Positions 1 through 51,374 of a stretch of DNA of 51,374 bases are shown piece after piece; position 1 is the stretch's first letter; every line of letters begins with the position of its first letter. The notes below the pieces were generated by a model, which saw only the letters and a list, made by a program, of their open reading frames with translations, was not told the DNA's origin and ran no database searches. Position numbers and translations under genes: made by a program. Location of the stretch: NCBI GenBank assembly GCA_019661785.1, contig JAIFWP010000004.1, positions 1-51,374 of the forward strand, written 5' to 3'. This DNA comes from Candidatus Parcubacteria bacterium (lineage in GTDB: Bacteria; Patescibacteriota; Minisyncoccia; Phycocordibacterales; Zambryskibacteraceae).

Positions 1-604
1 GGACAGAGAAGATGTCTCCAGTTGGAATGGTTGAGATGATACTGAAGGTGCCGTTGTTCTGCTCATAGTTATTGACGAAGAGATCGGTGAAGGTGCCGAT
101 AGATGAGAAGAGAGATGTTGAGGTGGCGTGGGTGGAGGTGGCATATGTGGTCGAGGCAATATTGCCGACGACATTTTGCGCTACGAAGGCGGCTGGCACG
201 GCGCCTATCACCTTCCTCGGAGACATCTCCCCATCCCACACAGGGGTGATACTGTCGCTGCCGCCTATCTCCACTCCAAGGTAGAGAGTTTGGTTGAAAT
301 CCACACCGGTAAAAGGTGTCGTCGAGCCAAGCATTATAGAGAAGAGGCCCTTCGTAACCTCTACCCTGTTGGTCCCTGTAAGAGTCTCAGTCCATATAGC
401 TGCTGTGCCCGAGGCTGCAGTATATAAATTGAAGCGCATATTATAAGAGCCGTCGGTCACGGCCACGTTCTGCGGAGTGATGAGGCGTCCTTGGTAATTC
501 ACCTGCGCATTGAAGGCGGCATGAACCGGAGCGGCGAATGCCAAATGGCAAATAACCAAGAGAGCTGCGAATGCCAAATGGCGAATGTTGAATTTATTAG
601 TCAT
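1..604 (-). CDS. Secreted surface protein, tail-fibre/adhesin-like, N-terminal part only (runs off the window edge; not in ORF track)
   Basis: Manual translation from ATG at 604: MTNKFNIRHLAFAALLVICHLAFAAPVHAAFNAQVNYQGRLITPQNVAVTDGSYNMRFNLYTAASGTAAIWTETL...GLFSIMLGSTTPF...LYLGVEIGG...DGEMSPRK. It has a signal peptide, the NYQGRL...DG.YN.RF.LY N-terminal module typical of CPR tail-fibre-like surface proteins, and ATST-rich repeats. The frame stays open to the edge. Confidence 0.85.
   Translation of the reverse strand, partial: MTNKFNIRHLAFAALLVICHLAFAAPVHAAFNAQVNYQGRLITPQNVAVTDGSYNMRFNLYTAASGTAAIWTETLTGTNRVEVTKGLFSIMLGSTTPFTGVDFNQTLYLGVEIGGSDSITPVWDGEMSPRKVIGAVPAAFVAQNVVGNIASTTYATSTHATSTSLFSSIGTFTDLFVNNYEQNNGTFSIISTIPTGDIFSV
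534..582. repeat. 16-bp direct repeat GCGAATGCCAAATGGC (534-549 and 567-582)
   Basis: Exact duplication that encodes HLAFA twice in the signal peptide. Confidence 0.8.
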
Positions 605-2312
605 TGGACATTTGGGCTTTAGACATTTTTCCCACAAGCGCTGTCCATGGCTCCTCCTCTATAATAGTGAGCTCCTTATACTTGCGGCGGGTGAACCATA
701 CATATAGGCCAGCCACAAGCACTACGGCTATCCCGTAGCCAAAGAATTTCTTGCTCTTCTCGTCGAGAAGGAAGAGCTTTATCTCACCGAGCTTCACGGC
801 GATAGTACCCTTGAGGCTCTTCAACCCATGGTTTGCATAGTCGAGGATGTCGAGCTTGAGCTTGTAGACAGTCGGGTCGCCCAAGCTCGCCACTGTGGCC
901 TCGTACCTAGTGTGGTCGGTGTTCGGACGCAGGATAAAGGTGAATCGCTTATAGTCTGCAGTGACCATGGATACTGCTATCGTCTTTAGCACTGGCGGCA
1001 GGTGGTAGGCCCTAAGAGCCACGGTCAGGTTCTCATTCCCCACTACGCTCACGAGACCGTCTTTTACAGGCAAGCTGTCGCCGTTTTGTATGAAGAGGAA
1101 ATCATTTAAGGAGAGCTTGCCAATCTTGGGATCGACTACGCCTGCGGCAGCCAAGTTCTCAAGCGGAGATGTACCGACTTGCGCGAGCACGCCTGAGGAA
1201 TAGTTCCCCGCCAAGTCGACAGTGAAGATGGCGTAGAAGTATGTGCCATCCTGCCTCACATTTGCATCAGCGAAGCTCTCAACCCCTGAAGCGTCCTTAT
1301 TCTCGAATATCTTTTCTCCATCCTCGGGAGAGGTTGGGTAGAAGTCTTCTCGCCTGACTATACGCACCCCTACTACTCGCTTGTCGATTGGCAGCTTCCA
1401 AGCTAGGTCAACACTGGCCTGTCTTCCGCTCGTGGAAGGACTCATGGTCGCGGTAAAATTTGTAACATTGGCTGGACGCGCAGAGAGAGCGATATTCGCC
1501 GTACGGAAAGTCATATAGTAAGTGGTCACATGGTCATAGCCATCGCGGAGAAGCACCTTGACCATATAGAGAGTCCCCGGCGAGAGATGCTCTAGGAGGA
1601 AGGTGTGTAGATCAGCGAATCCCTGCGAGAGATGCCCATCAGCATAGGATGCATCTTTCCCCCACAAGAGCTCTGCCTTGAGCGTGGTTGTGGTGACAAA
1701 GGAGATGACAGCACTCTCGTCGCTGGCTGAGACGCTCCAATGTATTACCGAAGAGCCCAATATCCCAGGAGTGGGCGCGCCCCCAGGTATCGAGCCTGAG
1801 AATGTCCTCGCAGTGACTGGGTCAGACAGAGGACCTTCGTTCCCCGCAGCATCTACGGCCGAGACTCTGTAGACATATTGAGTATTGGCGCTCAACCCTG
1901 AGTCGACATAATCCCGTGGGAAGCTTGCTACATCATTCACCTTCACTCCGTCGCGGTATATGTAGTAGCGATCTATGCCATAGTCGTCGAAAGCCTCTCC
2001 CCAAGCAAGCTCTATCTCATCTGTACTAAGAGGTGTCGCGCTCAAGGATGGCGTAATGCCTGGCGGTACTATGTCGAGCTGCATGAACTCGTATCCCTGT
2101 AGGCCTGTGTAGTTCGTCGAGCTAGAGACTCCAGAGACTAGTTCTCCGGCTGTATCTTGAAGGGCATAGCTCCCCGACTCCGAGCGAGCGCCTGCGATGT
2201 TCACGCTGTCAGATTGGATCTTGTAAACGCTTGAGGACATAGCCTGCTGCGCATAAGCAATCTGCGTTGTAGAGAGCGAGAGTATGCAGATAGTTAATAG
2301 AGTCCTTTTCAT
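597..2312 (-). CDS. Fibronectin type III domain cell-surface protein with C-terminal membrane anchor
   Basis: Signal peptide (AYA|Q), FN3 motifs (IELAW...YYIYRDG...YVDSGLSANTQYVYRVSAVDAAGNEG; LEHLSPGTLY; VDLAGNYS) and a C-terminal TM followed by RRK. Confidence 0.85.
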   Translation of the reverse strand: MKRTLLTICILSLSTTQIAYAQQAMSSSVYKIQSDSVNIAGARSESGSYALQDTAGELVSGVSSSTNYTGLQGYEFMQLDIVPPGITPSLSATPLSTDEIELAWGEAFDDYGIDRYYIYRDGVKVNDVASFPRDYVDSGLSANTQYVYRVSAVDAAGNEGPLSDPVTARTFSGSIPGGAPTPGILGSSVIHWSVSASDESAVISFVTTTTLKAELLWGKDASYADGHLSQGFADLHTFLLEHLSPGTLYMVKVLLRDGYDHVTTYYMTFRTANIALSARPANVTNFTATMSPSTSGRQASVDLAWKLPIDKRVVGVRIVRREDFYPTSPEDGEKIFENKDASGVESFADANVRQDGTYFYAIFTVDLAGNYSSGVLAQVGTSPLENLAAAGVVDPKIGKLSLNDFLFIQNGDSLPVKDGLVSVVGNENLTVALRAYHLPPVLKTIAVSMVTADYKRFTFILRPNTDHTRYEATVASLGDPTVYKLKLDILDYANHGLKSLKGTIAVKLGEIKLFLLDEKSKKFFGYGIAVVLVAGLYVWFTRRKYKELTIIEEEPWTALVGKMSKAQMSND

Positions 2313-2318
2313 TGCTTT

Positions 2319-3437
2319 CTAGTTGTTCTCTTTATTTTTGTCTTTGATAGGCACGAGAACATATGTGTATGAGCCGGTGGAAGAGCTCTCTTTGAAAACC
2401 GGAGTGATTATGCCAGACGCGCCGTCCGCATCGCCGTATATGGACACTTCATCTGAGAAGATGTTTTTGATCTTCTGCACTGTACCTAAGTGGTCGCCAC
2501 CATCTTCTGTCACGACTACGCCCTCGGCGAGAGGCTTCGTCTTGACCTCTGCGACCTGAGGCGCTGCGACAGGAGTTACTCCAGATAATATGCCAGAGAA
2601 GAAGTCCTTCACCCCGCTGCCCAAAGCCGAGGCTAAGTGCGAGGAGCCTGTTCGTACTGGGGCCATCACCACGTCCGCGGTGTTCATAGCTAGAGCTATC
2701 TTCATGTCTATGCTGTCAGCGGAACTAGGCGAGAGGAAACCAATCCAAGAGTAAGACACAGCGGAGATAATCATGAGCGAGAGCGAGACTGTGACAGTGT
2801 GGCGCATCATGCGCGAGTAGTTTGTCTGAGGCTTTTCCTTAGAGAGGTTTGGCAATGGAGAGAGTTTCTCAGGCAAGTACGATATGCTCTTCGATTTAAC
2901 TTCTGATTTAACTTGAGCTTTGGGCAAAAGTTTTGGGAGTACACGAGCAGTTGGATATTTGTTTACTGATCGTATGACAGGAAGACTGGGTGCTGTTATC
3001 ACCAGTTCCTGCGGAAGTTTTGCAGAGAAAGAATTTTGCTTCTTATAGGCGAGCAATGACTTGCGAGATACATACCAAGCCCGGCCCATCATCTTGCCTT
3101 CTACAACTCCACCTCTTATGAGCTGTCCAACATAATCCGTCGTATACCCCGACTCCCTTGCGGCTACGATACTTGATATGAACTTCTCTCCGTTTATGTA
3201 AATCTCCTTTTTTCCTAAGGCTGGTCTACCGAGCTTAATGCTCTTCTCTGAGCCATTGTCCTTCCTGTATCGCAAGAGTGATCTCCTAGAGACAAACCAG
3301 GTCCTGCCGACCATCTTTCCTGACACCGCACCAGACCTTGCTAACTGGCCGATATAATCCGCAGAGTACCCGAGATCTAGTCCTGCTCGTTTAGCCGAGA
3401 TAAATTTCTCGCCATCAATTAAAAGGTCCTTATTCAT
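2319..3437 (-). CDS. Protein with two excisionase-like helix-turn-helix domains and a transmembrane helix
   Basis: Two ~53-aa repeats (GEKFIS..A....GY..DY.GQL.R.G.V.GKM.GR.W.VSR.SLL.Y), then a K/P-rich linker and a hydrophobic segment (VTVSLSLMIISAVSYSWIGFL). Confidence 0.8.
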   Translation of the reverse strand: MNKDLLIDGEKFISAKRAGLDLGYSADYIGQLARSGAVSGKMVGRTWFVSRRSLLRYRKDNGSEKSIKLGRPALGKKEIYINGEKFISSIVAARESGYTTDYVGQLIRGGVVEGKMMGRAWYVSRKSLLAYKKQNSFSAKLPQELVITAPSLPVIRSVNKYPTARVLPKLLPKAQVKSEVKSKSISYLPEKLSPLPNLSKEKPQTNYSRMMRHTVTVSLSLMIISAVSYSWIGFLSPSSADSIDMKIALAMNTADVVMAPVRTGSSHLASALGSGVKDFFSGILSGVTPVAAPQVAEVKTKPLAEGVVVTEDGGDHLGTVQKIKNIFSDEVSIYGDADGASGIITPVFKESSSTGSYTYVLVPIKDKNKENN

Positions 3438-3689
3438 CAACGTAAATTATAGTTCCAATCTCGGCAGTTGCATACGAAATTAAATAAGAGATATGGGGAC
3501 AAGTCTTAGATAAATTGGCTCACTGAGTATCAATTATTCGACCAGGGCTGAATTACGTAGTTAAGCCGTATTCTGGGATCCAAGAGCTAAGGGCCTTTCT
3601 TCTCCACAGACAGGATAGCTTAACCTTGATAACCTATATGAAAAGATATAAGATTATCTATATAGCTTTAGTAATGTTTAGATAAGACT

Positions 3690-3926
3690 ATGTCAGAAAT
3701 CTACTTCTCAGTTAAAGAAGCCGCCGAGATACTTGGAGTCACTCCGCTTACTCTTCGCAATTGGGATAAGTCCGGCAAGTTCCCCGCCCAGAGGCATCCT
3801 ATGAATAACTACCGTGTGTATAAGCACTCCTCACTCCTTAAGGTCATTGATGATATAGAGAACGGCACTAGCAAGTCGAACGCCGAGAAGCGCATCAAGC
3901 GCCTCATGATAAAGCATCTAGACTAA
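3690..3926 (+). CDS. Small MerR-family HTH DNA-binding protein
   Basis: Motif YFSVKEAAEILGVTPLTLRNWDKSGK...RHPMNNYRVY. Confidence 0.9.
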   Translation: MSEIYFSVKEAAEILGVTPLTLRNWDKSGKFPAQRHPMNNYRVYKHSSLLKVIDDIENGTSKSNAEKRIKRLMIKHLD

Positions 3927-5273
3927 CTCGGAGAAGATTTTCTTCAGCACTTGAGGATTCGCTCTGCCCTTTGTAGCTTTGATACCCTGACCAACCAAAA
4001 AGTCTACTATCTTAACATTTGGATTCTCCGCGATGACTTTCTCCGCTATAAGGCGCAGCTCGCTCTCATTACTCATTTGTATTAAATTATTTTTCTCGGC
4101 AATCTGTCGAGGGAGAGTGTCGTTATTCCCTTCCAATTCCTTCAGTATTATCTTTGCGCTAGTTGATGACACTTCGCCATCTGAGATGAGCTGCATTGTG
4201 GCGATAACGCTCTCTGGAGTCGCCTTGAGGACACTCGGGTTCGTGGCAATGTAGTTTGAAGCCAGTTTTAGCAGTGTTTTATTCGACGTTAAATCAATCA
4301 GCTTGTCGAGGTATTGACCTCTCTCAATATCTCTCGTGTAAGACTCGGCGGACTCCAGAGTAAGTTCGATACCCTTCATGTACCTTTCTCGCCTCTCCCA
4401 AGGCAGCTCGGGCAAGGACTTAGCCAACTCACCTAATGCGAACTCCGGTATCTCACCTATAAATAGCTTGGGTAGGTCTGGGTCGGGGAAATAGCGGTAG
4501 TCATGCGACTCCTCCTTAGCTCTCTGAGAGAACGTCGCTTCCTTGTTCTCATCCCAACCTCTCGTCTCCTGAGCAACACGCTCTCCCCTCTCAAGAATCT
4601 CTGTCTGTCTGTCCACTTCGTATTTGATAGCCTTCTCCACTGCGCGGAAAGAGTTGAGATTCTTCACCTCAACCTTGGTACCAAGTTCATCATCCTTACT
4701 TATTGAAATGTTGGCCTCGACTCTCATCTCACCCTTCTCCATATTGGCTTCAGAGGCGCCTAGATAGCGGAGCAGGAGCTGGAGCTCCTTGGCGAAGTCA
4801 GAAGCTTTAACAGCATCATGTATAACCGGCTCCGTGACTAGCTCCATGAGCGGCACTCCAGCTCTGTTGAAATCAACCAGCGAAGAGTCTTCGGAGTGTT
4901 TAGAGTTGGCAGTATCCTCCTCAAGATGGATGCGGGTGAGCTTAACCCCAGCTATCTCTCCGCCTTCGACTAGGGGGTGCTTGTACTGGCTTATCTGGTA
5001 GCCCTTAGGTATATCTGGGTAGAAGTAGTTCTTGCGGTCGAACTCAGTGTAATCGGCGAGCTTGCCCTTGGCTGCAGCCCCTACACGGAGCACTTGGCGC
5101 ACAGCCTCCTTATTTATAACGGGCAAAGTCCCAGGATATCCTAGGCAAACCGGGCATATATGGGTATTGGGCTCAGAGTCAAAAGGGCTATTAGCCGAGT
5201 CACAGAACATCTTCGTCCTAGTCCGGAGCTCTGCGTGTATCTCGAGGCCTATAGTGGGCTTGTAGTCGCTCAT
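3918..5273 (-). CDS. gatB: Asp-tRNA(Asn)/Glu-tRNA(Gln) amidotransferase subunit B
   Basis: Motifs IGLEIHAEL, CPVCLGYPGTLP, RKNYFYPD, RIHLEED, DFNRAGVPLMELVTEP, VEVKNLNSF, YRYFPDPDLP. Confidence 0.98.
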   Translation of the reverse strand: MSDYKPTIGLEIHAELRTRTKMFCDSANSPFDSEPNTHICPVCLGYPGTLPVINKEAVRQVLRVGAAAKGKLADYTEFDRKNYFYPDIPKGYQISQYKHPLVEGGEIAGVKLTRIHLEEDTANSKHSEDSSLVDFNRAGVPLMELVTEPVIHDAVKASDFAKELQLLLRYLGASEANMEKGEMRVEANISISKDDELGTKVEVKNLNSFRAVEKAIKYEVDRQTEILERGERVAQETRGWDENKEATFSQRAKEESHDYRYFPDPDLPKLFIGEIPEFALGELAKSLPELPWERRERYMKGIELTLESAESYTRDIERGQYLDKLIDLTSNKTLLKLASNYIATNPSVLKATPESVIATMQLISDGEVSSTSAKIILKELEGNNDTLPRQIAEKNNLIQMSNESELRLIAEKVIAENPNVKIVDFLVGQGIKATKGRANPQVLKKIFSELV

Positions 5274-6229
5274 GAGAAGCTCGTCAAGTAATCCTTCAAG
5301 TTCTTTATAAGAATATCATCTATTATGGATACTGGTAGTACTGTCCTCTTGAGACCCTTGAGGAGCTTCATCCTCTCCTCCCTCTCCTCCTCTGATACGG
5401 TGTCGATTTTTGTGAGAAGTATTATCTCCTGCTTGTCAGCGATATCCTTGTTATATAAGAGGAGCTCCTTGCGCACCACATCATAGGCCTTCAGAGGGTC
5501 TGGCTCATCAGCTGAAATACAATGGAGCAGAGCCTTGGTCCTCCTTACATGGCGGAGGAACTTGTGCCCCAAGCCCTTGCCCTCCGCAGCACCCTCAATG
5601 AGGCCCGGTATGTCGGCCAAAATGAAGCCAAAGAGCTCGCCCAAGTTAGGCTCGAGCGTTGTGAAGGCGAAAGCCCCTACCTTGGCCTCGGCTCGCGTGA
5701 GAGCATTTAAGAGGCTCGACTTGCCAGCATTTGGCAACCCTATAAGGCCGAAGTCGGCCACGAGCATCACCTCTATATGTATATCTGCTTCCTCCCCCTC
5801 CTTACCGGGAGTCGACTCCTTGGGACTCACGTTCACAGAAGACTTGAAGGATTCATTGCCCCGGCCTCCATTGCCGCCTGAGAGAAGCTTCAGCCTCTGG
5901 CCCTCCTCCGAAAGGTCGAAGGTATGGCCTGTAGTCATGTTCTTAAGCACCGAGCCTATCGGGAACTTCATGGTAATGTCCTTGCCGTCTGCTCCATGCT
6001 TCCTGTCCTTCATGCCGTCCTCGCCATCGCCCGCGGCAAAGACCTTCACATCCCTGTACGAAGCTAGGATGCCTATATCGCGCACGGCCTCGGCATACAC
6101 GTCGCCGCCAGAGCCGCCGTTGCCGCCTGAGGGACCGCCTGAGTCCTTGCCCTTCTCATGCCTCCAGCGCACTACTCCGTCGCCGCCCTTGCCTGCCTTG
6201 AGATGCAGAGTGATTTCGTCTATGAACAT
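5270..6229 (-). CDS. obgE: Obg family GTPase
   Basis: Gly-rich Obg fold (GKGGDG, GGPSGGNGGSGGDV), G1 GLPNAGKSS, FTTLEPNLG, DIPGLIEGA, TKID. Confidence 0.97.
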   Translation of the reverse strand: MFIDEITLHLKAGKGGDGVVRWRHEKGKDSGGPSGGNGGSGGDVYAEAVRDIGILASYRDVKVFAAGDGEDGMKDRKHGADGKDITMKFPIGSVLKNMTTGHTFDLSEEGQRLKLLSGGNGGRGNESFKSSVNVSPKESTPGKEGEEADIHIEVMLVADFGLIGLPNAGKSSLLNALTRAEAKVGAFAFTTLEPNLGELFGFILADIPGLIEGAAEGKGLGHKFLRHVRRTKALLHCISADEPDPLKAYDVVRKELLLYNKDIADKQEIILLTKIDTVSEEEREERMKLLKGLKRTVLPVSIIDDILIKNLKDYLTSFS

Positions 6230-6238
6230 ATCCTAACC

Positions 6239-7141
6239 TTACTGTTCGAGAGCCTTCTTCGCAAGGGCTAGCGCGCCTTCCTTGCTAGCAGCAAGACACA
6301 TAAAACCGCTCCTATGGCAGAACTTAGCATCCTTAACTCCTGTAGCCTGTTCAAGCTCTTGGCCGTCTTTGGCTCGCCAAGACTCTGGCAAAGGCTTACG
6401 AGATGCGAATGTCGCAGGGTCCTTCTTGATAGCTAGGACTTGCCACGAGGTTCCAGCTCTCTCAGCACGGTAGAGCACTGCATATATAGGCTCAGGGAAA
6501 TTCACTAAAGTGTTCATAACTATTTCTCGTCCGAAGTCGTGCGACTCATCCATGATAATGAGCCGCCTATCAGTAGATTTTTCGTATGCATCTTTAACAA
6601 ATTTTTGCGCCTCAAAAGCATCGGAGGTTATCTTGATTTCCCTAGTGATTATCCATTTGGCCAAGCGCACAGCTTCGAAAAAGCTCTTATCCCAGTTTTC
6701 CTCTTCCTTCCATGTAGGACGATACAAATCTACGATTCCGTTCACAGTAAAAGGAAACACATTGGGAAAATTCGGAGTAATTATGTCCTGCCCATTGTCT
6801 CCGGCATCAATAAGCTGAGTAAGTGTTTGGTCTATCTTTGCCGCTACCTCTGGCAATCCAGCAATCTTATCTCCATAAGTCTTCCATATAAGGCCGAAAG
6901 AGGCGTATTGGATGCCATTATCCCTCTTCCCCGCCCCGCCCATCTGATGATGGTCAAACCTATTCTTTGCCGGATCAAAGACTCCTCCAAGATCCAATGC
7001 GTAGTCTGCTGCATTAACCAAGCCCGCATCTCGAGTACGTGTGACTTCGACATTTTCCTCACCTAGCAGGAGATACAGAGCGGCGACACCAAAAACATCA
7101 TCAGCGTGGAACTTAGCATCATGGGTGACTATCTTAATCAT
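6239..7141 (-). CDS. MYG1 family exonuclease/metal-dependent hydrolase
   Basis: Motifs THDAKFHADD, RTRD, DLGGVFDP...FDHHQ, ASFGLIWK, FCHRSGF. Confidence 0.93.
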   Translation of the reverse strand: MIKIVTHDAKFHADDVFGVAALYLLLGEENVEVTRTRDAGLVNAADYALDLGGVFDPAKNRFDHHQMGGAGKRDNGIQYASFGLIWKTYGDKIAGLPEVAAKIDQTLTQLIDAGDNGQDIITPNFPNVFPFTVNGIVDLYRPTWKEEENWDKSFFEAVRLAKWIITREIKITSDAFEAQKFVKDAYEKSTDRRLIIMDESHDFGREIVMNTLVNFPEPIYAVLYRAERAGTSWQVLAIKKDPATFASRKPLPESWRAKDGQELEQATGVKDAKFCHRSGFMCLAASKEGALALAKKALEQ

Positions 7142-7637
7142 GCTTCTTGCTTATATAAGCCAGCAGCAAAAGGTAGGCGCAAACAGTAAGGCTCATAACA
7201 GGGATAGTGATGTAGCCGAAGGCGTGTACATAGACCTTGAGGCAGGCTCCGCCTGCCGAGGTGCAGGCGAGGAGAGACTTGCCGCCAGACTGGGCATATA
7301 TCTGATAGAGAGACACCGCAGCCGCCAGAGCCGTAAGCCGCCATGAATACCTGAAGACTCCCCCATCCTTATGCTTTAAAGCGGTCAAGAAGAGGATGAG
7401 CTGAGGATACAAAAGGATTCTTTGCCACCAACATAGCTCACAAGGCTCATATCCAAGGCCAAGCGAGTAGTAAAGGCTTCCGATAATAGACGCCAAAACA
7501 ACGAGTAGGCCAAGGACCACTGAGTGCTTGCCTATCCACGACGTGATGCTCGGAACCTTAAATACTAAAGCCAACACGACAAGCACAAAAACAATATTGG
7601 ATATGAGGACAAGCGGAGGGATTATCTGTGTAATCAC
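7134..7637 (-). CDS. dsbB: Disulfide bond formation protein B (DsbB/BdbC-like)
   Basis: PCELCWWQRI motif, several TM helices, second Cys pair (C..AGGAC), ITIP.MSL. Confidence 0.9.
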   Translation of the reverse strand: MITQIIPPLVLISNIVFVLVVLALVFKVPSITSWIGKHSVVLGLLVVLASIIGSLYYSLGLGYEPCELCWWQRILLYPQLILFLTALKHKDGGVFRYSWRLTALAAAVSLYQIYAQSGGKSLLACTSAGGACLKVYVHAFGYITIPVMSLTVCAYLLLLAYISKKHD

Positions 7638-8008
7638 TGTGGCAATGGACAGTTAGTTTTCTCTGCCAGAGTCTTCAGGGTCTGTTCGCCAGTAATCCTA
7701 GAGCCATCTCTGAACTGCCATGTTGGATAGCTCTCTATCTTCGCGGCATTGCAGACTGCATTCTGCGATTGGCCATCTGGGTTTGAGCACTCTATATAGG
7801 GCAGGAGCTTCTGCGAAGAGCCGAAGAGGGCCTTGGTGGCCTGGCAGTGCGGACACCAGAAGGCTCCGTAGAATGTGGCTCCGGAGTCCTTGATACAAGT
7901 TGCCAAGCTATCGAGCTTGCCAGTCTTGCCTGGAGTGACTATAAGCCACACTACCAAAGCTACGAAAACTACTGCTACAACGCTCCATATAAGGGTGTTC
8001 TTTTTCAT
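7634..8008 (-). CDS. Membrane-anchored thioredoxin-like protein (VKOR-partner type)
   Basis: Start reassigned to MKKNTL (ATG 8008). N-terminal TM, FYGAFWCPHC, YIEC, IESYPTW. Confidence 0.88.
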   Translation of the reverse strand: MKKNTLIWSVVAVVFVALVVWLIVTPGKTGKLDSLATCIKDSGATFYGAFWCPHCQATKALFGSSQKLLPYIECSNPDGQSQNAVCNAAKIESYPTWQFRDGSRITGEQTLKTLAEKTNCPLPQ

Positions 8009-8025
8009 AATCTTATTATACAGAA

Positions 8026-8556
8026 TTATTTGAATATGCTCTGACCGAATATAAACGCTCCAACGAAGAGCCCCGCCACACGCACGAAGATGCCTCCAAA
8101 GGTGAGCAGGATAAACTTCCAGACATTCATGCGCACGATACCGGCGAGGACAGTTACTATAGTCGTCGGAGTGTATGGTATGCAGCGCGAGACGAAGACC
8201 GTCCACTCGTCGGAGTGCTTGGAAGCGAGCTTCACCCTCACCTTCTCCACTTCATCCCAAGAGAAGCCGAGATACTTCGAGAACTTGGTGATAGCTACGC
8301 GCCCGCCGCTGTAAGCGATGCCGAAGACAACAAGCGAACCCAAAGTAGCGCCAAAAGTGATGGGCAATATGACAGTCCCGAGCATTTTTCCTATGGCAGC
8401 TATCGTAATAGGTTTGCCGAAGAAAAAAGCCACCCCGACAAGGAGCAAGGGAGACGGCAGGGGGAAGGCTACTTCCTCTAGGAATGCCCCGACGAAGAAG
8501 CCGAGAGTACTCCACGCTCCTGCCTGCAAAATCCAATTTTGGACGAATGCGAACAT
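8026..8556 (-). CDS. DedA/VTT family membrane protein
   Basis: Motifs EEVAFPLPS, GATLGS...Y.GGR, VFVSRCIP, AGIVRM..WKF. Confidence 0.9.
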   Translation of the reverse strand: MFAFVQNWILQAGAWSTLGFFVGAFLEEVAFPLPSPLLLVGVAFFFGKPITIAAIGKMLGTVILPITFGATLGSLVVFGIAYSGGRVAITKFSKYLGFSWDEVEKVRVKLASKHSDEWTVFVSRCIPYTPTTIVTVLAGIVRMNVWKFILLTFGGIFVRVAGLFVGAFIFGQSIFK

Positions 8557-8565
8557 TACTCTATT

Positions 8566-11043
8566 TTAATTCTGGGCCCCGTGGCATTTTTTATACTTTT
8601 TGCCTGAACCGCACCAGCAGGGGTCGTTGCGGCCTAGCTCTTTGCCTTTGTCGTCAACCGGCACAGCAGTCACCTCGGTTATAGACAAGGCTTCCTTCTC
8701 TACTGACGTTTGAGGAGCCACGAAGCTGACACCTGCATCGATATTTACTATGAACTCGGCGACCTTAACGGCAATGTTCGCCTGCATATCCTTAAAGTAG
8801 CGCAGCCCCTCTCTCTTATACTCGACAAGCGGATCTCTCTGGCCATAGGCGCGCAAGGTGACGCTTCCTCGCAGGTACTCCATGGTCTCAAGATGGTCTA
8901 CCCAGAGCTCGTCATGAGTCTGGAGGATGACACGGCGGAGAGTGGGTAGAGCCTCAGGCTTCTCCATGAGCTCGGCAGTCTTCTTCACGAACTTCTCCCG
9001 CATCTCCTCGCTTAGGAGCATAGAGGCCTCGTCTATGTATGCGGCGAGGTCTGACTTCTCGCCAGAGAGCACCTCTCTGCGGCGCTTATATATAATAGTG
9101 CGCTGATAGTTAAGCACATCGTCGTACTCAAGGACGTGCTTCCTCGCGTCGAAGTTGAAGCCCTCTATCTTCTCTTGAGCTTTCTCGAGCGCGTTAGTGA
9201 TGAGCTTGTTCTCTATAGGCTCATCCTCAGGGATGTTGAAGCGGCCCATCATCTTCTTGATAGTGTCCGTGGCAAAGATGCGCATAAGGTTGTCCTCCAA
9301 GGAGACATAGAACTGCGTCTCGCCCGGGTCTCCCTGGCGGCCAGAGCGTCCGCGGAGCTGGTTGTCTATGCGCCTAGCGTCGTGGCGCTCCGTACCAAGG
9401 ACGAAGAGTCCTCCCCTGCCTTTGATATCCTCATAAGCCTCAAGTGTTCCTGGATTGCCTCCGAGCTTGATGTCGACTCCGCGTCCTGCCATGTTGGTGG
9501 CGATAGTCACAGCGGAGAGCTTGCCAGCTTGAGCGATAATCTCGCCCTCGCGCTCGTGGTTCTTGGCATTCAAGACCTCAAACGGTATGTCGGCGGACTT
9601 CAAGTACTCTGAGAGCACTTCGTTATCCTCGATAGACACCGTGCCGATGAGCACTGGCTGGCCCTTCTTGTGGAGTTCGCCAACCTTCTTCACCACTGCT
9701 TTGTACTTGCCCTTATCGCTCTGAAAGATGAGGTCGTTGTGGTCGAGGCGGGCTACGTCTTTGTTGGTAGGGATAGGATAAACCTCAAGTCCGTAAACTT
9801 TGTAGAACTCCTCCTTCGAAGTTAGGGCCGTACCCGTCATGCCCGAGAGCTTGCCGTACATCCTGAAGAAGTTCTGGAAGGTTATCGACGCGAAAGTGCG
9901 CGACTCCTGCTTTATCTTCACTCCTTCCTTGGCCTCTATAGCCTGGTGCAAACCCTCAGACCAGCGCCGTCCGGGCTGGAGACGACCTGTGAAGGTGTCC
10001 ACGATGACAACCTCACCATCTTTGACCACATAGTCGACGTTTTGCAGATAGAGAGCCTTGGCCCGGACTGCTGTCTCAAGGTGGTGCACGAATCTAACTC
10101 CTCCCTCGCTATAGATATTGCTCATGCCGAGGAGCCTCTCGGCCTTGTTGATGCCCGCATCCGTCATAGAGATGGCACGGCGCTTCTCGTCGACTTCAAA
10201 GTCGGTGTCGCGCTCCATGCCGCTCGCAATCTTCGCGAACTGCACATACAAGTCGCTCGCCTCTGTCGTCGGAGCCGAGATGATAAGCGGCGTACGAGCC
10301 TCGTCGATAAGGATAGAGTCTATCTCGTCGACCAAAGCGTAGTGGAAGCCTCTCTGCGAGAGTTGCGAAGCGTCATAGACCAAGTTGTCGCGGAGGTAGT
10401 CGAAGCCGAATTCATTGTTCGTACCATAAGTTATATCCGCGCGGTAAGCCTCTGCCTTCGATACTGGCCTTAGGAACTCGTGCACTACATGGAAGGAGCC
10501 TGTCTCGTCTCTCTCTTTGTCCTGCTTTTGATATAAGTCTGTATGAGTTGCATCGTATATATAAGACTCAGCATGGTTAAGCACTCCAACTGACAGTCCC
10601 AGCGCATTGTAAATCTGTCCCATCCAAGCGGCATCACGTCGAGAGAGGTAATCGTTCACCGTGACCACGTGCACGCCCTTACCCTCTAGCGCATTGAGAT
10701 ATGCTGGGAGTGTGGCGACAAGAGTTTTGCCTTCTCCAGTGCGCATCTCGGAGATACCGCCCTTGTGGAGCGCGATGCCGCCCAATATCTGCACATCGAA
10801 GTGGCGCTGGCCTAAAGTGCGCTTGCTGGCCTCTCTCACCGCAGCGTAGGCCTCTGGCAGGAGCTCGTCGAGAGTCTCGCCCTCGCTTAGGCGCTTCCTG
10901 AATTCCTCAGTCTTAGACTTAAGCTCATCTAGAGAGAACTTCTCGAACTCACTCTCAAGAGCGTTTATCGACACCACAAGAGGCCCCCAAGACTTGAGGG
11001 CTTTAGACTCTGAACTGCCGAAAATGGAGCTAAGGAAGGCCAT
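8566..11043 (-). CDS. secA: Preprotein translocase subunit SecA
   Basis: Motifs EMRTGEGKT, VTVNDYL, DEIDSILIDEARTPLIIS, TNMAGRGVDI, QLRGRSGRQGDPG, and SEC-C GRNDPCWCGSGKKYKKCH. Confidence 0.99.
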   Translation of the reverse strand: MAFLSSIFGSSESKALKSWGPLVVSINALESEFEKFSLDELKSKTEEFRKRLSEGETLDELLPEAYAAVREASKRTLGQRHFDVQILGGIALHKGGISEMRTGEGKTLVATLPAYLNALEGKGVHVVTVNDYLSRRDAAWMGQIYNALGLSVGVLNHAESYIYDATHTDLYQKQDKERDETGSFHVVHEFLRPVSKAEAYRADITYGTNNEFGFDYLRDNLVYDASQLSQRGFHYALVDEIDSILIDEARTPLIISAPTTEASDLYVQFAKIASGMERDTDFEVDEKRRAISMTDAGINKAERLLGMSNIYSEGGVRFVHHLETAVRAKALYLQNVDYVVKDGEVVIVDTFTGRLQPGRRWSEGLHQAIEAKEGVKIKQESRTFASITFQNFFRMYGKLSGMTGTALTSKEEFYKVYGLEVYPIPTNKDVARLDHNDLIFQSDKGKYKAVVKKVGELHKKGQPVLIGTVSIEDNEVLSEYLKSADIPFEVLNAKNHEREGEIIAQAGKLSAVTIATNMAGRGVDIKLGGNPGTLEAYEDIKGRGGLFVLGTERHDARRIDNQLRGRSGRQGDPGETQFYVSLEDNLMRIFATDTIKKMMGRFNIPEDEPIENKLITNALEKAQEKIEGFNFDARKHVLEYDDVLNYQRTIIYKRRREVLSGEKSDLAAYIDEASMLLSEEMREKFVKKTAELMEKPEALPTLRRVILQTHDELWVDHLETMEYLRGSVTLRAYGQRDPLVEYKREGLRYFKDMQANIAVKVAEFIVNIDAGVSFVAPQTSVEKEALSITEVTAVPVDDKGKELGRNDPCWCGSGKKYKKCHGAQN

Positions 11044-11077
11044 ATTGGGTCTATTTTAGCATTTTTCAAGGGTAAAG

Positions 11078-11109
11078 AAAAACGCTCCGGTTGCGGCCGG
11101 AGCGTTTTT
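11078..11109. terminator. Intrinsic terminator, bidirectional type
   Basis: AAAAA-CGCTCCGG-ttgcgg-CCGGAGCG-TTTTT, 13 nt downstream of the small basic peptide. Confidence 0.85.
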
Positions 11110-11122
11110 CAGAGAACCGAGA

Positions 11123-11197
11123 CTATGCTCGCTTCTTCTTGCGGGAAGACTTCTTCTTGGTTGTCTTCTTCGCTGCCTTTCTTTTTTTTGCTGCCAT
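11123..11197 (-). CDS. 24-aa Lys/Arg-rich histone H1-like micropeptide
   Basis: ATG GCA GCA AAA AAA AGA...TAG gives MAAKKRKAAKKTTKKKSSRKKKRA. It has an A-rich initiation region and its own terminator. Confidence 0.75.
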   Translation of the reverse strand: MAAKKRKAAKKTTKKKSSRKKKRA

Positions 11198-11349
11198 TGT
11201 ATTTTTTTCCGTGCGCCCCACCGAAGTGAGACAAGGCGGAATATTTTCTGTTAAGGTCGCAGAGAATATTCTTGAAAATATTTTCTACGTGCGACTGAGT
11301 TAATTATCGTACGCGCAAGATGCACATACAATAGTCTAAACGTGCAATA

Positions 11350-11358
11350 TGTGGATAA
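11350..11358 (-). promoter_or_regulatory. Perfect DnaA-box sequence TTATCCACA
   Basis: TGTGGATAA on the + strand in an intergenic region. It is a single box and its function is unproven. Confidence 0.4.
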
Positions 11359-11367
11359 CTTTCAAAA

Positions 11368-13419
11368 TTATTTCGTCGCGTTTTGTATCTGCTGTATGTA
11401 AGTTTCGGCTTGCGGAGCGAGATTAGGGAATTTGTTTTCGATATTTCGGAAAGTTGAGATGAGGAGAGAGTATTGCTTGTGCTGATACATGGCCGAGAGG
11501 ACTTGGGCGTCGTTTATGAATTCTTGTGCTGGCATTTCGGCAAGGAGCTTCTGTTCAAGAGCCATATCGCCTGCGTAGATAGCGCCTACAAGGTATGCTG
11601 ACTTGGCTTGGTAGTACCCCGGCGCTAAGTCATAGGCGTGCTTTAGAGTAGCGAGGGCTCCTTGATAGTCGCCTCTGTTGATTTGGCTTGAAGCTAGCTC
11701 GAAGTATATAACCTGCTTGTCTGGCATCTCCTCTATAGCCCTCTTGAGATACGCCTCTCCGGCTGCATACTGACCAGTACGAGTCAGGAAGTCCCCTGCA
11801 AGCATCTGATAGCGAGCATCATCTGGCACCTCGGCAGCTTGTCCTTCAACAGCAGTGCGTGCGAAGTTGTAGAAGCTATTCTTCTCCTCGAGAGTTGCGT
11901 TGCTAGCAAGAAGTGCCGGTGAGTTAGCAGCCATTTGCTCCACCACTTCAGGGCGGCCAAGCCTCGACTCGCCGTAAGCCTTGCGGAATTCGTTCATCGA
12001 AGCAGTCGGGTTGCCTGACTGCATATCTCGCAAGGCGGAGATGATGGTGGTGTTCGTAATAATAGGCCGGATGTTGACGAAGTAGAGCAGAGCGAGGAGC
12101 AAAATACCCGCAAGCGGCGCTGCCATGCTCTTCGTGCTGTCTTCGCTCACCATCTTGCCTGCGAATCTCTCCGTAACTGATGCAGATTCGACGAAAGCCA
12201 GGAAGAAGATGAAGAGAATATAGCTTATGAGATGGTCGAAGACGAAGAGGTTGTGGAAGAAGTAAGCTGCAAGAAGTCCGGTGAAGACAGCTCTCTCGGT
12301 CTTAGTGAAGGTCGACGCAGGCCTCCACAGATAGTAGAGCAGGCTAGCGTAGAGAGACAGGTATGCTATGAGGCCCAAGAGGCCTCCAGCGATAGCCCAG
12401 TCGAGGAAGATGTTATGAGCTCGGTCAAACCATGGTTCGAGGTTATACATCTCCGGTGAGTAATGCTCGTTGAAAACGTAGTTGAAGTTGTCTTGGCCCC
12501 AGCCTAGGACAGGATGCTCCATCACTCCCTTCAAGGCCATAGGCCAAACGAAGGCGCGGCCCTCGCTCTTCCACTCCGAAGCACTCAGGTTGGCGAAACG
12601 AGAGAGCACCGGGCTCCCCTGCACCAAGCTCGTATGCCTTAGAGAGAAGAAGAGCCCTATGACAACCACGAACCCTACTAAGTACGAGATGCCGAGACGG
12701 CGGAGCCTGTTGTCCTCCCTATTCCTAAGCGAAAGCACGCTTGCGACAAGAAGCCCTCCCAAGAGGCCGAGTATTGCTCCGCGAGTAGCGGTGAAGTAAA
12801 GCATGAGAGACTCGAGCAAGATGAGCGAGCCATAAAGCCACTTGAGCCCTCTCCCGCTCTCTCTTAGCCAGAAGTAGATAGCTATGAAGATGTGGAACAG
12901 GAGGTAAACCGCTAGGTATGCAGCATTGCCGAGAGTGCCATCTACGCGCGCACCGCCTTGATGTATCTCAAGCACTCCCAAGAGCTGGAAGATACAATAT
13001 ATAGACATGAGAGCTGACGCACCCAAGGAGACTTGCCACCAGCGCCTCCAGTCGAGCTCGCGGAAGAAGGACGAACCTACAAGGTAGAGCATGGTGAGGT
13101 GGAGGAGCGTGACGTAACCCTCCATTCTCTCGGCATTGGACCAGAAGCTCTTCATTGGTGCGGCGCCAAAGATGTCCGCAACTCCGATAACCGCGACAAA
13201 GGCTAGCAAAGCATAGAGTATGAAAGAGCGCTTGGGCCTATACTCGGCGTTAGCGAGGGCGAGCAGGGCCCAAGCAGCGAAGATTACCTCGACTATAATC
13301 CTCCAAGCGAAGGCCTTAGTGGTGATAAACGGAAAGAAGAGCGAGCTAGAGACAAGGAAGGGCACAAACGGAATAGCGAAGAGCCCTATATATATGATGG
13401 TCTTAAGGTGTTTTTGCAT
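11368..13419 (-). CDS. O-antigen ligase/O-oligosaccharyltransferase (Wzy_C) family protein with C-terminal TPR repeats
   Basis: About 12 TM helices, RVDGTLGNAAYLA, TATRGA, R..VW..A....HP.LGWGQDNF, DRAHNIFLD...GG.LG, and TPR-like helices at the C-terminus. Confidence 0.9.
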   Translation of the reverse strand: MQKHLKTIIYIGLFAIPFVPFLVSSSLFFPFITTKAFAWRIIVEVIFAAWALLALANAEYRPKRSFILYALLAFVAVIGVADIFGAAPMKSFWSNAERMEGYVTLLHLTMLYLVGSSFFRELDWRRWWQVSLGASALMSIYCIFQLLGVLEIHQGGARVDGTLGNAAYLAVYLLFHIFIAIYFWLRESGRGLKWLYGSLILLESLMLYFTATRGAILGLLGGLLVASVLSLRNREDNRLRRLGISYLVGFVVVIGLFFSLRHTSLVQGSPVLSRFANLSASEWKSEGRAFVWPMALKGVMEHPVLGWGQDNFNYVFNEHYSPEMYNLEPWFDRAHNIFLDWAIAGGLLGLIAYLSLYASLLYYLWRPASTFTKTERAVFTGLLAAYFFHNLFVFDHLISYILFIFFLAFVESASVTERFAGKMVSEDSTKSMAAPLAGILLLALLYFVNIRPIITNTTIISALRDMQSGNPTASMNEFRKAYGESRLGRPEVVEQMAANSPALLASNATLEEKNSFYNFARTAVEGQAAEVPDDARYQMLAGDFLTRTGQYAAGEAYLKRAIEEMPDKQVIYFELASSQINRGDYQGALATLKHAYDLAPGYYQAKSAYLVGAIYAGDMALEQKLLAEMPAQEFINDAQVLSAMYQHKQYSLLISTFRNIENKFPNLAPQAETYIQQIQNATK

Positions 13420-13432
13420 AGGAAAAACTATA

Positions 13433-14446
13433 TCACAAACCCTTCCTCAGCTTATTGACCGCCGCTCGGAACAAATTCCAAGCCTCCCAGCCCCACTTCC
13501 CTGTCTTAATAACGATTTTATCTAAAAGAGTCACCACCTCCCCCTTAGTCTCCTGCCTGAAGTGGAAGTATCTCTCCCAGTCAGTGCTTATGAGTGCGGG
13601 AATGTTGTACTTCCTGCCGCCTTGCTTGTGCTCAAGTAGCGAGGAAACATGGTCCTTCTCATAATGAGCTCCTCTCCACAGAGTAGACCAGAACACATCC
13701 GGATCTATAGAGAAGAAGACATGCGTGAACATATAATCGAATATCTTCCTCGTATCCGCGCTTACTCCAACGGGCGGGTAGAATGGAAAGTAAGCATAGT
13801 CCGGCACGCCAATAACCTCTCTGTACTCCGAGTAAGCATGCTTCAAGACCATCTCTCTGTGCACCGAGGAAATGAATTCAAATCTGTCGTAGGCGAGTAT
13901 CGCTTCGCAGAACTCTATCATCGCCTTCGTAGTAGAGGCGAAGTACAGGTCATGCAAGAGGAAGGTCGAGGGCTGTATGGCTGTGGCGTATATCGCTCGT
14001 GAGTTTGTGTTCGACTCAACATCGGCAAGGAAGGAGTCAACCAGCTTCTTTATATCTAAATACGTATCAGTCCTGGTTTTGATTGCATAATCTATGCCGC
14101 TCTTCTCGAGCTCCTTGAGGCCGTTAAGCGTGCTAAGAAACTGTCTGAACTTGTTGTTGTCCTTGTAGTGTCCAACCTGCTTCAAGCCTCCGGGGTCCGG
14201 AGCCGACACGAGCTTCACTCCCTTCCAGCCATCGCCCTCCTTGACCTCATTATCCCAAGTTGAGACTACTATCTCATCGAAGAGGTGCCCGAAGTCATCG
14301 ACTATCCTCTGGATATTCTCCCTGCAGTCGAAGTGCACTATGCCTCCGTCTTTAGCCAGCTGCTCCGGTGTATCGTGTAGCCTATTCCCCGCCCTGCCTA
14401 TAGACATGAGGGGCCCCTGTATGACCAAACCGATCTTCTTGTTCAT
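13433..14446 (-). CDS. WavE-like polysaccharide synthesis protein
   Basis: IGLVIQGP, EIVVSTW, DPG...N..RQFLSTLNGLK and YAIKTRTD match WavE family motifs. Confidence 0.75.
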   Translation of the reverse strand: MNKKIGLVIQGPLMSIGRAGNRLHDTPEQLAKDGGIVHFDCRENIQRIVDDFGHLFDEIVVSTWDNEVKEGDGWKGVKLVSAPDPGGLKQVGHYKDNNKFRQFLSTLNGLKELEKSGIDYAIKTRTDTYLDIKKLVDSFLADVESNTNSRAIYATAIQPSTFLLHDLYFASTTKAMIEFCEAILAYDRFEFISSVHREMVLKHAYSEYREVIGVPDYAYFPFYPPVGVSADTRKIFDYMFTHVFFSIDPDVFWSTLWRGAHYEKDHVSSLLEHKQGGRKYNIPALISTDWERYFHFRQETKGEVVTLLDKIVIKTGKWGWEAWNLFRAAVNKLRKGL

Positions 14447-14479
14447 TTAGAGCCAAATCATAGCACTGGTTCTTACCTC

Positions 14480-14555
14480 TTGACAATTAGATTTATAATA
14501 GGTATTGTCACTCCAGAAGCTCAGTATCAAACTATTGCTTACAACCCCATGGAGG
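14480..14555 (+). promoter_or_regulatory. Sigma70-type promoter TTGACA-17-TATTGT with GGAGG SD
   Basis: TTGACA 14480-14485, TATTGT 14503-14508, GGAGG 14551-14555 (4 nt before the ATG). Confidence 0.7.
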
Positions 14556-14559
14556 AGAG

Positions 14560-15426
14560 ATGGACCTCAAGGATTTGAAAACCCAGCGTCTGTTAAATGA
14601 CGCGGTGAGAGCAGGCATGTCTGTCGTTCGAAATTCTCAGGGTGGTCTAATCGATAACCCTGAAATCAAAGACGACAAGACCCTCGTCACCACGACCGAT
14701 CGACTCTCGGAAGAGAAGATCGTCAGCATCATCCGTCAGGAGTTCCCTAACATCCGCATCGTGAGGGAAGAAGGGGCCGAGAGCGGAGACAGCGAGATTG
14801 GGTTGCTGATTGACCCTCTCGACGGGACGCGCGCCTTTGCTAGCGGACTGGCGACGTCGACCGTTATCATCGGAGTCTACGACTTCGTGAAGAAGCAAGT
14901 CGTCGGCTGCGTGATTGGTGAGGCTGCCACAGGTAGAGTGCGGTCAGCTTTCGAGGGTGACAGGACTTTCTTCATGTCACCCATGGATTCGAGCCACGTC
15001 TGGGACGGACCTCTCGACGAGCAGTCGACAGTCTTCCTCGATGTCTCACACGGCTTCAGCCGGAAGGGCCGCCAAATCCTCACCGACGAGCATGTGGCCA
15101 GACTCTTCGGCAGGCTGAACGGCAAGATGAAGCTCGCCATCCCCGGCTCGAATGGTCTCATCCAGTCTCTGGTGGCGAACGGCGGACAGCGGGCAGCAGG
15201 CTCCATCACCACCGCTATCGGCGGTCCATGGGACGTCTGCGGCGTGAAGCTCGTACTGAATGCTGGAGGGTCAGCCAGAGCCTTTTCGACCCAGTGGAGG
15301 AATAGCGGGTGCGCTCTAACAGAGCAAGACCCGCTTGATGTCATGGGCTACGACATCCTCATCTGCGGTAATTCAACGCAGACCGTGAAAACTCTCGTGA
15401 ATGAGCTGATCCAGTGCATTTTCTAG
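14560..15426 (+). CDS. Divergent inositol monophosphatase-family protein (stand-alone cassette)
   Basis: Motifs LVTTTDRLSE, REEG, LIDPLDGT.AF, PWDVCG. Confidence 0.85.
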   Translation: MDLKDLKTQRLLNDAVRAGMSVVRNSQGGLIDNPEIKDDKTLVTTTDRLSEEKIVSIIRQEFPNIRIVREEGAESGDSEIGLLIDPLDGTRAFASGLATSTVIIGVYDFVKKQVVGCVIGEAATGRVRSAFEGDRTFFMSPMDSSHVWDGPLDEQSTVFLDVSHGFSRKGRQILTDEHVARLFGRLNGKMKLAIPGSNGLIQSLVANGGQRAAGSITTAIGGPWDVCGVKLVLNAGGSARAFSTQWRNSGCALTEQDPLDVMGYDILICGNSTQTVKTLVNELIQCIF

Positions 15427-15432
15427 ACAGAT

Positions 15433-15471
15433 GCCCCCGTACACTACACGCGTACGGGGGCGTTCTTATTT
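15433..15471 (+). terminator. Intrinsic terminator
   Basis: GCCCCCGTAC/GTACGGGGGC stem followed by GTTCTTATTT. Confidence 0.75.
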
Positions 15472-15498
15472 AGAAAATCATGCTACAATTTTGGACTT

Positions 15499-16200
15499 AT
15501 GAAGCTGTCAAAGCTTAAAAACCTCATCGGTAGGCGCCTGAATCAGCACTACACCAAGAAGGGCCGCATGGTCGCTATATTTGCCGACCTCAAAGATAGC
15601 GAGGATGCCAAGGGGCTCAGGCTAGTACAAGAGATTAAGGGAGAGACAGACATGCTCTTGAAGCATCAAGAAGCCTTCCTTATATATAAGACTGTGAAGA
15701 AGACCGAGAAGATTGCTGGTGACATAGCCGAGGTCGGCGTCTACAAAGGTGGCTCGGCAAAGCTCATACGCGAGGCTACGAGCAAGACCCTGCACTTGTT
15801 CGACACCTTCGAAGGCCTGCCCGAGACGACCTCCAAGGATAACCAGCAGAAGTTCAAGCAAGGCGAGTTGGCTGCGTCTCTAGAAGGCGTGCAGGACTAT
15901 CTGAAGGGCTACTCGGATGTATATTTCTACAAAGGACTGTTCCCGGAGACGAGCGGCCCCGTAGAGAATAAGAAATTCTCTTTCGTACACCTTGACGTCG
16001 ACTTATACAAATCGACCCTGGACTGCTTGGACTTCTTTTATCCTCGCATGACGACCGGAGGAGTCATCATGAGCCACAACTACCGCGACCTAGTGGGAGT
16101 GAGGAAGGCTTTTGATGAATTCTTCAAAGATAAGCCCGAGATAATCATCGAGCCCTCTGGCACGAGCCAAGCTCTTGTGGTGAAAACTGCTGTTTTATAG
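15499..16200 (+). CDS. TylF/MycF/NovP-family O-methyltransferase
   Basis: Motifs GDIAEVGVYKGGS, LFDTFEGLP, KGLFPET, FVHLDVDLYKST, GGVI. Confidence 0.9.
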   Translation: MKLSKLKNLIGRRLNQHYTKKGRMVAIFADLKDSEDAKGLRLVQEIKGETDMLLKHQEAFLIYKTVKKTEKIAGDIAEVGVYKGGSAKLIREATSKTLHLFDTFEGLPETTSKDNQQKFKQGELAASLEGVQDYLKGYSDVYFYKGLFPETSGPVENKKFSFVHLDVDLYKSTLDCLDFFYPRMTTGGVIMSHNYRDLVGVRKAFDEFFKDKPEIIIEPSGTSQALVVKTAVL

Positions 16201-17778
16201 CTTGCGGAGCACATCGTTCTCCTTGAGAGATCTCCAGAGATTCAACTTTCCATAGTAGTAGAGGAAGTGGTTAAACGGATAATGATGCAGAGGAGCCATG
16301 TTGAGCCAGATGAGGGCCGTGAGCTGGCGAATCTTCCTAGTGTCGTATTTATATTTGCGGATGAAGTCGAAGAAGGTCACTTGGCAGTCCACCAAGGAGC
16401 TTGAGCGCATAATCTCCACGCGAACATTCCTCCCATCAGACTCCACGGTAAACAGGTTGTTGTTGATGACGCCGTGGTTCACTGTCAGGTTGTGGTTCAA
16501 TTTTGCCAAGTCATAGTAGCGATCTCCCCCACGCAGAAGCCCGCCGAAGTCCTGCCGCCAGTCGAGGAGGCAGTAGCCGTAGTCTGTCTTCAAGATATTG
16601 TCGAGTATAAAGTCTCCATGGAACCTCGACTGCAAGCCCTCGAATAGCCTGGCAAAATCCACGAGCTTGAGCACTTCTCTGAGCGCCGGTATCTGCTCTC
16701 CGTTTATAACATGGTCCGTGTCCTTCAAGTCATTGGCTTTCAAGAACTGGTCTATCCTCCTATTGGTCTTATCTACATAAAACGACCTACAAGCCTCCCT
16801 GAACACATCTTCCTTGGCCTCGTTCTCCTCTCTCCAGAAGCTATTCTGCGCCCACTCGAGGAACTTCTTGAAGTCCGTCGGCTGCACTATATGTGAGTAG
16901 AGCTCCCCCGGCACTAACTTATACCTGTAGAAGTTCCCTACTACTCCCTCCATGTCTGGGACGAACCCTTTAAGCATCTTGCCGCGCTCGGCACGGTCTC
17001 TCACTATCTTCTCATCAGAGAAAAACTTAATGACGAACGTATCGAACATGAAAACCGCTTCGCCTGCCTTGTCGAGGTCATCAAGCGAGCTCCCTGCATC
17101 ACGACGTGCAGCCTGCAGAGCAGTAGGATTGCCGATATCATGCCACACAGGGAACTCGGTGAGCTCCATGGGCACACCCTTCTCTATCATCTTGGAGAGG
17201 GTCTGACAGTCGTTTAGCGTCTTGTTGTCTGGATTAGAGGCATACAACTTCCCTAGTTCGTCCCAGAAGGATGCGAAGTCATGAATCCCGACTAAACCGA
17301 TGTGGAGGAAATCGGCATTAATAGCCCCTTTTTCATTGAACTGCAATTTGCCGTCACGCAAGACCCATGAGGCATACTGTGTAGTGTCGCTTCCTTTGTA
17401 TACGCCAATCCAATTCTTGTCCGGCATGGGCACCGGTCCATCGATAAGCGTGTCACACGCATGGAAAATGAAGGGACACTGCAGAGCACTCTTGGCATCA
17501 AGCATAGAGAGGCCGAGGCTCGAGCCTGGACCATCATAATTCTTCACTTCAACATATTCGAAATGTCCTTGCGGATAAGTAAGCGAGAGGAAGTCTCTCA
17601 CCTGTTTGCCGAAGTGCCCTATCGTCACCACGAAGCGAGTATCCTTGGGATACTCCTCGATTATGTGCGAGATGGCCGGCTTCGTGCCTATCCTTACCAA
17701 AGACTTATTGGTGTAGGCAGTAAGAGGACCCAGCCGCGAGCCAATGCCCGAGGTCGTTATGAGGACTTTATGATTCAT
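16195..17778 (-). CDS. Bifunctional nucleotidyltransferase plus APH/choline-kinase-like phosphotransferase
   Basis: N-terminal LITTSGIGSRL...NKSLV, ACD, WHDIGN. C-terminal FHGDFILDNIL, LLDWR, DRYYDLAKL. Confidence 0.85.
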   Translation of the reverse strand: MNHKVLITTSGIGSRLGPLTAYTNKSLVRIGTKPAISHIIEEYPKDTRFVVTIGHFGKQVRDFLSLTYPQGHFEYVEVKNYDGPGSSLGLSMLDAKSALQCPFIFHACDTLIDGPVPMPDKNWIGVYKGSDTTQYASWVLRDGKLQFNEKGAINADFLHIGLVGIHDFASFWDELGKLYASNPDNKTLNDCQTLSKMIEKGVPMELTEFPVWHDIGNPTALQAARRDAGSSLDDLDKAGEAVFMFDTFVIKFFSDEKIVRDRAERGKMLKGFVPDMEGVVGNFYRYKLVPGELYSHIVQPTDFKKFLEWAQNSFWREENEAKEDVFREACRSFYVDKTNRRIDQFLKANDLKDTDHVINGEQIPALREVLKLVDFARLFEGLQSRFHGDFILDNILKTDYGYCLLDWRQDFGGLLRGGDRYYDLAKLNHNLTVNHGVINNNLFTVESDGRNVRVEIMRSSSLVDCQVTFFDFIRKYKYDTRKIRQLTALIWLNMAPLHHYPFNHFLYYYGKLNLWRSLKENDVLRKL

Positions 17779-18470
17779 TGAAGAGTTCCGTCTATGGTCT
17801 TGCGCAAGTCTCTTAGCTTATTCTCAAGCGTATCTTCATGCGGACGATATATAGTTCCGGTACCACAGACTAGCATGCTAGCTCCACGCCTGACCATCTC
17901 AGGAGCGGACTCAGGAGTGACACCGCCATCAATCTCTATTATAACCTCAGTCCTATGCTTGAACTTCTCCCGAGTGTCAGAAATCTTCTGCATCGTCTCA
18001 GGTATTAGCTTCTGTCCCAAGATGCCCGGCTGTATAGCCATGAGCATGACGAGATCAACTTCACCCAGCACCGAGTCCAAGACGCTGAGCGGTGTCTCTG
18101 GCTTCAAAGCAACTCCTACTAACACGCCCTGCCCTTTGATACCTCTAACGGCAGCGGCAATATCTGGGACAGCTTCCGCATGTATGGCTATGAGGTCTGC
18201 ACCTGCTTTAACAAAAAGCGGCACATACTTCTCGGGATTATCTATCATGAGATGTACATCGATTGGGATATCCGTGACAGAGGTTATGGCCTTAAGCATC
18301 TCCGGATAGAGGCCGAGGCGCGGTACGAAGCTCCCATCCATGACATCGAAATGGAGCGAGTCCGCATCCGCTCTCTCAAGTGCTTGCAGCTCGGTTTTGA
18401 GCTCAAGCGGATTGCCGCATATGAGCGACGCGCTAATAAGATAAGGCCTGTCTTTGGAAAACCATTTCAT
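17775..18470 (-). CDS. Ribulose-phosphate 3-epimerase family (Rpe/AlsE-like)
   Basis: Motifs HFDVMDGSFVP, DVHLMI, ALKPETP, IEIDGGV, LVCGT. Substrate uncertain given the glycan-locus context. Confidence 0.9.
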   Translation of the reverse strand: MKWFSKDRPYLISASLICGNPLELKTELQALERADADSLHFDVMDGSFVPRLGLYPEMLKAITSVTDIPIDVHLMIDNPEKYVPLFVKAGADLIAIHAEAVPDIAAAVRGIKGQGVLVGVALKPETPLSVLDSVLGEVDLVMLMAIQPGILGQKLIPETMQKISDTREKFKHRTEVIIEIDGGVTPESAPEMVRRGASMLVCGTGTIYRPHEDTLENKLRDLRKTIDGTLQ

Positions 18471-18479
18471 AAATAGAGT

Positions 18480-19034
18480 TTACTCCAAGTTGGAGTGCCG
18501 TGCCCACATAGTCTCGTGAGTCTCCCCCATCTCTTCCATAAGCCTCAAGACTATGGCGTCGAAGAGTATGCCGAGGCTTTGTTCATTAAGGGTCGTCATC
18601 GGCTGGACCGATTTGAGGCCTTCTACTGCTTTGACCTTGGAGGGCGCAGAGACTTTGACGATGATGTCAGCGAGCTCGCCCATGCGCGACTGAGGATTGC
18701 CAGTGATGAGAGCTACACCAGCACCGTTCTTCTTGGCAATGTTCACTATCTGGTAGATAGTCTCGGTTTCGCCCGAGCCAGACGCGACAAACAAGAGGTC
18801 TCCGTGAGCGACAGAAGGCACCGTAGCATCGCCTACCATATGAGAGGCAAGACCCAAATGCCCTAAGCGCATCGCAAAACCCCTCACAGCCATGCCAACT
18901 CTGCCAGCTCCGACTGAAACGACCTTCTTTGCCTCAGTGATAGCGCTCAATAACTTATCGATTTCGCTATCATCGACCTTCGATAAGACTGTTCGTATCT
19001 CTTCGAGGATAGCTTCTACTTGTTTTTTGGCCAT
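18480..19034 (-). CDS. SIS-domain 6-phospho-3-hexuloisomerase-like protein (HxlB/PHI family)
   Basis: Motifs GAGRVG....FAMRLGHLG, SGSGET, QPMTTL.EQ, C-terminal RHSNLE. Confidence 0.88.
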   Translation of the reverse strand: MAKKQVEAILEEIRTVLSKVDDSEIDKLLSAITEAKKVVSVGAGRVGMAVRGFAMRLGHLGLASHMVGDATVPSVAHGDLLFVASGSGETETIYQIVNIAKKNGAGVALITGNPQSRMGELADIIVKVSAPSKVKAVEGLKSVQPMTTLNEQSLGILFDAIVLRLMEEMGETHETMWARHSNLE

Positions 19035-19511
19035 TTATTTGAAGAATTTATCCTTAATATGCAGACAAGCCTCGGCCACCGCTCCCTCTCCGGCCCTGTG
19101 AGTAGTCACGAAGCTCGCCTTTTCACGAGCTAGGTAGAAGGCGCTTGCCGGCGCGATGCTGTAGGCCACGTGAGCAAAGATGTCGACATCGTGCATGCCG
19201 TCTCCCATATATATAGTCTCAGTGAGATCGAAATTCTTCTTGAACCACTCAAGCCTCTCATCCTCGCTCACAAGGTCAAGCTTGAGCTTCATGTCTTCCG
19301 ACACACGCTTCTGTGTTATATCGAAGCCTCTTCTGTCAGCAGAGATGGCTTGGATGTTCATGAGTCCGCTCAGCATCTTAATGCCGTCGTTGTCATGAGG
19401 TCCAAAGACCTTGGCGAACTTCCCATCCTTCGTATACAAAAATTGTCCTGTAGTCAGGACTCCATCAACGTCTAAAATAAGATTCTTCACGTCTCGTTTT
19501 GGCTTGTCCAT
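19035..19511 (-). CDS. KdsC/YrbI-like HAD phosphatase
   Basis: Motifs LILDVDGVLT.G, YMGDG.HD, GEGAVAE. Start reassigned to ATG 19511 (MDKPKRD). Confidence 0.88.
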   Translation of the reverse strand: MDKPKRDVKNLILDVDGVLTTGQFLYTKDGKFAKVFGPHDNDGIKMLSGLMNIQAISADRRGFDITQKRVSEDMKLKLDLVSEDERLEWFKKNFDLTETIYMGDGMHDVDIFAHVAYSIAPASAFYLAREKASFVTTHRAGEGAVAEACLHIKDKFFK

Positions 19512-19539
19512 TTGTGCTACCATACCATAATACTGGCAT
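19512..19539. promoter_or_regulatory. Back-to-back -10 elements in a 28-bp divergent gap (leaderless-type)
   Basis: Minus strand TGgTATGGT lies 7 nt before ATG 19511. Plus strand CATAAT lies 8 nt before ATG 19540. Confidence 0.55.
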
Positions 19540-20826
19540 ATGCAAAGCCTAAGGAGTAAGTTCATATCACTCTTGCGCAGAGGGGAGCGCATTTTCAAGC
19601 TGGATATGACTTATATAGTCAAAGGCAGCTTCTGGACGACTTTGGCTTTCACCATAGGCACCGTAGCCTCTATTGCTACTGGCATAGCCTTCGGCAACTT
19701 ACTGCCGAAGGAGAGCTATGGTATATACAACTATCTGCTGTCTCTCGGAGCTACCCTCTCCTTCCTCACTCTCTCCGGCACAAGTACCGCAGTGATACGC
19801 GCTGTAGCCCGCGGGTATGAGAATGTCGTCCCGGCAGCGCTCCGCCTACAGCTCAAGTACAACCTCATAGCCATGAGTATGGTGCTCTGCGGCGCAGCTT
19901 ACTATGCTTATAAGGCCAATATGCTGTTTGCCGCGGCGCTCGCGATGCTTGCGTTCGCTTATCCCATCTCTCAAGCCTTCCATATACACTATCAAGTCCT
20001 CACAGGTAGAAAGCGCTTCGATCTCTTAACGAAGATTAGCTGCATCGTTACGCCAATCTCCATGTTCTCGACTTTGGCAGCCTTACTTCTTACGCATAAT
20101 GTGCTTATCCTTATAGCGACCTTCGCCTTTGTCTCTATAGTGTCGAACATCGCTGTATACAAATTCGTCACTAGGGATATCGACAAGTCCACTCCGGACC
20201 CAGAACAGATTAAGGAGATGCGCCGCACCTCCTTCCATCTTACAGGAGCCGGACTCATAGGCACTGCCGCGCAATATATAGACAAGATAGTGCTCTTCCA
20301 TGTCTCCGGCGCTGCGCCGCTCGCTATATACGCCTTCGCCTTGGCCGGACCGGACAGGCTGCAAAGCCTCGTGAAGAACTGGCTCAGCATCGCTCTGCCA
20401 AACTTGGCTCAGAGGACGCTGCCTGAGATACGCCAGGTCGTATATAAGCGCATAGGCTACTCCATGCTCATAGGCGCAGCCCTGTTCTTGGCTTACTTCA
20501 TTGCGGCTCCGTTCCTCTTCAAGCTCCTCTTGCCGCGCTACTTGGATGCGATCTTGTACTCTAGAGTGCAGGCGCTCAGCCTTATCATCATCCCCGCTTC
20601 TATATACATGGGAAGCGTCTTCTCTCAGCAGAATATGCTTCGAGCCACTTACGCCCAAAGCACGGGAAGCCAGGTTATCTACATACTGCTAGTACTCCTC
20701 TTCGGAGCTAAATGGCACATATGGGGTCTTATCGCCGCGTCGCTCCTGTCGACGACAATGAATGCCGTGTACAGCATCATCGTATGGGAAATAGAATCCC
20801 GCCGCCTAATCAAGAAGAATGCCTAA
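19540..20826 (+). CDS. Wzx-type oligosaccharide flippase
   Basis: About 12 TM helices, LLPKESYGIYNY, IDKIVL.......AIY.FA (MOP/PST family pattern). Confidence 0.88.
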   Translation: MQSLRSKFISLLRRGERIFKLDMTYIVKGSFWTTLAFTIGTVASIATGIAFGNLLPKESYGIYNYLLSLGATLSFLTLSGTSTAVIRAVARGYENVVPAALRLQLKYNLIAMSMVLCGAAYYAYKANMLFAAALAMLAFAYPISQAFHIHYQVLTGRKRFDLLTKISCIVTPISMFSTLAALLLTHNVLILIATFAFVSIVSNIAVYKFVTRDIDKSTPDPEQIKEMRRTSFHLTGAGLIGTAAQYIDKIVLFHVSGAAPLAIYAFALAGPDRLQSLVKNWLSIALPNLAQRTLPEIRQVVYKRIGYSMLIGAALFLAYFIAAPFLFKLLLPRYLDAILYSRVQALSLIIIPASIYMGSVFSQQNMLRATYAQSTGSQVIYILLVLLFGAKWHIWGLIAASLLSTTMNAVYSIIVWEIESRRLIKKNA

Positions 20827-21469
20827 ACAGCGCACGTCGCTCTCCATCTCGGTGAGAAGACATTTCGTAGACCAATTCTTTTTCTCCCACTCGAGCCTTT
20901 TCAAGAGCGGAGTAGAGGTGATAGACATCGGGGGCAAAAAGGTGGGCAAACGCGGACTCTTCGATATCGGCAAACTCAGTGCGCACGTGACTTATGTAAA
21001 TATCGAAGAGAAGGATGCGCCAGACATCATTGCTGATGCCTCAAGCATCCCTGTGGCTGACAGCTCGTATGACATCGCTCTAGCTGGCGAACTCATGGAA
21101 CATGTGCCAAATCCAAGCCTTGTCCTTAAAGAAGCCTATCGTTTGCTAAAGCCCGGAGGCAAACTCCTTATCACGGTGCCTTTCCTCTACCCTGTGCACG
21201 CAGACCCTTTCGACTACGGACGATATACGGACTACTACTGGCAGAGAGCATCCGATTCCACAGGCTTCAAGAGCATACATATAGAGCGCCAAGGAGCCGT
21301 ATTCGCTGTAGCGGCCCTTATGGTCCAGCACATCTTCAGAGCCAAGCAAAAGTCTTGGAGTCCTATACAGAACACTCTTGTGAAGTTCTTCATGTGGCTC
21401 GACAGCAAGACTGCATCCCCTCTCCTTAAGGCCTGGACAACCGGCTACGGTATAATACTGACCAAATGA
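20819..21469 (+). CDS. Class I SAM-dependent methyltransferase
   Basis: Motifs VIDIGG, IIADA, ELMEHVPNP...RLLKPGG...VPFLYPVH..P.DY.R. Confidence 0.88.
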   Translation: MPKQRTSLSISVRRHFVDQFFFSHSSLFKSGVEVIDIGGKKVGKRGLFDIGKLSAHVTYVNIEEKDAPDIIADASSIPVADSSYDIALAGELMEHVPNPSLVLKEAYRLLKPGGKLLITVPFLYPVHADPFDYGRYTDYYWQRASDSTGFKSIHIERQGAVFAVAALMVQHIFRAKQKSWSPIQNTLVKFFMWLDSKTASPLLKAWTTGYGIILTK

Positions 21470-23226
21470 AGATATTAGGGATATCACTTGGACACGACTC
21501 GAACTTTGCCTTGGTCGAAGACGGTAAGATTGTAGCCATGATGGAGGCCGAACGCTTCTTCCGGCAGAAGCGCTACAAGCTCTCGGCAGAGAGGCTCGAA
21601 GCAGGCAAATTCATAAGCACTTACCAGTATGTCGACATAGAAGACCTCAAGCGCTTCCTTGATATGGTGAAGGGCGAGTGGGGTAAGGATTTTGACGCGG
21701 TGGCCGTGCAGAACCAAGGACGCAAGCAGGAATTCGACAATCTCCTCACCGTCTTGAAGGATAAAGGTTTTGTCTGGAAGTATGCTCACCATATAAACCA
21801 TCACCTCTCGCACGCCGCTCTCTCTTACTTCACCTCCCCCTTCAGCGAATCCTTAGTGCTCTCATACGATGGCATAGGGAACGACGGCAGGACAGTCTTC
21901 TTCCATGGACATGGCAATAAACTCGATTATTTATCGAATATCCCTATCGCCTTTGGCCAGAGTTACAACAACTTGGGATATATCCTTGGTATCAAACCAG
22001 AGATTGATGGCAGTACGGCAGGTAAGCTCATGGGCCTCACCTCATATGGCGCAGTGCGCGAGTCTTGGGTATCGCAAATACGTAAATATGTTTTAAATTA
22101 CAGGAAGCTATCATCACTCGACCTTGAGGAGCTCCAGCAAGCCGGCAAAGGAGCTCAGTTCAATGCTCTATATCTTGAAGACATCCCCGAGCTCGCCAAA
22201 TACCGCACCCTGCGAGCTACGCCCAAGAACTTCAAAGACAAGCTGAAGCTCTTCTTAGGCCTCTTGCCACGCTATGACTTGCTTCTCCCTGGTCCCAAGG
22301 ACAAGGACTCCCAGGATTTAGCCGCTACTCTCCAGCAGGTCTGGACCGAGGAAGTGATGAACCTTATACGAGGACACAAGAGCAACTTCAAGAACCTCTG
22401 CGTCGTCGGCGGCTGCGCGCTAAATGGCACAACAAACTATGTGATAGAGAAGAGTCGCCTCTTTGAGCGAGCTCATTTCATACCGAACCCTTCTGACTGC
22501 GGGCTCTCCGGTGGCGCAGCTCTCTACGCTTACTACGCTCTGCATGGGCATGAGTTCAAGGGCCGAGAGGAGTACTACTCCCCTTACCTCGGCTCTCTGC
22601 CGTACGACATGTCGAGGCTCGACACATTGCGCCAAGCCTATCCGCACAAAGAAGTAGCTCCTGAAAAGATGCCCGAGACTCTGGCCAAGCTCGTATCGCG
22701 AGACCTTATCATCGGCTACATAAATGGCAGGTACGAAGTGGGCCCGCGTGCGCTCGGCAATCGCTCTATCTTCTGCAATCCCTTGAACAAAGACATGCGC
22801 GAGATACTTAACGACAAGGTCAAGCACAGAGAGTGGTACCGTCCCTTCGCTCCCATGGTCACCGAGGAAGACTCGAAGAAATACTTCACGAACGAGGCTC
22901 CGGTCCCCTATATGTCTGTCATCTGTTATACGCGAGAGGAGTATCGCGACAAGCTCCCTTCTATTACCCACGTCGACGGCAGCGCAAGGATACAAACCAT
23001 AAATCCTGGCCAAAACCCTCTTATATACAAAGCCTTGAAGGAGTTCGAGCAATTAAGCGGCATGCCCATCTTCCTCAACACCTCATACAACCCGGCTGGC
23101 GAACCGATACTCAACTTCGTAGAAGCCGGGGTTAAGATGCTCGACGACACAGATATGGACTTGGTTATTGTCGGCAATACTGTATTCTCTACTCATGCTA
23201 AGAGCTCTCTTCTCGAAACCCTATAG
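21466..23226 (+). CDS. O-carbamoyltransferase (NodU/CmcH/TobZ family)
   Basis: Motifs GHDS, ERF.RQK, HHLSHAA, DGIG, GKLMGL.SYG, GGCALN, GPRALGNRSI, KHREWYRPFAP, HVDGSARIQT, LNTSYN. Confidence 0.95.
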   Translation: MKILGISLGHDSNFALVEDGKIVAMMEAERFFRQKRYKLSAERLEAGKFISTYQYVDIEDLKRFLDMVKGEWGKDFDAVAVQNQGRKQEFDNLLTVLKDKGFVWKYAHHINHHLSHAALSYFTSPFSESLVLSYDGIGNDGRTVFFHGHGNKLDYLSNIPIAFGQSYNNLGYILGIKPEIDGSTAGKLMGLTSYGAVRESWVSQIRKYVLNYRKLSSLDLEELQQAGKGAQFNALYLEDIPELAKYRTLRATPKNFKDKLKLFLGLLPRYDLLLPGPKDKDSQDLAATLQQVWTEEVMNLIRGHKSNFKNLCVVGGCALNGTTNYVIEKSRLFERAHFIPNPSDCGLSGGAALYAYYALHGHEFKGREEYYSPYLGSLPYDMSRLDTLRQAYPHKEVAPEKMPETLAKLVSRDLIIGYINGRYEVGPRALGNRSIFCNPLNKDMREILNDKVKHREWYRPFAPMVTEEDSKKYFTNEAPVPYMSVICYTREEYRDKLPSITHVDGSARIQTINPGQNPLIYKALKEFEQLSGMPIFLNTSYNPAGEPILNFVEAGVKMLDDTDMDLVIVGNTVFSTHAKSSLLETL

Positions 23227-24235
23227 CCGACTCTTCATCGTCGGCGACAACGCCGGCTGGGTCATCGACGACGAGGCTCGCGCCCTCCTCTCTACAGCAA
23301 GCGAACTCAGCATCCCGGCCGAGCAGGTCAAGCATGTCAGGTGGAATCTCCCTCGAGCCGTGCACTATATGTCACAGTTTAGCCTCATCGATGAGTCCAT
23401 ATACAAAAACAAACATCGCATCTCGGTAGACTACTTCCACGGCAAACCAGACCAGCAGGAAAGCTTCAGGCTATGCTTTGAAGCTATAAGAAAGCATCAT
23501 GGCAACATAGCAAGAGTCAGAGTCTCGACTAAAGAGATGGGAGAGCTCATAAAGACGACTGGCATCGACCCAAAGAAGGTCATGCGCATACCAATAGCCG
23601 TGGATACAGAACTCTTCACGCCCGTCACAGCGAAGAAAAGAGCTCATGCGCGCGCAAGACTCGGTATATCAGAGAGTGCTGTAGTAGTCGGCTCCTTCCA
23701 GAAGGATGGCAACGGCTGGGACGAGGGCAATGAGCCCAAGCTCATCAAAGGCCCCGACATCTTCCTTAAGGCTGTCGGTGAATTAAAGCAGAGCATACCC
23801 AATTTACACATCCTTCTCTCCGGTCCTGCGCGCGGATATGTCAAAAACGGCTTGGATAAACTTTCTATTCCCTACCACCACGAGTATCTCAAGGACCCCA
23901 ATGACGTCGCAGAACTCTACGATGCCCTGGACCTATACATTATCGCCTCGCGCGAGGAGGGCGGCCCCAAGGCCTGTCTCGACTCTATGGCCAAGGGCAT
24001 CCCTCTCGTTACTACCAAAGTCGGACAATGTGCAGACCTTGTAGTGCATGGCAAGAACGGCATGATGACCCCTATTGAAGATACCCATGCCTTAGCCGCC
24101 TCTGCGCTCGAAGTGCTTGGCAATGACGCTCTCAGAAACTCTCTAAGGGAGAATGGTATTCTCACTGCCTTAGAGAACAACCACGAGTCTCAACTCCCGC
24201 TCTGGAAAGAATATTTAACTGCTCTCGTCGACTAA
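23195..24235 (+). CDS. Glycosyltransferase family 4
   Basis: Motifs KGPDIF, YDALDLYIIASREEGGP...SMAKGIPLV. ATG at 23195 chosen as start. Confidence 0.88.
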   Translation: MLRALFSKPYSRLFIVGDNAGWVIDDEARALLSTASELSIPAEQVKHVRWNLPRAVHYMSQFSLIDESIYKNKHRISVDYFHGKPDQQESFRLCFEAIRKHHGNIARVRVSTKEMGELIKTTGIDPKKVMRIPIAVDTELFTPVTAKKRAHARARLGISESAVVVGSFQKDGNGWDEGNEPKLIKGPDIFLKAVGELKQSIPNLHILLSGPARGYVKNGLDKLSIPYHHEYLKDPNDVAELYDALDLYIIASREEGGPKACLDSMAKGIPLVTTKVGQCADLVVHGKNGMMTPIEDTHALAASALEVLGNDALRNSLRENGILTALENNHESQLPLWKEYLTALVD

Positions 24236-24236
24236 T

Positions 24237-25010
24237 ATGAACCGTACTTGGACTGCGCTCAAGAGATCTGTATATATCTTCTTCTACTCGCTCACATTCA
24301 TACCGTTCTTGGTTTGGCTTAGGTTCTGGTTCACTTTTGAGAATGAGACACCGATATCGCTCGATGGCCTCCGAGTATATATGAGGACCGGGAGCATGAG
24401 GTCAAAAATCGTGGACTTATACATGGCTGTGGGCGACATACTTTGGAGACAGTACGAGCAGCCTGACTACAAGCTAAGCAAGGACGCTGTCGTACTCGAA
24501 ATCGGCAGCCACATAGGCTCCTTCGCCCTCCTCGCGAGCATAGAGGCCGGACGCGTTATAACCTTTGAGCCCGATAAAAGGAACTTCGACATCTTAAAGA
24601 AAAATATCGAGGCCAACGGTGCAACGAACATCACAGCAGTAAACAAGGCTGTGTCCGACACCACAGGCAAAATCCTTCTCTATAAAGATGAGCGCAACAG
24701 TGCGGCTCATAGCATTGTCACAGGCAAGGGCGTGGCGGAAGAAGTCGAAAGCCTCTCTCTCAATGATATGTTCGATAACTTCGGCATAGAGACTTGCCAC
24801 TTCATGAAGTTAGACTGCGAGGGCGCTGAATTCGCCATCCTTAGAGGAACGAGTCTCGAGACGCTCCGCAAGATAAAACGCATCTCTATGGAATACCACG
24901 AGGGTTACGCTCTAGAAGATTTACTCGACATCTTAACCAACTCTGGTTTTGAGATAACAAAGAATGAGCCCGATACTGCTTACCAGGGCCAAATATGGGC
25001 CAAGCGGTAA
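24237..25010 (+). CDS. FkbM family methyltransferase
   Basis: Motifs VLEIGSHIG, FEPD, MKLDCEGAE, MEYH. Confidence 0.9.
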   Translation: MNRTWTALKRSVYIFFYSLTFIPFLVWLRFWFTFENETPISLDGLRVYMRTGSMRSKIVDLYMAVGDILWRQYEQPDYKLSKDAVVLEIGSHIGSFALLASIEAGRVITFEPDKRNFDILKKNIEANGATNITAVNKAVSDTTGKILLYKDERNSAAHSIVTGKGVAEEVESLSLNDMFDNFGIETCHFMKLDCEGAEFAILRGTSLETLRKIKRISMEYHEGYALEDLLDILTNSGFEITKNEPDTAYQGQIWAKR

Positions 25011-26102
25011 CTACTTTCTAAAGAGTCTCTTGTAAGCAAAGAAGCTCCATACGGCAATGATAGCGCTCGCGCAAGCCTGAGCTAGGACGTAGTGCATGCG
25101 CAAACGCTCCACCAAGATATACAAAATGGCATCGTTGGCTGCCAGATTCAATAGGCCAACAAGCAGATATGTAAAAACTTGTCCGGGCAAGCGCTCGCGT
25201 GATGCGTCAGCGAAGGCCCAGAACTTCTGCAAGTAGAAGCTCACCCCCAAAGCAATCATGAAAGATGCTGTGGCCGAGAGGATATACCAAAAGCCAAATA
25301 CAGAGGTGAGGATATATAGCAGCAAGATGTTTGTGCCCGCGCCTATAGCCCCAGCCACTAGGAAGAAAGCCACAGCCCTGCCCCTCTCGGGAGTATTAAA
25401 TCTGGCTATGTCATAGAGAGCCGAGACGCCATCCTGCCACTTAACCTTCTTGCCCTCAAGAACTGAGCGCCCATAATAAGAGATTGGGACTTCGACTATG
25501 CGGAATTTCTTTATGCGGGCAGTCATCTCCGGCTCGATACTGAATCCCTGTGAGACGAGTTCCATCTTGATGGCATCAACTACAGGACGGCTGAACATCT
25601 TGTAGCAAGTCTCCATGTCCTCTATGCGTAGGCCAGTGAAGAGGTTCGACCAAAAAGTAAGGAGCCGGTTTGCCATCTTGCTAATGGACCTCATGCCAGA
25701 GGGTCTGCCGGCGTGAAGGAAGCGCGAACCATAGACCACGTCCGCCTTGCCGTCGAGTATGGGAGCTAAGAGCTTGGCATAATCGTTCGGGTCATACTCC
25801 AAGTCCGCGTCTTGGATTATGACGAAGTCCCCCTTGGCCGCTCTAAGACCATCGATGACAGATGCGCCCTTGCCCCTGTTCCTCTCATGCTGGATGATGA
25901 CATGTCTCGATGGCAAGTACTTAATGATGTCTAAAGTGCGGTCCGTAGAGCCGTCATCAACCACGATAATCTCTCGGCTTATGTTCGCTGGGAGGGGGGC
26001 CCTCTCTACCCTATCTAAGAGCTCTTTTAGAGTTTTCTCTTCGTTGTATGTAGGGACAATAATAGAGAGAAGAAGGTCTTTTTCGGGCCGTCCGGATTTC
26101 AT
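25011..26102 (-). CDS. GT2 polyprenol-phosphate glycosyltransferase fused to a GtrA flippase domain
   Basis: IIVPTYNE, VVDDGSTD, NRGKG, QDADLEYDP, DMETCYK, followed by a 4-TM GtrA-like domain (SFYLQKFWAF). Confidence 0.9.
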   Translation of the reverse strand: MKSGRPEKDLLLSIIVPTYNEEKTLKELLDRVERAPLPANISREIIVVDDGSTDRTLDIIKYLPSRHVIIQHERNRGKGASVIDGLRAAKGDFVIIQDADLEYDPNDYAKLLAPILDGKADVVYGSRFLHAGRPSGMRSISKMANRLLTFWSNLFTGLRIEDMETCYKMFSRPVVDAIKMELVSQGFSIEPEMTARIKKFRIVEVPISYYGRSVLEGKKVKWQDGVSALYDIARFNTPERGRAVAFFLVAGAIGAGTNILLLYILTSVFGFWYILSATASFMIALGVSFYLQKFWAFADASRERLPGQVFTYLLVGLLNLAANDAILYILVERLRMHYVLAQACASAIIAVWSFFAYKRLFRK

Positions 26103-26127
26103 ATATCATGCTAGTATACGCTATAAC

Positions 26128-27405
26128 ATGAGCCGGATTAAATCCCTGTGGCACACCTTGCCAGAGCGTCCATATATGGTCATAGCCGGGATAATCGTGA
26201 GCATTTTCCTCATCTCGGTCAACATGGCCTGGCTCAACCCTGACTCAGCCTACGTGATAAAAACAAACCCGAGGATACCGATACTCTGGCAGTACAACGG
26301 CGACGCCGCGGTCGAATTCCTCTCTGCGGCCTACTTCCCAGAATACTTCCGAGTCGACAAGACTCGCACCAATAGGCCGGGCTACCCCGTCATAGCCAAA
26401 GCTCTCGGTGAAGTCTATGGACTCATCGCTCTGCCCATACACAAACTGAATCCTTTGCAAAAAGGCATCCTCGGCTATATGACCATGAAGCTCCTCGTCT
26501 ACTTCTTTGCCGCTGCGGGCTTATACCAAATAGTCAGGCGCTGGGCCTCCAAGAACGTGGCTCTCCTCTCGGTGGTCCTTACTTTCTTCCATCCTTTCGC
26601 CGTGCGCTACAGCGGGACCTTCCACACTTCGGAACTCCAGTTTATTACTCCGATATTCTTCGTCTGGCTCTGGCTTAAGCTCGGCGACAGTTACTCGCAC
26701 AAGAAGAACATCTTCTTCTCTCTCCTCGCCGGCTTTATGATGCTCGTAAAGCAAAACTACGCTCCATATCTCGCCATCCTCCTGTATAGCTTCTTCGTCA
26801 AAAGGAAATACAAGGAATCAGTGCTGAGCTTTATCGCGCACCTCGTGCCGCTCGCAATATGGCTCCTAGCTTTGAAGTTCCTACACCTCCCCTACTACAA
26901 CCACGAAGCCGCGACAAACGGCGACGGCATCTGGATACTGCAGTTGTTTGTGAAGAATCCGCTCGAGGTACTTGGAGTTTTGTTCTCAACGACTAAGGAC
27001 TGGCTCGCTATGATAGCGGGGTACTTCACCATCTTCGCCTTCCTCGCTCCTCTCGCCTTCTCCATACCAGAGCTGCGAAACACATTCACCAAGGAGCTGC
27101 AAGCCTTCCTCTTCATTCTTATGGGCGCTAATTGGCTCCAGTTCTTGGCTGCTAAGAGCCTTGCTCCATACCTCACTTCAGACTTGGCAATATTTATTTT
27201 CCCCCTATCCGCATACCTCATATACGCCTTCATTGAGCGCCGCAACCTTAAAAGATTCATCCCCGTCTTTGCTGGCCTATATCTCCTTGTAGGACTCATA
27301 AGCATCATCCATTTCCCATGGGTACACCCGTTTAACCAGCAGGGCATAACGAACCCCGACCGCGTAAAGCTCCTAGAAGAAGGTAGATTGGTGCCTAGGC
27401 AATAA
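26128..27405 (+). CDS. Multi-pass membrane protein, probable GT-C glycosyltransferase
   Basis: Start reassigned to ATG 26128 (MSRIKS). External loop NGD...RPGYP, about 10-11 TM helices, SE and LVKQN motifs. Divergent from the GT2-GtrA gene. Confidence 0.7.
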   Translation: MSRIKSLWHTLPERPYMVIAGIIVSIFLISVNMAWLNPDSAYVIKTNPRIPILWQYNGDAAVEFLSAAYFPEYFRVDKTRTNRPGYPVIAKALGEVYGLIALPIHKLNPLQKGILGYMTMKLLVYFFAAAGLYQIVRRWASKNVALLSVVLTFFHPFAVRYSGTFHTSELQFITPIFFVWLWLKLGDSYSHKKNIFFSLLAGFMMLVKQNYAPYLAILLYSFFVKRKYKESVLSFIAHLVPLAIWLLALKFLHLPYYNHEAATNGDGIWILQLFVKNPLEVLGVLFSTTKDWLAMIAGYFTIFAFLAPLAFSIPELRNTFTKELQAFLFILMGANWLQFLAAKSLAPYLTSDLAIFIFPLSAYLIYAFIERRNLKRFIPVFAGLYLLVGLISIIHFPWVHPFNQQGITNPDRVKLLEEGRLVPRQ

Positions 27406-27421
27406 GAGGTATAATGCCTGT

Positions 27422-28375
27422 ATGGATATCTTAAAAGGGCTCAAACGCTTGGTAAATGGGCCGGAAATCTCTATCTTTCATAAGTTCCAGAAGCCCCCTT
27501 ATGGCGGCGGGAACCAGTTCCTCATGGCTCTGACCAAAGAGATTAAAAGCCGCGGTGTCGACATTGGCCAGAATGCCATAGGTCCGAGTACGAAGTCTGT
27601 CCTCTTCAACTCCTTCGAATTCGACAAGAACGACCTCGCCAGAGGCCGAGAGAGGTTCCACCCGCGCATGATACAGCGCCTCGCCGGACCCATAGGCACT
27701 TACCGCGGCACTGACGACAAAGTAGACCGCGAGATATGGGCCTGGAACGAGCAGTTCGCCGACGCAACGATATTCATCTCCGACTATTCGTATAAAAAGT
27801 ATCTTGAGCTCGGTCTTGTATACAAAGAGCCCCGCACTATATTGAATGCCTGCGACCCCGACATCTTCAACAGGCACGGACGCTCCGCTCCTCCAGACGG
27901 CTCGCGCAAGGTGCGCCTCATAGCCACAGCTTGGTCCGACAATGTGAAGAAGGGCGGCCCTCTCCTCTCATGGCTCGATGCGCATCTCGACCACTCCAAA
28001 TACGAGCTCACCTTCGTTGGGCGCACTAAGGCCGAGTTCAAGGGGGCCAAGGTTATAGAACCTGTACCCTCAGAGAAGCTCGCCGAAATACTCAAGCAAA
28101 ATGACATCTACATCGCTCCGAGCCAAGACGACCCATGCTCGAACGCTCTTGTCGAAGCCCTAACCTGCGGCTTGCCAGCCGTGTTCCTTAAGTCTGGCGG
28201 CCATCCCGAGCTAGTCAAAGAAGGAGGTGAAGCCTTCACCGGAGAAAATGACGTGCTCGAAGCCATCGACAAGGTAGCGGCAAACTATGCGAGATACCAA
28301 GGTCTCATATCCAACCCGACCATGCGCGAGACTGCGGATAAGTATCTCGAAGTCTTCTTGCCCAAGCGAACATAG
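27422..28375 (+). CDS. Glycosyltransferase family 4
   Basis: Motifs PYGGGNQF, KKGG, DIYIAPSQDDPCSNALVEALTCGLP...SGGHPELV. Confidence 0.9.
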   Translation: MDILKGLKRLVNGPEISIFHKFQKPPYGGGNQFLMALTKEIKSRGVDIGQNAIGPSTKSVLFNSFEFDKNDLARGRERFHPRMIQRLAGPIGTYRGTDDKVDREIWAWNEQFADATIFISDYSYKKYLELGLVYKEPRTILNACDPDIFNRHGRSAPPDGSRKVRLIATAWSDNVKKGGPLLSWLDAHLDHSKYELTFVGRTKAEFKGAKVIEPVPSEKLAEILKQNDIYIAPSQDDPCSNALVEALTCGLPAVFLKSGGHPELVKEGGEAFTGENDVLEAIDKVAANYARYQGLISNPTMRETADKYLEVFLPKRT

Positions 28376-28377
28376 AG

Positions 28378-29493
28378 ATGAATCTGAACAAGATACCCAA
28401 GGGCATACGTTCCGCGCTACCATACTCACTCAAGCGCTTCTTGGTGCGCCAGTACGTACGCTGGAACATGCGCAAGTCACCGGGAAGCCTCGACGCACCC
28501 CGCATTAGCTTCGCGAGCATATTGCCGTCACAAGGCTCCTTCATCCGCGGAGGCAAGGTCAAGCTGACATATTTGCGCAAGAGATTCGGCGAATTCGCCA
28601 CGGGATACAATATCCTCTACCTCGTATCGAGCACCCTGCCCGGCTTCGCCGATATCTGGGTCGACGAGGCTAAGCGCAAAGGCATCAAAGTGGTTTGGAA
28701 CCAGAACGGCGTTGGCTATCCTGCTTGGACGAGCGACTGGAAGAAGGTGAACGACTTGATGAAGCCGATAACCAAAGCCGACTATGTCATTTACCAGAGC
28801 GACTTCTGCCGCAAGGAATGCGATGAGATGGTTGCCAAGTATAACGGCCCTCAAACAGTCCTCGTGAACTGCGTCGACACCGACAAGGCCACCCCGGCGA
28901 ACCCTCCCTTGCCTCTCGACCCTCTTAACCTTCTCATCACTGGCACTCATATGACGCCCGAGAAGGTACTCTTGCCTCTCGACGCCATGCGCATCTTGCT
29001 CGACCGAGGCATGAATGTCCGCGCCCTCGTCTACGGTCCCAGCGACTGGCCTAATGCAGACTCTGACATTGAGGCTAAGATTGCCGAGCTAAAGCTGGAA
29101 GGCCTGGTTGAAGTCCACGGCAAATATCTCCACGACGACTCTAGTGCCATATATAAGCGCGGGCACATCTTCCTTCACCTTAAGTACATGGACCCATCGC
29201 CAAACACCGTCCTCTCGGCCATGTCTTCAGGTCTCCCTGTGGTAGGCTCTAAGAGCGGTGGTACAGTGGAGCTAGTACCCCCTAGCGCTGGTATACTCCT
29301 AGATGTGCCCATCTCCCACGAGGCTCTGCATTACCCGAGTCCAGAGGAGGTGGCTAACGCTGTAGAGACGATAAGCAAAGACTGGTCGGCTTATAGCCAG
29401 AGCGCTAGAGCCCAGGCTGTCGCAGAGTTAAGCGTCGCTCACTGGCTTAAGGCCCATGAAGAAATATTCAAAAGTGTTTTAAAACATGAATAA
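28378..29493 (+). CDS. Glycosyltransferase family 4
   Basis: Motifs GGKVK, YQSDF, DPSPNTVLSAMSSGLPVVGSKSGGTVELV. Confidence 0.88.
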   Translation: MNLNKIPKGIRSALPYSLKRFLVRQYVRWNMRKSPGSLDAPRISFASILPSQGSFIRGGKVKLTYLRKRFGEFATGYNILYLVSSTLPGFADIWVDEAKRKGIKVVWNQNGVGYPAWTSDWKKVNDLMKPITKADYVIYQSDFCRKECDEMVAKYNGPQTVLVNCVDTDKATPANPPLPLDPLNLLITGTHMTPEKVLLPLDAMRILLDRGMNVRALVYGPSDWPNADSDIEAKIAELKLEGLVEVHGKYLHDDSSAIYKRGHIFLHLKYMDPSPNTVLSAMSSGLPVVGSKSGGTVELVPPSAGILLDVPISHEALHYPSPEEVANAVETISKDWSAYSQSARAQAVAELSVAHWLKAHEEIFKSVLKHE

Positions 29494-30418
29494 CAACAAG
29501 CCCACCATCTCAGTCCTCATGCCCGTCTACAACGGCGAGAGGTACGTTGCCGAGGCCATAGAAAGCATTCTCAGCCAAACATACTCAGACTTCGAATTTA
29601 TCATTATTAACGACGGCTCGACGGATAGTACTGAGAAGATAATAAAATCCTTCAACGACTCTCGCATTGTATATATAGACAATGGCGCGAACCTCGGCCT
29701 CTCCAAATCCTTCAACCTAGGTATCGATCGAGCTCGAGGCGAGTTTATCGCTCGCATGGATGCCGACGACGTGAGCGAGCCCAAGCGCTTCGAGCGACAG
29801 GTGCAGTTCCTAAAGAAGCGCCCTCATGTGGGCATAGTCGGCTCGAGCATGAGCCTCATAGACGAAGACGGCCGTATAAGGCGAGTCTACAGGCGCCAGC
29901 TCGATCACATGAATATCAAATTCGCGAGCCTCTTCTCTACCCCAATCATGCATCCAACCATCATGGGTCGGACAGAGGTCTTCAAGACTCACCACTATAA
30001 CGAAGGATTATCGAACTCCGAAGACTATGAGCTCTGGAGCCGGCTCCTCTTCGAGTCAGAGACTCACTTTGCCAATATCCGCGAGCCGCTTCTCCGTTAT
30101 CGCACTTATCCGCATTCCTTCACTCAGACCTTGAACCTCGACAAGAGAGTCGTCTCTGCGCATAACTCCATACGCAACATGGAACGCTACACGAAGCTCT
30201 CCGAGCGAGAGAAGAGGCTCATAGTCCGCATGCGCCAAGAGCAGAACATTTCCTTGTCTGACATGTTCGCCGCTACCGCGCTCTACTTCAGAGCCGCGCG
30301 CAACTTCTGCCGCAAGGAGCATCTTGGCAAACGCAAGACCTTTCGCATCTATATACAAGTCCTGCCAAACCTCTATTTCTTGGCTAAATATAAGCTCAAA
30401 AGGCTCTTGAATAGATAG
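29486..30418 (+). CDS. Glycosyltransferase family 2
   Basis: Motifs ISVLMPVYN, INDGSTD, ARMDADD, HPT, SEDYELW. Confidence 0.92.
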   Translation: MNNNKPTISVLMPVYNGERYVAEAIESILSQTYSDFEFIIINDGSTDSTEKIIKSFNDSRIVYIDNGANLGLSKSFNLGIDRARGEFIARMDADDVSEPKRFERQVQFLKKRPHVGIVGSSMSLIDEDGRIRRVYRRQLDHMNIKFASLFSTPIMHPTIMGRTEVFKTHHYNEGLSNSEDYELWSRLLFESETHFANIREPLLRYRTYPHSFTQTLNLDKRVVSAHNSIRNMERYTKLSEREKRLIVRMRQEQNISLSDMFAATALYFRAARNFCRKEHLGKRKTFRIYIQVLPNLYFLAKYKLKRLLNR

Positions 30419-30420
30419 TT

Positions 30421-31221
30421 ATGAAGATAGCTCTTATCGGTACTGGTCGCTGGGGTAAGGTGCTCCTTCACGAGCTTGCGAAGCAGGCCGAGGTCAAATA
30501 CCAGTGCGACAGCGAGAGCGATTTAAATCAGGTTTTTAACGACAAAGAGGTAGAAGCAGTTTTCATCGCGACTCCTACCAGCACTCATTTTGATATTGCG
30601 AGTCGAGCGCTCGAGGCCGGCAAGCACGTCTTCTTGGAGAAGCCAGGGACCGAGAGCGCAAGCAACCTGGAGAAGTTAGTGAACAAAGCCAAAGAGAAAA
30701 ACTTAAAGTTTGCTATAGGTTACGAGTTCCCTCATCACAAAGCCGCCAAAAAGCTCAAAGAGCTCATTCAAGGCAAACAAGTGCGGAGTGTGCGCTTCGA
30801 CTGGCAGAAGTGGGGTACCTTCAAAGACAGCGCCATCCCCCATCTCCTATCACACGAGATATCTATCGCGCACTCGCTTGGCATTAATATGGAGCCGGTG
30901 TCACACAAAGTTACGAAAGTCGTATCAGACACCGACATACTAGAGACAGAGTTTCAGAACAATATCAAATCTGTCATAAATCGCGTAAGTCCTGTAAAAC
31001 AGAAGACTCTTACTATCCTAACCGATGATGGCAGCTACATCTGGAGCAACAACGAACTCTTTGAGATAGATGGCGATACGCTTAAGACAATTGATTTGTC
31101 TGAGGCAACTCCTGTAGCCGAGGAGATAAAAGACTTTTTGGATGCTATCCAAGAGAACCGCGAACCGTTTTGTAACGGCAACTTCGCCCTCGGCGTATAC
31201 GGGGTTATTGAGAGGATTTAG
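30421..31221 (+). CDS. Gfo/Idh/MocA family oxidoreductase
   Basis: Motifs IGTGRWG, IATPTSTH, GKHVFLEKP. Confidence 0.9.
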   Translation: MKIALIGTGRWGKVLLHELAKQAEVKYQCDSESDLNQVFNDKEVEAVFIATPTSTHFDIASRALEAGKHVFLEKPGTESASNLEKLVNKAKEKNLKFAIGYEFPHHKAAKKLKELIQGKQVRSVRFDWQKWGTFKDSAIPHLLSHEISIAHSLGINMEPVSHKVTKVVSDTDILETEFQNNIKSVINRVSPVKQKTLTILTDDGSYIWSNNELFEIDGDTLKTIDLSEATPVAEEIKDFLDAIQENREPFCNGNFALGVYGVIERI

Positions 31222-32263
31222 CGAGTCTTAGGACTTCGCTGGCTGCTTCCATACAGTTGCCGATTTTGCCTGAGAAGACATGGATAATTTTGTCACCCAC
31301 TTTAGACACCAGTGTCGGACGCTCGTCGGTCTTGTCGACATTTGGCAATACAGTCCGCACAGTAAACATTGAGCCAACATACTCGGCGTCTTTCAAATCG
31401 GGCATAAACTTGGTTGCTACTTGCAAGAAACGCTCAATGTTCGTCACAGGAGGATTCTTCACAATGCCTTTATTCAAAAGAGGTTTGATGTCGTCCGGCA
31501 CTATAGGGAAAAATCCTGTATTAGAGGCGTGTATAGCATGCACAACATTGCCCATGACATGCATATCTGTAATGCTGTAGGGGTCAATGCAAAAGAAGGG
31601 CCCATCCATGACCACGATGCTCTTGCCCTTATACTTCGTGGGGAGCCTTAGGACAGGCTTCTCACAGACTTCGAACTGATACTCTTTCCTAGCCTCTGGG
31701 AAGTTCTCCAGGATGAAGTTCGAATTGGCATAAGTGCAGTTAACCACAAGGTCGTACTCGCCCATGTCGCTCGGCGTGAAAGCCGTGTCGAGTCGGAGAT
31801 TTACCCTAGAGCTGTCGAGCTTCTGCCTAGCTATCTCACGGAGCTTCACCGGATCCATCAGCGATTCTCTACCTCGAATGGATATATCCACGAAAGGAGC
31901 GCTCACATGCTCGTCGAGGTTCACCTCCTCATGCTCGAGCTCGCACTCCTTGCAGAAGTTTAAGTACTCCTCTCCGGTGACCTTGCTGTCCTCCTTGGCA
32001 ATGACGTAGTAATGCTCGTTGTCTTCGAGCACTGCCTCTCCATACTCCTCTCGAAATGAGTCTTCGGCATACTTAGACGAGAGAGCTGTAGCCTTCGACC
32101 TTGGGTAGTGATAGCCGCGATGCAGGCGGTACTGGTTGATGCCGGAGGCAGCGGAGAGGATGTCATTGTTCTTCTCGTAGAGTACGACATCATGTCCTGC
32201 CTTCGAGAGCTTCACGGCTGCGCTCACTCCGAATATTCCCGCGCCTACAACAGCTATCTTCAT
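31205..32263 (-). CDS. FAD-dependent oxidoreductase (DAO-like)
   Basis: Motifs VVGAGIFG, ASGINQYRLHRGYHYPRS, MDGPF, SGKI. Confidence 0.88.
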   Translation of the reverse strand: MKIAVVGAGIFGVSAAVKLSKAGHDVVLYEKNNDILSAASGINQYRLHRGYHYPRSKATALSSKYAEDSFREEYGEAVLEDNEHYYVIAKEDSKVTGEEYLNFCKECELEHEEVNLDEHVSAPFVDISIRGRESLMDPVKLREIARQKLDSSRVNLRLDTAFTPSDMGEYDLVVNCTYANSNFILENFPEARKEYQFEVCEKPVLRLPTKYKGKSIVVMDGPFFCIDPYSITDMHVMGNVVHAIHASNTGFFPIVPDDIKPLLNKGIVKNPPVTNIERFLQVATKFMPDLKDAEYVGSMFTVRTVLPNVDKTDERPTLVSKVGDKIIHVFSGKIGNCMEAASEVLRLAKSSQ

Positions 32264-32883
32264 GCCCAGTTTAAGTCAATATTAGATAGGCCCAGGGATT
32301 TTATCCTTGCCTTGAGCCTTTCTGTCGGCTCTTTGAGCGTTGGGAAGCGCTCATGAGTCTCTACGGCTATGTGCCTAATGCCCTCAATGAGTCCTCTGTC
32401 GATGAGCTTATTTAGGACCTTCACTTCCTCTCCTTCAATGTCCATCTTGAGGAGTCCTACAGGCTTGCCGAGACTCTCTATGAATTCGGCCAGGTCAACA
32501 ACCTCGACTTCGCTCACTTGGCTCTTGTCCAAATGAGGCTTCTCAGCGATGAGCGTCGAGCCCGTGGACCACTTCTCAGGGTCTTCGCTGTAACGGTCGT
32601 TAACATAAAATCTCTCTCGGCCATTGTGGTCAGAGACAGCTTTGTTTATACAAGTAACCCCTGTTACTCCATCAAATTTCTTCTTTAGCGCGCCATAAGC
32701 GCTTTTATCAGGCTCGAAGGCGTAGACTATGACCCCAGGCTTTACCATTCTCTCGGTGACGCCTCCCACATTGGCTCCGCAATCTATAGCAACCTCACCA
32801 GGCTGAAGCGAGCTGAAAAACTTCTTGTACCGCAGCTTCCGCAGATAGGGACCAATCTTAGGCCAGTCGTAGATGTTTACCAT
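32260..32883 (-). CDS. FkbM family methyltransferase
   Basis: Motifs IDCGANVG, AFEPD, LKMDIEGEE, VETH. Confidence 0.9.
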   Translation of the reverse strand: MVNIYDWPKIGPYLRKLRYKKFFSSLQPGEVAIDCGANVGGVTERMVKPGVIVYAFEPDKSAYGALKKKFDGVTGVTCINKAVSDHNGRERFYVNDRYSEDPEKWSTGSTLIAEKPHLDKSQVSEVEVVDLAEFIESLGKPVGLLKMDIEGEEVKVLNKLIDRGLIEGIRHIAVETHERFPTLKEPTERLKARIKSLGLSNIDLNWA

Positions 32884-33788
32884 ATCGCTTTCTTAGGGTG
32901 AGAGTGGATTATGAGGACCCAGAAGATAGGCGAGCTTGAGGGCTGCTTCACATCCTGTTCTATAGAGCTTACCACTTCGGCATTATATTTCTTGAGGTCC
33001 TTATCAAAGGTGGCTTTGCCGCGCTTCAATAGGAGTGGCCAGGTGAAGTGCTTCCACTGCACCTTCTTCCCCGCTTCTCCTCCAAGACCATATAGATAAA
33101 ACTTAGTATCATCGCCAAAGAGGCGCGTTATCTTAGAGATATTCCTCGGTGTATACTGTCGCACCCCATGGAAGAGGTATAGCGGCAATATGGCCTTAGC
33201 TGGGAAGTTATGTATTTGTATGACGGGCTTGTCTGTCGAAGCCACAAAACTTCTTATTTGCTCGAAGAAAGCCACATCCTCGTCAAAATGCTCTATGGCC
33301 GACTGCGTGACGAACATGTTGGCCTTCTTGGGGGTGAGCGGGAGAATGTCGCTCGATGTCGACTGGATGAAGCTGAAGTTCTTATGCTCGGCTTTGAGCT
33401 TGGACCAGTTCTCGCGCCTCTTGGCGTCTACCCCTGTATAGGAGTCGACACGCCCTCCGCTCGCATCAAGAAGTCTAGTAGCATAATTCCCCTGTCCGCA
33501 GCCCGTGTCGAAGATGTGTATCTCACCAAGCTCCTCTTTGATTTCTTCCCAAGGCAAAGTCCGCCAGAAGAGGTCCGAGAGGCGCCTCCCTACTGAGCTC
33601 GCTTCAAAGGTGCTCCCGAGATGCTCTTTCCACTCCTCGCCGCCGAAGCTCCTTATATCTATCCTCTTATCGACGCGAGCATAAGGGAAAAGGTTGTTCG
33701 CCCAATTGAGGAAGAGATACGCCAATTTAACCAGAGGGTTAAGGCCCCTGTCGGCGTTAAGACTGTGAATAGAGGTAGATTTCTTCAT
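32877..33788 (-). CDS. Class I SAM-dependent methyltransferase
   Basis: Motifs IFDTGCGQG, GVD, QSAIEHF. Start reassigned to ATG 33788 (MKKSTS). Confidence 0.8.
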   Translation of the reverse strand: MKKSTSIHSLNADRGLNPLVKLAYLFLNWANNLFPYARVDKRIDIRSFGGEEWKEHLGSTFEASSVGRRLSDLFWRTLPWEEIKEELGEIHIFDTGCGQGNYATRLLDASGGRVDSYTGVDAKRRENWSKLKAEHKNFSFIQSTSSDILPLTPKKANMFVTQSAIEHFDEDVAFFEQIRSFVASTDKPVIQIHNFPAKAILPLYLFHGVRQYTPRNISKITRLFGDDTKFYLYGLGGEAGKKVQWKHFTWPLLLKRGKATFDKDLKKYNAEVVSSIEQDVKQPSSSPIFWVLIIHSHPKKAIW

Positions 33789-33789
33789 A

Positions 33790-34521
33790 TCAATCTTTGG
33801 CTGCGAGGAGATACATCTTCTCGTGGAAGAGGTTTGGCACGAGGCTCTTAAGCATAGGCTCAATGATGCGATGCATGAGGCCTGCCAAGCTAGGTGCTCG
33901 CCAGATGAGCGGCATGTGGAGACCAAATACTTCGCCATGCAGGATGTTGAAATGCTCCTTGAGCTTGCTGTCGTACTCGCCAAAGCTCATGTGGTTCCTA
34001 AATCCCCCTTGTATGGGCACGAACTTATTGCGGCTCGATGTAACCGATGCGACAGAGCATATATAAAAGCCGTTAGGCTTCATAAGCTTCTTGGCTAAGA
34101 CGAGTTCGCTATCGAGGTCGGTCAAATTGAGCACACCCACTTCTACCACTAAATCATATTGATATACCGGCCCCTCTCCCCTTACATAAAACTCTATGGC
34201 TGGGTATCTCTCCTTAGCCTCGCGTATCATCTGAGGCGATATATCGACGCCTACGAGCCTAGAGAATTGAGGATACTGCCTGTGTATGCTCTCTAAAATG
34301 ACGCCATCGGCGCAGCCGACTTCCATGAGAGTGGGCGAGCTTAGTCTAGGCAACACTCTGGCGATAAGCCCCATTAACATGTCCCTCCTCCTTTTGAAAA
34401 AGAAGTGTACATAATCCATATCCTTCTCCGGATATCTCTTGCTTGAGTACGAGCCACTTTCCGAGTCGTAGAAGGCGGTGTCGCGCTTTATAATTGCTTT
34501 GTCTGTTACTTTTTCTTGCAT
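33790..34521 (-). CDS. Class I SAM-dependent methyltransferase
   Basis: Motifs MEVGCADG, GVDISPQM, MKPNG. Confidence 0.85.
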   Translation of the reverse strand: MQEKVTDKAIIKRDTAFYDSESGSYSSKRYPEKDMDYVHFFFKRRRDMLMGLIARVLPRLSSPTLMEVGCADGVILESIHRQYPQFSRLVGVDISPQMIREAKERYPAIEFYVRGEGPVYQYDLVVEVGVLNLTDLDSELVLAKKLMKPNGFYICSVASVTSSRNKFVPIQGGFRNHMSFGEYDSKLKEHFNILHGEVFGLHMPLIWRAPSLAGLMHRIIEPMLKSLVPNLFHEKMYLLAAKD

Positions 34522-35141
34522 ACTATGTAGTAGCCAGTGGTCATTATATTCTTGTCTCTCCCAACATGCTTGATATCGCCATACTCCCTTAGGGTAAGGC
34601 CATTCAAGTGATCCAGTATAAAGGCGAGCAAGAACAGCACCAATTTGGAGAGTTTATTGAAGCGTAATTCCGACTGGAAGGCGAGCCTCTGTAAGAGCGC
34701 CCCAATAGCGGAGAAGTTCTCTGTCTCCTCTACTATTTCGACTATCTCCCATTCTTTGAAGAGCTCTCTGAGGCCATACTTCGTATACCTCCAATAATCA
34801 TGAGGGGTATCGTGGAGCGGGAAGACAAAGCGGGTCGACAATATGAGTTGCCCACCCCTCTTTGCCACTCGTCGAAGCTCGCTCTCGACCTTGAAGGGAT
34901 TCTTCACATGTTCGAGCACCTCCGTGCAGAGTATCACCTCGAACTCTTCATCCTTGAAGGGTAGGTCGTGAGCGTCCGCGACCACTTCAGGCTTGCGAGT
35001 TGGATCCAAGTCCATCGTAAGTCTATCTGGAAAATATTTGCTATACGCTGAACCGCCAGAGCCCACATCCAAGGTCCTCTTTGTAGTAGCGTGCCTCTGC
35101 AGGAATCTCTCTAGATTCTTTCTTGTGATTTTCTTAAACAT
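34506..35141 (-). CDS. Class I SAM-dependent methyltransferase
   Basis: Motifs LDVGSG, ADAHDLPF, TEVLEHV, FPLHDTPHDYWRYT. Confidence 0.88.
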   Translation of the reverse strand: MFKKITRKNLERFLQRHATTKRTLDVGSGGSAYSKYFPDRLTMDLDPTRKPEVVADAHDLPFKDEEFEVILCTEVLEHVKNPFKVESELRRVAKRGGQLILSTRFVFPLHDTPHDYWRYTKYGLRELFKEWEIVEIVEETENFSAIGALLQRLAFQSELRFNKLSKLVLFLLAFILDHLNGLTLREYGDIKHVGRDKNIMTTGYYIVCKKK

Positions 35142-36255
35142 TTTCGACAAATTTTACTATCTTCTCTGCGCGACTCTTCCACGAGTAGCCTCTGACTTTG
35201 TTTAGGGCTCGCTCGGCCCTTTGTTTTGACTCTTCCTGCTCGCCTAGAGCCCGATCTATACTCTCTGCGAGGCTCTTGGCATCATCAGGTTTGAAGAAGT
35301 AAGCATCGGTATGGCCGAGTATCTCACGCAGAGACGGCAAGTCCGACGCCACGATAGGCACTCCGCTAGCCATATAGCCGAACATCTTCATAGGAGAGGT
35401 ATAGAGCTTAGAGATATCCTCTTTAGCGCTGTTTGGTATCACCAAGAGGTCTGCTGCCTTCTGGAAGATAGGCGTCTCTTGGCGCGGCCTATTGCCCATG
35501 AGAAGCAGGCTGTCGTGAGGGAACTCAGTCCTTATCCTCTCCTCCTCATCAGGCAGACCACCGATGAAGACAATCTTCACCTCAGGAGTATTTACATATC
35601 TAGCCGATTCTGCCAGAGTCTCAACCCCCTTCCACTTACCAAAGGAACCTTTATACAAGACTATTTTGCATTGGTTTGGCAGACCGAGCTTTTTTCTAGC
35701 TTCGTCCTGTGAGATATCGATGTCAAAGCGCTCTATATCTGCTCCATCTGGCGCTACCATGATGTCGCTCTTCCCCACTCCCATGGATACATAGAGGTCC
35801 TTGAGACCTTGGCTTATAACTACAATCTTCAACCCGAACAAGACGAGGAGCTTAACCACAAAGTTGCGGTGGCCCATATGAGCCTCCCAAGCCACTCTCT
35901 TGCCCATGAGACTGAGCGCCACAGCCACAAGCTCATCGCGTGTATAGAAGATATCGTCCTTGCCTAGCGAGAAAAAAGCCGCCATCTTCGCGAAGGATAG
36001 CAATCCCAGGAGATATCCAAACTTGCCCCACCTTTGAATGTCGAGCGACCAGAGTTTCCTTATAGAGAAGATTGGCTTGATATCATAGAACTCAAATGGG
36101 TCTTCCTTAACCTTGAGACGGCGCGTGGGTATGAGTAGCTCCACCTCACGGCCAAGGAGAGCAAAGGCTTGGCACATCTCCATTATCTGGATGCCATGGG
36201 CCCGCGTTGTCGGGATCTTCACATTAGCAATGTAGTAGATTTTCTTCATGCGCAT
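35134..36255 (-). CDS. Glycosyltransferase family 4
   Basis: Motifs RAHGIQI, KGVE, SPMKMFGYMASGVPIVASDLP. Confidence 0.9.
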   Translation of the reverse strand: MRMKKIYYIANVKIPTTRAHGIQIMEMCQAFALLGREVELLIPTRRLKVKEDPFEFYDIKPIFSIRKLWSLDIQRWGKFGYLLGLLSFAKMAAFFSLGKDDIFYTRDELVAVALSLMGKRVAWEAHMGHRNFVVKLLVLFGLKIVVISQGLKDLYVSMGVGKSDIMVAPDGADIERFDIDISQDEARKKLGLPNQCKIVLYKGSFGKWKGVETLAESARYVNTPEVKIVFIGGLPDEEERIRTEFPHDSLLLMGNRPRQETPIFQKAADLLVIPNSAKEDISKLYTSPMKMFGYMASGVPIVASDLPSLREILGHTDAYFFKPDDAKSLAESIDRALGEQEESKQRAERALNKVRGYSWKSRAEKIVKFVENV

Positions 36256-38405
36256 CTGCTTAGCTCTCTAACTATTATCTCTATGGTCTTCTCAAGGCCG
36301 TGGCTCTCCTCAACATACTTCTTCTGCGCGTGAGTAATGGCTTGTTTCTGCTCTGCCGACATGTTTAAAGCGTCCTCTAGTTTATTGGCAAAGTCTCTGG
36401 CATCATTTTCATTAAACATTAGCTCACTCGACACCACGCCAGCAAAAGAGGTATTCGACAGCACGACGAGAGAGCCCGACATCATGGCCGAGAGCACGGT
36501 CTTGTCAAAGGAGCCTGAGTTAGTCATATTCACAAAGATTTCATGCGAACCATACATCTCTGGAGTCTTTGTATTTGGCACAGACGGTCGGAAGACGAGT
36601 TTGCCCTTCTCCACAAGTGCCTGGGACTCTTTCTGCAAGGCTTCATAGTAACCCTGGTCGCTTGCCTCGGCATCACCCACTATAGACGCGACGAAGTCTG
36701 CACCTTCATCGTCGAGAATCTTCAAAGCTCTTACCAACACATCGAGATTCTTCACCGGACCTATGCGGCCCATCGAGAGTATAGACCTAGGCATGCGAGT
36801 GACGCTCAGAGTATCCTTGAATTTACTCAAGTCTGTACCAGCTGGCACTACCTTGGTCTTCTTGTATCTCGCAGTGAAGGATTGCGGCGAGGTGCAGAAA
36901 ACAACGTTGGATAACCACACAGCTATGGGAGTCTTCCAAGTACCTTGGATATGGTTCCTAAACATAGCTACAGGCCTCCCTGTAAGCCTCCACCACCATC
37001 CAGCAAGGAGTACGTATTCCTCGTTCATGTGCACAAAGACCGCATCGTAGTTTCCTCTCTCCTGCCATATATATTTATAAAAGCGCGCAAGATAGCCTGG
37101 CCTGGACAAGCCTGCTTCTTTGCCAAGAGAGAGGACTTTTACCCCATGAGACAGGCTCATCTCGCCTTGTTCAAGGCAAATAACCGTAAGCGGATCAGAG
37201 TATTTGTGGAATTCCTCTATCCAGCGATGATATGCCCCAAGCACAGGGTCGTTCTTACTTACTTTCTGTGTGATGACTAGTAGCTTCATATTTTTGCGTT
37301 GAGCCAAGAGGCCCTGCCAAGCGCTAGCCATGCGGCCCAAGTACTCAGTCTTCGTAAGGAGAGTTGTGTCGAGCTTGTCGCGCAGACTCATGCGCATAGT
37401 CTCGCGCTTGGCATTATCCTCTATAAGCGCGTGTGCGCCCCTAAGCAAGCACTCGGTATCGCCCACCGGGCAGATGATGGCGTCCTTGTCATTCTCGAGA
37501 TCGTTTGCGATGCCTACCGCTGTAGTGAGCACCGGTAATCCTGCCAAACCCGCCTCGACCAAAGACAGGCCATAACCCTCGAAGTCTGAAGTCTGGAGGA
37601 AGAGGTTCGCGCTCCTGTAGTAGGAAGTCAGGTCCTCTTGCCACCCAGCGAATGCCACATTCTTCTCTACACCAAGAGACTTAGATAGAGAACGCAGATG
37701 TCCCTCCTCTGGTCCGGAACCTACGATAACGAGACCGATGTTTGGGAAGATGAGCTTGGCTTTCTCTAAGACCTTGAGCGCGAGGGGTAGATTCTTCTCT
37801 TTAGTGAGTCTTGAGACTGTGAGCATCACGAACTGCCAACCAAAACGCTCATGGAGGTCGAATGGGACCGAACCTGTGTCGAGTCGAGCCCGGTCTACAT
37901 ATATTGGCAAAATGCTCACTCTCCCCGCGGACAAGTTAAAACGCTTTATGAGTTTGTCAGCAACGGCTGAGCTAACCACTCGCAGACTATCTGCTTCGGC
38001 AATAACGCGCTCGGCGATAATCTTCCTAATGCTATTCAAAAAACCGCCGAACCTCTCTGAGAACGGATCAGTATGGAGCTGCACTTCGAGCGGGATGCGT
38101 AGAGCCTTCTTCACTTTGAGTCCCGCCCATCCGCATTCAAATGGGTCTTGAGCAGTTATAAGGTCGCAGACTATGCCTCGGCCTATCCGCGCAGCATCTA
38201 TCGGTCGCAGGAACTTGTTTATTGAGTTGGTTGGATATACCCAGAGATTGTCAGAGAGCTTCGTATTAGAGAGGTTGTGCCCACGGTCTGAGAGCAGCAC
38301 GACATGGAGCTCATCGACCAGTCCCGCATACTCCTTAAGCCGCGAGGAAACCGCGCTTCCAGGCGTTAGAGCCATCCTGTCACTGCCTATCATTAGGACC
38401 TTCAC
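36246..38405 (-). CDS. Double GT4 glycosyltransferase (two complete GT-B units fused)
   Basis: Unit 1: SRLTKEK...EGYGLSLVEA. Unit 2 begins MKLLVITQKV (ATG 37289) and has GRIGPVK...GSFDKTVLSAM. Confidence 0.88.
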   Translation of the reverse strand: MKVLMIGSDRMALTPGSAVSSRLKEYAGLVDELHVVLLSDRGHNLSNTKLSDNLWVYPTNSINKFLRPIDAARIGRGIVCDLITAQDPFECGWAGLKVKKALRIPLEVQLHTDPFSERFGGFLNSIRKIIAERVIAEADSLRVVSSAVADKLIKRFNLSAGRVSILPIYVDRARLDTGSVPFDLHERFGWQFVMLTVSRLTKEKNLPLALKVLEKAKLIFPNIGLVIVGSGPEEGHLRSLSKSLGVEKNVAFAGWQEDLTSYYRSANLFLQTSDFEGYGLSLVEAGLAGLPVLTTAVGIANDLENDKDAIICPVGDTECLLRGAHALIEDNAKRETMRMSLRDKLDTTLLTKTEYLGRMASAWQGLLAQRKNMKLLVITQKVSKNDPVLGAYHRWIEEFHKYSDPLTVICLEQGEMSLSHGVKVLSLGKEAGLSRPGYLARFYKYIWQERGNYDAVFVHMNEEYVLLAGWWWRLTGRPVAMFRNHIQGTWKTPIAVWLSNVVFCTSPQSFTARYKKTKVVPAGTDLSKFKDTLSVTRMPRSILSMGRIGPVKNLDVLVRALKILDDEGADFVASIVGDAEASDQGYYEALQKESQALVEKGKLVFRPSVPNTKTPEMYGSHEIFVNMTNSGSFDKTVLSAMMSGSLVVLSNTSFAGVVSSELMFNENDARDFANKLEDALNMSAEQKQAITHAQKKYVEESHGLEKTIEIIVRELSRCA

Positions 38406-38454
38406 AGGCCGATTATACCTTTATTTTGGGCCTTTTTAAAGCTATAATGGCCCC
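38406..38454. promoter_or_regulatory. Divergent leaderless promoters
   Basis: TATAAT lies 6 nt before GTG 38405 (minus, 38412-38417) and 6 nt before ATG 38455 (plus, 38443-38448). Confidence 0.75.
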
Positions 38455-39612
38455 ATGAAAATCATCCTAGCCACACCCATTTACCCGCCCGAGATAGGCG
38501 GCCCAGCCACCTATGTGAAGGAGCTCTGCGAGAGGCTACACGGTAAGCACGACATCACTGTGATTGCCTATACCGATGTTCGCGAACCCTTCCCTCATGT
38601 AAAGCTCATAGGCGTAAGCAAGCGCCGACCCCTCCCTGTGAGGCTCGTTAAGTTCTTCCTGGCTCTATGGCACGCGTCTCAAGGAGTCGACATGATATAT
38701 GTGCAAAATGCCATGGCTGCAGGACTGCCGGTATCACTCGTCAGTCTTCTGCGCGGAGTACCGTACGTAGTTAAATTCGTCGGTGACGAGGCTTGGGAGC
38801 GCGCTTCTCAGCACAAACTCACAGACAAGCGTCTGGAGGAATTTTTGAAGAAGCCTGAAGCCCCGTTCCGTATCCGCCTCATGATGGCGGTGCAAGGATT
38901 CGTCCTCCGACATGCTACTAAAGTAACGACTCCATCAGAATACCTCGGTAAAGCTATAGAGAAAGCCTACCGCATAGATCCGCGCCGAGTTGTCACTAAC
39001 TACAATGCTGCCGAGGAAACCGAGACACTGCCCTTCGCCCCCAAAACTGTGCCTCACCAGATAGCCGCTACCGCCCGCTTAGTATCCTTCAAGGGCATCG
39101 ACGGCATTATCCGCGCTACAGCAATACTCAAAAACAAATATAACGATATCCGCTTAGTCATCGCTGGCGAGGGTCCGGATATGGAGAGGCTCCAAGCTCT
39201 TGCGAAAGAGCTCAACCTTGAGGAGAACATCTCCTTCCTTGGCAAGATATCGAGGGCCGAGACTTGGCAACTCCGCAAGAACTCCGAGGTCTATGTCTTG
39301 AACTCAACATACGAAGGGCTCCCGCACACTGTACTCACTAGTTTCGCAGCCGGCATACCTACAGTAGCAACCAACATTTCCGGCACAAACGAGGCGGTAT
39401 ATGATGGCAAAACAGGCCTCTTGGTAGAGCCAGGCGATGACGAGGGCTTGGCCAAAGCTATATCTAGGATATTCGACGACAAGGCCTTGGGCGAGAGGCT
39501 TGTACAAAATGCCACAGAGCTCCTCCATGAGAAATTCTCCTGGGACAAGCACATCGAGAATCTCGAAGCGATATTAAAGTCTGTTCTCCTTAAACCAGTC
39601 CACAAAGATTGA
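38455..39612 (+). CDS. Glycosyltransferase family 4
   Basis: Motifs YPPEIGGPATY, ARLVSFKG, STYEGLPH...AAGIP. Confidence 0.92.
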   Translation: MKIILATPIYPPEIGGPATYVKELCERLHGKHDITVIAYTDVREPFPHVKLIGVSKRRPLPVRLVKFFLALWHASQGVDMIYVQNAMAAGLPVSLVSLLRGVPYVVKFVGDEAWERASQHKLTDKRLEEFLKKPEAPFRIRLMMAVQGFVLRHATKVTTPSEYLGKAIEKAYRIDPRRVVTNYNAAEETETLPFAPKTVPHQIAATARLVSFKGIDGIIRATAILKNKYNDIRLVIAGEGPDMERLQALAKELNLEENISFLGKISRAETWQLRKNSEVYVLNSTYEGLPHTVLTSFAAGIPTVATNISGTNEAVYDGKTGLLVEPGDDEGLAKAISRIFDDKALGERLVQNATELLHEKFSWDKHIENLEAILKSVLLKPVHKD

Positions 39613-40533
39613 TACCCCCTTCTCCATACTAGTCTTAGGCTTCCAGCCAAGGACCTTTTTGGCTTTACTGACATCAGCATAAGTGAGCTCGACGCTTGCC
39701 TTAGAGCTTGGGCGAGACTTCACCAGAGCCTTCTTGCGAGTGACTTTCTCTATGATACGGAGGAGTTCCTTCAGAGTTATAGGGCTTGAGTTGCCCACAT
39801 TGACGATTTCATATCCAACATCTGCCTTGAGAGCCCTGTCGACAGCCTCGACGATATCCCCGACATAAGTGAAATCGCGCTTCCTTGTGCCAGTGCCGGA
39901 CATCTCAATAACCTTGCCGCCCATGATGCTCTCTACCCACTTGTAGAGCACGAGACTCGGTCGAAGACGCGGTCCATAAGCATTGAAGATGCGGAAACAG
40001 ACTATAGGCAACCCAAAGTTGAAGAAATATGTATACGCGAGTACTTCACCGGCGATCTTCGTGGCGCCATAAGGAGCGAGGGGAAAGTTCAACATATCAG
40101 TCTCCTTGAAAGGAGGCTTGGCTGTGTTGCCATAGACTGACGAGGAAGAGAAGAACACCACTTTCTTAACCTTGTGGTCTTTGGCCAGGTCGAAGATGTT
40201 CAAAGTCCCGAGGATATTCACGCTCTCATGCTCGGCTGCTTCATGCACGGAGCTTCTTGTGTCGGTCTTGGCGGCCAAGTGGACTACATAATCAGGCTTC
40301 TCCTTTTTAAAAATAGCTTCAAGAGCTTTACGGTCGCGTATATCCTTCTTGTAGAACTTGAACTTCTTGCTTGGCAAAAGGAGAGAGAGGTTCTCCTTCT
40401 TGTATTTGACAGGGTAGGTCGGATCGAGGTTATCGATGCATACAACTCTCTTCACCTTGGGGTCTCGAAGAAGATGCTCGCACAAGTGCGAGCCAATGAA
40501 CCCCGCTCCCCCTGTAATGAGTACTGTCTTCAT
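39574..40533 (-). CDS. NAD-dependent epimerase (UDP-glucuronate 4-epimerase-like)
   Basis: Motifs TGGAGFIG, HLAA, SSSSVYG, YGATK, RDFTYVGD. Start reassigned to ATG 40533. Confidence 0.9.
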   Translation of the reverse strand: MKTVLITGGAGFIGSHLCEHLLRDPKVKRVVCIDNLDPTYPVKYKKENLSLLLPSKKFKFYKKDIRDRKALEAIFKKEKPDYVVHLAAKTDTRSSVHEAAEHESVNILGTLNIFDLAKDHKVKKVVFFSSSSVYGNTAKPPFKETDMLNFPLAPYGATKIAGEVLAYTYFFNFGLPIVCFRIFNAYGPRLRPSLVLYKWVESIMGGKVIEMSGTGTRKRDFTYVGDIVEAVDRALKADVGYEIVNVGNSSPITLKELLRIIEKVTRKKALVKSRPSSKASVELTYADVSKAKKVLGWKPKTSMEKGVSIFVDWFKENRL

Positions 40534-40545
40534 AATCTTGAAAAA

Positions 40546-41589
40546 ATGGCTCAAATACTATACTATAAAGCCGTTATAGAATCAATACTCGACATATTGG
40601 GCTACAAGCTGGAGCCGAATCAGCCCCATCTAAGCGACGAGGGGCTCTTACTTATGCGCGACAAACGAGTTCTCATCGGCAGACGGTCGTCAGACAACTT
40701 GAGAGTCATCATTAAATTGAGCACCTCTAGAGGAGGAAGAAAGGAAATTGCAGATGAGAAGGCGGCGCAAGACACATTGTCTCAAGCTATTTTCTCCCAA
40801 GAGCAAATACTTTTCCCAAAAGAGATTGATTACTGGGAGGATTACAAAGCTGGTGAAAATTATACGATTAGGATTACGGAGTTCATAGAGCAGGAACAAG
40901 TCTTCGCGGCGCTGCCTTTGGAGAAGCAGTTCTTCATGATAATGAGAGAGTTCGAGGCCGAGGAGAGCTTCTATGCTAATACCTATGAGCACATCAACGT
41001 GGTTAAGAAGGTCTTCCCTGTCACTCATGCCAATGACTACATAGAGAAGTTCGAGAGCTTCGATGTTGGCGAGCGCAAGACTGAAGCCGCCGAGCTCCTC
41101 CGCAAGAACAAGGAGCTTATCGAGACGCGCTCTAACTATCTGACTCACACAGACTTCGCTCCATCGAACTTTAGAGTTAAGAATGGGAAGATTTATATGA
41201 TAGACCTCTCCTCGATGCACTTCGGCAACCGCTATGAGGGCCTGGCTCGCATGCTGAATTATTGCATCATCCACGACCCTGAGCTTGGCCGCTTTATCGT
41301 CGAGTATATTAAGACGAACAGGAACGAGGGCGAGTACTTGTGCCTCCGACTTATGAGGATATACAAAGCCGGCTTCCTTATTAACCATTATGCGAAAGCT
41401 CTAGGCAAGACCTCGGACAACCTACACAAGCTCACCGAGATACGTCTCAAGCTCTGGCGCACTATCCTTGGTCACCTTATCGACGACTCGCCCGTCGAGA
41501 GCTCGCTCATCGATAGCTACAAAGCTGAGAGAGACTCATTGCGCTCAGCAAGCGAGCTTGAGAGGCAAAAGCAATTCAATCTCCTATGA
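40546..41589 (+). CDS. APH/choline-kinase-fold phosphotransferase-like protein, paralog 1
   Basis: Motifs VIIK, YLTHTDFAPSNFR, YMID. The ORF-track N-terminus is antisense to the epimerase, so the start was moved to ATG 40546 (uncertain). Confidence 0.7.
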   Translation: MAQILYYKAVIESILDILGYKLEPNQPHLSDEGLLLMRDKRVLIGRRSSDNLRVIIKLSTSRGGRKEIADEKAAQDTLSQAIFSQEQILFPKEIDYWEDYKAGENYTIRITEFIEQEQVFAALPLEKQFFMIMREFEAEESFYANTYEHINVVKKVFPVTHANDYIEKFESFDVGERKTEAAELLRKNKELIETRSNYLTHTDFAPSNFRVKNGKIYMIDLSSMHFGNRYEGLARMLNYCIIHDPELGRFIVEYIKTNRNEGEYLCLRLMRIYKAGFLINHYAKALGKTSDNLHKLTEIRLKLWRTILGHLIDDSPVESSLIDSYKAERDSLRSASELERQKQFNLL

Positions 41590-42650
41590 CAGACCTAACA
41601 AACATAGCCAATATACTGAGCGGCCTCGGCTACATACTAGACGCAGAACAGCCTCATATAGAGGGGGAGAGATTCCTTATGGCTAAGGAGAAGCTCGTCT
41701 TAGTTGGCACTCGCCAGAAGGATGGTCTCCGGGTAGCAATTAAGATTAGCAACCGCGAGAGCGGCAAGAAGGACATCCGCGACGAGAAGCGCGCCCGCGA
41801 CCTCTTGGAGTCCATATCCTTCGCCGATGGAGCACTCCTCTTCCCTAAAGAGATTTTCTGGGGAGAGAAAGATGGATACCTCATATGGGTTATCGAGTTT
41901 ATCGAGCAGGAGAAGGTCTTCGTGGCTTATACGCTTGAGGAACAGTTCTTCTTTGCTCTCAAGGCCTTTGAGGCGCAAGAGGGCTTCCATGCCACGACTT
42001 ACGAACATCTCGAGACGGTCAAAAAGATCTTCCCCGTACTCTATGGCCAAGACTACTTCAGAGAATTCAGAGAGTATAAAAAGATAGTGGAGGATGCATC
42101 CCTAGACTCTAGCCTTGGAGATACTCTGAGTCGGGCCGAGGAGATGCTTCTTTCTCACAAGAGCGACATAGACGATTATGCGAACTACCTTACTCACACT
42201 GACTTTGTCCCGCACAACTTCCGAATTAGGAAAAACCTGGTCTACATCCTCGACTGCGCCCCTGAGTATCGTACGGTCCATTTCGGCAATAAGTATGAGG
42301 GATGGGCCAGATTCTTAAACTACATGGTCATACATAACCCGAGCCTCGAGCGCCTCTTGGCTAGGTACATTCGAGACAACCGCGGAATGAAGGACTTTCT
42401 CAACTTGCGGCTCATGCGAGCTTATAAGATAGGTTTCCTCCTTAAGTTCTATGCCGAGTCACTCGCAAACACATCGGGTGATTTGCGCACTCTCACCCTA
42501 GAACGCATCGACTTTTGGCACGAGATACTCAAATATGTGCTCGATGATAGAGAGATACCCGAAGACTTCGTCGAAAGATATAAGAAGAAGCGAGACGCCC
42601 TAAGGAGCGAGGAAGAGAAGAAGCGCCAGCGCGAGTTCGCAGTGGCTTAA
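41586..42650 (+). CDS. APH/choline-kinase-fold phosphotransferase-like protein, paralog 2
   Basis: Motifs VAIK, YLTHTDFVPHNFR, YILD. Collinear with paralog 1 over its full length. Confidence 0.75.
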   Translation: MTDLTNIANILSGLGYILDAEQPHIEGERFLMAKEKLVLVGTRQKDGLRVAIKISNRESGKKDIRDEKRARDLLESISFADGALLFPKEIFWGEKDGYLIWVIEFIEQEKVFVAYTLEEQFFFALKAFEAQEGFHATTYEHLETVKKIFPVLYGQDYFREFREYKKIVEDASLDSSLGDTLSRAEEMLLSHKSDIDDYANYLTHTDFVPHNFRIRKNLVYILDCAPEYRTVHFGNKYEGWARFLNYMVIHNPSLERLLARYIRDNRGMKDFLNLRLMRAYKIGFLLKFYAESLANTSGDLRTLTLERIDFWHEILKYVLDDREIPEDFVERYKKKRDALRSEEEKKRQREFAVA

Positions 42651-43420
42651 AGAGCAGCTCTTAAGGCGCTTAGTATTTCTTGATTATTTGCTGCTATAAG
42701 TATTTGGGGGACTTTTGACATTGGATCAAGAGCACCCGACTTCCCCTCAGCCAGACCCCCGGCTTCCTCTAAAATACCGATAGCCGCAATGACATCAATG
42801 GTTGTAAGATTCGCGTATATACAAGCCTCAGATCTACCTGCTGCAACAGAACATATATCGAGCCCAGAAGACGCTATACCTCTGACCGAGTGAGAATATT
42901 CTAGCAGGAAGCGATACATTTTTGTCCCCCACTCCCATTGCTCCTGATTCCGCCCTGTAGTCAGAAAGATAGTGGACTCTTTCAATTCAGTCTTGTTCGA
43001 GACATGGATGGGAATCTGATTAAGAAAAGCTCCTCGACCCCTCTCAAAACTATATAGCTCCTTAGTAATTGGGTTATAGACTGCTCCTACTGAAGCCTTG
43101 TCTTTTTCTACATAAGCAATGACGACTGAGAACATGGGAAATCCTCTAACGAAATTCTTCGTTCCGTCTATCGGGTCAATGGCCCAGAAAGAGCCGCTTG
43201 AGATATCATCATCAGCCTCTTCAGAGTAAATCTTCTCTCCAGGAAAGCTCTCACCTATCCTCTGAGATATGAACTGGCTTACCTCAATGTCCACATTAGT
43301 TACCAGGTCTCTGGGGTCGTTGTTCTTTATTGATATGTCGACATGCTTCTCTCTGGCTTGAAGCACTTTCTCCCCAGCCTCCTTAGCCAAGGCCACCACA
43401 AAGTCGTACCTGTTTTGCAT
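42647..43420 (-). CDS. Inositol monophosphatase (SuhB-like)
   Basis: Motifs DLVTNVD, SEE, WAIDPIDGTKNF, D.IAA..ILEEAGG. Start ATG 43420 lies 6 nt after TGcTATAGT. Confidence 0.9.
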   Translation of the reverse strand: MQNRYDFVVALAKEAGEKVLQAREKHVDISIKNNDPRDLVTNVDIEVSQFISQRIGESFPGEKIYSEEADDDISSGSFWAIDPIDGTKNFVRGFPMFSVVIAYVEKDKASVGAVYNPITKELYSFERGRGAFLNQIPIHVSNKTELKESTIFLTTGRNQEQWEWGTKMYRFLLEYSHSVRGIASSGLDICSVAAGRSEACIYANLTTIDVIAAIGILEEAGGLAEGKSGALDPMSKVPQILIAANNQEILSALRAAL

Positions 43421-43437
43421 GGGGCCACTATAGCACA

Positions 43438-43470
43438 AGAAAAGGGCGCCACCGTCTGAGGTGGCGCCCT
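43438..43470 (-). terminator. Intrinsic terminator of the 137-aa cassette gene
   Basis: AGGGCGCCACC/GGTGGCGCCCT 11-bp stem with a U-tract on the minus strand. Confidence 0.85.
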
Positions 43471-43485
43471 GTTGGAACACGGAGA

Positions 43486-43899
43486 TCAGCGACTGCGGTC
43501 TGCCGACGTCGCGACTCGCGTCTTCGGCCGATCATCGAGCAGAAGATCAGCCTTGTACGGCAGCTCCTGCCGCTTCCTCATGAAGAGTTCGAAGGCTTTC
43601 GCTCCCTCTTTGGTGTGAAGACCTCCAACCATGTTATTCGTCATCCAAATCAGGTCTTCCTGTGTACGGGCAAGCTCGACCATCTTCGGGTACATGGCGA
43701 CGTCGAACTCGTTCTGCACTTCACGCAGCGCATGACCTTCCTCACGGAAGCCATTGATGTGACGAGATCCTTCATCGAAGTTCTTCGTCACACTCGCGAC
43801 GTAGCGATAGCCGCGGATGCGCTGCGCCTTGTCGAAGAACGGCCGGATGGTCCAGCCAAGAATGGTGGCGGCGAAACCAACAATGAATGTGGTGATCAT
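43486..43899 (-). CDS. Hypothetical protein with N-terminal TM/signal anchor (stand-alone cassette)
   Basis: Has its own promoter, AGGAGG SD and terminator, and a hydrophobic N-terminus. No recognisable family. Confidence 0.75.
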   Translation of the reverse strand: MITTFIVGFAATILGWTIRPFFDKAQRIRGYRYVASVTKNFDEGSRHINGFREEGHALREVQNEFDVAMYPKMVELARTQEDLIWMTNNMVGGLHTKEGAKAFELFMRKRQELPYKADLLLDDRPKTRVATSADRSR

Positions 43900-43903
43900 G
43901 GAG

Positions 43904-43962
43904 CCTCCTGGCTCTATTGATTGTCTACCTTAAATCATACACCCAAAATGATACTTTGTCAA
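43904..43962 (-). promoter_or_regulatory. Sigma70-type promoter TTGACA-17-TATGAT with AGGAGG SD
   Basis: TTGACA 43962-43957, TATGAT 43939-43934, AGGAGG 43909-43904. Confidence 0.8.
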
Positions 43963-43971
43963 TAGGAGATT

Positions 43972-45096
43972 CTAGGCCTCAAACACTCGTCTTTTCATAG
44001 TCTCAGCAATCAAATCCCAGTCATACTTCTCACGGACCATGCGTTTGGCGTTCCCTACCAGAGTGTCGCGGAGATTCTCATTATTCATAAGCCTAGTCAC
44101 CTGCTTGGCTATGCTCTCTGGATTCTCTACCTCGACGAAGAGGCCTGTAGGAGGATGCTCGGGAGTCTTGTCGGGGTCGAAGAGGAAGTCAGGTATGCCT
44201 CCCACAGGAGTAGCGAGCACCGGGAGCCCGGCGGCCATAGCCTCTATAAACGAGTTCCCCATCCCCTCGGACAAGGAAGGCCGTATGAAAATATCTGCTG
44301 TATGCAAATGATTAGGTATCTCCTTCATATCAACGAAGCCAACGAACTTCACTCGGCCAAGGAGCTTCTCCTCCCTTACCTGTTTGTTGAGTTCACTCAT
44401 GAGCGGTCCAGAACCAAGGATGTGGAACTTCACATTCTCCGGTAGTAACTTCAGGGCCGATATGACATATCTTATGCCGTTCTTCTCTACCAAACGCGAA
44501 GTGGTAATGAGAACGGTGTCTTCATGTTCGATTCTCTGCCCTTCAAATTTTTTAGTATCTACGCCATTCGGCACTACCTCTACCCTGCCCTTGTAGCCCA
44601 CCTTCCTTGCCCATCCAGCCAAGAAGTGCGAGATGGTCTGGATGACAGAAGCATTGCGGAATCCTCGCGTGAGTAGGGGCTTGAATATGCGTATGCGCAA
44701 GCGCTTGAAGACATGCTCGAAGGGGTCACCATCCTGGAGCGTAATAATGTACGGAGTCTTATTACCGAATAGACGAAGAAGCGAGATGGGGAAGGTCATA
44801 TTGGTCATGATGGCCCAATACTTGGCATACCTCTTGTCTTTGCCTAGGCGCCAGGCCTTCCAAGCGGCTCGAGGCACAAAAAAGATTTTGTTTATATACG
44901 ATGAGCCAGAACCAACACGGTAAACATTTACATTGCCCATGCGTTCAAACGGCTTATGTGTAGCGTCAAGCCTCATCGTCACCATGTCGAACTCATACTC
45001 GAGCAGCCTATCTGTAATCTCCTTCACCGCCACCTCCGCCCCGCCAACCAGCGGGTAATAAGTAAGCGAAAATATTAAAATTTTCTTGCTAGCCAT
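43972..45096 (-). CDS. Glycosyltransferase family 4
   Basis: Motifs YPLVGGAE, PNGVD, SRLVEKNG, PSLSEGMGNSFIEAMAAGLP. Confidence 0.93.
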   Translation of the reverse strand: MASKKILIFSLTYYPLVGGAEVAVKEITDRLLEYEFDMVTMRLDATHKPFERMGNVNVYRVGSGSSYINKIFFVPRAAWKAWRLGKDKRYAKYWAIMTNMTFPISLLRLFGNKTPYIITLQDGDPFEHVFKRLRIRIFKPLLTRGFRNASVIQTISHFLAGWARKVGYKGRVEVVPNGVDTKKFEGQRIEHEDTVLITTSRLVEKNGIRYVISALKLLPENVKFHILGSGPLMSELNKQVREEKLLGRVKFVGFVDMKEIPNHLHTADIFIRPSLSEGMGNSFIEAMAAGLPVLATPVGGIPDFLFDPDKTPEHPPTGLFVEVENPESIAKQVTRLMNNENLRDTLVGNAKRMVREKYDWDLIAETMKRRVFEA

Positions 45097-46810
45097 TGAG
45101 TATCGCCTTCAACTCTTCGGGAGTTGGCTCTTTCTTCTTGTACTGTGGATTGTCCTGGGTAGCCTTTGGCGGAGCAGGAGGTTGACTCGGCGAAACTTTA
45201 GCTATATTAGCCAGAGCGCTCTTGAGATCACTCACATTCTTCTGTGAAGCAGGACGCTGGTTGTTCGAGCTCTCCTTTAACTTGTCGAGTGATATGGACT
45301 TGATAGGTGTGAATCCTGCGTCATCCTGAGGTATGTCTGGCTTTGGCACCGGTCTAGGCGCAGATGGTGGTGGAGATACTTGAGCAACTGGACGAGGCGC
45401 GTAGGCGGGCTTCGGAGTATACGCTCTCTCAGTTTGCCTTCTCGGTTCCACGCGGCGCTCAGGTTCATATCTCCTCTTTGGGAAAGGGTCACTCGGCATC
45501 GGAGCTTTGGTTGCGGTCTTGCCCTGGTCATGCCAATCCTGTATCACCTTCTCGACCTCGGCCTTTGGGTGAGCATAGGTCCTGCGCGACTGGCGGATAA
45601 TCTCGTCGACATGCGAGGCCTCAGCAGGCTTAATAGGCGGTAGTGTCGTAGCGGAGAAGGGCTGCGACGTCACATCGTCTATCATGAGCTTCAAGCATAT
45701 CTGACGAAGACCTAGGTTCACCAAGTCCTCGGCAGTAAATACCGGAGCAAACTCCTTCTCGAGCACCTCAGCATCATAAGCACCGACGCGGAAGGTTATC
45801 ATAGTGCCCACGTTGCCGAAGACGGCATCGCGCACCTCCTCCTCCATCTGCTCGATGTACTGGTGGGCCATGGTGAGGTTCAACTTATATTTGCGAGCCT
45901 CGGATAGGATATCGGCGAAGGACTTGTCGGCGAAGGACTGGAACTCATCCACATGGAGATAAAGGTTGGGTAGCTTCTGCAAGACCTCCTTCGGCTCGTC
46001 GGCGCGGCTCATGGCTGCGAGATAAATCTTCGTGATAAGCATCGAGCCCAAGAGTCTGGCATTACCCTCGCCGACACGGCCCTTGGAGAGGTTCACTATC
46101 ATGATCTTCTGCGTATCCATAATCTGTCGCAAGTCGAAAGAGGACTTGGGTTGGCCGATGATATTACGTATAAGAGGATTGCCGGCGAACTGGCCTATCT
46201 TGTTTTGTATAGCTGGGGTAGCTTCCTGAGCGTATTTGTCGGTGTATTTGGCATACTCCTCAGTCCAGAAGCTCTTAACCGAGACGTCCGTAACATTGTC
46301 GACCACCTTGAGGCGGAACTCCTTGTCCGTATACATGCGGTTCACCGCGAGGAGTGTTGCGCCTGGGTACTCGAGGAGAGCGAGGAGGGTGTTCTGCAAG
46401 ATGTAGGCCATGCGGGCTGACCAGGCGTCCTCCCAGATCTTCTCGAAGACGGACATGAGGCCATTCACCACAAGGTGCCTTTTGTCTGCACCGACATCCT
46501 CCATGATGTTGAAGGCTATAGGGTTGTCCATGTCGAAGGGCGCGAAGTAGATGACATCTTTAATACGGCTCTCGGGTACATACTCAAGGAGCTTCTCGGC
46601 GGTGCCGCCGTGCGGGTCGATGAAGACGATACCTTCCCCGCTCTGGATGTCCTGGATAGCCATGTTCTCAAGAAGCGTGGACTTACCCATACCGGTCTTA
46701 CCAATGACATAGACGTGCTTGGAGCGGTCCCTGGCCTTGATGCCAAAGGATACGTGCTTATTACGGGAGTCAGTCTCGCCGAAGTATGTAATCTTCTCCG
46801 GATTGTACAT
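45089..46810 (-). CDS. Type IV secretion coupling protein-like (VirD4/TraD/HerA-like) ATPase with Pro-rich C-terminal tail
   Basis: Motifs DRSKHVYVIGKTGMGKS (Walker A), FIDPHG, LHVDEFQSF (Walker B), LSEARKY, AHQY, GNVGT. Confidence 0.88.
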   Translation of the reverse strand: MYNPEKITYFGETDSRNKHVSFGIKARDRSKHVYVIGKTGMGKSTLLENMAIQDIQSGEGIVFIDPHGGTAEKLLEYVPESRIKDVIYFAPFDMDNPIAFNIMEDVGADKRHLVVNGLMSVFEKIWEDAWSARMAYILQNTLLALLEYPGATLLAVNRMYTDKEFRLKVVDNVTDVSVKSFWTEEYAKYTDKYAQEATPAIQNKIGQFAGNPLIRNIIGQPKSSFDLRQIMDTQKIMIVNLSKGRVGEGNARLLGSMLITKIYLAAMSRADEPKEVLQKLPNLYLHVDEFQSFADKSFADILSEARKYKLNLTMAHQYIEQMEEEVRDAVFGNVGTMITFRVGAYDAEVLEKEFAPVFTAEDLVNLGLRQICLKLMIDDVTSQPFSATTLPPIKPAEASHVDEIIRQSRRTYAHPKAEVEKVIQDWHDQGKTATKAPMPSDPFPKRRYEPERRVEPRRQTERAYTPKPAYAPRPVAQVSPPPSAPRPVPKPDIPQDDAGFTPIKSISLDKLKESSNNQRPASQKNVSDLKSALANIAKVSPSQPPAPPKATQDNPQYKKKEPTPEELKAILNG

Positions 46811-46842
46811 TTGCCTTATTTTACAACAAAATCAGCGAAGAG

Positions 46843-48003
46843 TCAGTTCGGTAAGTAGGCTTTTTGCGTATATTTGTTCGAGGCGTCCCAGGAGAGCCAG
46901 GAGGTGAGCCCTACGTCGTATGTGGCGCGCATCTGAGCTTGTACCTCAGGCACACCATAAGCGACTCCTAAGAGCTTGAAGTCTTGTATCCAAGGGCGGA
47001 GCTTAGAGGGAGTAGATGAGGCAATGCCCATGATGGCGTTGAGAGCCTGTTCCTTCCTCACTCCGCTTGCCATGGAGTACTGGATGATCTCGTATGGATG
47101 CTCAGCCGGGCTCGCATAACCGTCAGCCCCCGAGGCAAAGTGTGATGGATATACCATGGGGTCAATATAGTCGAAGTATGGCAAGGCCTTCTCCAAGACT
47201 TGGCCTATGCCCATATCATCATTAACTAAGGTCGAGAGGCCGAAGAGGTCTGCGGAAGTCTTCATACCCGAGCCCAGCAAGTGGTCATGGAGGTAGGAGA
47301 AGAAGCTCTCAAGCATCTCGGACTTGGTTGAGCTCGCAACGGTCCATGTATAAGAAGCGTCCTTCATATTGCCGTCAGACGGATAGCGCACGTAGTCGAA
47401 GTTTATCTCATCAAAGCCGAGACCATAGCTCCTCTTAGCAAGCTCCACTATATAGTCCCAGTAAGGCCTTGCGCCGACGTCGATGAAGGCGAGCCCCTTA
47501 TGGTCGTGCCACACTCCCCCGCTCTTAGACTGCACGGCTAGGTCTGGATGAAGCTTCGCATATGAAGGGTCCTGGAAGACAGTTACGCGGCCAATAGCAT
47601 AGATGCCGCTCTTGTGGAGCTCGCCTATGTACTCTTTCAAATCTCTGACGTAGCAGTTGGCGCCCGGCTCGAAGGATATAGAACCTGAATAGTCTTTGAC
47701 ATCAATAACGATGGAGTTCAACTCCGTCTCCTCGACGAATTTCTTCAAGCTCTCGCGCCATGACGGAGTGGCGGCCACGCAGGCTGTCATATATATAGCC
47801 TTGGTCGGCTCAGGCGTGGGCACATGGGTGACGACGAAGGTCGCGGCGCTAGTCGTGGCTACTGGCGAAGCTATGAGCGTCTCAGCCGAGGACTCGTAGC
47901 TCTTCTTCAAGACGAGAGGCAGGACGAAAATTATGAGACAGCCGAAGAGGACCGCCGAAGCCGCCCAGGAAAAAGTCTTCTTACTGGAGCGGGGCTTCTT
48001 CAT
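46843..48003 (-). CDS. Putative glycoside hydrolase (DUF4015-like), membrane-anchored
   Basis: Motifs NSIVIDVKD, GRVTVFQD, GFDEINFDYVRYP, SADLFG, PMVYPSH, LRPWIQDF. Confidence 0.8.
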   Translation of the reverse strand: MKKPRSSKKTFSWAASAVLFGCLIIFVLPLVLKKSYESSAETLIASPVATTSAATFVVTHVPTPEPTKAIYMTACVAATPSWRESLKKFVEETELNSIVIDVKDYSGSISFEPGANCYVRDLKEYIGELHKSGIYAIGRVTVFQDPSYAKLHPDLAVQSKSGGVWHDHKGLAFIDVGARPYWDYIVELAKRSYGLGFDEINFDYVRYPSDGNMKDASYTWTVASSTKSEMLESFFSYLHDHLLGSGMKTSADLFGLSTLVNDDMGIGQVLEKALPYFDYIDPMVYPSHFASGADGYASPAEHPYEIIQYSMASGVRKEQALNAIMGIASSTPSKLRPWIQDFKLLGVAYGVPEVQAQMRATYDVGLTSWLSWDASNKYTQKAYLPN

Positions 48004-48250
48004 TTGTGGTATTAAGGCTCGGTTCCTCCATGGGCATATCGGGGCGTGTCTTGGCTCGTCTGGTAGCTAGGCGCCTCTCGGCCTTGACCTTCAAGGACAG
48101 GCGCTTGTCGATAGCTATGAGCACAGAGAGACAGACAATGCCTAAGCCTCCAACTATCTCGAAGAAGGATTCCCAAGCGTGCGGGAAGCCGAGCACAGGC
48201 AAGAGAGCGATGAAAAGTCCTATGGCAAGTATGATTCTACTCTTTGGCAT
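47981..48250 (-). CDS. Small two-TM membrane protein
   Basis: Two hydrophobic helices (ALLPVLGFP..W). Overlaps its neighbours in operon fashion. Confidence 0.75.
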   Translation of the reverse strand: MPKSRIILAIGLFIALLPVLGFPHAWESFFEIVGGLGIVCLSVLIAIDKRLSLKVKAERRLATRRAKTRPDMPMEEPSLNTTNEEAPLQ

Positions 48251-48848
48251 GGTGTTCTTTGCTCCGAGTATTATACACGATGAAGAAGACTACTACACCG
48301 ATAATAAATGTGGAGAAGAGAAGATGTTGCGCCGACTGGATGGCTGCTATGACCGCGGCGACGCGAGTATGGAAAATGTACCCAATGAAGGCGTAGAAGG
48401 GTCCATAGGCCAGGGCTGATATAAGCGTATATAGAGTGAATTTCTTCCAAGGCATCTGGGTCACCCCAGCAATAATCGGGTTCATGAAGCGCCAGCCAGG
48501 GATAAAGTGCGAGAAGAATACGAGAGCGAAGAGGTGCCTCTCTTCAGCTCGCTCATATCTGCCACGGAGGGCATGGCTTGCCCCCTTGGAGAACTTCATA
48601 GCAAGCTCGCTCCCAGAGAGGGAGAGAGTGTACATGATGAGGTCAACGAAGACGGTGGTGAAAATGCCCACAGCGAGCACTGCCCAGATCTTCACCTTGC
48701 CTAGCGCTGACAGGTAGCCCAAGAGGATGAGTACGACGGACTCGGGCACTGGCACCACATGTCCGCTCGACAGGAGCACCAGGAACATCTTCCAGTAAGT
48801 GAGGTGGCTTAGGAACTCGAGATTATGGGCGAAGGAGGTTAAGTGCAT
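48237..48848 (-). CDS. DedA family protein
   Basis: Motifs PVPESVVLILLGY, D...Y, FIPG.R....IAG...MPWKKF. Confidence 0.85.
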   Translation of the reverse strand: MHLTSFAHNLEFLSHLTYWKMFLVLLSSGHVVPVPESVVLILLGYLSALGKVKIWAVLAVGIFTTVFVDLIMYTLSLSGSELAMKFSKGASHALRGRYERAEERHLFALVFFSHFIPGWRFMNPIIAGVTQMPWKKFTLYTLISALAYGPFYAFIGYIFHTRVAAVIAAIQSAQHLLFSTFIIGVVVFFIVYNTRSKEHHAKE

Positions 48849-49700
48849 TTATTTACCGTATATGCCCTCAAGTATATCTGCATCCTTGCCGCTATCACGG
48901 AGCAGGGCGTTGTTCTTGTCGCGGATAGACTCAAGCACCTTTAGGCCTACTTCGTCCTGAACATGCTCTTTGTGGAACTGGAGAAGAGCCTCAAAGTCCT
49001 TGGGGAAGCAATGTCCGCCCGCCCCGCGCCCTGTCGAGCGCTCTGAGGTATGCACAGGCTGCATGTGAGAGGTACCAATGCGAGAGTCGTGGGAAACGGC
49101 CTCGCTCACCTTGGCCCAGTCTGCGTCAATTTTCTCAGCAATGTCATACATAAGATTCATGAATATGACTTTAGTGTAGAGGAAGTTGTTGCCAATATAC
49201 TTAACCAGCTCAGACTCTTTGGATAGAAGAACTTTCTCATACGGAGCCTTGGGCAAAACGCTTAGTACGAGCTCGGCCTTCTGCCTCAACTCCTCTGTGT
49301 CCCTTGGCACGCCAATGATGTTCCTCTCTGGATGCTTAGTGTCCTCCTTGGCAGTCTTCGCTACCAAGAACTCTGGGGAATGCAGTACGAATATATCTGG
49401 GTTCTCTGCTTGTAGGAGCTCGGTAGTGCCGGGAAGGATAGTGGACTTGATGACGACAATCTTGTCCTTGCCCACGAGCTTGATTTCATTTCTAAGTATC
49501 GAGAAGTCGAACCCCTCTGGCCTAGTTGGAGTTGGTACCGCCACGAAGACGATATCCGCCTCCTTAACCCTATCCTTATTGCCCACATACTCAGGCTCAA
49601 GAGCGTAGCGGATAGTGTCATATCCTCGCTCAGTGAAATCATCGGCCAAATTCTTGCCGACGAAACCCTGTCCGATGAATCCTATGGTCAGTTTACTCAT
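48849..49700 (-). CDS. UDP-glucose/GDP-mannose dehydrogenase family, short form lacking the C-terminal UDP-binding domain
   Basis: Motifs GQGFVG, FVAVPTP, KSTILPGT, PEFL, SELVKY..N, catalytic GAGGHCFPKD. The protein ends at 283 aa. Confidence 0.88.
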   Translation of the reverse strand: MSKLTIGFIGQGFVGKNLADDFTERGYDTIRYALEPEYVGNKDRVKEADIVFVAVPTPTRPEGFDFSILRNEIKLVGKDKIVVIKSTILPGTTELLQAENPDIFVLHSPEFLVAKTAKEDTKHPERNIIGVPRDTEELRQKAELVLSVLPKAPYEKVLLSKESELVKYIGNNFLYTKVIFMNLMYDIAEKIDADWAKVSEAVSHDSRIGTSHMQPVHTSERSTGRGAGGHCFPKDFEALLQFHKEHVQDEVGLKVLESIRDKNNALLRDSGKDADILEGIYGK

Positions 49701-49729
49701 TAGTTCGGTTATTGTATCATGCAGGCAAC

Positions 49730-49805
49730 GCGCGTGTAGCTCAGCTGGTAGAGCAATCGACTGATACTCGGTAGGTCCCAGGTTCGACCCCTGGCACGCG
49801 CACCA
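49730..49805 (+). tRNA. tRNA-Ile(GAU)
   Basis: GCGCGTG/CACGCGC acceptor stem, GCTC/GAGC D-stem, ATCGA-CT-GAT-AC-TCGGT anticodon arm, CCAGG-TTCGACC-CCTGG T-arm, A73 and encoded CCA; 76 nt. Confidence 0.95.
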
Positions 49806-49810
49806 AATGG

Positions 49811-49843
49811 AAATGCCAGCTCCTGACTGAGAGCTGGCATTTT
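49811..49843. terminator. Bidirectional terminator between the tRNA and the small membrane ORF
   Basis: AAATGCCAGCTC/GAGCTGGCATTT stem. Confidence 0.85.
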
Positions 49844-49856
49844 GCGCGAGGCGCGG

Positions 49857-50057
49857 CTAGCGGAAGAAGTACGTCGCGATCTGGGGCCCAAAGATGATGC
49901 TGAGCCCCACGAGGACAGCGATGCCAACGCCAAGCCAGATGTTCCTGGTCGACTTCTGTTCGACGATCGTCTTGTGCGGTGCAGGATGCACGGCAGCCTG
50001 CTGCCACCGCGCCTTGCTTGGACGATTCCGCTCAGATCTGCCATCAATTGTTCCCAA
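49857..50057 (-). CDS. Small membrane protein, 66 aa, C-terminal TM (cassette)
   Basis: AGGAGG (50068-50063) lies 5 nt before a TTG start. TM IWLGVGIAVLVGLSIIFG. Flanked by a putative promoter and a terminator. Confidence 0.6.
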   Translation of the reverse strand: MGTIDGRSERNRPSKARWQQAAVHPAPHKTIVEQKSTRNIWLGVGIAVLVGLSIIFGPQIATYFFR

Positions 50058-50087
50058 GTTCCCCTCCTAGGGACGAGTTCTAGCCCC

Positions 50088-50115
50088 AATCTACGCTTCT
50101 CTATATTTTTTGCAA
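50088..50115 (-). promoter_or_regulatory. Putative promoter TTGCAA-16-TAGATT
   Basis: Directly follows a terminator and has the same layout as 50372-50399. Confidence 0.5.
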
Positions 50116-50118
50116 ACG

Positions 50119-50148
50119 AAAAGGCCCTGTATCGAAACACAGAGCCTT
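50119..50148 (-). terminator. Intrinsic terminator with UUCG loop
   Basis: AAGGCUCUGUGU-UUCG-AUACAGGGCCUU-UU. The G-U pairs form only on the minus strand. Confidence 0.8.
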
Positions 50149-50163
50149 GACCAAAATAACTGG

Positions 50164-50331
50164 TCAAACGCAAAGCATTGCGCAGCCGCCGCCGAAGAAC
50201 CAGCGAGCGGCGAAGAACAGGAGAATCAGGAGGATACTAGTCCCTATTGCGAGTATGGGAGGACTCGTCCAAATGGTCCGCCCCCACGGGTTACTGCGAG
50301 GTCCTGGACCGCCGATAGTTCCGCCTGCCAT
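50164..50331 (-). CDS. Small membrane protein, 55 aa (cassette)
   Basis: GGAGG (50340-50336) lies 4 nt before ATG 50331. Sequence MAGGTIGGPGPRSNPWGRTIWTSPPILAIGTSILLILLFFAARWFFGGGCAMLCV. Confidence 0.6.
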   Translation of the reverse strand: MAGGTIGGPGPRSNPWGRTIWTSPPILAIGTSILLILLFFAARWFFGGGCAMLCV

Positions 50332-50371
50332 GTGCCCTCCAAAGAGTAGGAAGCATTCATAATCTAAACTC

Positions 50372-50399
50372 ACCCTACTCTTCCCCCAACTTTTTGCAA
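50372..50399 (-). promoter_or_regulatory. Putative promoter TTGCAA-16-TAGGGT
   Basis: Directly follows terminator 50403-50434 and parallels 50088-50115. Confidence 0.45.
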
Positions 50400-50402
50400 A
50401 TG

Positions 50403-50434
50403 AAAAAGGGCGGGAGTTTTTTGACTCCCGCCCT
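50403..50434 (-). terminator. Intrinsic terminator of the lipoprotein gene
   Basis: AGGGCGGGAGT/ACTCCCGCCCT stem with a U-tract on the minus strand. Confidence 0.85.
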
Positions 50435-50453
50435 CGTAACCCCGTGCGATACC

Positions 50454-50969
50454 CTACTTGGCGTAATCGCACTCCATGAACGACTTGCACGGCCCAGGCG
50501 TCATCCCGTCAGGGTAGACCTCCGAGAAGCCGATGAAGCCCGGACTGACAGCCGGCCAGTTCGGCGCGTTGTCGGGTCCGTGAATGTGCAGGTAGATCCA
50601 GAGCGTCTTGTCGGTCGAGTTGTGACGGACCGTGAAGGAGCTGTGGCGTCCATCTGCGTACCGGACGTACAGGCGGAACTTCGCCATTCGCCGACTCGGC
50701 GCCTTGATCAAGAGGTGAGAGTTTGAGGATTCGCTCTCGACATCTCCGAACGTACCGCGTGCGCACTCTCCGAGAGTGTCGCAGATACTCACTCGAGCAT
50801 TGGCGAAGGCCTGGTTCCCGGTGTAGACCAGAAACGAATCAGGACTCACCGGACGGACCACCACGCCCTTCACGACGGGAACCGTCGCCTTCGGCGCATC
50901 CTTCTGGTCTGCCTTCTGGCTCGGCGCGCAGGCCACAAGGGCAAGCAACGCCAGGATGTTCATCCTCAT
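50454..50969 (-). CDS. Hypothetical lipoprotein (cassette)
   Basis: MRMNILALLALVA-C lipobox-type signal, own promoter and terminator, GC3-rich codons. Confidence 0.75.
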   Translation of the reverse strand: MRMNILALLALVACAPSQKADQKDAPKATVPVVKGVVVRPVSPDSFLVYTGNQAFANARVSICDTLGECARGTFGDVESESSNSHLLIKAPSRRMAKFRLYVRYADGRHSSFTVRHNSTDKTLWIYLHIHGPDNAPNWPAVSPGFIGFSEVYPDGMTPGPCKSFMECDYAK

Positions 50970-51014
50970 TGGAAATCCCTTGAATCTGGTTGACGATATG
51001 CAATCTCTTCTTCT

Positions 51015-51042
51015 ATTATATCATATATAAGTATACTGTCAA
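51015..51042 (-). promoter_or_regulatory. Consensus sigma70 promoter TTGACA-16-TATAAT (with TGn)
   Basis: TTGACA 51042-51037 and TATAAT 51020-51015, upstream of the lipoprotein gene. Confidence 0.8.
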
Positions 51043-51071
51043 GTACCAATTATAAGGCTCAACGGCAACAC

Positions 51072-51093
51072 AAAAGCCCCTTGCGGGGCTTTT
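51072..51093 (-). terminator. Terminator closing the 16S rRNA transcript
   Basis: AAAAGCCCC-GCAA-GGGGCTTTT on the minus strand (GNRA loop), about 150 nt after the 16S 3' end. Confidence 0.85.
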
Positions 51094-51245
51094 GCTATCG
51101 TACTCTATTTTGTTCCGTTCACTCAGTGCTTTCCTGAGAGTCATATGCATTTTAGGACTTTGTCATAATTGTCCATCATCCCTCCAGCTTGCGCTGGTCG
51201 GGACGATATCGACTCTGTAACCTTCGCATTAGCGAAAGATTTTCT

Positions 51246-51374
51246 AATTGAATTACTCCACGAGCAGCTTCCGCTACCCGTGCCTTGTTACGACTTACTC
51301 CCTGTCGATGAGCTTACCGTGGGCCCGCTTGCGCGAGACTTCGGGTACTCCCATCTCCCTTGAGTTGACGGGCG
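51246..51374 (-). rRNA. rrs: 16S rRNA gene, 3' end (helices 44-45; partial, continues beyond the window)
   Basis: Minus strand reads CGCCCGTCAACTCAAGGGAG...CCCGAAGTC...GACAGGGAGTAAGTCGTAACAAGG-CACGGGTAGC-GGAA-GCTGCTCGTG. It contains the universal CGCCCGTC and AAGTCGTAACAAGG motifs and an intact 10-bp helix 45 with a GGAA loop. The 3' end position is estimated by analogy with E. coli. Confidence 0.95.

Follow-up and report, generated by a model that had tools for sequence, protein, structure and literature searches.

Single-gene cassettes of a Parcubacteria genome carry SD motifs that the resident 16S rRNA tail lacks the sequence to read, and look recently imported

The window considered here, a stretch of 51,374 nucleotides from a Candidatus Parcubacteria genome, contains five single-gene units, each with its own promoter and terminator, whose positions in the initial annotation were all confirmed. 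The first, on the forward strand, encodes a 288-residue protein of the inositol-monophosphatase family (IMPase-like gene, 14560-15426; Pfam PF00459, 78.5 bits). It follows a promoter-like site, TTGACA-17-TATTGT (14480-14508), and a GGAGG motif (14551-14555) separated from the ATG by four nucleotides, and its coding sequence (GC 0.57, GC3 0.70) has no ATA among 21 Ile codons. Downstream lies a terminator-like hairpin, cccccgtac-N9-gtacggggg with a T-rich tail (15434-15471), which was picked up by direct reading, as the terminator scan omitted loops longer than 8 nt. This gene is the only one of its class within a variable block of resident type.

The other four units are on the reverse strand. 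A 137-residue orphan protein whose N-terminal part contains a hydrophobic segment (43486-43899; GC 0.56, ATA 0/7) is preceded by a TTGACA-17-TATGAT site (43934-43962) and by AGGAGG (43909-43904), again with a 4-nt gap before the ATG; it has only five weak relatives (30-49% identity) among 1.84 billion representatives. Its terminator, detected by the hairpin scan (43443-43470), lies inside a mechanical ORF, 42647-43480, which probably starts in reality at the ATG at 43420. The gene so defined (42647-43420, reverse strand) is a resident IMPase-family paralog, with TATAGT of the leaderless type 6 nt ahead of its ATG, 11 ATA among 24 Ile codons, a GC3 of 0.47, and orthologs in the relatives G002 and G007.

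The remaining units occupy a slot whose upstream edge is an intrinsic terminator, agccccgcaaggggc followed by a T tract, past the 16S trailer (51067-51092, reverse strand), an arrangement conserved in genus members, and whose downstream edge is a tRNA-Ile(GAU) gene (49730-49805, forward strand). Next to the terminator, a putative lipoprotein of 171 residues with a signal peptide ending in LVAC (50454-50969; GC 0.61, GC3 0.79, ATA 0/6) is counted as a class gene; it has a TTGACA-16-TATAAT promoter matching the consensus at 12 of 12 positions (51015-51042) and a terminator with a 12-pair stem (50406-50435), and no SD is found ahead of its start (caagggatttccaATG). A Pfam scan gave no family for this protein, and a single non-self homolog (55% identity) was retrieved among 5.8 billion proteins. 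The next unit encodes a 55-residue protein with a single C-terminal hydrophobic segment (50164-50331; ATA 2/6), with GGAGG at 50340-50336, a 4-nt gap to the ATG, and a terminator found by the hairpin scan (50121-50148). The last encodes a small tail-anchored membrane protein of 66 residues (49857-50057; ATA 0/7), with AGGAGG at 50068-50063, a 5-nt gap to a TTG start, and a terminator hairpin with a 12-bp stem read 3' of the gene (49811-49842). The two small units share a 44-nt promoter module, TTGCAAAAA...TAGnnT, present as direct-repeat copies that are 73% identical (TAGATT at 50079-50122; TAGGGT at 50363-50406). The earlier description of three TTGACA promoters, of an SD motif 4-5 nt ahead of the start in four units, and of ATA avoidance in four (the 55-residue protein being the exception, against a genome mean of 0.38) is borne out. 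Flanking direct repeats were not found around the units, and no integrase was found.

The 16S rRNA gene runs off the contig, so that only its 3' end is present (51246-51374, reverse strand; Rfam RF00177, 83.4 bits, model positions 1391-1533). Its tail beyond helix 45, GGAGUAAUUCAAUU, contains no CCUCC, as the initial annotation had noted, and no anti-SD-bearing 16S was found elsewhere, this being the single 16S 3' end in the whole assembly. In 19 of 41 genomes, ranging from the same genus to the same order, 16S tails could be recovered; 18 of them are distinct, and CCUCC is likewise absent from every one. The ribosome is without anti-SD across the order. Anti-SD loss in a subgroup of Parcubacteria has already been published (Tsurumaki et al., 2022, RNA 28:1041, PMC9297842).

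Resident genes are mostly leaderless and lack an SD, and ATA accounts for 38% of Ile codons in a genome of 52% GC. A tRNA-Ile(UAU) is present, tRNA-CAU genes number only two, and the TilS profile PF01171 gave no match in the genome. To judge from this gene complement, the ATA codons of resident genes are read by tRNA-Ile(UAU).

Besides these residents, the window genome holds a minority class, about 35-55 of 604 called genes, whose members have GGAGG 4-6 nt ahead of the start, hardly use ATA, show a raised GC3, and possess a leader as well as a promoter and terminator of their own. With home-made gene calls and start choices, GGAGG occurs at this distance from the longest-ORF start in 22 of the 604 genes, whereas the frequency at internal in-frame start codons would predict about 3. 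The ATA fraction of Ile codons is 0.19 in 35 SD-led genes and 0.385 in the other 569, and 29 genes have no ATA at all where 4.8 would be expected. Of 44 low-ATA genes, 22 have an SD-like motif of five bases (GGAGG, AGGAG or a close variant) 3-10 nt ahead of the start, versus 31 of 477 others (Fisher p=7e-13). This motif nearly excludes a leaderless-type -10 box, which is found in one of 53 genes with the motif and in 176 of 468 without it. The proposal that two expression dialects coexist therefore holds genome-wide, with SD, promoter geometry (leadered or leaderless) and ATA/GC3 correlated. The claim that the products are mostly orphan membrane proteins or lipoproteins fared less uniformly: membrane proteins, lipoproteins or orphans are the products of four of the five window units, but no enrichment of membrane proteins was found in the class genome-wide. 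No Pfam family was assigned to 30 of 45 scanned class proteins.

The correlation is sharper in the relative G007, where the bimodal split that had been anticipated appears directly in the GC3 distribution. In the portion read, 438 of about 600 kb at a GC of 0.43-0.44, 36 of 494 genes have a GC3 of at least 0.65; ATA makes up 14 of 441 Ile codons in these and 3455 of 9508 in the rest, and a GGAG or GAGG core lies 4-10 nt ahead of the start in 19 of the 36 as opposed to 24 of the other 458. The class is almost wholly species-specific: no reciprocal best hit was obtained for 35 of 36 class genes in G007 and 27 of 33 in the window genome, some of these calls being false because G007 was read in part. 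Among 40 relatives, no ortholog was found for the IMPase-like gene or the orphan at 43486. An SD-like motif is present on both sides in none of 284 core ortholog pairs between the two genomes; in 11 of them the window-genome member has the five-base motif, and none of the 11 partners has the GGAG/GAGG core. In G007 genes without a window-genome ortholog, the frequency of this core falls from 16/27 (GC3 of at least 0.70) to 2/17 (0.55-0.65) and 6/166 (below 0.55), while ATA climbs from 0.02 to 0.39 as GC3 drops. Both SD and foreign codon usage would seem to show signs of decay toward resident composition.

Possible origins can be proposed for two class members. The purC-purE fusion is 62-72% identical to the 119 best listed non-self matches, and 12 of the 13 organism-named among the listed matches are of Verrucomicrobiota type. 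For core orthologs in the genus, the median identity is just 61%. The nearest homologs of the IMPase-like gene are at most 63% identical, and the named ones come from Patescibacteria, Kaiserbacteria or Parcubacteria; on these matches, the gene is a member of a patchy Patescibacteria family. One homolog, in G041, has a GC of 0.53 between flanks of 0.37 and GGAGG 5 nt ahead of its ATG, and the 16S of that genome carries a normal anti-SD, GGATCACCTCCTT. The idea that homologs of SD-led genes might be CPR-restricted and keep their SD, which the initial annotation offered as a sign of selection, is upheld for this gene, but since at least one homolog resides in an anti-SD-bearing genome, keeping the SD does not speak for selection in a cell that lacks the anti-SD. 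Because most class proteins are orphans, no donor is identified for most of the class.

We consider it probable that the members of the class are single-gene cassettes acquired horizontally, in which donor signals persist as relics. Horizontal transfer, which the initial annotation had mentioned as the simpler alternative, is favored by the accessory nature of the class, its foreign composition, its decay and the donor-like matches. The cassettes, in each of which a promoter and a short leader poor in G are followed by an SD, an ORF and a terminator, would keep the signals of SD-using, GC-richer, ATA-avoiding donors. For the IMPase-like gene these may be other Patescibacteria, and for the purC-purE fusion, bacteria resembling Verrucomicrobiota. 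The recipient lineage has lost its anti-SD, starts most of its genes without a leader and decodes its many ATA codons with tRNA-Ile(UAU). ComEC is encoded in the window genome, and entry might occur by DNA uptake, with subsequent recombination into a small number of permissive intergenic sites, for example the slot past the 16S terminator. It counts against this reading that neither an integrase, a flanking repeat nor a viral relative was found, viral contigs having been scanned three times. Translation of the cassettes would proceed by SD-independent initiation on weakly structured leaders, their turnover would be fast, and the SD would be a relic decaying along with foreign codon usage.

Alternatively, the SD-like element might still function without an anti-SD, if a different part of the rRNA, a ribosomal protein or some RNA-binding factor recognizes it; the class would then be a native set of leadered genes that evolve fast and in which selection maintains a high GC and excludes ATA. 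We regard this as unlikely, but several observations speak for it. The spacing of GGAGG is very sharp (4-6 nt), and in both genomes the leaders of class genes are poor in G and rich in C and A. Furthermore, small SD-led single-pass membrane genes are found in the slot in eight relatives (G002, G003, G004, G005, G010, G014, G019 and G033), including, in G002, a unit similar to the 66-residue gene at the same place. Within the leader, the SD block and a few flanking bases are what is best conserved between homologs in the pairs G005/G019 and G003/G019, whereas the coding parts align poorly. ATA amounts to 3 of 70 Ile codons in the 14 slot genes, and to 1 of 34 in those with a GC3 of 0.44-0.57. 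SD conservation together with rare ATA at low GC3 could reflect selection on the SD and ATA avoidance in an anti-SD-less cell. However, the slot gene list was compiled by motif search, which makes its 13 of 14 genes with SD partly circular. Directly past its 16S terminator, in the same slot, G004 has a 5'-truncated copy of the window's lipoprotein gene (76% identity over 71 residues; GC 0.57 inside a locus of 0.41), and the conserved pairs may therefore stem from recent cassette exchange via the conserved rRNA/tRNA flanks. Besides, no CCUCC is conserved anywhere in full-length 16S across the order, a genus-level one near position 150 being missing in G038, G034 and G035. The absence of shared motifs in the core pairs, the drop of SD frequency with GC3, the lipoprotein unit that lost its SD or never had one, and the lack of membrane-protein enrichment also argue against a functional element.

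It is far less plausible that the class represents very highly expressed resident genes, in which translational selection drops slow ATA codons and favors C/G-ending codons and strong promoters and terminators. Low-ATA genes do include S12, L3, HU and L21, which are known for high expression, several class promoters are near consensus, and ribosomal-protein regions have 24-25% ATA versus 36-39% genome-wide. However, the GC3 of these regions is only 0.03 above the mean, compared with 0.74 against 0.43 for the G007 class, in which GC1 and GC2 are raised too and ATA falls to 3%; ribosomal-protein genes have no SD, and class genes are species-specific.

In the initial annotation, the units were proposed to be maintained so that a host cell can express them once DNA or mRNA has been delivered to it, a proposal that the data do not support and that we deem very improbable. 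It would account for an SD that is unable to pair with the resident 16S tail and agrees with the products of the window units; it also fits the single codon dialect of the class in the two genomes (RSCU r=0.91, partly forced by the class definition, versus r=0.05 for residents). However, the class includes cytoplasmic enzymes of housekeeping type that are useful to the cell itself (the purC-purE fusion, a purM-like protein, guanylate kinase and an IMPase-family protein), and the presence of lipoprotein and signal sequences points to export by the producing cell. Class genes are scattered singly among core genes, even within ribosomal-protein operons, and form no transferable block, and the search for a VirB4-type transfer ATPase gave no clear match (17.3 bits, below cut-off). 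Species specificity, SD decay, the truncated G004 copy and the GC-rich, SD-led homolog in G041 point the same way. Finally, an assembly or binning artefact bringing in GC-rich genes from another organism is scarcely credible, for even though the draft consists of 6 contigs, one of which ends within the 16S, class genes are embedded in long contigs with core genes on both sides, here and in independently assembled relatives (in G007, within contigs of 258 and 288 kb).

Several features of this genome have counterparts elsewhere. ATA decoding by tRNA-Ile(UAU) without TilS occurs in Mycoplasma mobile and a few other bacteria; the window genome resembles them in its UAU anticodon, its two tRNA-CAU genes and the missing PF01171 match, but combines these with very heavy ATA use at 52% GC. 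SD-poor translation is known in Bacteroidota, which retain the anti-SD sequence. Most genes of the window genome similarly lack an SD and would be initiated independently of it, but here the anti-SD has been mutated away and many genes are leaderless. As in the Parcubacteria that lack both anti-SD and uL1, the genome is small, its 16S 3' end has no CCUCC(U), and a search of this 95%-complete assembly gave no match to uL1 (PF00687); that report, in its accessible part, describes only the loss and does not mention an SD-led gene subset, leaderless promoters or ATA usage (Tsurumaki et al., 2022).

The observation is real and genome-wide: cassettes keep an SD unreadable by the 16S tail of their own cell, and look recently imported. 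Phage morons are independent promoter-gene-terminator units of differing GC inserted among phage genes. The class units are similarly self-contained and compositionally distinct, but they are found in a cellular chromosome among core genes, and the three viral-contig scans yielded no relatives. Horizontally acquired genes, or genomic islets, are recognized by atypical composition and patchy distribution and ameliorate over time. The class shares with them higher GC and GC3, foreign codons, species-specific presence, a gradient toward resident composition and one gene closer to distant taxa. Unlike multigene islands, it consists of single genes with their own promoters and terminators, with no integrase, tRNA-att or flanking repeats seen, and it differs from genomic islets in that its translation signal is unable to pair with the rRNA of the recipient.

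All five of the single-gene units put forward by the initial annotation were recovered as described, namely the IMPase-like gene at 14560-15426 on the plus strand and, on the minus strand, 43486-43899, 49857-50057, 50164-50331 and the lipoprotein gene 50454-50969. Its particulars also held. GGAGG or AGGAGG lies 4-5 nt upstream of the start in four of the five, the lipoprotein gene lacking it, a TTGACA promoter is present in three, and a hairpin follows the 3' end of every unit, that of the IMPase-like gene having a 9-nt loop when read by eye. ATA is avoided in four units (0/21, 0/7, 0/7 and 0/6 of Ile codons), 50164-50331 having 2/6, and no direct repeats flank the three loci examined. The promoter modules of 49857-50057 and 50164-50331 (50079-50122 and 50363-50406, 44 nt) are 73% identical, and these two small genes thus probably derive from tandem duplication of one unit. 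The lipoprotein has a single non-self homolog among 5.8 billion proteins, a search of 1.84 billion representatives gave five weak relatives for the 43486 orphan, and both this orphan and the IMPase-like gene have 0 orthologs in 40 relatives, a set in which the unpublished genome G018 contributes 'no match' rows only. With its mechanically called start (GTG at 43480), the ORF 42647-43480 reaches into the terminator of the gene before it; the ATG at 43420 is probably where it truly begins. A 20-kb block of the window, 13433-33983, is missing from the syntenic contigs of four relatives (G002, G003, G004 and G007); its codon usage is of the resident type (ATA 30-60%), and it may be a variable surface-glycan cluster.

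Genome-wide, the correlation among SD, promoter type and codon usage proved real, as established by motif, -10 box and ATA counts over 604 genes from a simple home-made call, with starts chosen likewise. In this 52% GC genome 38% of all Ile codons are ATA, and it is absent from 29 genes with at least six Ile codons where 4.8 would be expected. An SD-like motif of five bases (GGAGG, AGGAG or a close variant, 3-10 nt upstream of the start) precedes 22 of the 44 low-ATA genes vs 31 of 477 others (p=7e-13), and GGAGG stands 4-6 nt upstream of the start of the longest ORF in 22 genes, where internal in-frame start codons lead one to expect about 3. What precedes most genes is rather a T/A pattern at -12, -11 and -7, which corresponds to a -10 box positioned for leaderless transcripts. 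TAnnnT ending 4-10 nt upstream of the start occurs in 172/477 ordinary genes vs 5/44 low-ATA genes, and the leaderless-type box is found in 1/53 genes with the five-base motif vs 176/468 without it, a near mutual exclusion. In roughly one resident gene out of three, a -10 box ends 4-10 nt upstream of the start codon, a promoter arrangement that suggests leaderless mRNAs as the main initiation mode. Resident boxes in the window include TATAGT at 43427-43432, 6 nt from the ATG at 43420, and TACAAT at 15483-15488, 10 nt from the ATG at 15499. ATA is decoded by a tRNA-Ile with anticodon UAU, encoded outside the window at G000:C6:159463-159537; the genome has just two tRNA-CAU genes, and the TilS family (PF01171) gave no match in it. 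In class genes the start region folds less strongly than the gene interior, and the same is true of all other genes, so that open start regions do not discriminate the class.

The assembly comprises 545 kb in six contigs (about 52% GC, 95% complete), of which the window is contig C3 in its entirety, and the final 129 nt of a minus-strand 16S rRNA gene occupy the right end of the window. The RNA after helix 45 reads GGAGUAAUUCAAUU in place of the usual bacterial GGAUCACCUCCUUA, and the 16S tail of this genome therefore contains no CCUCC. A 16S with an anti-SD elsewhere in the genome was looked for and none was found, the window fragment being the sole 16S 3' end in the assembly, although a genome-wide Rfam search did not return even this fragment. 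Genes for 16S rRNA were recovered in 19 of 41 genomes ranging from the same genus to the same order. CCUCC is absent from all 18 distinct readable 3' tails, which follow the pattern GGAnUnnUUC(A/C)A, and no copy of it inside the 16S is conserved across the order. The 11-mer ATCACCTCCTT, the single extended anti-SD-like 11-mer in the genome, was considered as a trans-acting anti-SD on account of an apparent enrichment in the genus (29 matches vs 12 for the reversed control), and was ruled out as the antisense of a conserved 23S segment together with a conserved coding site. This false lead goes back to the 23S rRNA gene, which is divided between contig ends (G000:C6:1-1153 on the minus strand and the end of C5) and contains a conserved AAGGAGGUGAU that exactly complements the canonical anti-SD. 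Pairing of an alternative SD with the new tail was likewise rejected, as GAATT, TGAAT, TTGAA, AATTG and ATTAC have no positional peak upstream of starts.

Several observations concern the rRNA loci themselves. The 23S gene does not come after the 16S gene, whose conserved trailer, window 51093-51245, is closed by a terminator of its own; this arrangement and the trailer (GAGUCGAUAU ..., GAACGGARCAAAAUAGAGAACGAUA) recur in the corresponding region of loci L003, L004, L006, L007, L012, L013 and L018. The tRNA-Ile gene is inverted relative to the 16S gene in this genome and in G002. A 1.1-Mb bin, G044, the genome behind locus L128, contains two distinct 16S genes, of which only one has the canonical anti-SD, and is probably a mixed bin.

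The same division recurs in a relative, G007, of which only part was covered (438 kb at GC 0.43-0.44), within a deep genus where core orthologs have a median identity of about 61% and genome GC spans 0.39-0.53. Its GC3 distribution is bimodal, with 36 of 494 genes at 0.65 or above (mean 0.74 vs 0.43). These high-GC3 genes use ATA in 14/441 Ile codons vs 3455/9508 in the remainder, and they carry a GGAG or GAGG core 4-10 nt upstream of the start in 19/36 cases vs 24/458 and the leaderless-type -10 box in 3/36 vs 194/458. C and A predominate in their leaders, where G is scarce; the genes lie one or two at a time between core genes, also within ribosomal-protein operons. Codon usage of the class genes of the two genomes correlates at r=0.91, a value that is partly circular since the class is defined by GC and ATA. 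A genome-specific SD spacing, measured from the A of GGAGG, was also considered (peak at 7-9 nt in the present genome, spread over 5-11 nt in G007) and set aside, the difference not being clear enough.

When 45 class proteins from this genome were run through Pfam, 30 matched no family; the others are accessory enzymes and domains, namely IMPase, DUF2225, a purC-purE fusion, a purM-like protein, guanylate kinase, SPFH, Clp_N, radical SAM, STAS and an L28-like tail. A few low-ATA genes that lack an SD encode ribosomal proteins and HU. In ribosomal-protein regions ATA stands at 24-25% and GC3 is just 0.03 above average; the effect of expression on ATA and GC3 in these genes is small. No enrichment of membrane proteins was found when the class was compared with other genes (13/39 vs 220/565, and 13/36 vs 168/465). 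For a 399-aa class lipoprotein, the atlas look-alikes suggest Bacteroidota sugar-binding or GH130-like clusters (score 0.95), to be taken as a lead only.

The class is almost wholly species-specific, a reciprocal best match being absent for 35/36 class genes in G007 and 27/33 here. Among 284 ortholog pairs, the five-base motif is present in 11 genes of this genome, and the GGAG/GAGG core in 0 of their 11 G007 partners. For G007 genes without an ortholog here, the core is found in 16/27 at GC3 of at least 0.70, in 2/17 at 0.55-0.65 and in 6/166 below 0.55, and ATA climbs from 0.02 to 0.39 across the same falling GC3 range. In G004, a 5'-truncated lipoprotein copy lies on the minus strand directly after the 16S terminator (L015:980-1230, L015 being a locus of that genome); it is 76% identical over 71 residues to the window lipoprotein and has a GC of 0.57 in a locus of 0.41. 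A broken copy at this level of identity argues that the common source is younger than the species split. An earlier assignment of G004 46216-46683 as the homolog of the window lipoprotein was wrong, the true match being this remnant nearer the 16S. Insertion places are partly shared: between rplE and rpsN/rpsH, both genomes have GC-rich, ATA-free genes that are different from one another (G000:C6:141892-142689 and G007:C2:196236-197776), and further such genes lie between fusA and tuf in G007.

As to origin, the best 119 listed non-self matches of the purC-purE fusion are 62-72% identical to it, and 12 of the 13 organism-named proteins among those 119 are of Verrucomicrobiota-type MAGs. By sequence comparison, the fusion is at least as close to Verrucomicrobiota-labelled proteins as core orthologs are within the genus (median 61%). 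The fusion (G000:C2:46309-47661) and the purC of G007 (G007:C1:80400-81356), both GC-rich and ATA-poor purine-synthesis genes, are 30% identical and of different origin, and a purM-like gene adjoins the 23S gene in this genome; repeated import of nucleotide-synthesis genes is suggested. The IMPase-like gene 14560-15426 scores 78.5 bits for PF00459 (Pfam; cut-off 27), and D85, D88, G89 and T90 of its metal-binding DPxDGT motif do not vary among 22 sequences. Even the nearest relatives do not exceed 63% identity; those with names belong to Patescibacteria, Kaiserbacteria, Parcubacteria and Brennerbacteria, the best of them at 42-51%. A single-protein scan of genome contigs yielded no close relatives, and an alignment-based scan kept 80 loci, 4 of them real relatives and 76 generic IMPases. 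GGAGG or GGGAG lies 5-7 nt upstream of the candidate start in three of these four. A relative in the comparison genome G041 is SD-led and has a GC of 0.53 vs 0.37 in its flanks, and the 16S of G041 carries the normal GGATCACCTCCTT: a foreign-looking, SD-led gene in a cell able to read the SD.

These genes are read here as probable horizontally acquired single-gene cassettes with a relic SD. The alternative that the SD is still functional in a lineage without the anti-SD is improbable, and selective maintenance of GGAGG 4-6 nt upstream of the start in leadered genes across the anti-SD-less order is judged slightly less probable again. The observations that bear on it come from the slot between the 16S terminator and tRNA-Ile, which holds 0 to 3 small SD-led genes per genus member. 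A motif is common to slot proteins of G005 and G019, and the protein of G003 resembles a second one of G019; in the G005/G019 and G003/G019 pairs, the SD and a few flanking bases are the best-conserved part of the leader. ATA accounts for 3/70 Ile codons in 14 slot genes and for 1/34 where GC3 is already 0.44-0.57, and the presence of an SD in 13/14 is partly circular, as the slot list was built via motif search. This pattern could reflect selection on the SD together with ATA avoidance, and it could equally reflect recent exchange of cassettes via the highly conserved rRNA and tRNA flanks. If GGAGG were selected, this would imply either that SDs are recognised by means other than the canonical 16S tail or that the motif does something else as well, for instance protecting mRNA or binding a factor, and would bear on the long-standing question of SD roles beyond 16S pairing. 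The initial annotation's proposal of host-directed expression, by contrast, is unsupported, the class including cytoplasmic enzymes and being scattered rather than clustered, not conserved, and decaying.

Anti-SD loss in part of the Parcubacteria, a subgroup also lacking uL1, is already published (Tsurumaki et al., 2022; PMC9297842); the consequence of that loss described here was not found in a full-text literature search. On the reading of relic cassettes, SD motif, ATA avoidance and leadered mRNA together mark imported genes very cleanly in such genomes, which offer natural experiments both on the decay rate of an unreadable translation signal and on the expression of foreign genes by a ribosome unable to dock on them. 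Ultra-small episymbiont genomes would still acquire single self-contained genes, nucleotide-synthesis genes included, at a few permissive slots; ComEC, for DNA uptake, is present.

Compared with known systems, the genome agrees with the subgroup of Tsurumaki et al. (2022) on both defining points, as the 16S 3' end has no CCUCCU and uL1 was not found in this genome; its phylum was deduced from the names of homologs of the IMPase-like protein. T-DNA-like transfer involves type IV machinery and a bordered block, whereas here the VirB4 family reached 17.3 bits only, below the cut-off, and the units stand singly on all contigs. Phage morons sit inside a prophage or phage genome, whereas the units are flanked by core cellular genes and three scans of viral contigs found no viral relatives of them. 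Integron cassettes have attC and no promoter of their own, and the units differ on these two features, having their own promoters and no shared flanking repeat. Canonical SDs combine a purine-rich GGAGG core at a fixed short distance from the start, which is found here, with a CCUCC complement in the 16S, which is not. Signatures of mobility were likewise missing, as three loci showed no flanking direct repeats and the viral scans no relatives. With horizontally transferred genes, the class shares a composition and codon usage that deviate from the resident genome, as well as a patchy distribution with absence from close relatives, and for one gene, the purC-purE fusion, closeness to distant taxa at least equals the core-gene level.

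Follow-up and report, generated by a model that had tools for sequence, protein, structure and literature searches.

Pairing between a Shine-Dalgarno (SD) sequence on the mRNA and the anti-SD of 16S rRNA is the textbook way by which bacteria find start codons. In the Bacteroidetes type of initiation, which is SD-independent, the anti-SD is kept but sequestered with bS21; Actinobacteria and Deinococcus-Thermus retain their anti-SD; the mRNAs of mammalian mitochondria are largely leaderless; and bacteria lacking the consensus anti-SD were reportedly described by Lim in 2012.

A survey (Amin et al. 2018, PMC6107228) counted 128 taxa without a consensus anti-SD, from the Bacteroidetes, Mycoplasma and Carsonella; 120 of them had no SD, and Parcubacteria are not named among them in the passages of that paper dealing with these taxa. 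Bacteroidetes-type initiation is touched on in a section of another article (PMC10783764), and the mammalian mitochondrial small-subunit rRNA is stated to lack an anti-SD (PMC10582724). In group C of GeneMarkS-2, a Pribnow box found about 10 nt (spacer 6-8) before many starts is taken to mark leaderless transcripts, and the remaining operons carry predicted RBS sites (10.1101/193490). The closest precedent is the study of Tsurumaki et al. (2022, RNA 28:1041, PMC9297842), which detected the anti-SD motif CCTCCT in only 48% of Parcubacteria; its passages on the subject indicate that these gaps overlap the loss of uL1 and that SD helices are thought not to form in the subgroup without the motif. 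It was the only paper on the loss that our searches for anti-SD and SD in CPR, Parcubacteria and Patescibacteria retrieved.

The window analysed here (51,374 nt) is the entire contig C3 of a six-contig, 544,804-base genome (G000; 95.2% complete, 0.78% contaminated). The titles of matching records point to a member of the Parcubacteria, class Paceibacteria/Minisyncoccia. The organism resembles the anti-SD-less Parcubacteria of PMC9297842 in having no CCUCCU, no uL1 and no bS21 (which is often absent there); the main-text passages of that study do not describe what replaced the tail, the use of SD by genes, or leaderless starts. Like the other anti-SD-less bacteria, i.e. Flavobacteriia (Chryseobacterium, Elizabethkingia, Riemerella, Blattabacterium), Mycoplasma and Candidatus Carsonella, as far as the passages on them go, it has no CCUCCU after helix 45 (h45) and no enriched matching SD; it differs in belonging to another phylum, where the loss was independent, and in showing a covarying hairpin together with a promoter box at -12. 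With the Bacteroidetes type it shares little use of SD, but there the anti-SD persists and bS21 plays a central part, whereas here both are missing. With mammalian mitochondria it has in common the lack of an anti-SD, a reduced ribosome and, here by inference, a start of translation at the 5' end of the mRNA or close to it; the organelle, however, keeps ERAL1, a homolog of Era, and here Era is missing.

The 3' end of the 16S rRNA gene

The features of the locus are collected in Table 1. The Rfam model of bacterial SSU rRNA (RF00177) was matched by cmscan with 83.4 bits (E 3.9e-22, gathering score 50) over model positions 1391-1533; the 5' side is cut by the contig end, and the window contains no more of the gene than its final 129 nt. 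In this alignment, all ten pairs of h45 are standard or G-U and the loop is GGAA; h44 is shortened and has several non-standard pairs. Across 100 related sequences the ten pairs of h45 are retained, one of them being G-C in 59 and C-G in 41, which bears out the compensatory pairing claimed for this helix in the preliminary description. At the end of the helix, model positions GGAUcACCUCCUUu align to GGAGUAAUUCAAUU (51259-51246), at the place where the model reads GGAUCACCUCCUUU, and AUUCA (51253-51249) occupies the site of CCUCC. The usual tail of bacterial SSU rRNA, GAUCACCUCCUUA with its anti-SD core CCUCC, is absent, and between 51374 and 51060 the strand of the 16S contains neither CCTCC nor CTCC nor CCTC. 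The initial observation, namely a fully paired h45 followed by a non-canonical tail, no CCUCC before the terminator and hence a lost anti-SD, is therefore correct.

Table 1. Features at the end of the window, with the strand on which they lie and the basis of the assignment
Feature	Position	Strand	Basis
16S rRNA gene 3' end (top of h44, h45, tail)	51246..51374	-	RF00177; runs off the contig end
Helix 45: CACGGGUAGC, loop GGAA, GCUGCUCGUG	51259..51282	-	cmscan alignment
Tail GAGUAAUUCAAUUAG replacing GAUCACCUCCUUA	51244..51258	-	cmscan alignment
Clade mini-hairpin of the UUCA-loop-UGAA type; here UUC-AAUUA-GAA, 3 pairs	51242..51252	-	covariation in relatives
Trailer hairpin CUUUCGC-UAAU-GCGAAGG	51221..51238	-	MFE fold and relatives' sequences
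Trailer box CAGAGUCGAUAUC	51205..51217	-	tails of relatives
Pre-16S processing stem, 3' strand UGAACGGAACAAAAUAGAGUACGAU	51097..51121	-	complementary to ATCGTTTTCTCTTTTGTTCCGTTCA on contig C5
Terminator-like hairpin AAAAGCCCC-GCAA-GGGGCUUUU, then GUGUU	51072..51093	-	fold
Promoter TTGACA-16-TATAAT, 12/12, TG before the -10	51015..51042	-	candidate sigma-70 promoter of the next gene

Several elements follow the tail. The trailer hairpin differs in sequence among relatives with its pairing preserved, and the GUCGAU core of the trailer box recurs in relatives' tails. Further on, 25 nt of the trailer are complementary to a stretch of the 16S leader carried by contig C5; the same leader/trailer pairing exists in two congeneric loci (L006 and L008), and it has the appearance of a normal pre-16S processing stem. 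This complementarity between C5 and C3 shows that both contig ends belong to one gene. The transcription unit is probably ended, with no 23S after it, by the terminator-like hairpin, which is GC-rich (fold of -21.5 kcal/mol) and followed by a U-rich sequence. It is missing from the list of a consensus terminator scan, probably because A-U pairs were counted into the stem, leaving too few U after it. The next gene is a lipoprotein-like ORF (50454-50969) with a leader of about 39 nt without GGAGG.

A small hairpin in place of the tail

Behind h45, the tails of the clade show a linker GGAnUnn followed in most cases by (U/C/G)UC(A/C)-loop-(U/G)GA(A/G/C). The UC lies at fixed offsets 8-9 after h45 in 108 of 137 distinct tails, and in 107 of these a GA is found 3-12 nt after it. 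The 3' arm was anchored on this GA only, so that the choice of the arm is independent of the tested columns. For the inner pair (n = 107) we counted 68 A-U, 24 C-G and 15 unpaired, every C being paired with a G; the 92 paired cases compare with 58.3 ± 3.6 after permutation and were matched in none of 5000 permutations, a count that is not a probability since the sequences are related. For the outer pair (U-A 73, C-G 7, G-C 2, U-G 2, unpaired 23) the observed value was matched in 7 of 5000 permutations, to be read with the same reservation. The fixed-column test was preferred to a naive any-hairpin test, which is too permissive: at least three pairs could be formed in 133 of the 137 tails (95 ± 5 when shuffled) and at least four pairs in 83 (49 ± 5). 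Tool-based covariation counts were weaker because loop lengths differ. The helix was 71% paired with two of four pairs changed on both sides in an ungapped alignment, and 76% paired with three of four in a model-fitted alignment, the covariance model (R1) having barely re-aligned the variable loops; RNAalifold, run on the ungapped MAFFT alignment, predicted h45 only and no mini-hairpin.

The hairpin is not present everywhere. In the window's own copy, where a U-to-A change leaves only UUC/GAA, it is not chosen by a single-sequence fold, and the subgroup with GGAUCAUUUAUUU... has no mini-hairpin. On the strength of the covariation, we read it as an apparently real but small structural element; that it may define or protect the mature 16S 3' end is a guess. 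A covarying hairpin in place of the tail was not found in print in the literature searched. A bolder proposal would be that, in a large part of the Parcubacteria, a structured element at the 3' terminus took the place of the anti-SD as one more helix behind h45; translation would meanwhile have moved largely to leaderless mRNAs, and incoming genes with an SD would be poorly read. Taken as a whole, we consider this proposal doubtful.

A probable promoter box at a fixed distance from start codons

Gene starts were obtained with a home-made caller (codon-usage log-odds, greedy non-overlap, first ATG of the chosen ORF) checked on 50 kb of E. coli K-12. Unbiased k-mer enrichment over -20..-1 yielded only TATAAT-type words, for example TATAAT itself, 48 times against 10.7 expected. 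In about one fifth of the genes an extended -10 box, TGnTATAAT, ends exactly 6 nt upstream of the ATG. When a match of at least 5/6 to TATAAT was accepted at -14..-11, the box was present before 122 of 615 genes in G000 and 162 of 614 in its congener G007; judged on orthologs with aligned N-termini, the box state is kept in G007 for 32 of 54 genes, versus 19 of 120 for other genes. The rates given in Table 2 are for a hexamer of the same quality starting exactly at -12.

The spacing is also visible without gene calls. The numbers of TATAAT-Nx-ATG sites in G000 for x = 2 to 12 are 4, 2, 0, 0, 33, 9, 10, 3, 5, 9 and 3. The 33 sites with N6 compare with 3 for the reversed pattern; their ATGs coincide with called gene starts in 26 cases and with in-frame candidate starts in 29. 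Around the box of the 70 genes that have it at -12, G is found at -14 in 66%, T at -15 in 54% and C at -1 in 43%. A -35 box is absent: TTGACA matched at 4/6 or better in only 1-5 of the 70, whichever spacer from 12 to 23 was allowed.

Table 2. SD motifs and -12 boxes before called genes. SD: core 4-mer GGAG, GAGG or AGGA at -17..-5; control: window inside the gene
Genome	Tail	Genes	SD (%)	Control (%)	-12 box per 100 genes
E. coli K-12	canonical	68	63.2	5.9	0
G000	not canonical	615	15.4	11.5	11.4 (baseline 0.5-0.75)
G034 (80 kb)	not canonical	61	6.6	11.5	16.4
G125 (160 kb)	canonical	163	8.6	8.6	0.6
G066 (100 kb)	canonical	112	9.8	6.2	3.6
G050 (60 kb)	canonical	57	12.3	5.3	8.8

By its letters and its position, TGnTATAAT appears to be an extended -10 promoter placed for transcription to start at the A of the ATG, in which case many mRNAs would be leaderless; we infer as much from this sequence signature. 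The mark of group C, a -10 box 6-8 nt before many start codons, is found in G000. As in the Actinobacteria and Deinococcus-Thermus of that group, going by what is said of them in the passages concerned, a Pribnow box precedes many start codons, but G000 has no anti-SD, and its conserved genes are essentially devoid of SD motifs. Our literature searches found no paper on leaderless starts in CPR or Parcubacteria, and no published case in which near absence of SD is combined with a -10 box 6 nt before the ATG.

The same element could instead be an A/U-rich, non-SD signal for the ribosome on leadered mRNAs, as in group B of GeneMarkS-2, and not a promoter. Two facts would suit this. The box is found before 19.2% of the 193 genes that start no more than 15 nt behind a same-strand gene, against 23.5% of the 166 divergent genes, contrary to what would be expected if the box were purely a promoter of operon-leading genes, and a short homolog of bS1 is present in G000. 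The consensus, however, is that of an extended -10 (TG at -15/-14, TAnAAT, a pyrimidine at -1 and A at +1); the spacing is sharp, with 33 sites at N6 against 0-10 elsewhere, and fits the 6-8 nt of group C (10.1101/193490, in the passage on spacers); and only two genes have both the box and an SD-like motif. A ribosome signal is therefore improbable, and we retain the promoter and the leaderless mRNAs that would go with it. Another 148 genes without box or SD follow a gene on their own strand at a distance of at most 15 nt. Adjacent genes of one strand overlap by 4 nt in 32 cases and by 1 nt in 12, which suggests coupling.

SD motifs and the genes that carry them

As Table 2 indicates, SD use seems to be low throughout the class, whether the anti-SD is there or not, the samples being small. 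The conserved genes have essentially no SD motif. In group C the remaining genes use SD-type RBS; in G000 the corresponding figures are 15.4% versus 11.5% for the control, and 47 of the 615 genes, of accessory character, carry GGAGG or AGGAG at -17..-5. The motif is positionally specific: of the 285 genes whose upstream non-coding sequence measures 60 nt or more, 35 show one of the two words at -17..-5, compared with 5 and 4 in more distant windows of the same size. The signal is visible only relative to called starts, and the spacing of GGAGG-Nx-ATG without gene calls gives no clear peak over codon periodicity. The 47 genes have ordinary TGnTAnnnT promoters and G-poor leaders of 20-40 nt.

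A reciprocal best hit exists in G007 for 3 of the 47 SD-led genes, versus 92 of the 122 box genes and 247 of the 446 others; a tblastn match of any kind was obtained for 5 of 47, versus 376 of the 568 remaining genes (Fisher p = 4e-14), and the reverse test, on genes of G007, gave 5 of 18 versus 389 of 596 (p = 0.002). They are shorter (median 139 aa), have a GC content of 56.8% versus about 52.5%, and only four have a paralog. The one in the window at 14560-15426 has matches in 7 of 31 genomes (30 relatives and G000, with G000 among the seven); outside G000 these are distant, with identity of 34% at most. The SD-led genes are accessory and strain-specific, not core, and our best guess is that they were carried over from SD-using donors. 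The loss of the anti-SD does not explain them. The statement of the preliminary description that this ribosome cannot use SD pairing consequently holds up in part: SD motifs are nearly absent before conserved genes, but 47 genes display a well-placed one.

One may ask whether the pair was rewritten, the new tail pairing with a new upstream motif, given that the tail is conserved in the genus (GGAGUAAUUCAAUUUGAAA) and that a motif stands at a fixed distance from the starts. We hold this to be very unlikely: 5-mers complementary to the new tail have no positional peak before genes, and enrichment yields nothing other than TATAAT-type words; the motif includes TG, as an extended -10 box does, and stays unchanged while tails differ across the clade; and no variant SD matching a variant anti-SD is reported in the relevant passages of Amin et al. 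(2018, PMC6107228). The loss of pairing, not its rewriting, remains the reading followed here.

A single 16S gene

In G000 the 16S gene is split. Positions 1-414 lie at C5:1-395 on the minus strand (353.9 bits with RF00177), positions 415-1390 are not in the assembly, and positions 1391-1533 are those of the window; the full genes of congeners measure 1508-1521 nt. Contig C5 also carries the 3' end of the 23S gene and the 5S gene, some 8 kb upstream of the 16S; the 5' end of the 23S is on C6. With the 16S apart from the 23S and 5S, the rRNA genes are unlinked. Three leads in these contigs were set aside: the lone GATCACCTCC of the genome (C4:89943), which no h45 precedes; CACCTCCTT at the beginning of C6, which is the opposite strand of a 23S rRNA piece; and a profile search of G000 with no RF00177 match, taken as a miss of the tool as cmscan finds both pieces.

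A second 16S with CCUCC, unassembled or unbinned, might be the expressed copy and serve the 47 SD-led genes. The genome is 95.2% complete with fragmented rRNA genes, and the GGAGG signal is positionally specific, which leaves some room for such a copy. But TGRATCACCTCCTT occurs nowhere in G000, where the sole h45 anchor is that of C3 and the search for a further 3' end of a 16S gene gave none; two genomes of 100% completeness, G007 (3 contigs) and G034 (5 contigs), have one 16S match each, G007 being also without a 16S-type canonical tail; and the SD-led genes are not core. A second expressed 16S therefore seems hardly probable. We also considered a relocation of the anti-SD within the 16S: in the full 16S of eight relatives, CCUCC at other places is missing in three, lies at about 121-132 within the genus only, and is not conserved.

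Distribution of the tail among relatives

Among 41 relatives searched with RF00177, the 16S 3' end was readable in 18 genomes, eight from the same genus and ten from other families of the order. All 18 have a non-canonical tail of the same kind after h45. A scan with the clade's h45 sequence, one genome per species, gave at least 119 contigs; in none of the 118 that hold at least 25 nt after h45 was CCTCC found within these 25 nt, among the matches listed. Listed contigs with an identical h45 have titles naming Parcubacteria, Paceibacterota, Kaiser-, Nomura-, Zambryski-, Taylor-, Lloyd- and Staskawiczbacteria. One record (L113) is identical to the window in the tail over about 21 nt.

To cover the class evenly, we used 121 genomes including G000. 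The h45 anchor pattern is present in 90, the other 31 being left out; canonical TGRATCACCTCCTT adjoins the anchor in 29 of the 90 and does not in 61. Four genomes whose canonical motif lies off the anchor (G141, G158, G052 and G080) were classed by the anchor, and one with the motif but no anchor (G129) was left out. Of the best 30 class loci by score, a set biased towards canonical tails, 17 are canonical and 13 are not. Loss of the anti-SD is clade-wide, and the judgement of the preliminary description that it is rare and mainly seen in reduced-genome symbionts is not supported: as a state of the clade it is already published in the passages of PMC9297842 cited above, and the window comes from an ordinary member.

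Expression data are of limited reach. In each of the 24 public runs listed, fewer than half of the words sampled were present, with 0.10 as the highest share. Contigs from four RNA libraries cover h45 and some reach the tail; they come from relatives, contigs cannot show a 3' end, and no meaning attaches to the missing cover past the tail. One (X19, record 1) spans 51241-51366 with five differing letters, another (X24, record 19) 51206-51286 with four differing letters and a gap.

The distribution of the tail also disposes of the possibility that a foreign or chimeric join after h45 created a false tail, which the preliminary description had named as what would overturn it. The gene is broken over contig ends, the window stops inside it, and rRNA genes are a classic site of misassembly in metagenome-assembled genomes. 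Yet the same junction of h45 and tail recurs in 18 of 18 relatives and, among the matches listed, in 118 of 118 contigs, the tail of L113 is the same, the window's trailer pairs with the leader on C5, and 51 kb of ordinary genome adjoin; we give an assembly artefact almost no weight. Decay of the gene into a pseudogene or relic copy, as a missing near-universal motif and a shortened h44 with some non-standard pairs might suggest, can be dismissed given an intact h45 with its GGAA loop, a tail type conserved over an order and beyond, compensatory exchanges in both h45 and the mini-hairpin, the 25-nt leader/trailer stem joining C5 and C3, and no other 16S. The gene thus looks genuine and functional, as had been argued at the outset.

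The box and the state of the tail across the class

TATAAT-N6-ATG sites were compared with the reversed control in the 90 anchor-bearing genomes, and the counts summed by tail state. The 29 genomes with a canonical tail gave 510/390 (pooled ratio 1.31, median 1.5), 6 of them having a ratio of at least 3. The 61 others gave 1465/405 (pooled ratio 3.62, median 3.45), with 37 at or above 3. The difference is strong in a Mann-Whitney test (p about 1e-7), a value that overstates the case because the genomes are kin. The box is neither exclusive to tail-less genomes nor universal in them: 6 of 29 canonical genomes show it, and 24 of 61 tail-less genomes have a ratio below 3. The box signature goes with the lack of a canonical tail, related genomes being treated as independent. 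The literature searched held no account of a link between box and tail across the class.

Missing partners and a possible order of events

No match to uL1 (PF00687) was found in the 95.2%-complete G000, the control being positive in 14 of 14 genomes. Searches of G000 for bS21 (PF01165) and Era (TIGR00436) were likewise negative, and Era is above cut-off in only 1 of the 121 class genomes. Era recognises GAUCACCUCC, according to the passage on its binding site in PMC10582724. Since the loss of Era is wider than that of the tail, it is probably the earlier one.

A functional 16S, a tail replaced throughout the lineage, conserved genes without SD and many leaderless mRNAs make up the joint explanation that we favour, at roughly three chances in four. 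RNA polymerase would start at the A of the ATG, and the resulting mRNAs would be recognised through their 5'-terminal AUG without pairing between mRNA and rRNA. Translation of the other genes would be coupled to that of the gene before them, or would begin on leaders free of structure, perhaps assisted by the short bS1. As to the order, Era would have gone first, with genes of the class already making little use of SD; CCUCC would then have come under weaker constraint; and last, large sublineages would have lost the tail by mutation as leaderless starts spread. The hairpin, the leaderless signature, its link with the tail and the SD-led genes are to be taken as computational leads.

Possible consequences for translation in the clade

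If the bolder proposal of a structured 3'-terminal element were true, the ribosome of these bacteria would be partly 'orthogonal', the GC-rich, strain-specific SD-led genes being examples of poorly read messages, and the loss of the anti-SD would also be a barrier to the expression of foreign genes. On the practical side, gene finders and start models that assume an SD will misplace starts in such genomes, and to express genes of Parcubacteria in E. coli, or foreign genes in Parcubacteria, the 5' ends will have to be changed. Should the mRNAs indeed be leaderless, the clade offers, in bacteria of free-living size, a parallel to mitochondria and many archaea. From whole clades that do without the rRNA half of the SD pair one can learn how the initiation of translation can be reorganised.

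Arrangement of the rRNA genes and the flanks of 16S

The rRNA genes of the genome are unlinked. On the minus strand of contig C5 (locus L001), the 23S 3' end and 5S come first, and ~8 kb separates them from the 5' part of 16S. The 16S-23S spacer is a frequent site of tRNA-Ile(GAU); here this tRNA gene lies 1.4 kb beyond 16S, on the opposite strand. A genome-wide RF00177 search of the genome returned 0 matches, versus two 16S pieces (354 and 83 bits) detected by cmscan; rRNA 'absence' in such genome-wide searches should be treated with care.

The 16S leader carries a tandem repeat, one copy of which is included in the strand pairing with the trailer. Trailers of relatives (L005-L020, L066-L184) have, in many cases, a second hairpin whose DNA reads as a perfect palindrome, 4-nt loop included, of the types CUCAAUUGAG, UCCAAUUGGA, CUCGAUCGAG and CCUUAAGG; ordinary RNA hairpins seldom show this. 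The window copy is unlike these types.

Features of the rRNA regions, the bS1-like gene and translation starts
Feature	Location	Strand	Remark
Leader tandem repeat	C5 (L001), about 396-445		2 copies, unit ~23 nt, TTTTCTCTTTTGTTCCGTTCATT
16S 5' part	C5 (L001), 1-395	-
23S 3' end + 5S	C5 (L001), 8457-9269	-
Second trailer hairpin	window, 51179-51203	-	CCAGC-GCAA-GCUGG
tRNA-Ile(GAU)	window, 49730-49805	+
bS1-like protein, short	G000:C2:84121-85113	+	402-aa open frame
GGAGG/AGGAG gene	window, 14560-15426	+
GGAGG/AGGAG gene	window, 43486-43899	-
GGAGG/AGGAG gene	window, 49857-50057	-
Exact TATAAT-N6-ATG	window, 8006-8020	-
Exact TATAAT-N6-ATG	window, 27410-27424	+
Exact TATAAT-N6-ATG	window, 38443-38457	+

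Era and record labels among relatives

Era (TIGR00436) scored above the curated cut-off in a single genome, G063, of the 121 in the class sample; G063, which gave 3 canonical-tail matches, may be contaminated. Helix 45 and tail of the Parcubacteria type are also found among L066-L145 in numerous MAG records from third parties that bear the title 'uncultured Candidatus Saccharibacteria', a label that looks wrong.

Translation initiation

The only clear S1-repeat protein found in the genome with the rpsA family is a bS1-like protein which covers profile positions 19-342 (E 3e-50, under the curated cut-off). Genome-wide, 47 genes are preceded by a well-placed GGAGG or AGGAG. They are short, lie singly across all contigs and are GC-rich, at 56.8% versus 52.5%, and nearly all are without counterpart in one congeneric genome. 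Three exact TATAAT-N6-ATG sites in the window exemplify a start architecture predicted, by sequence, to be of the leaderless type.
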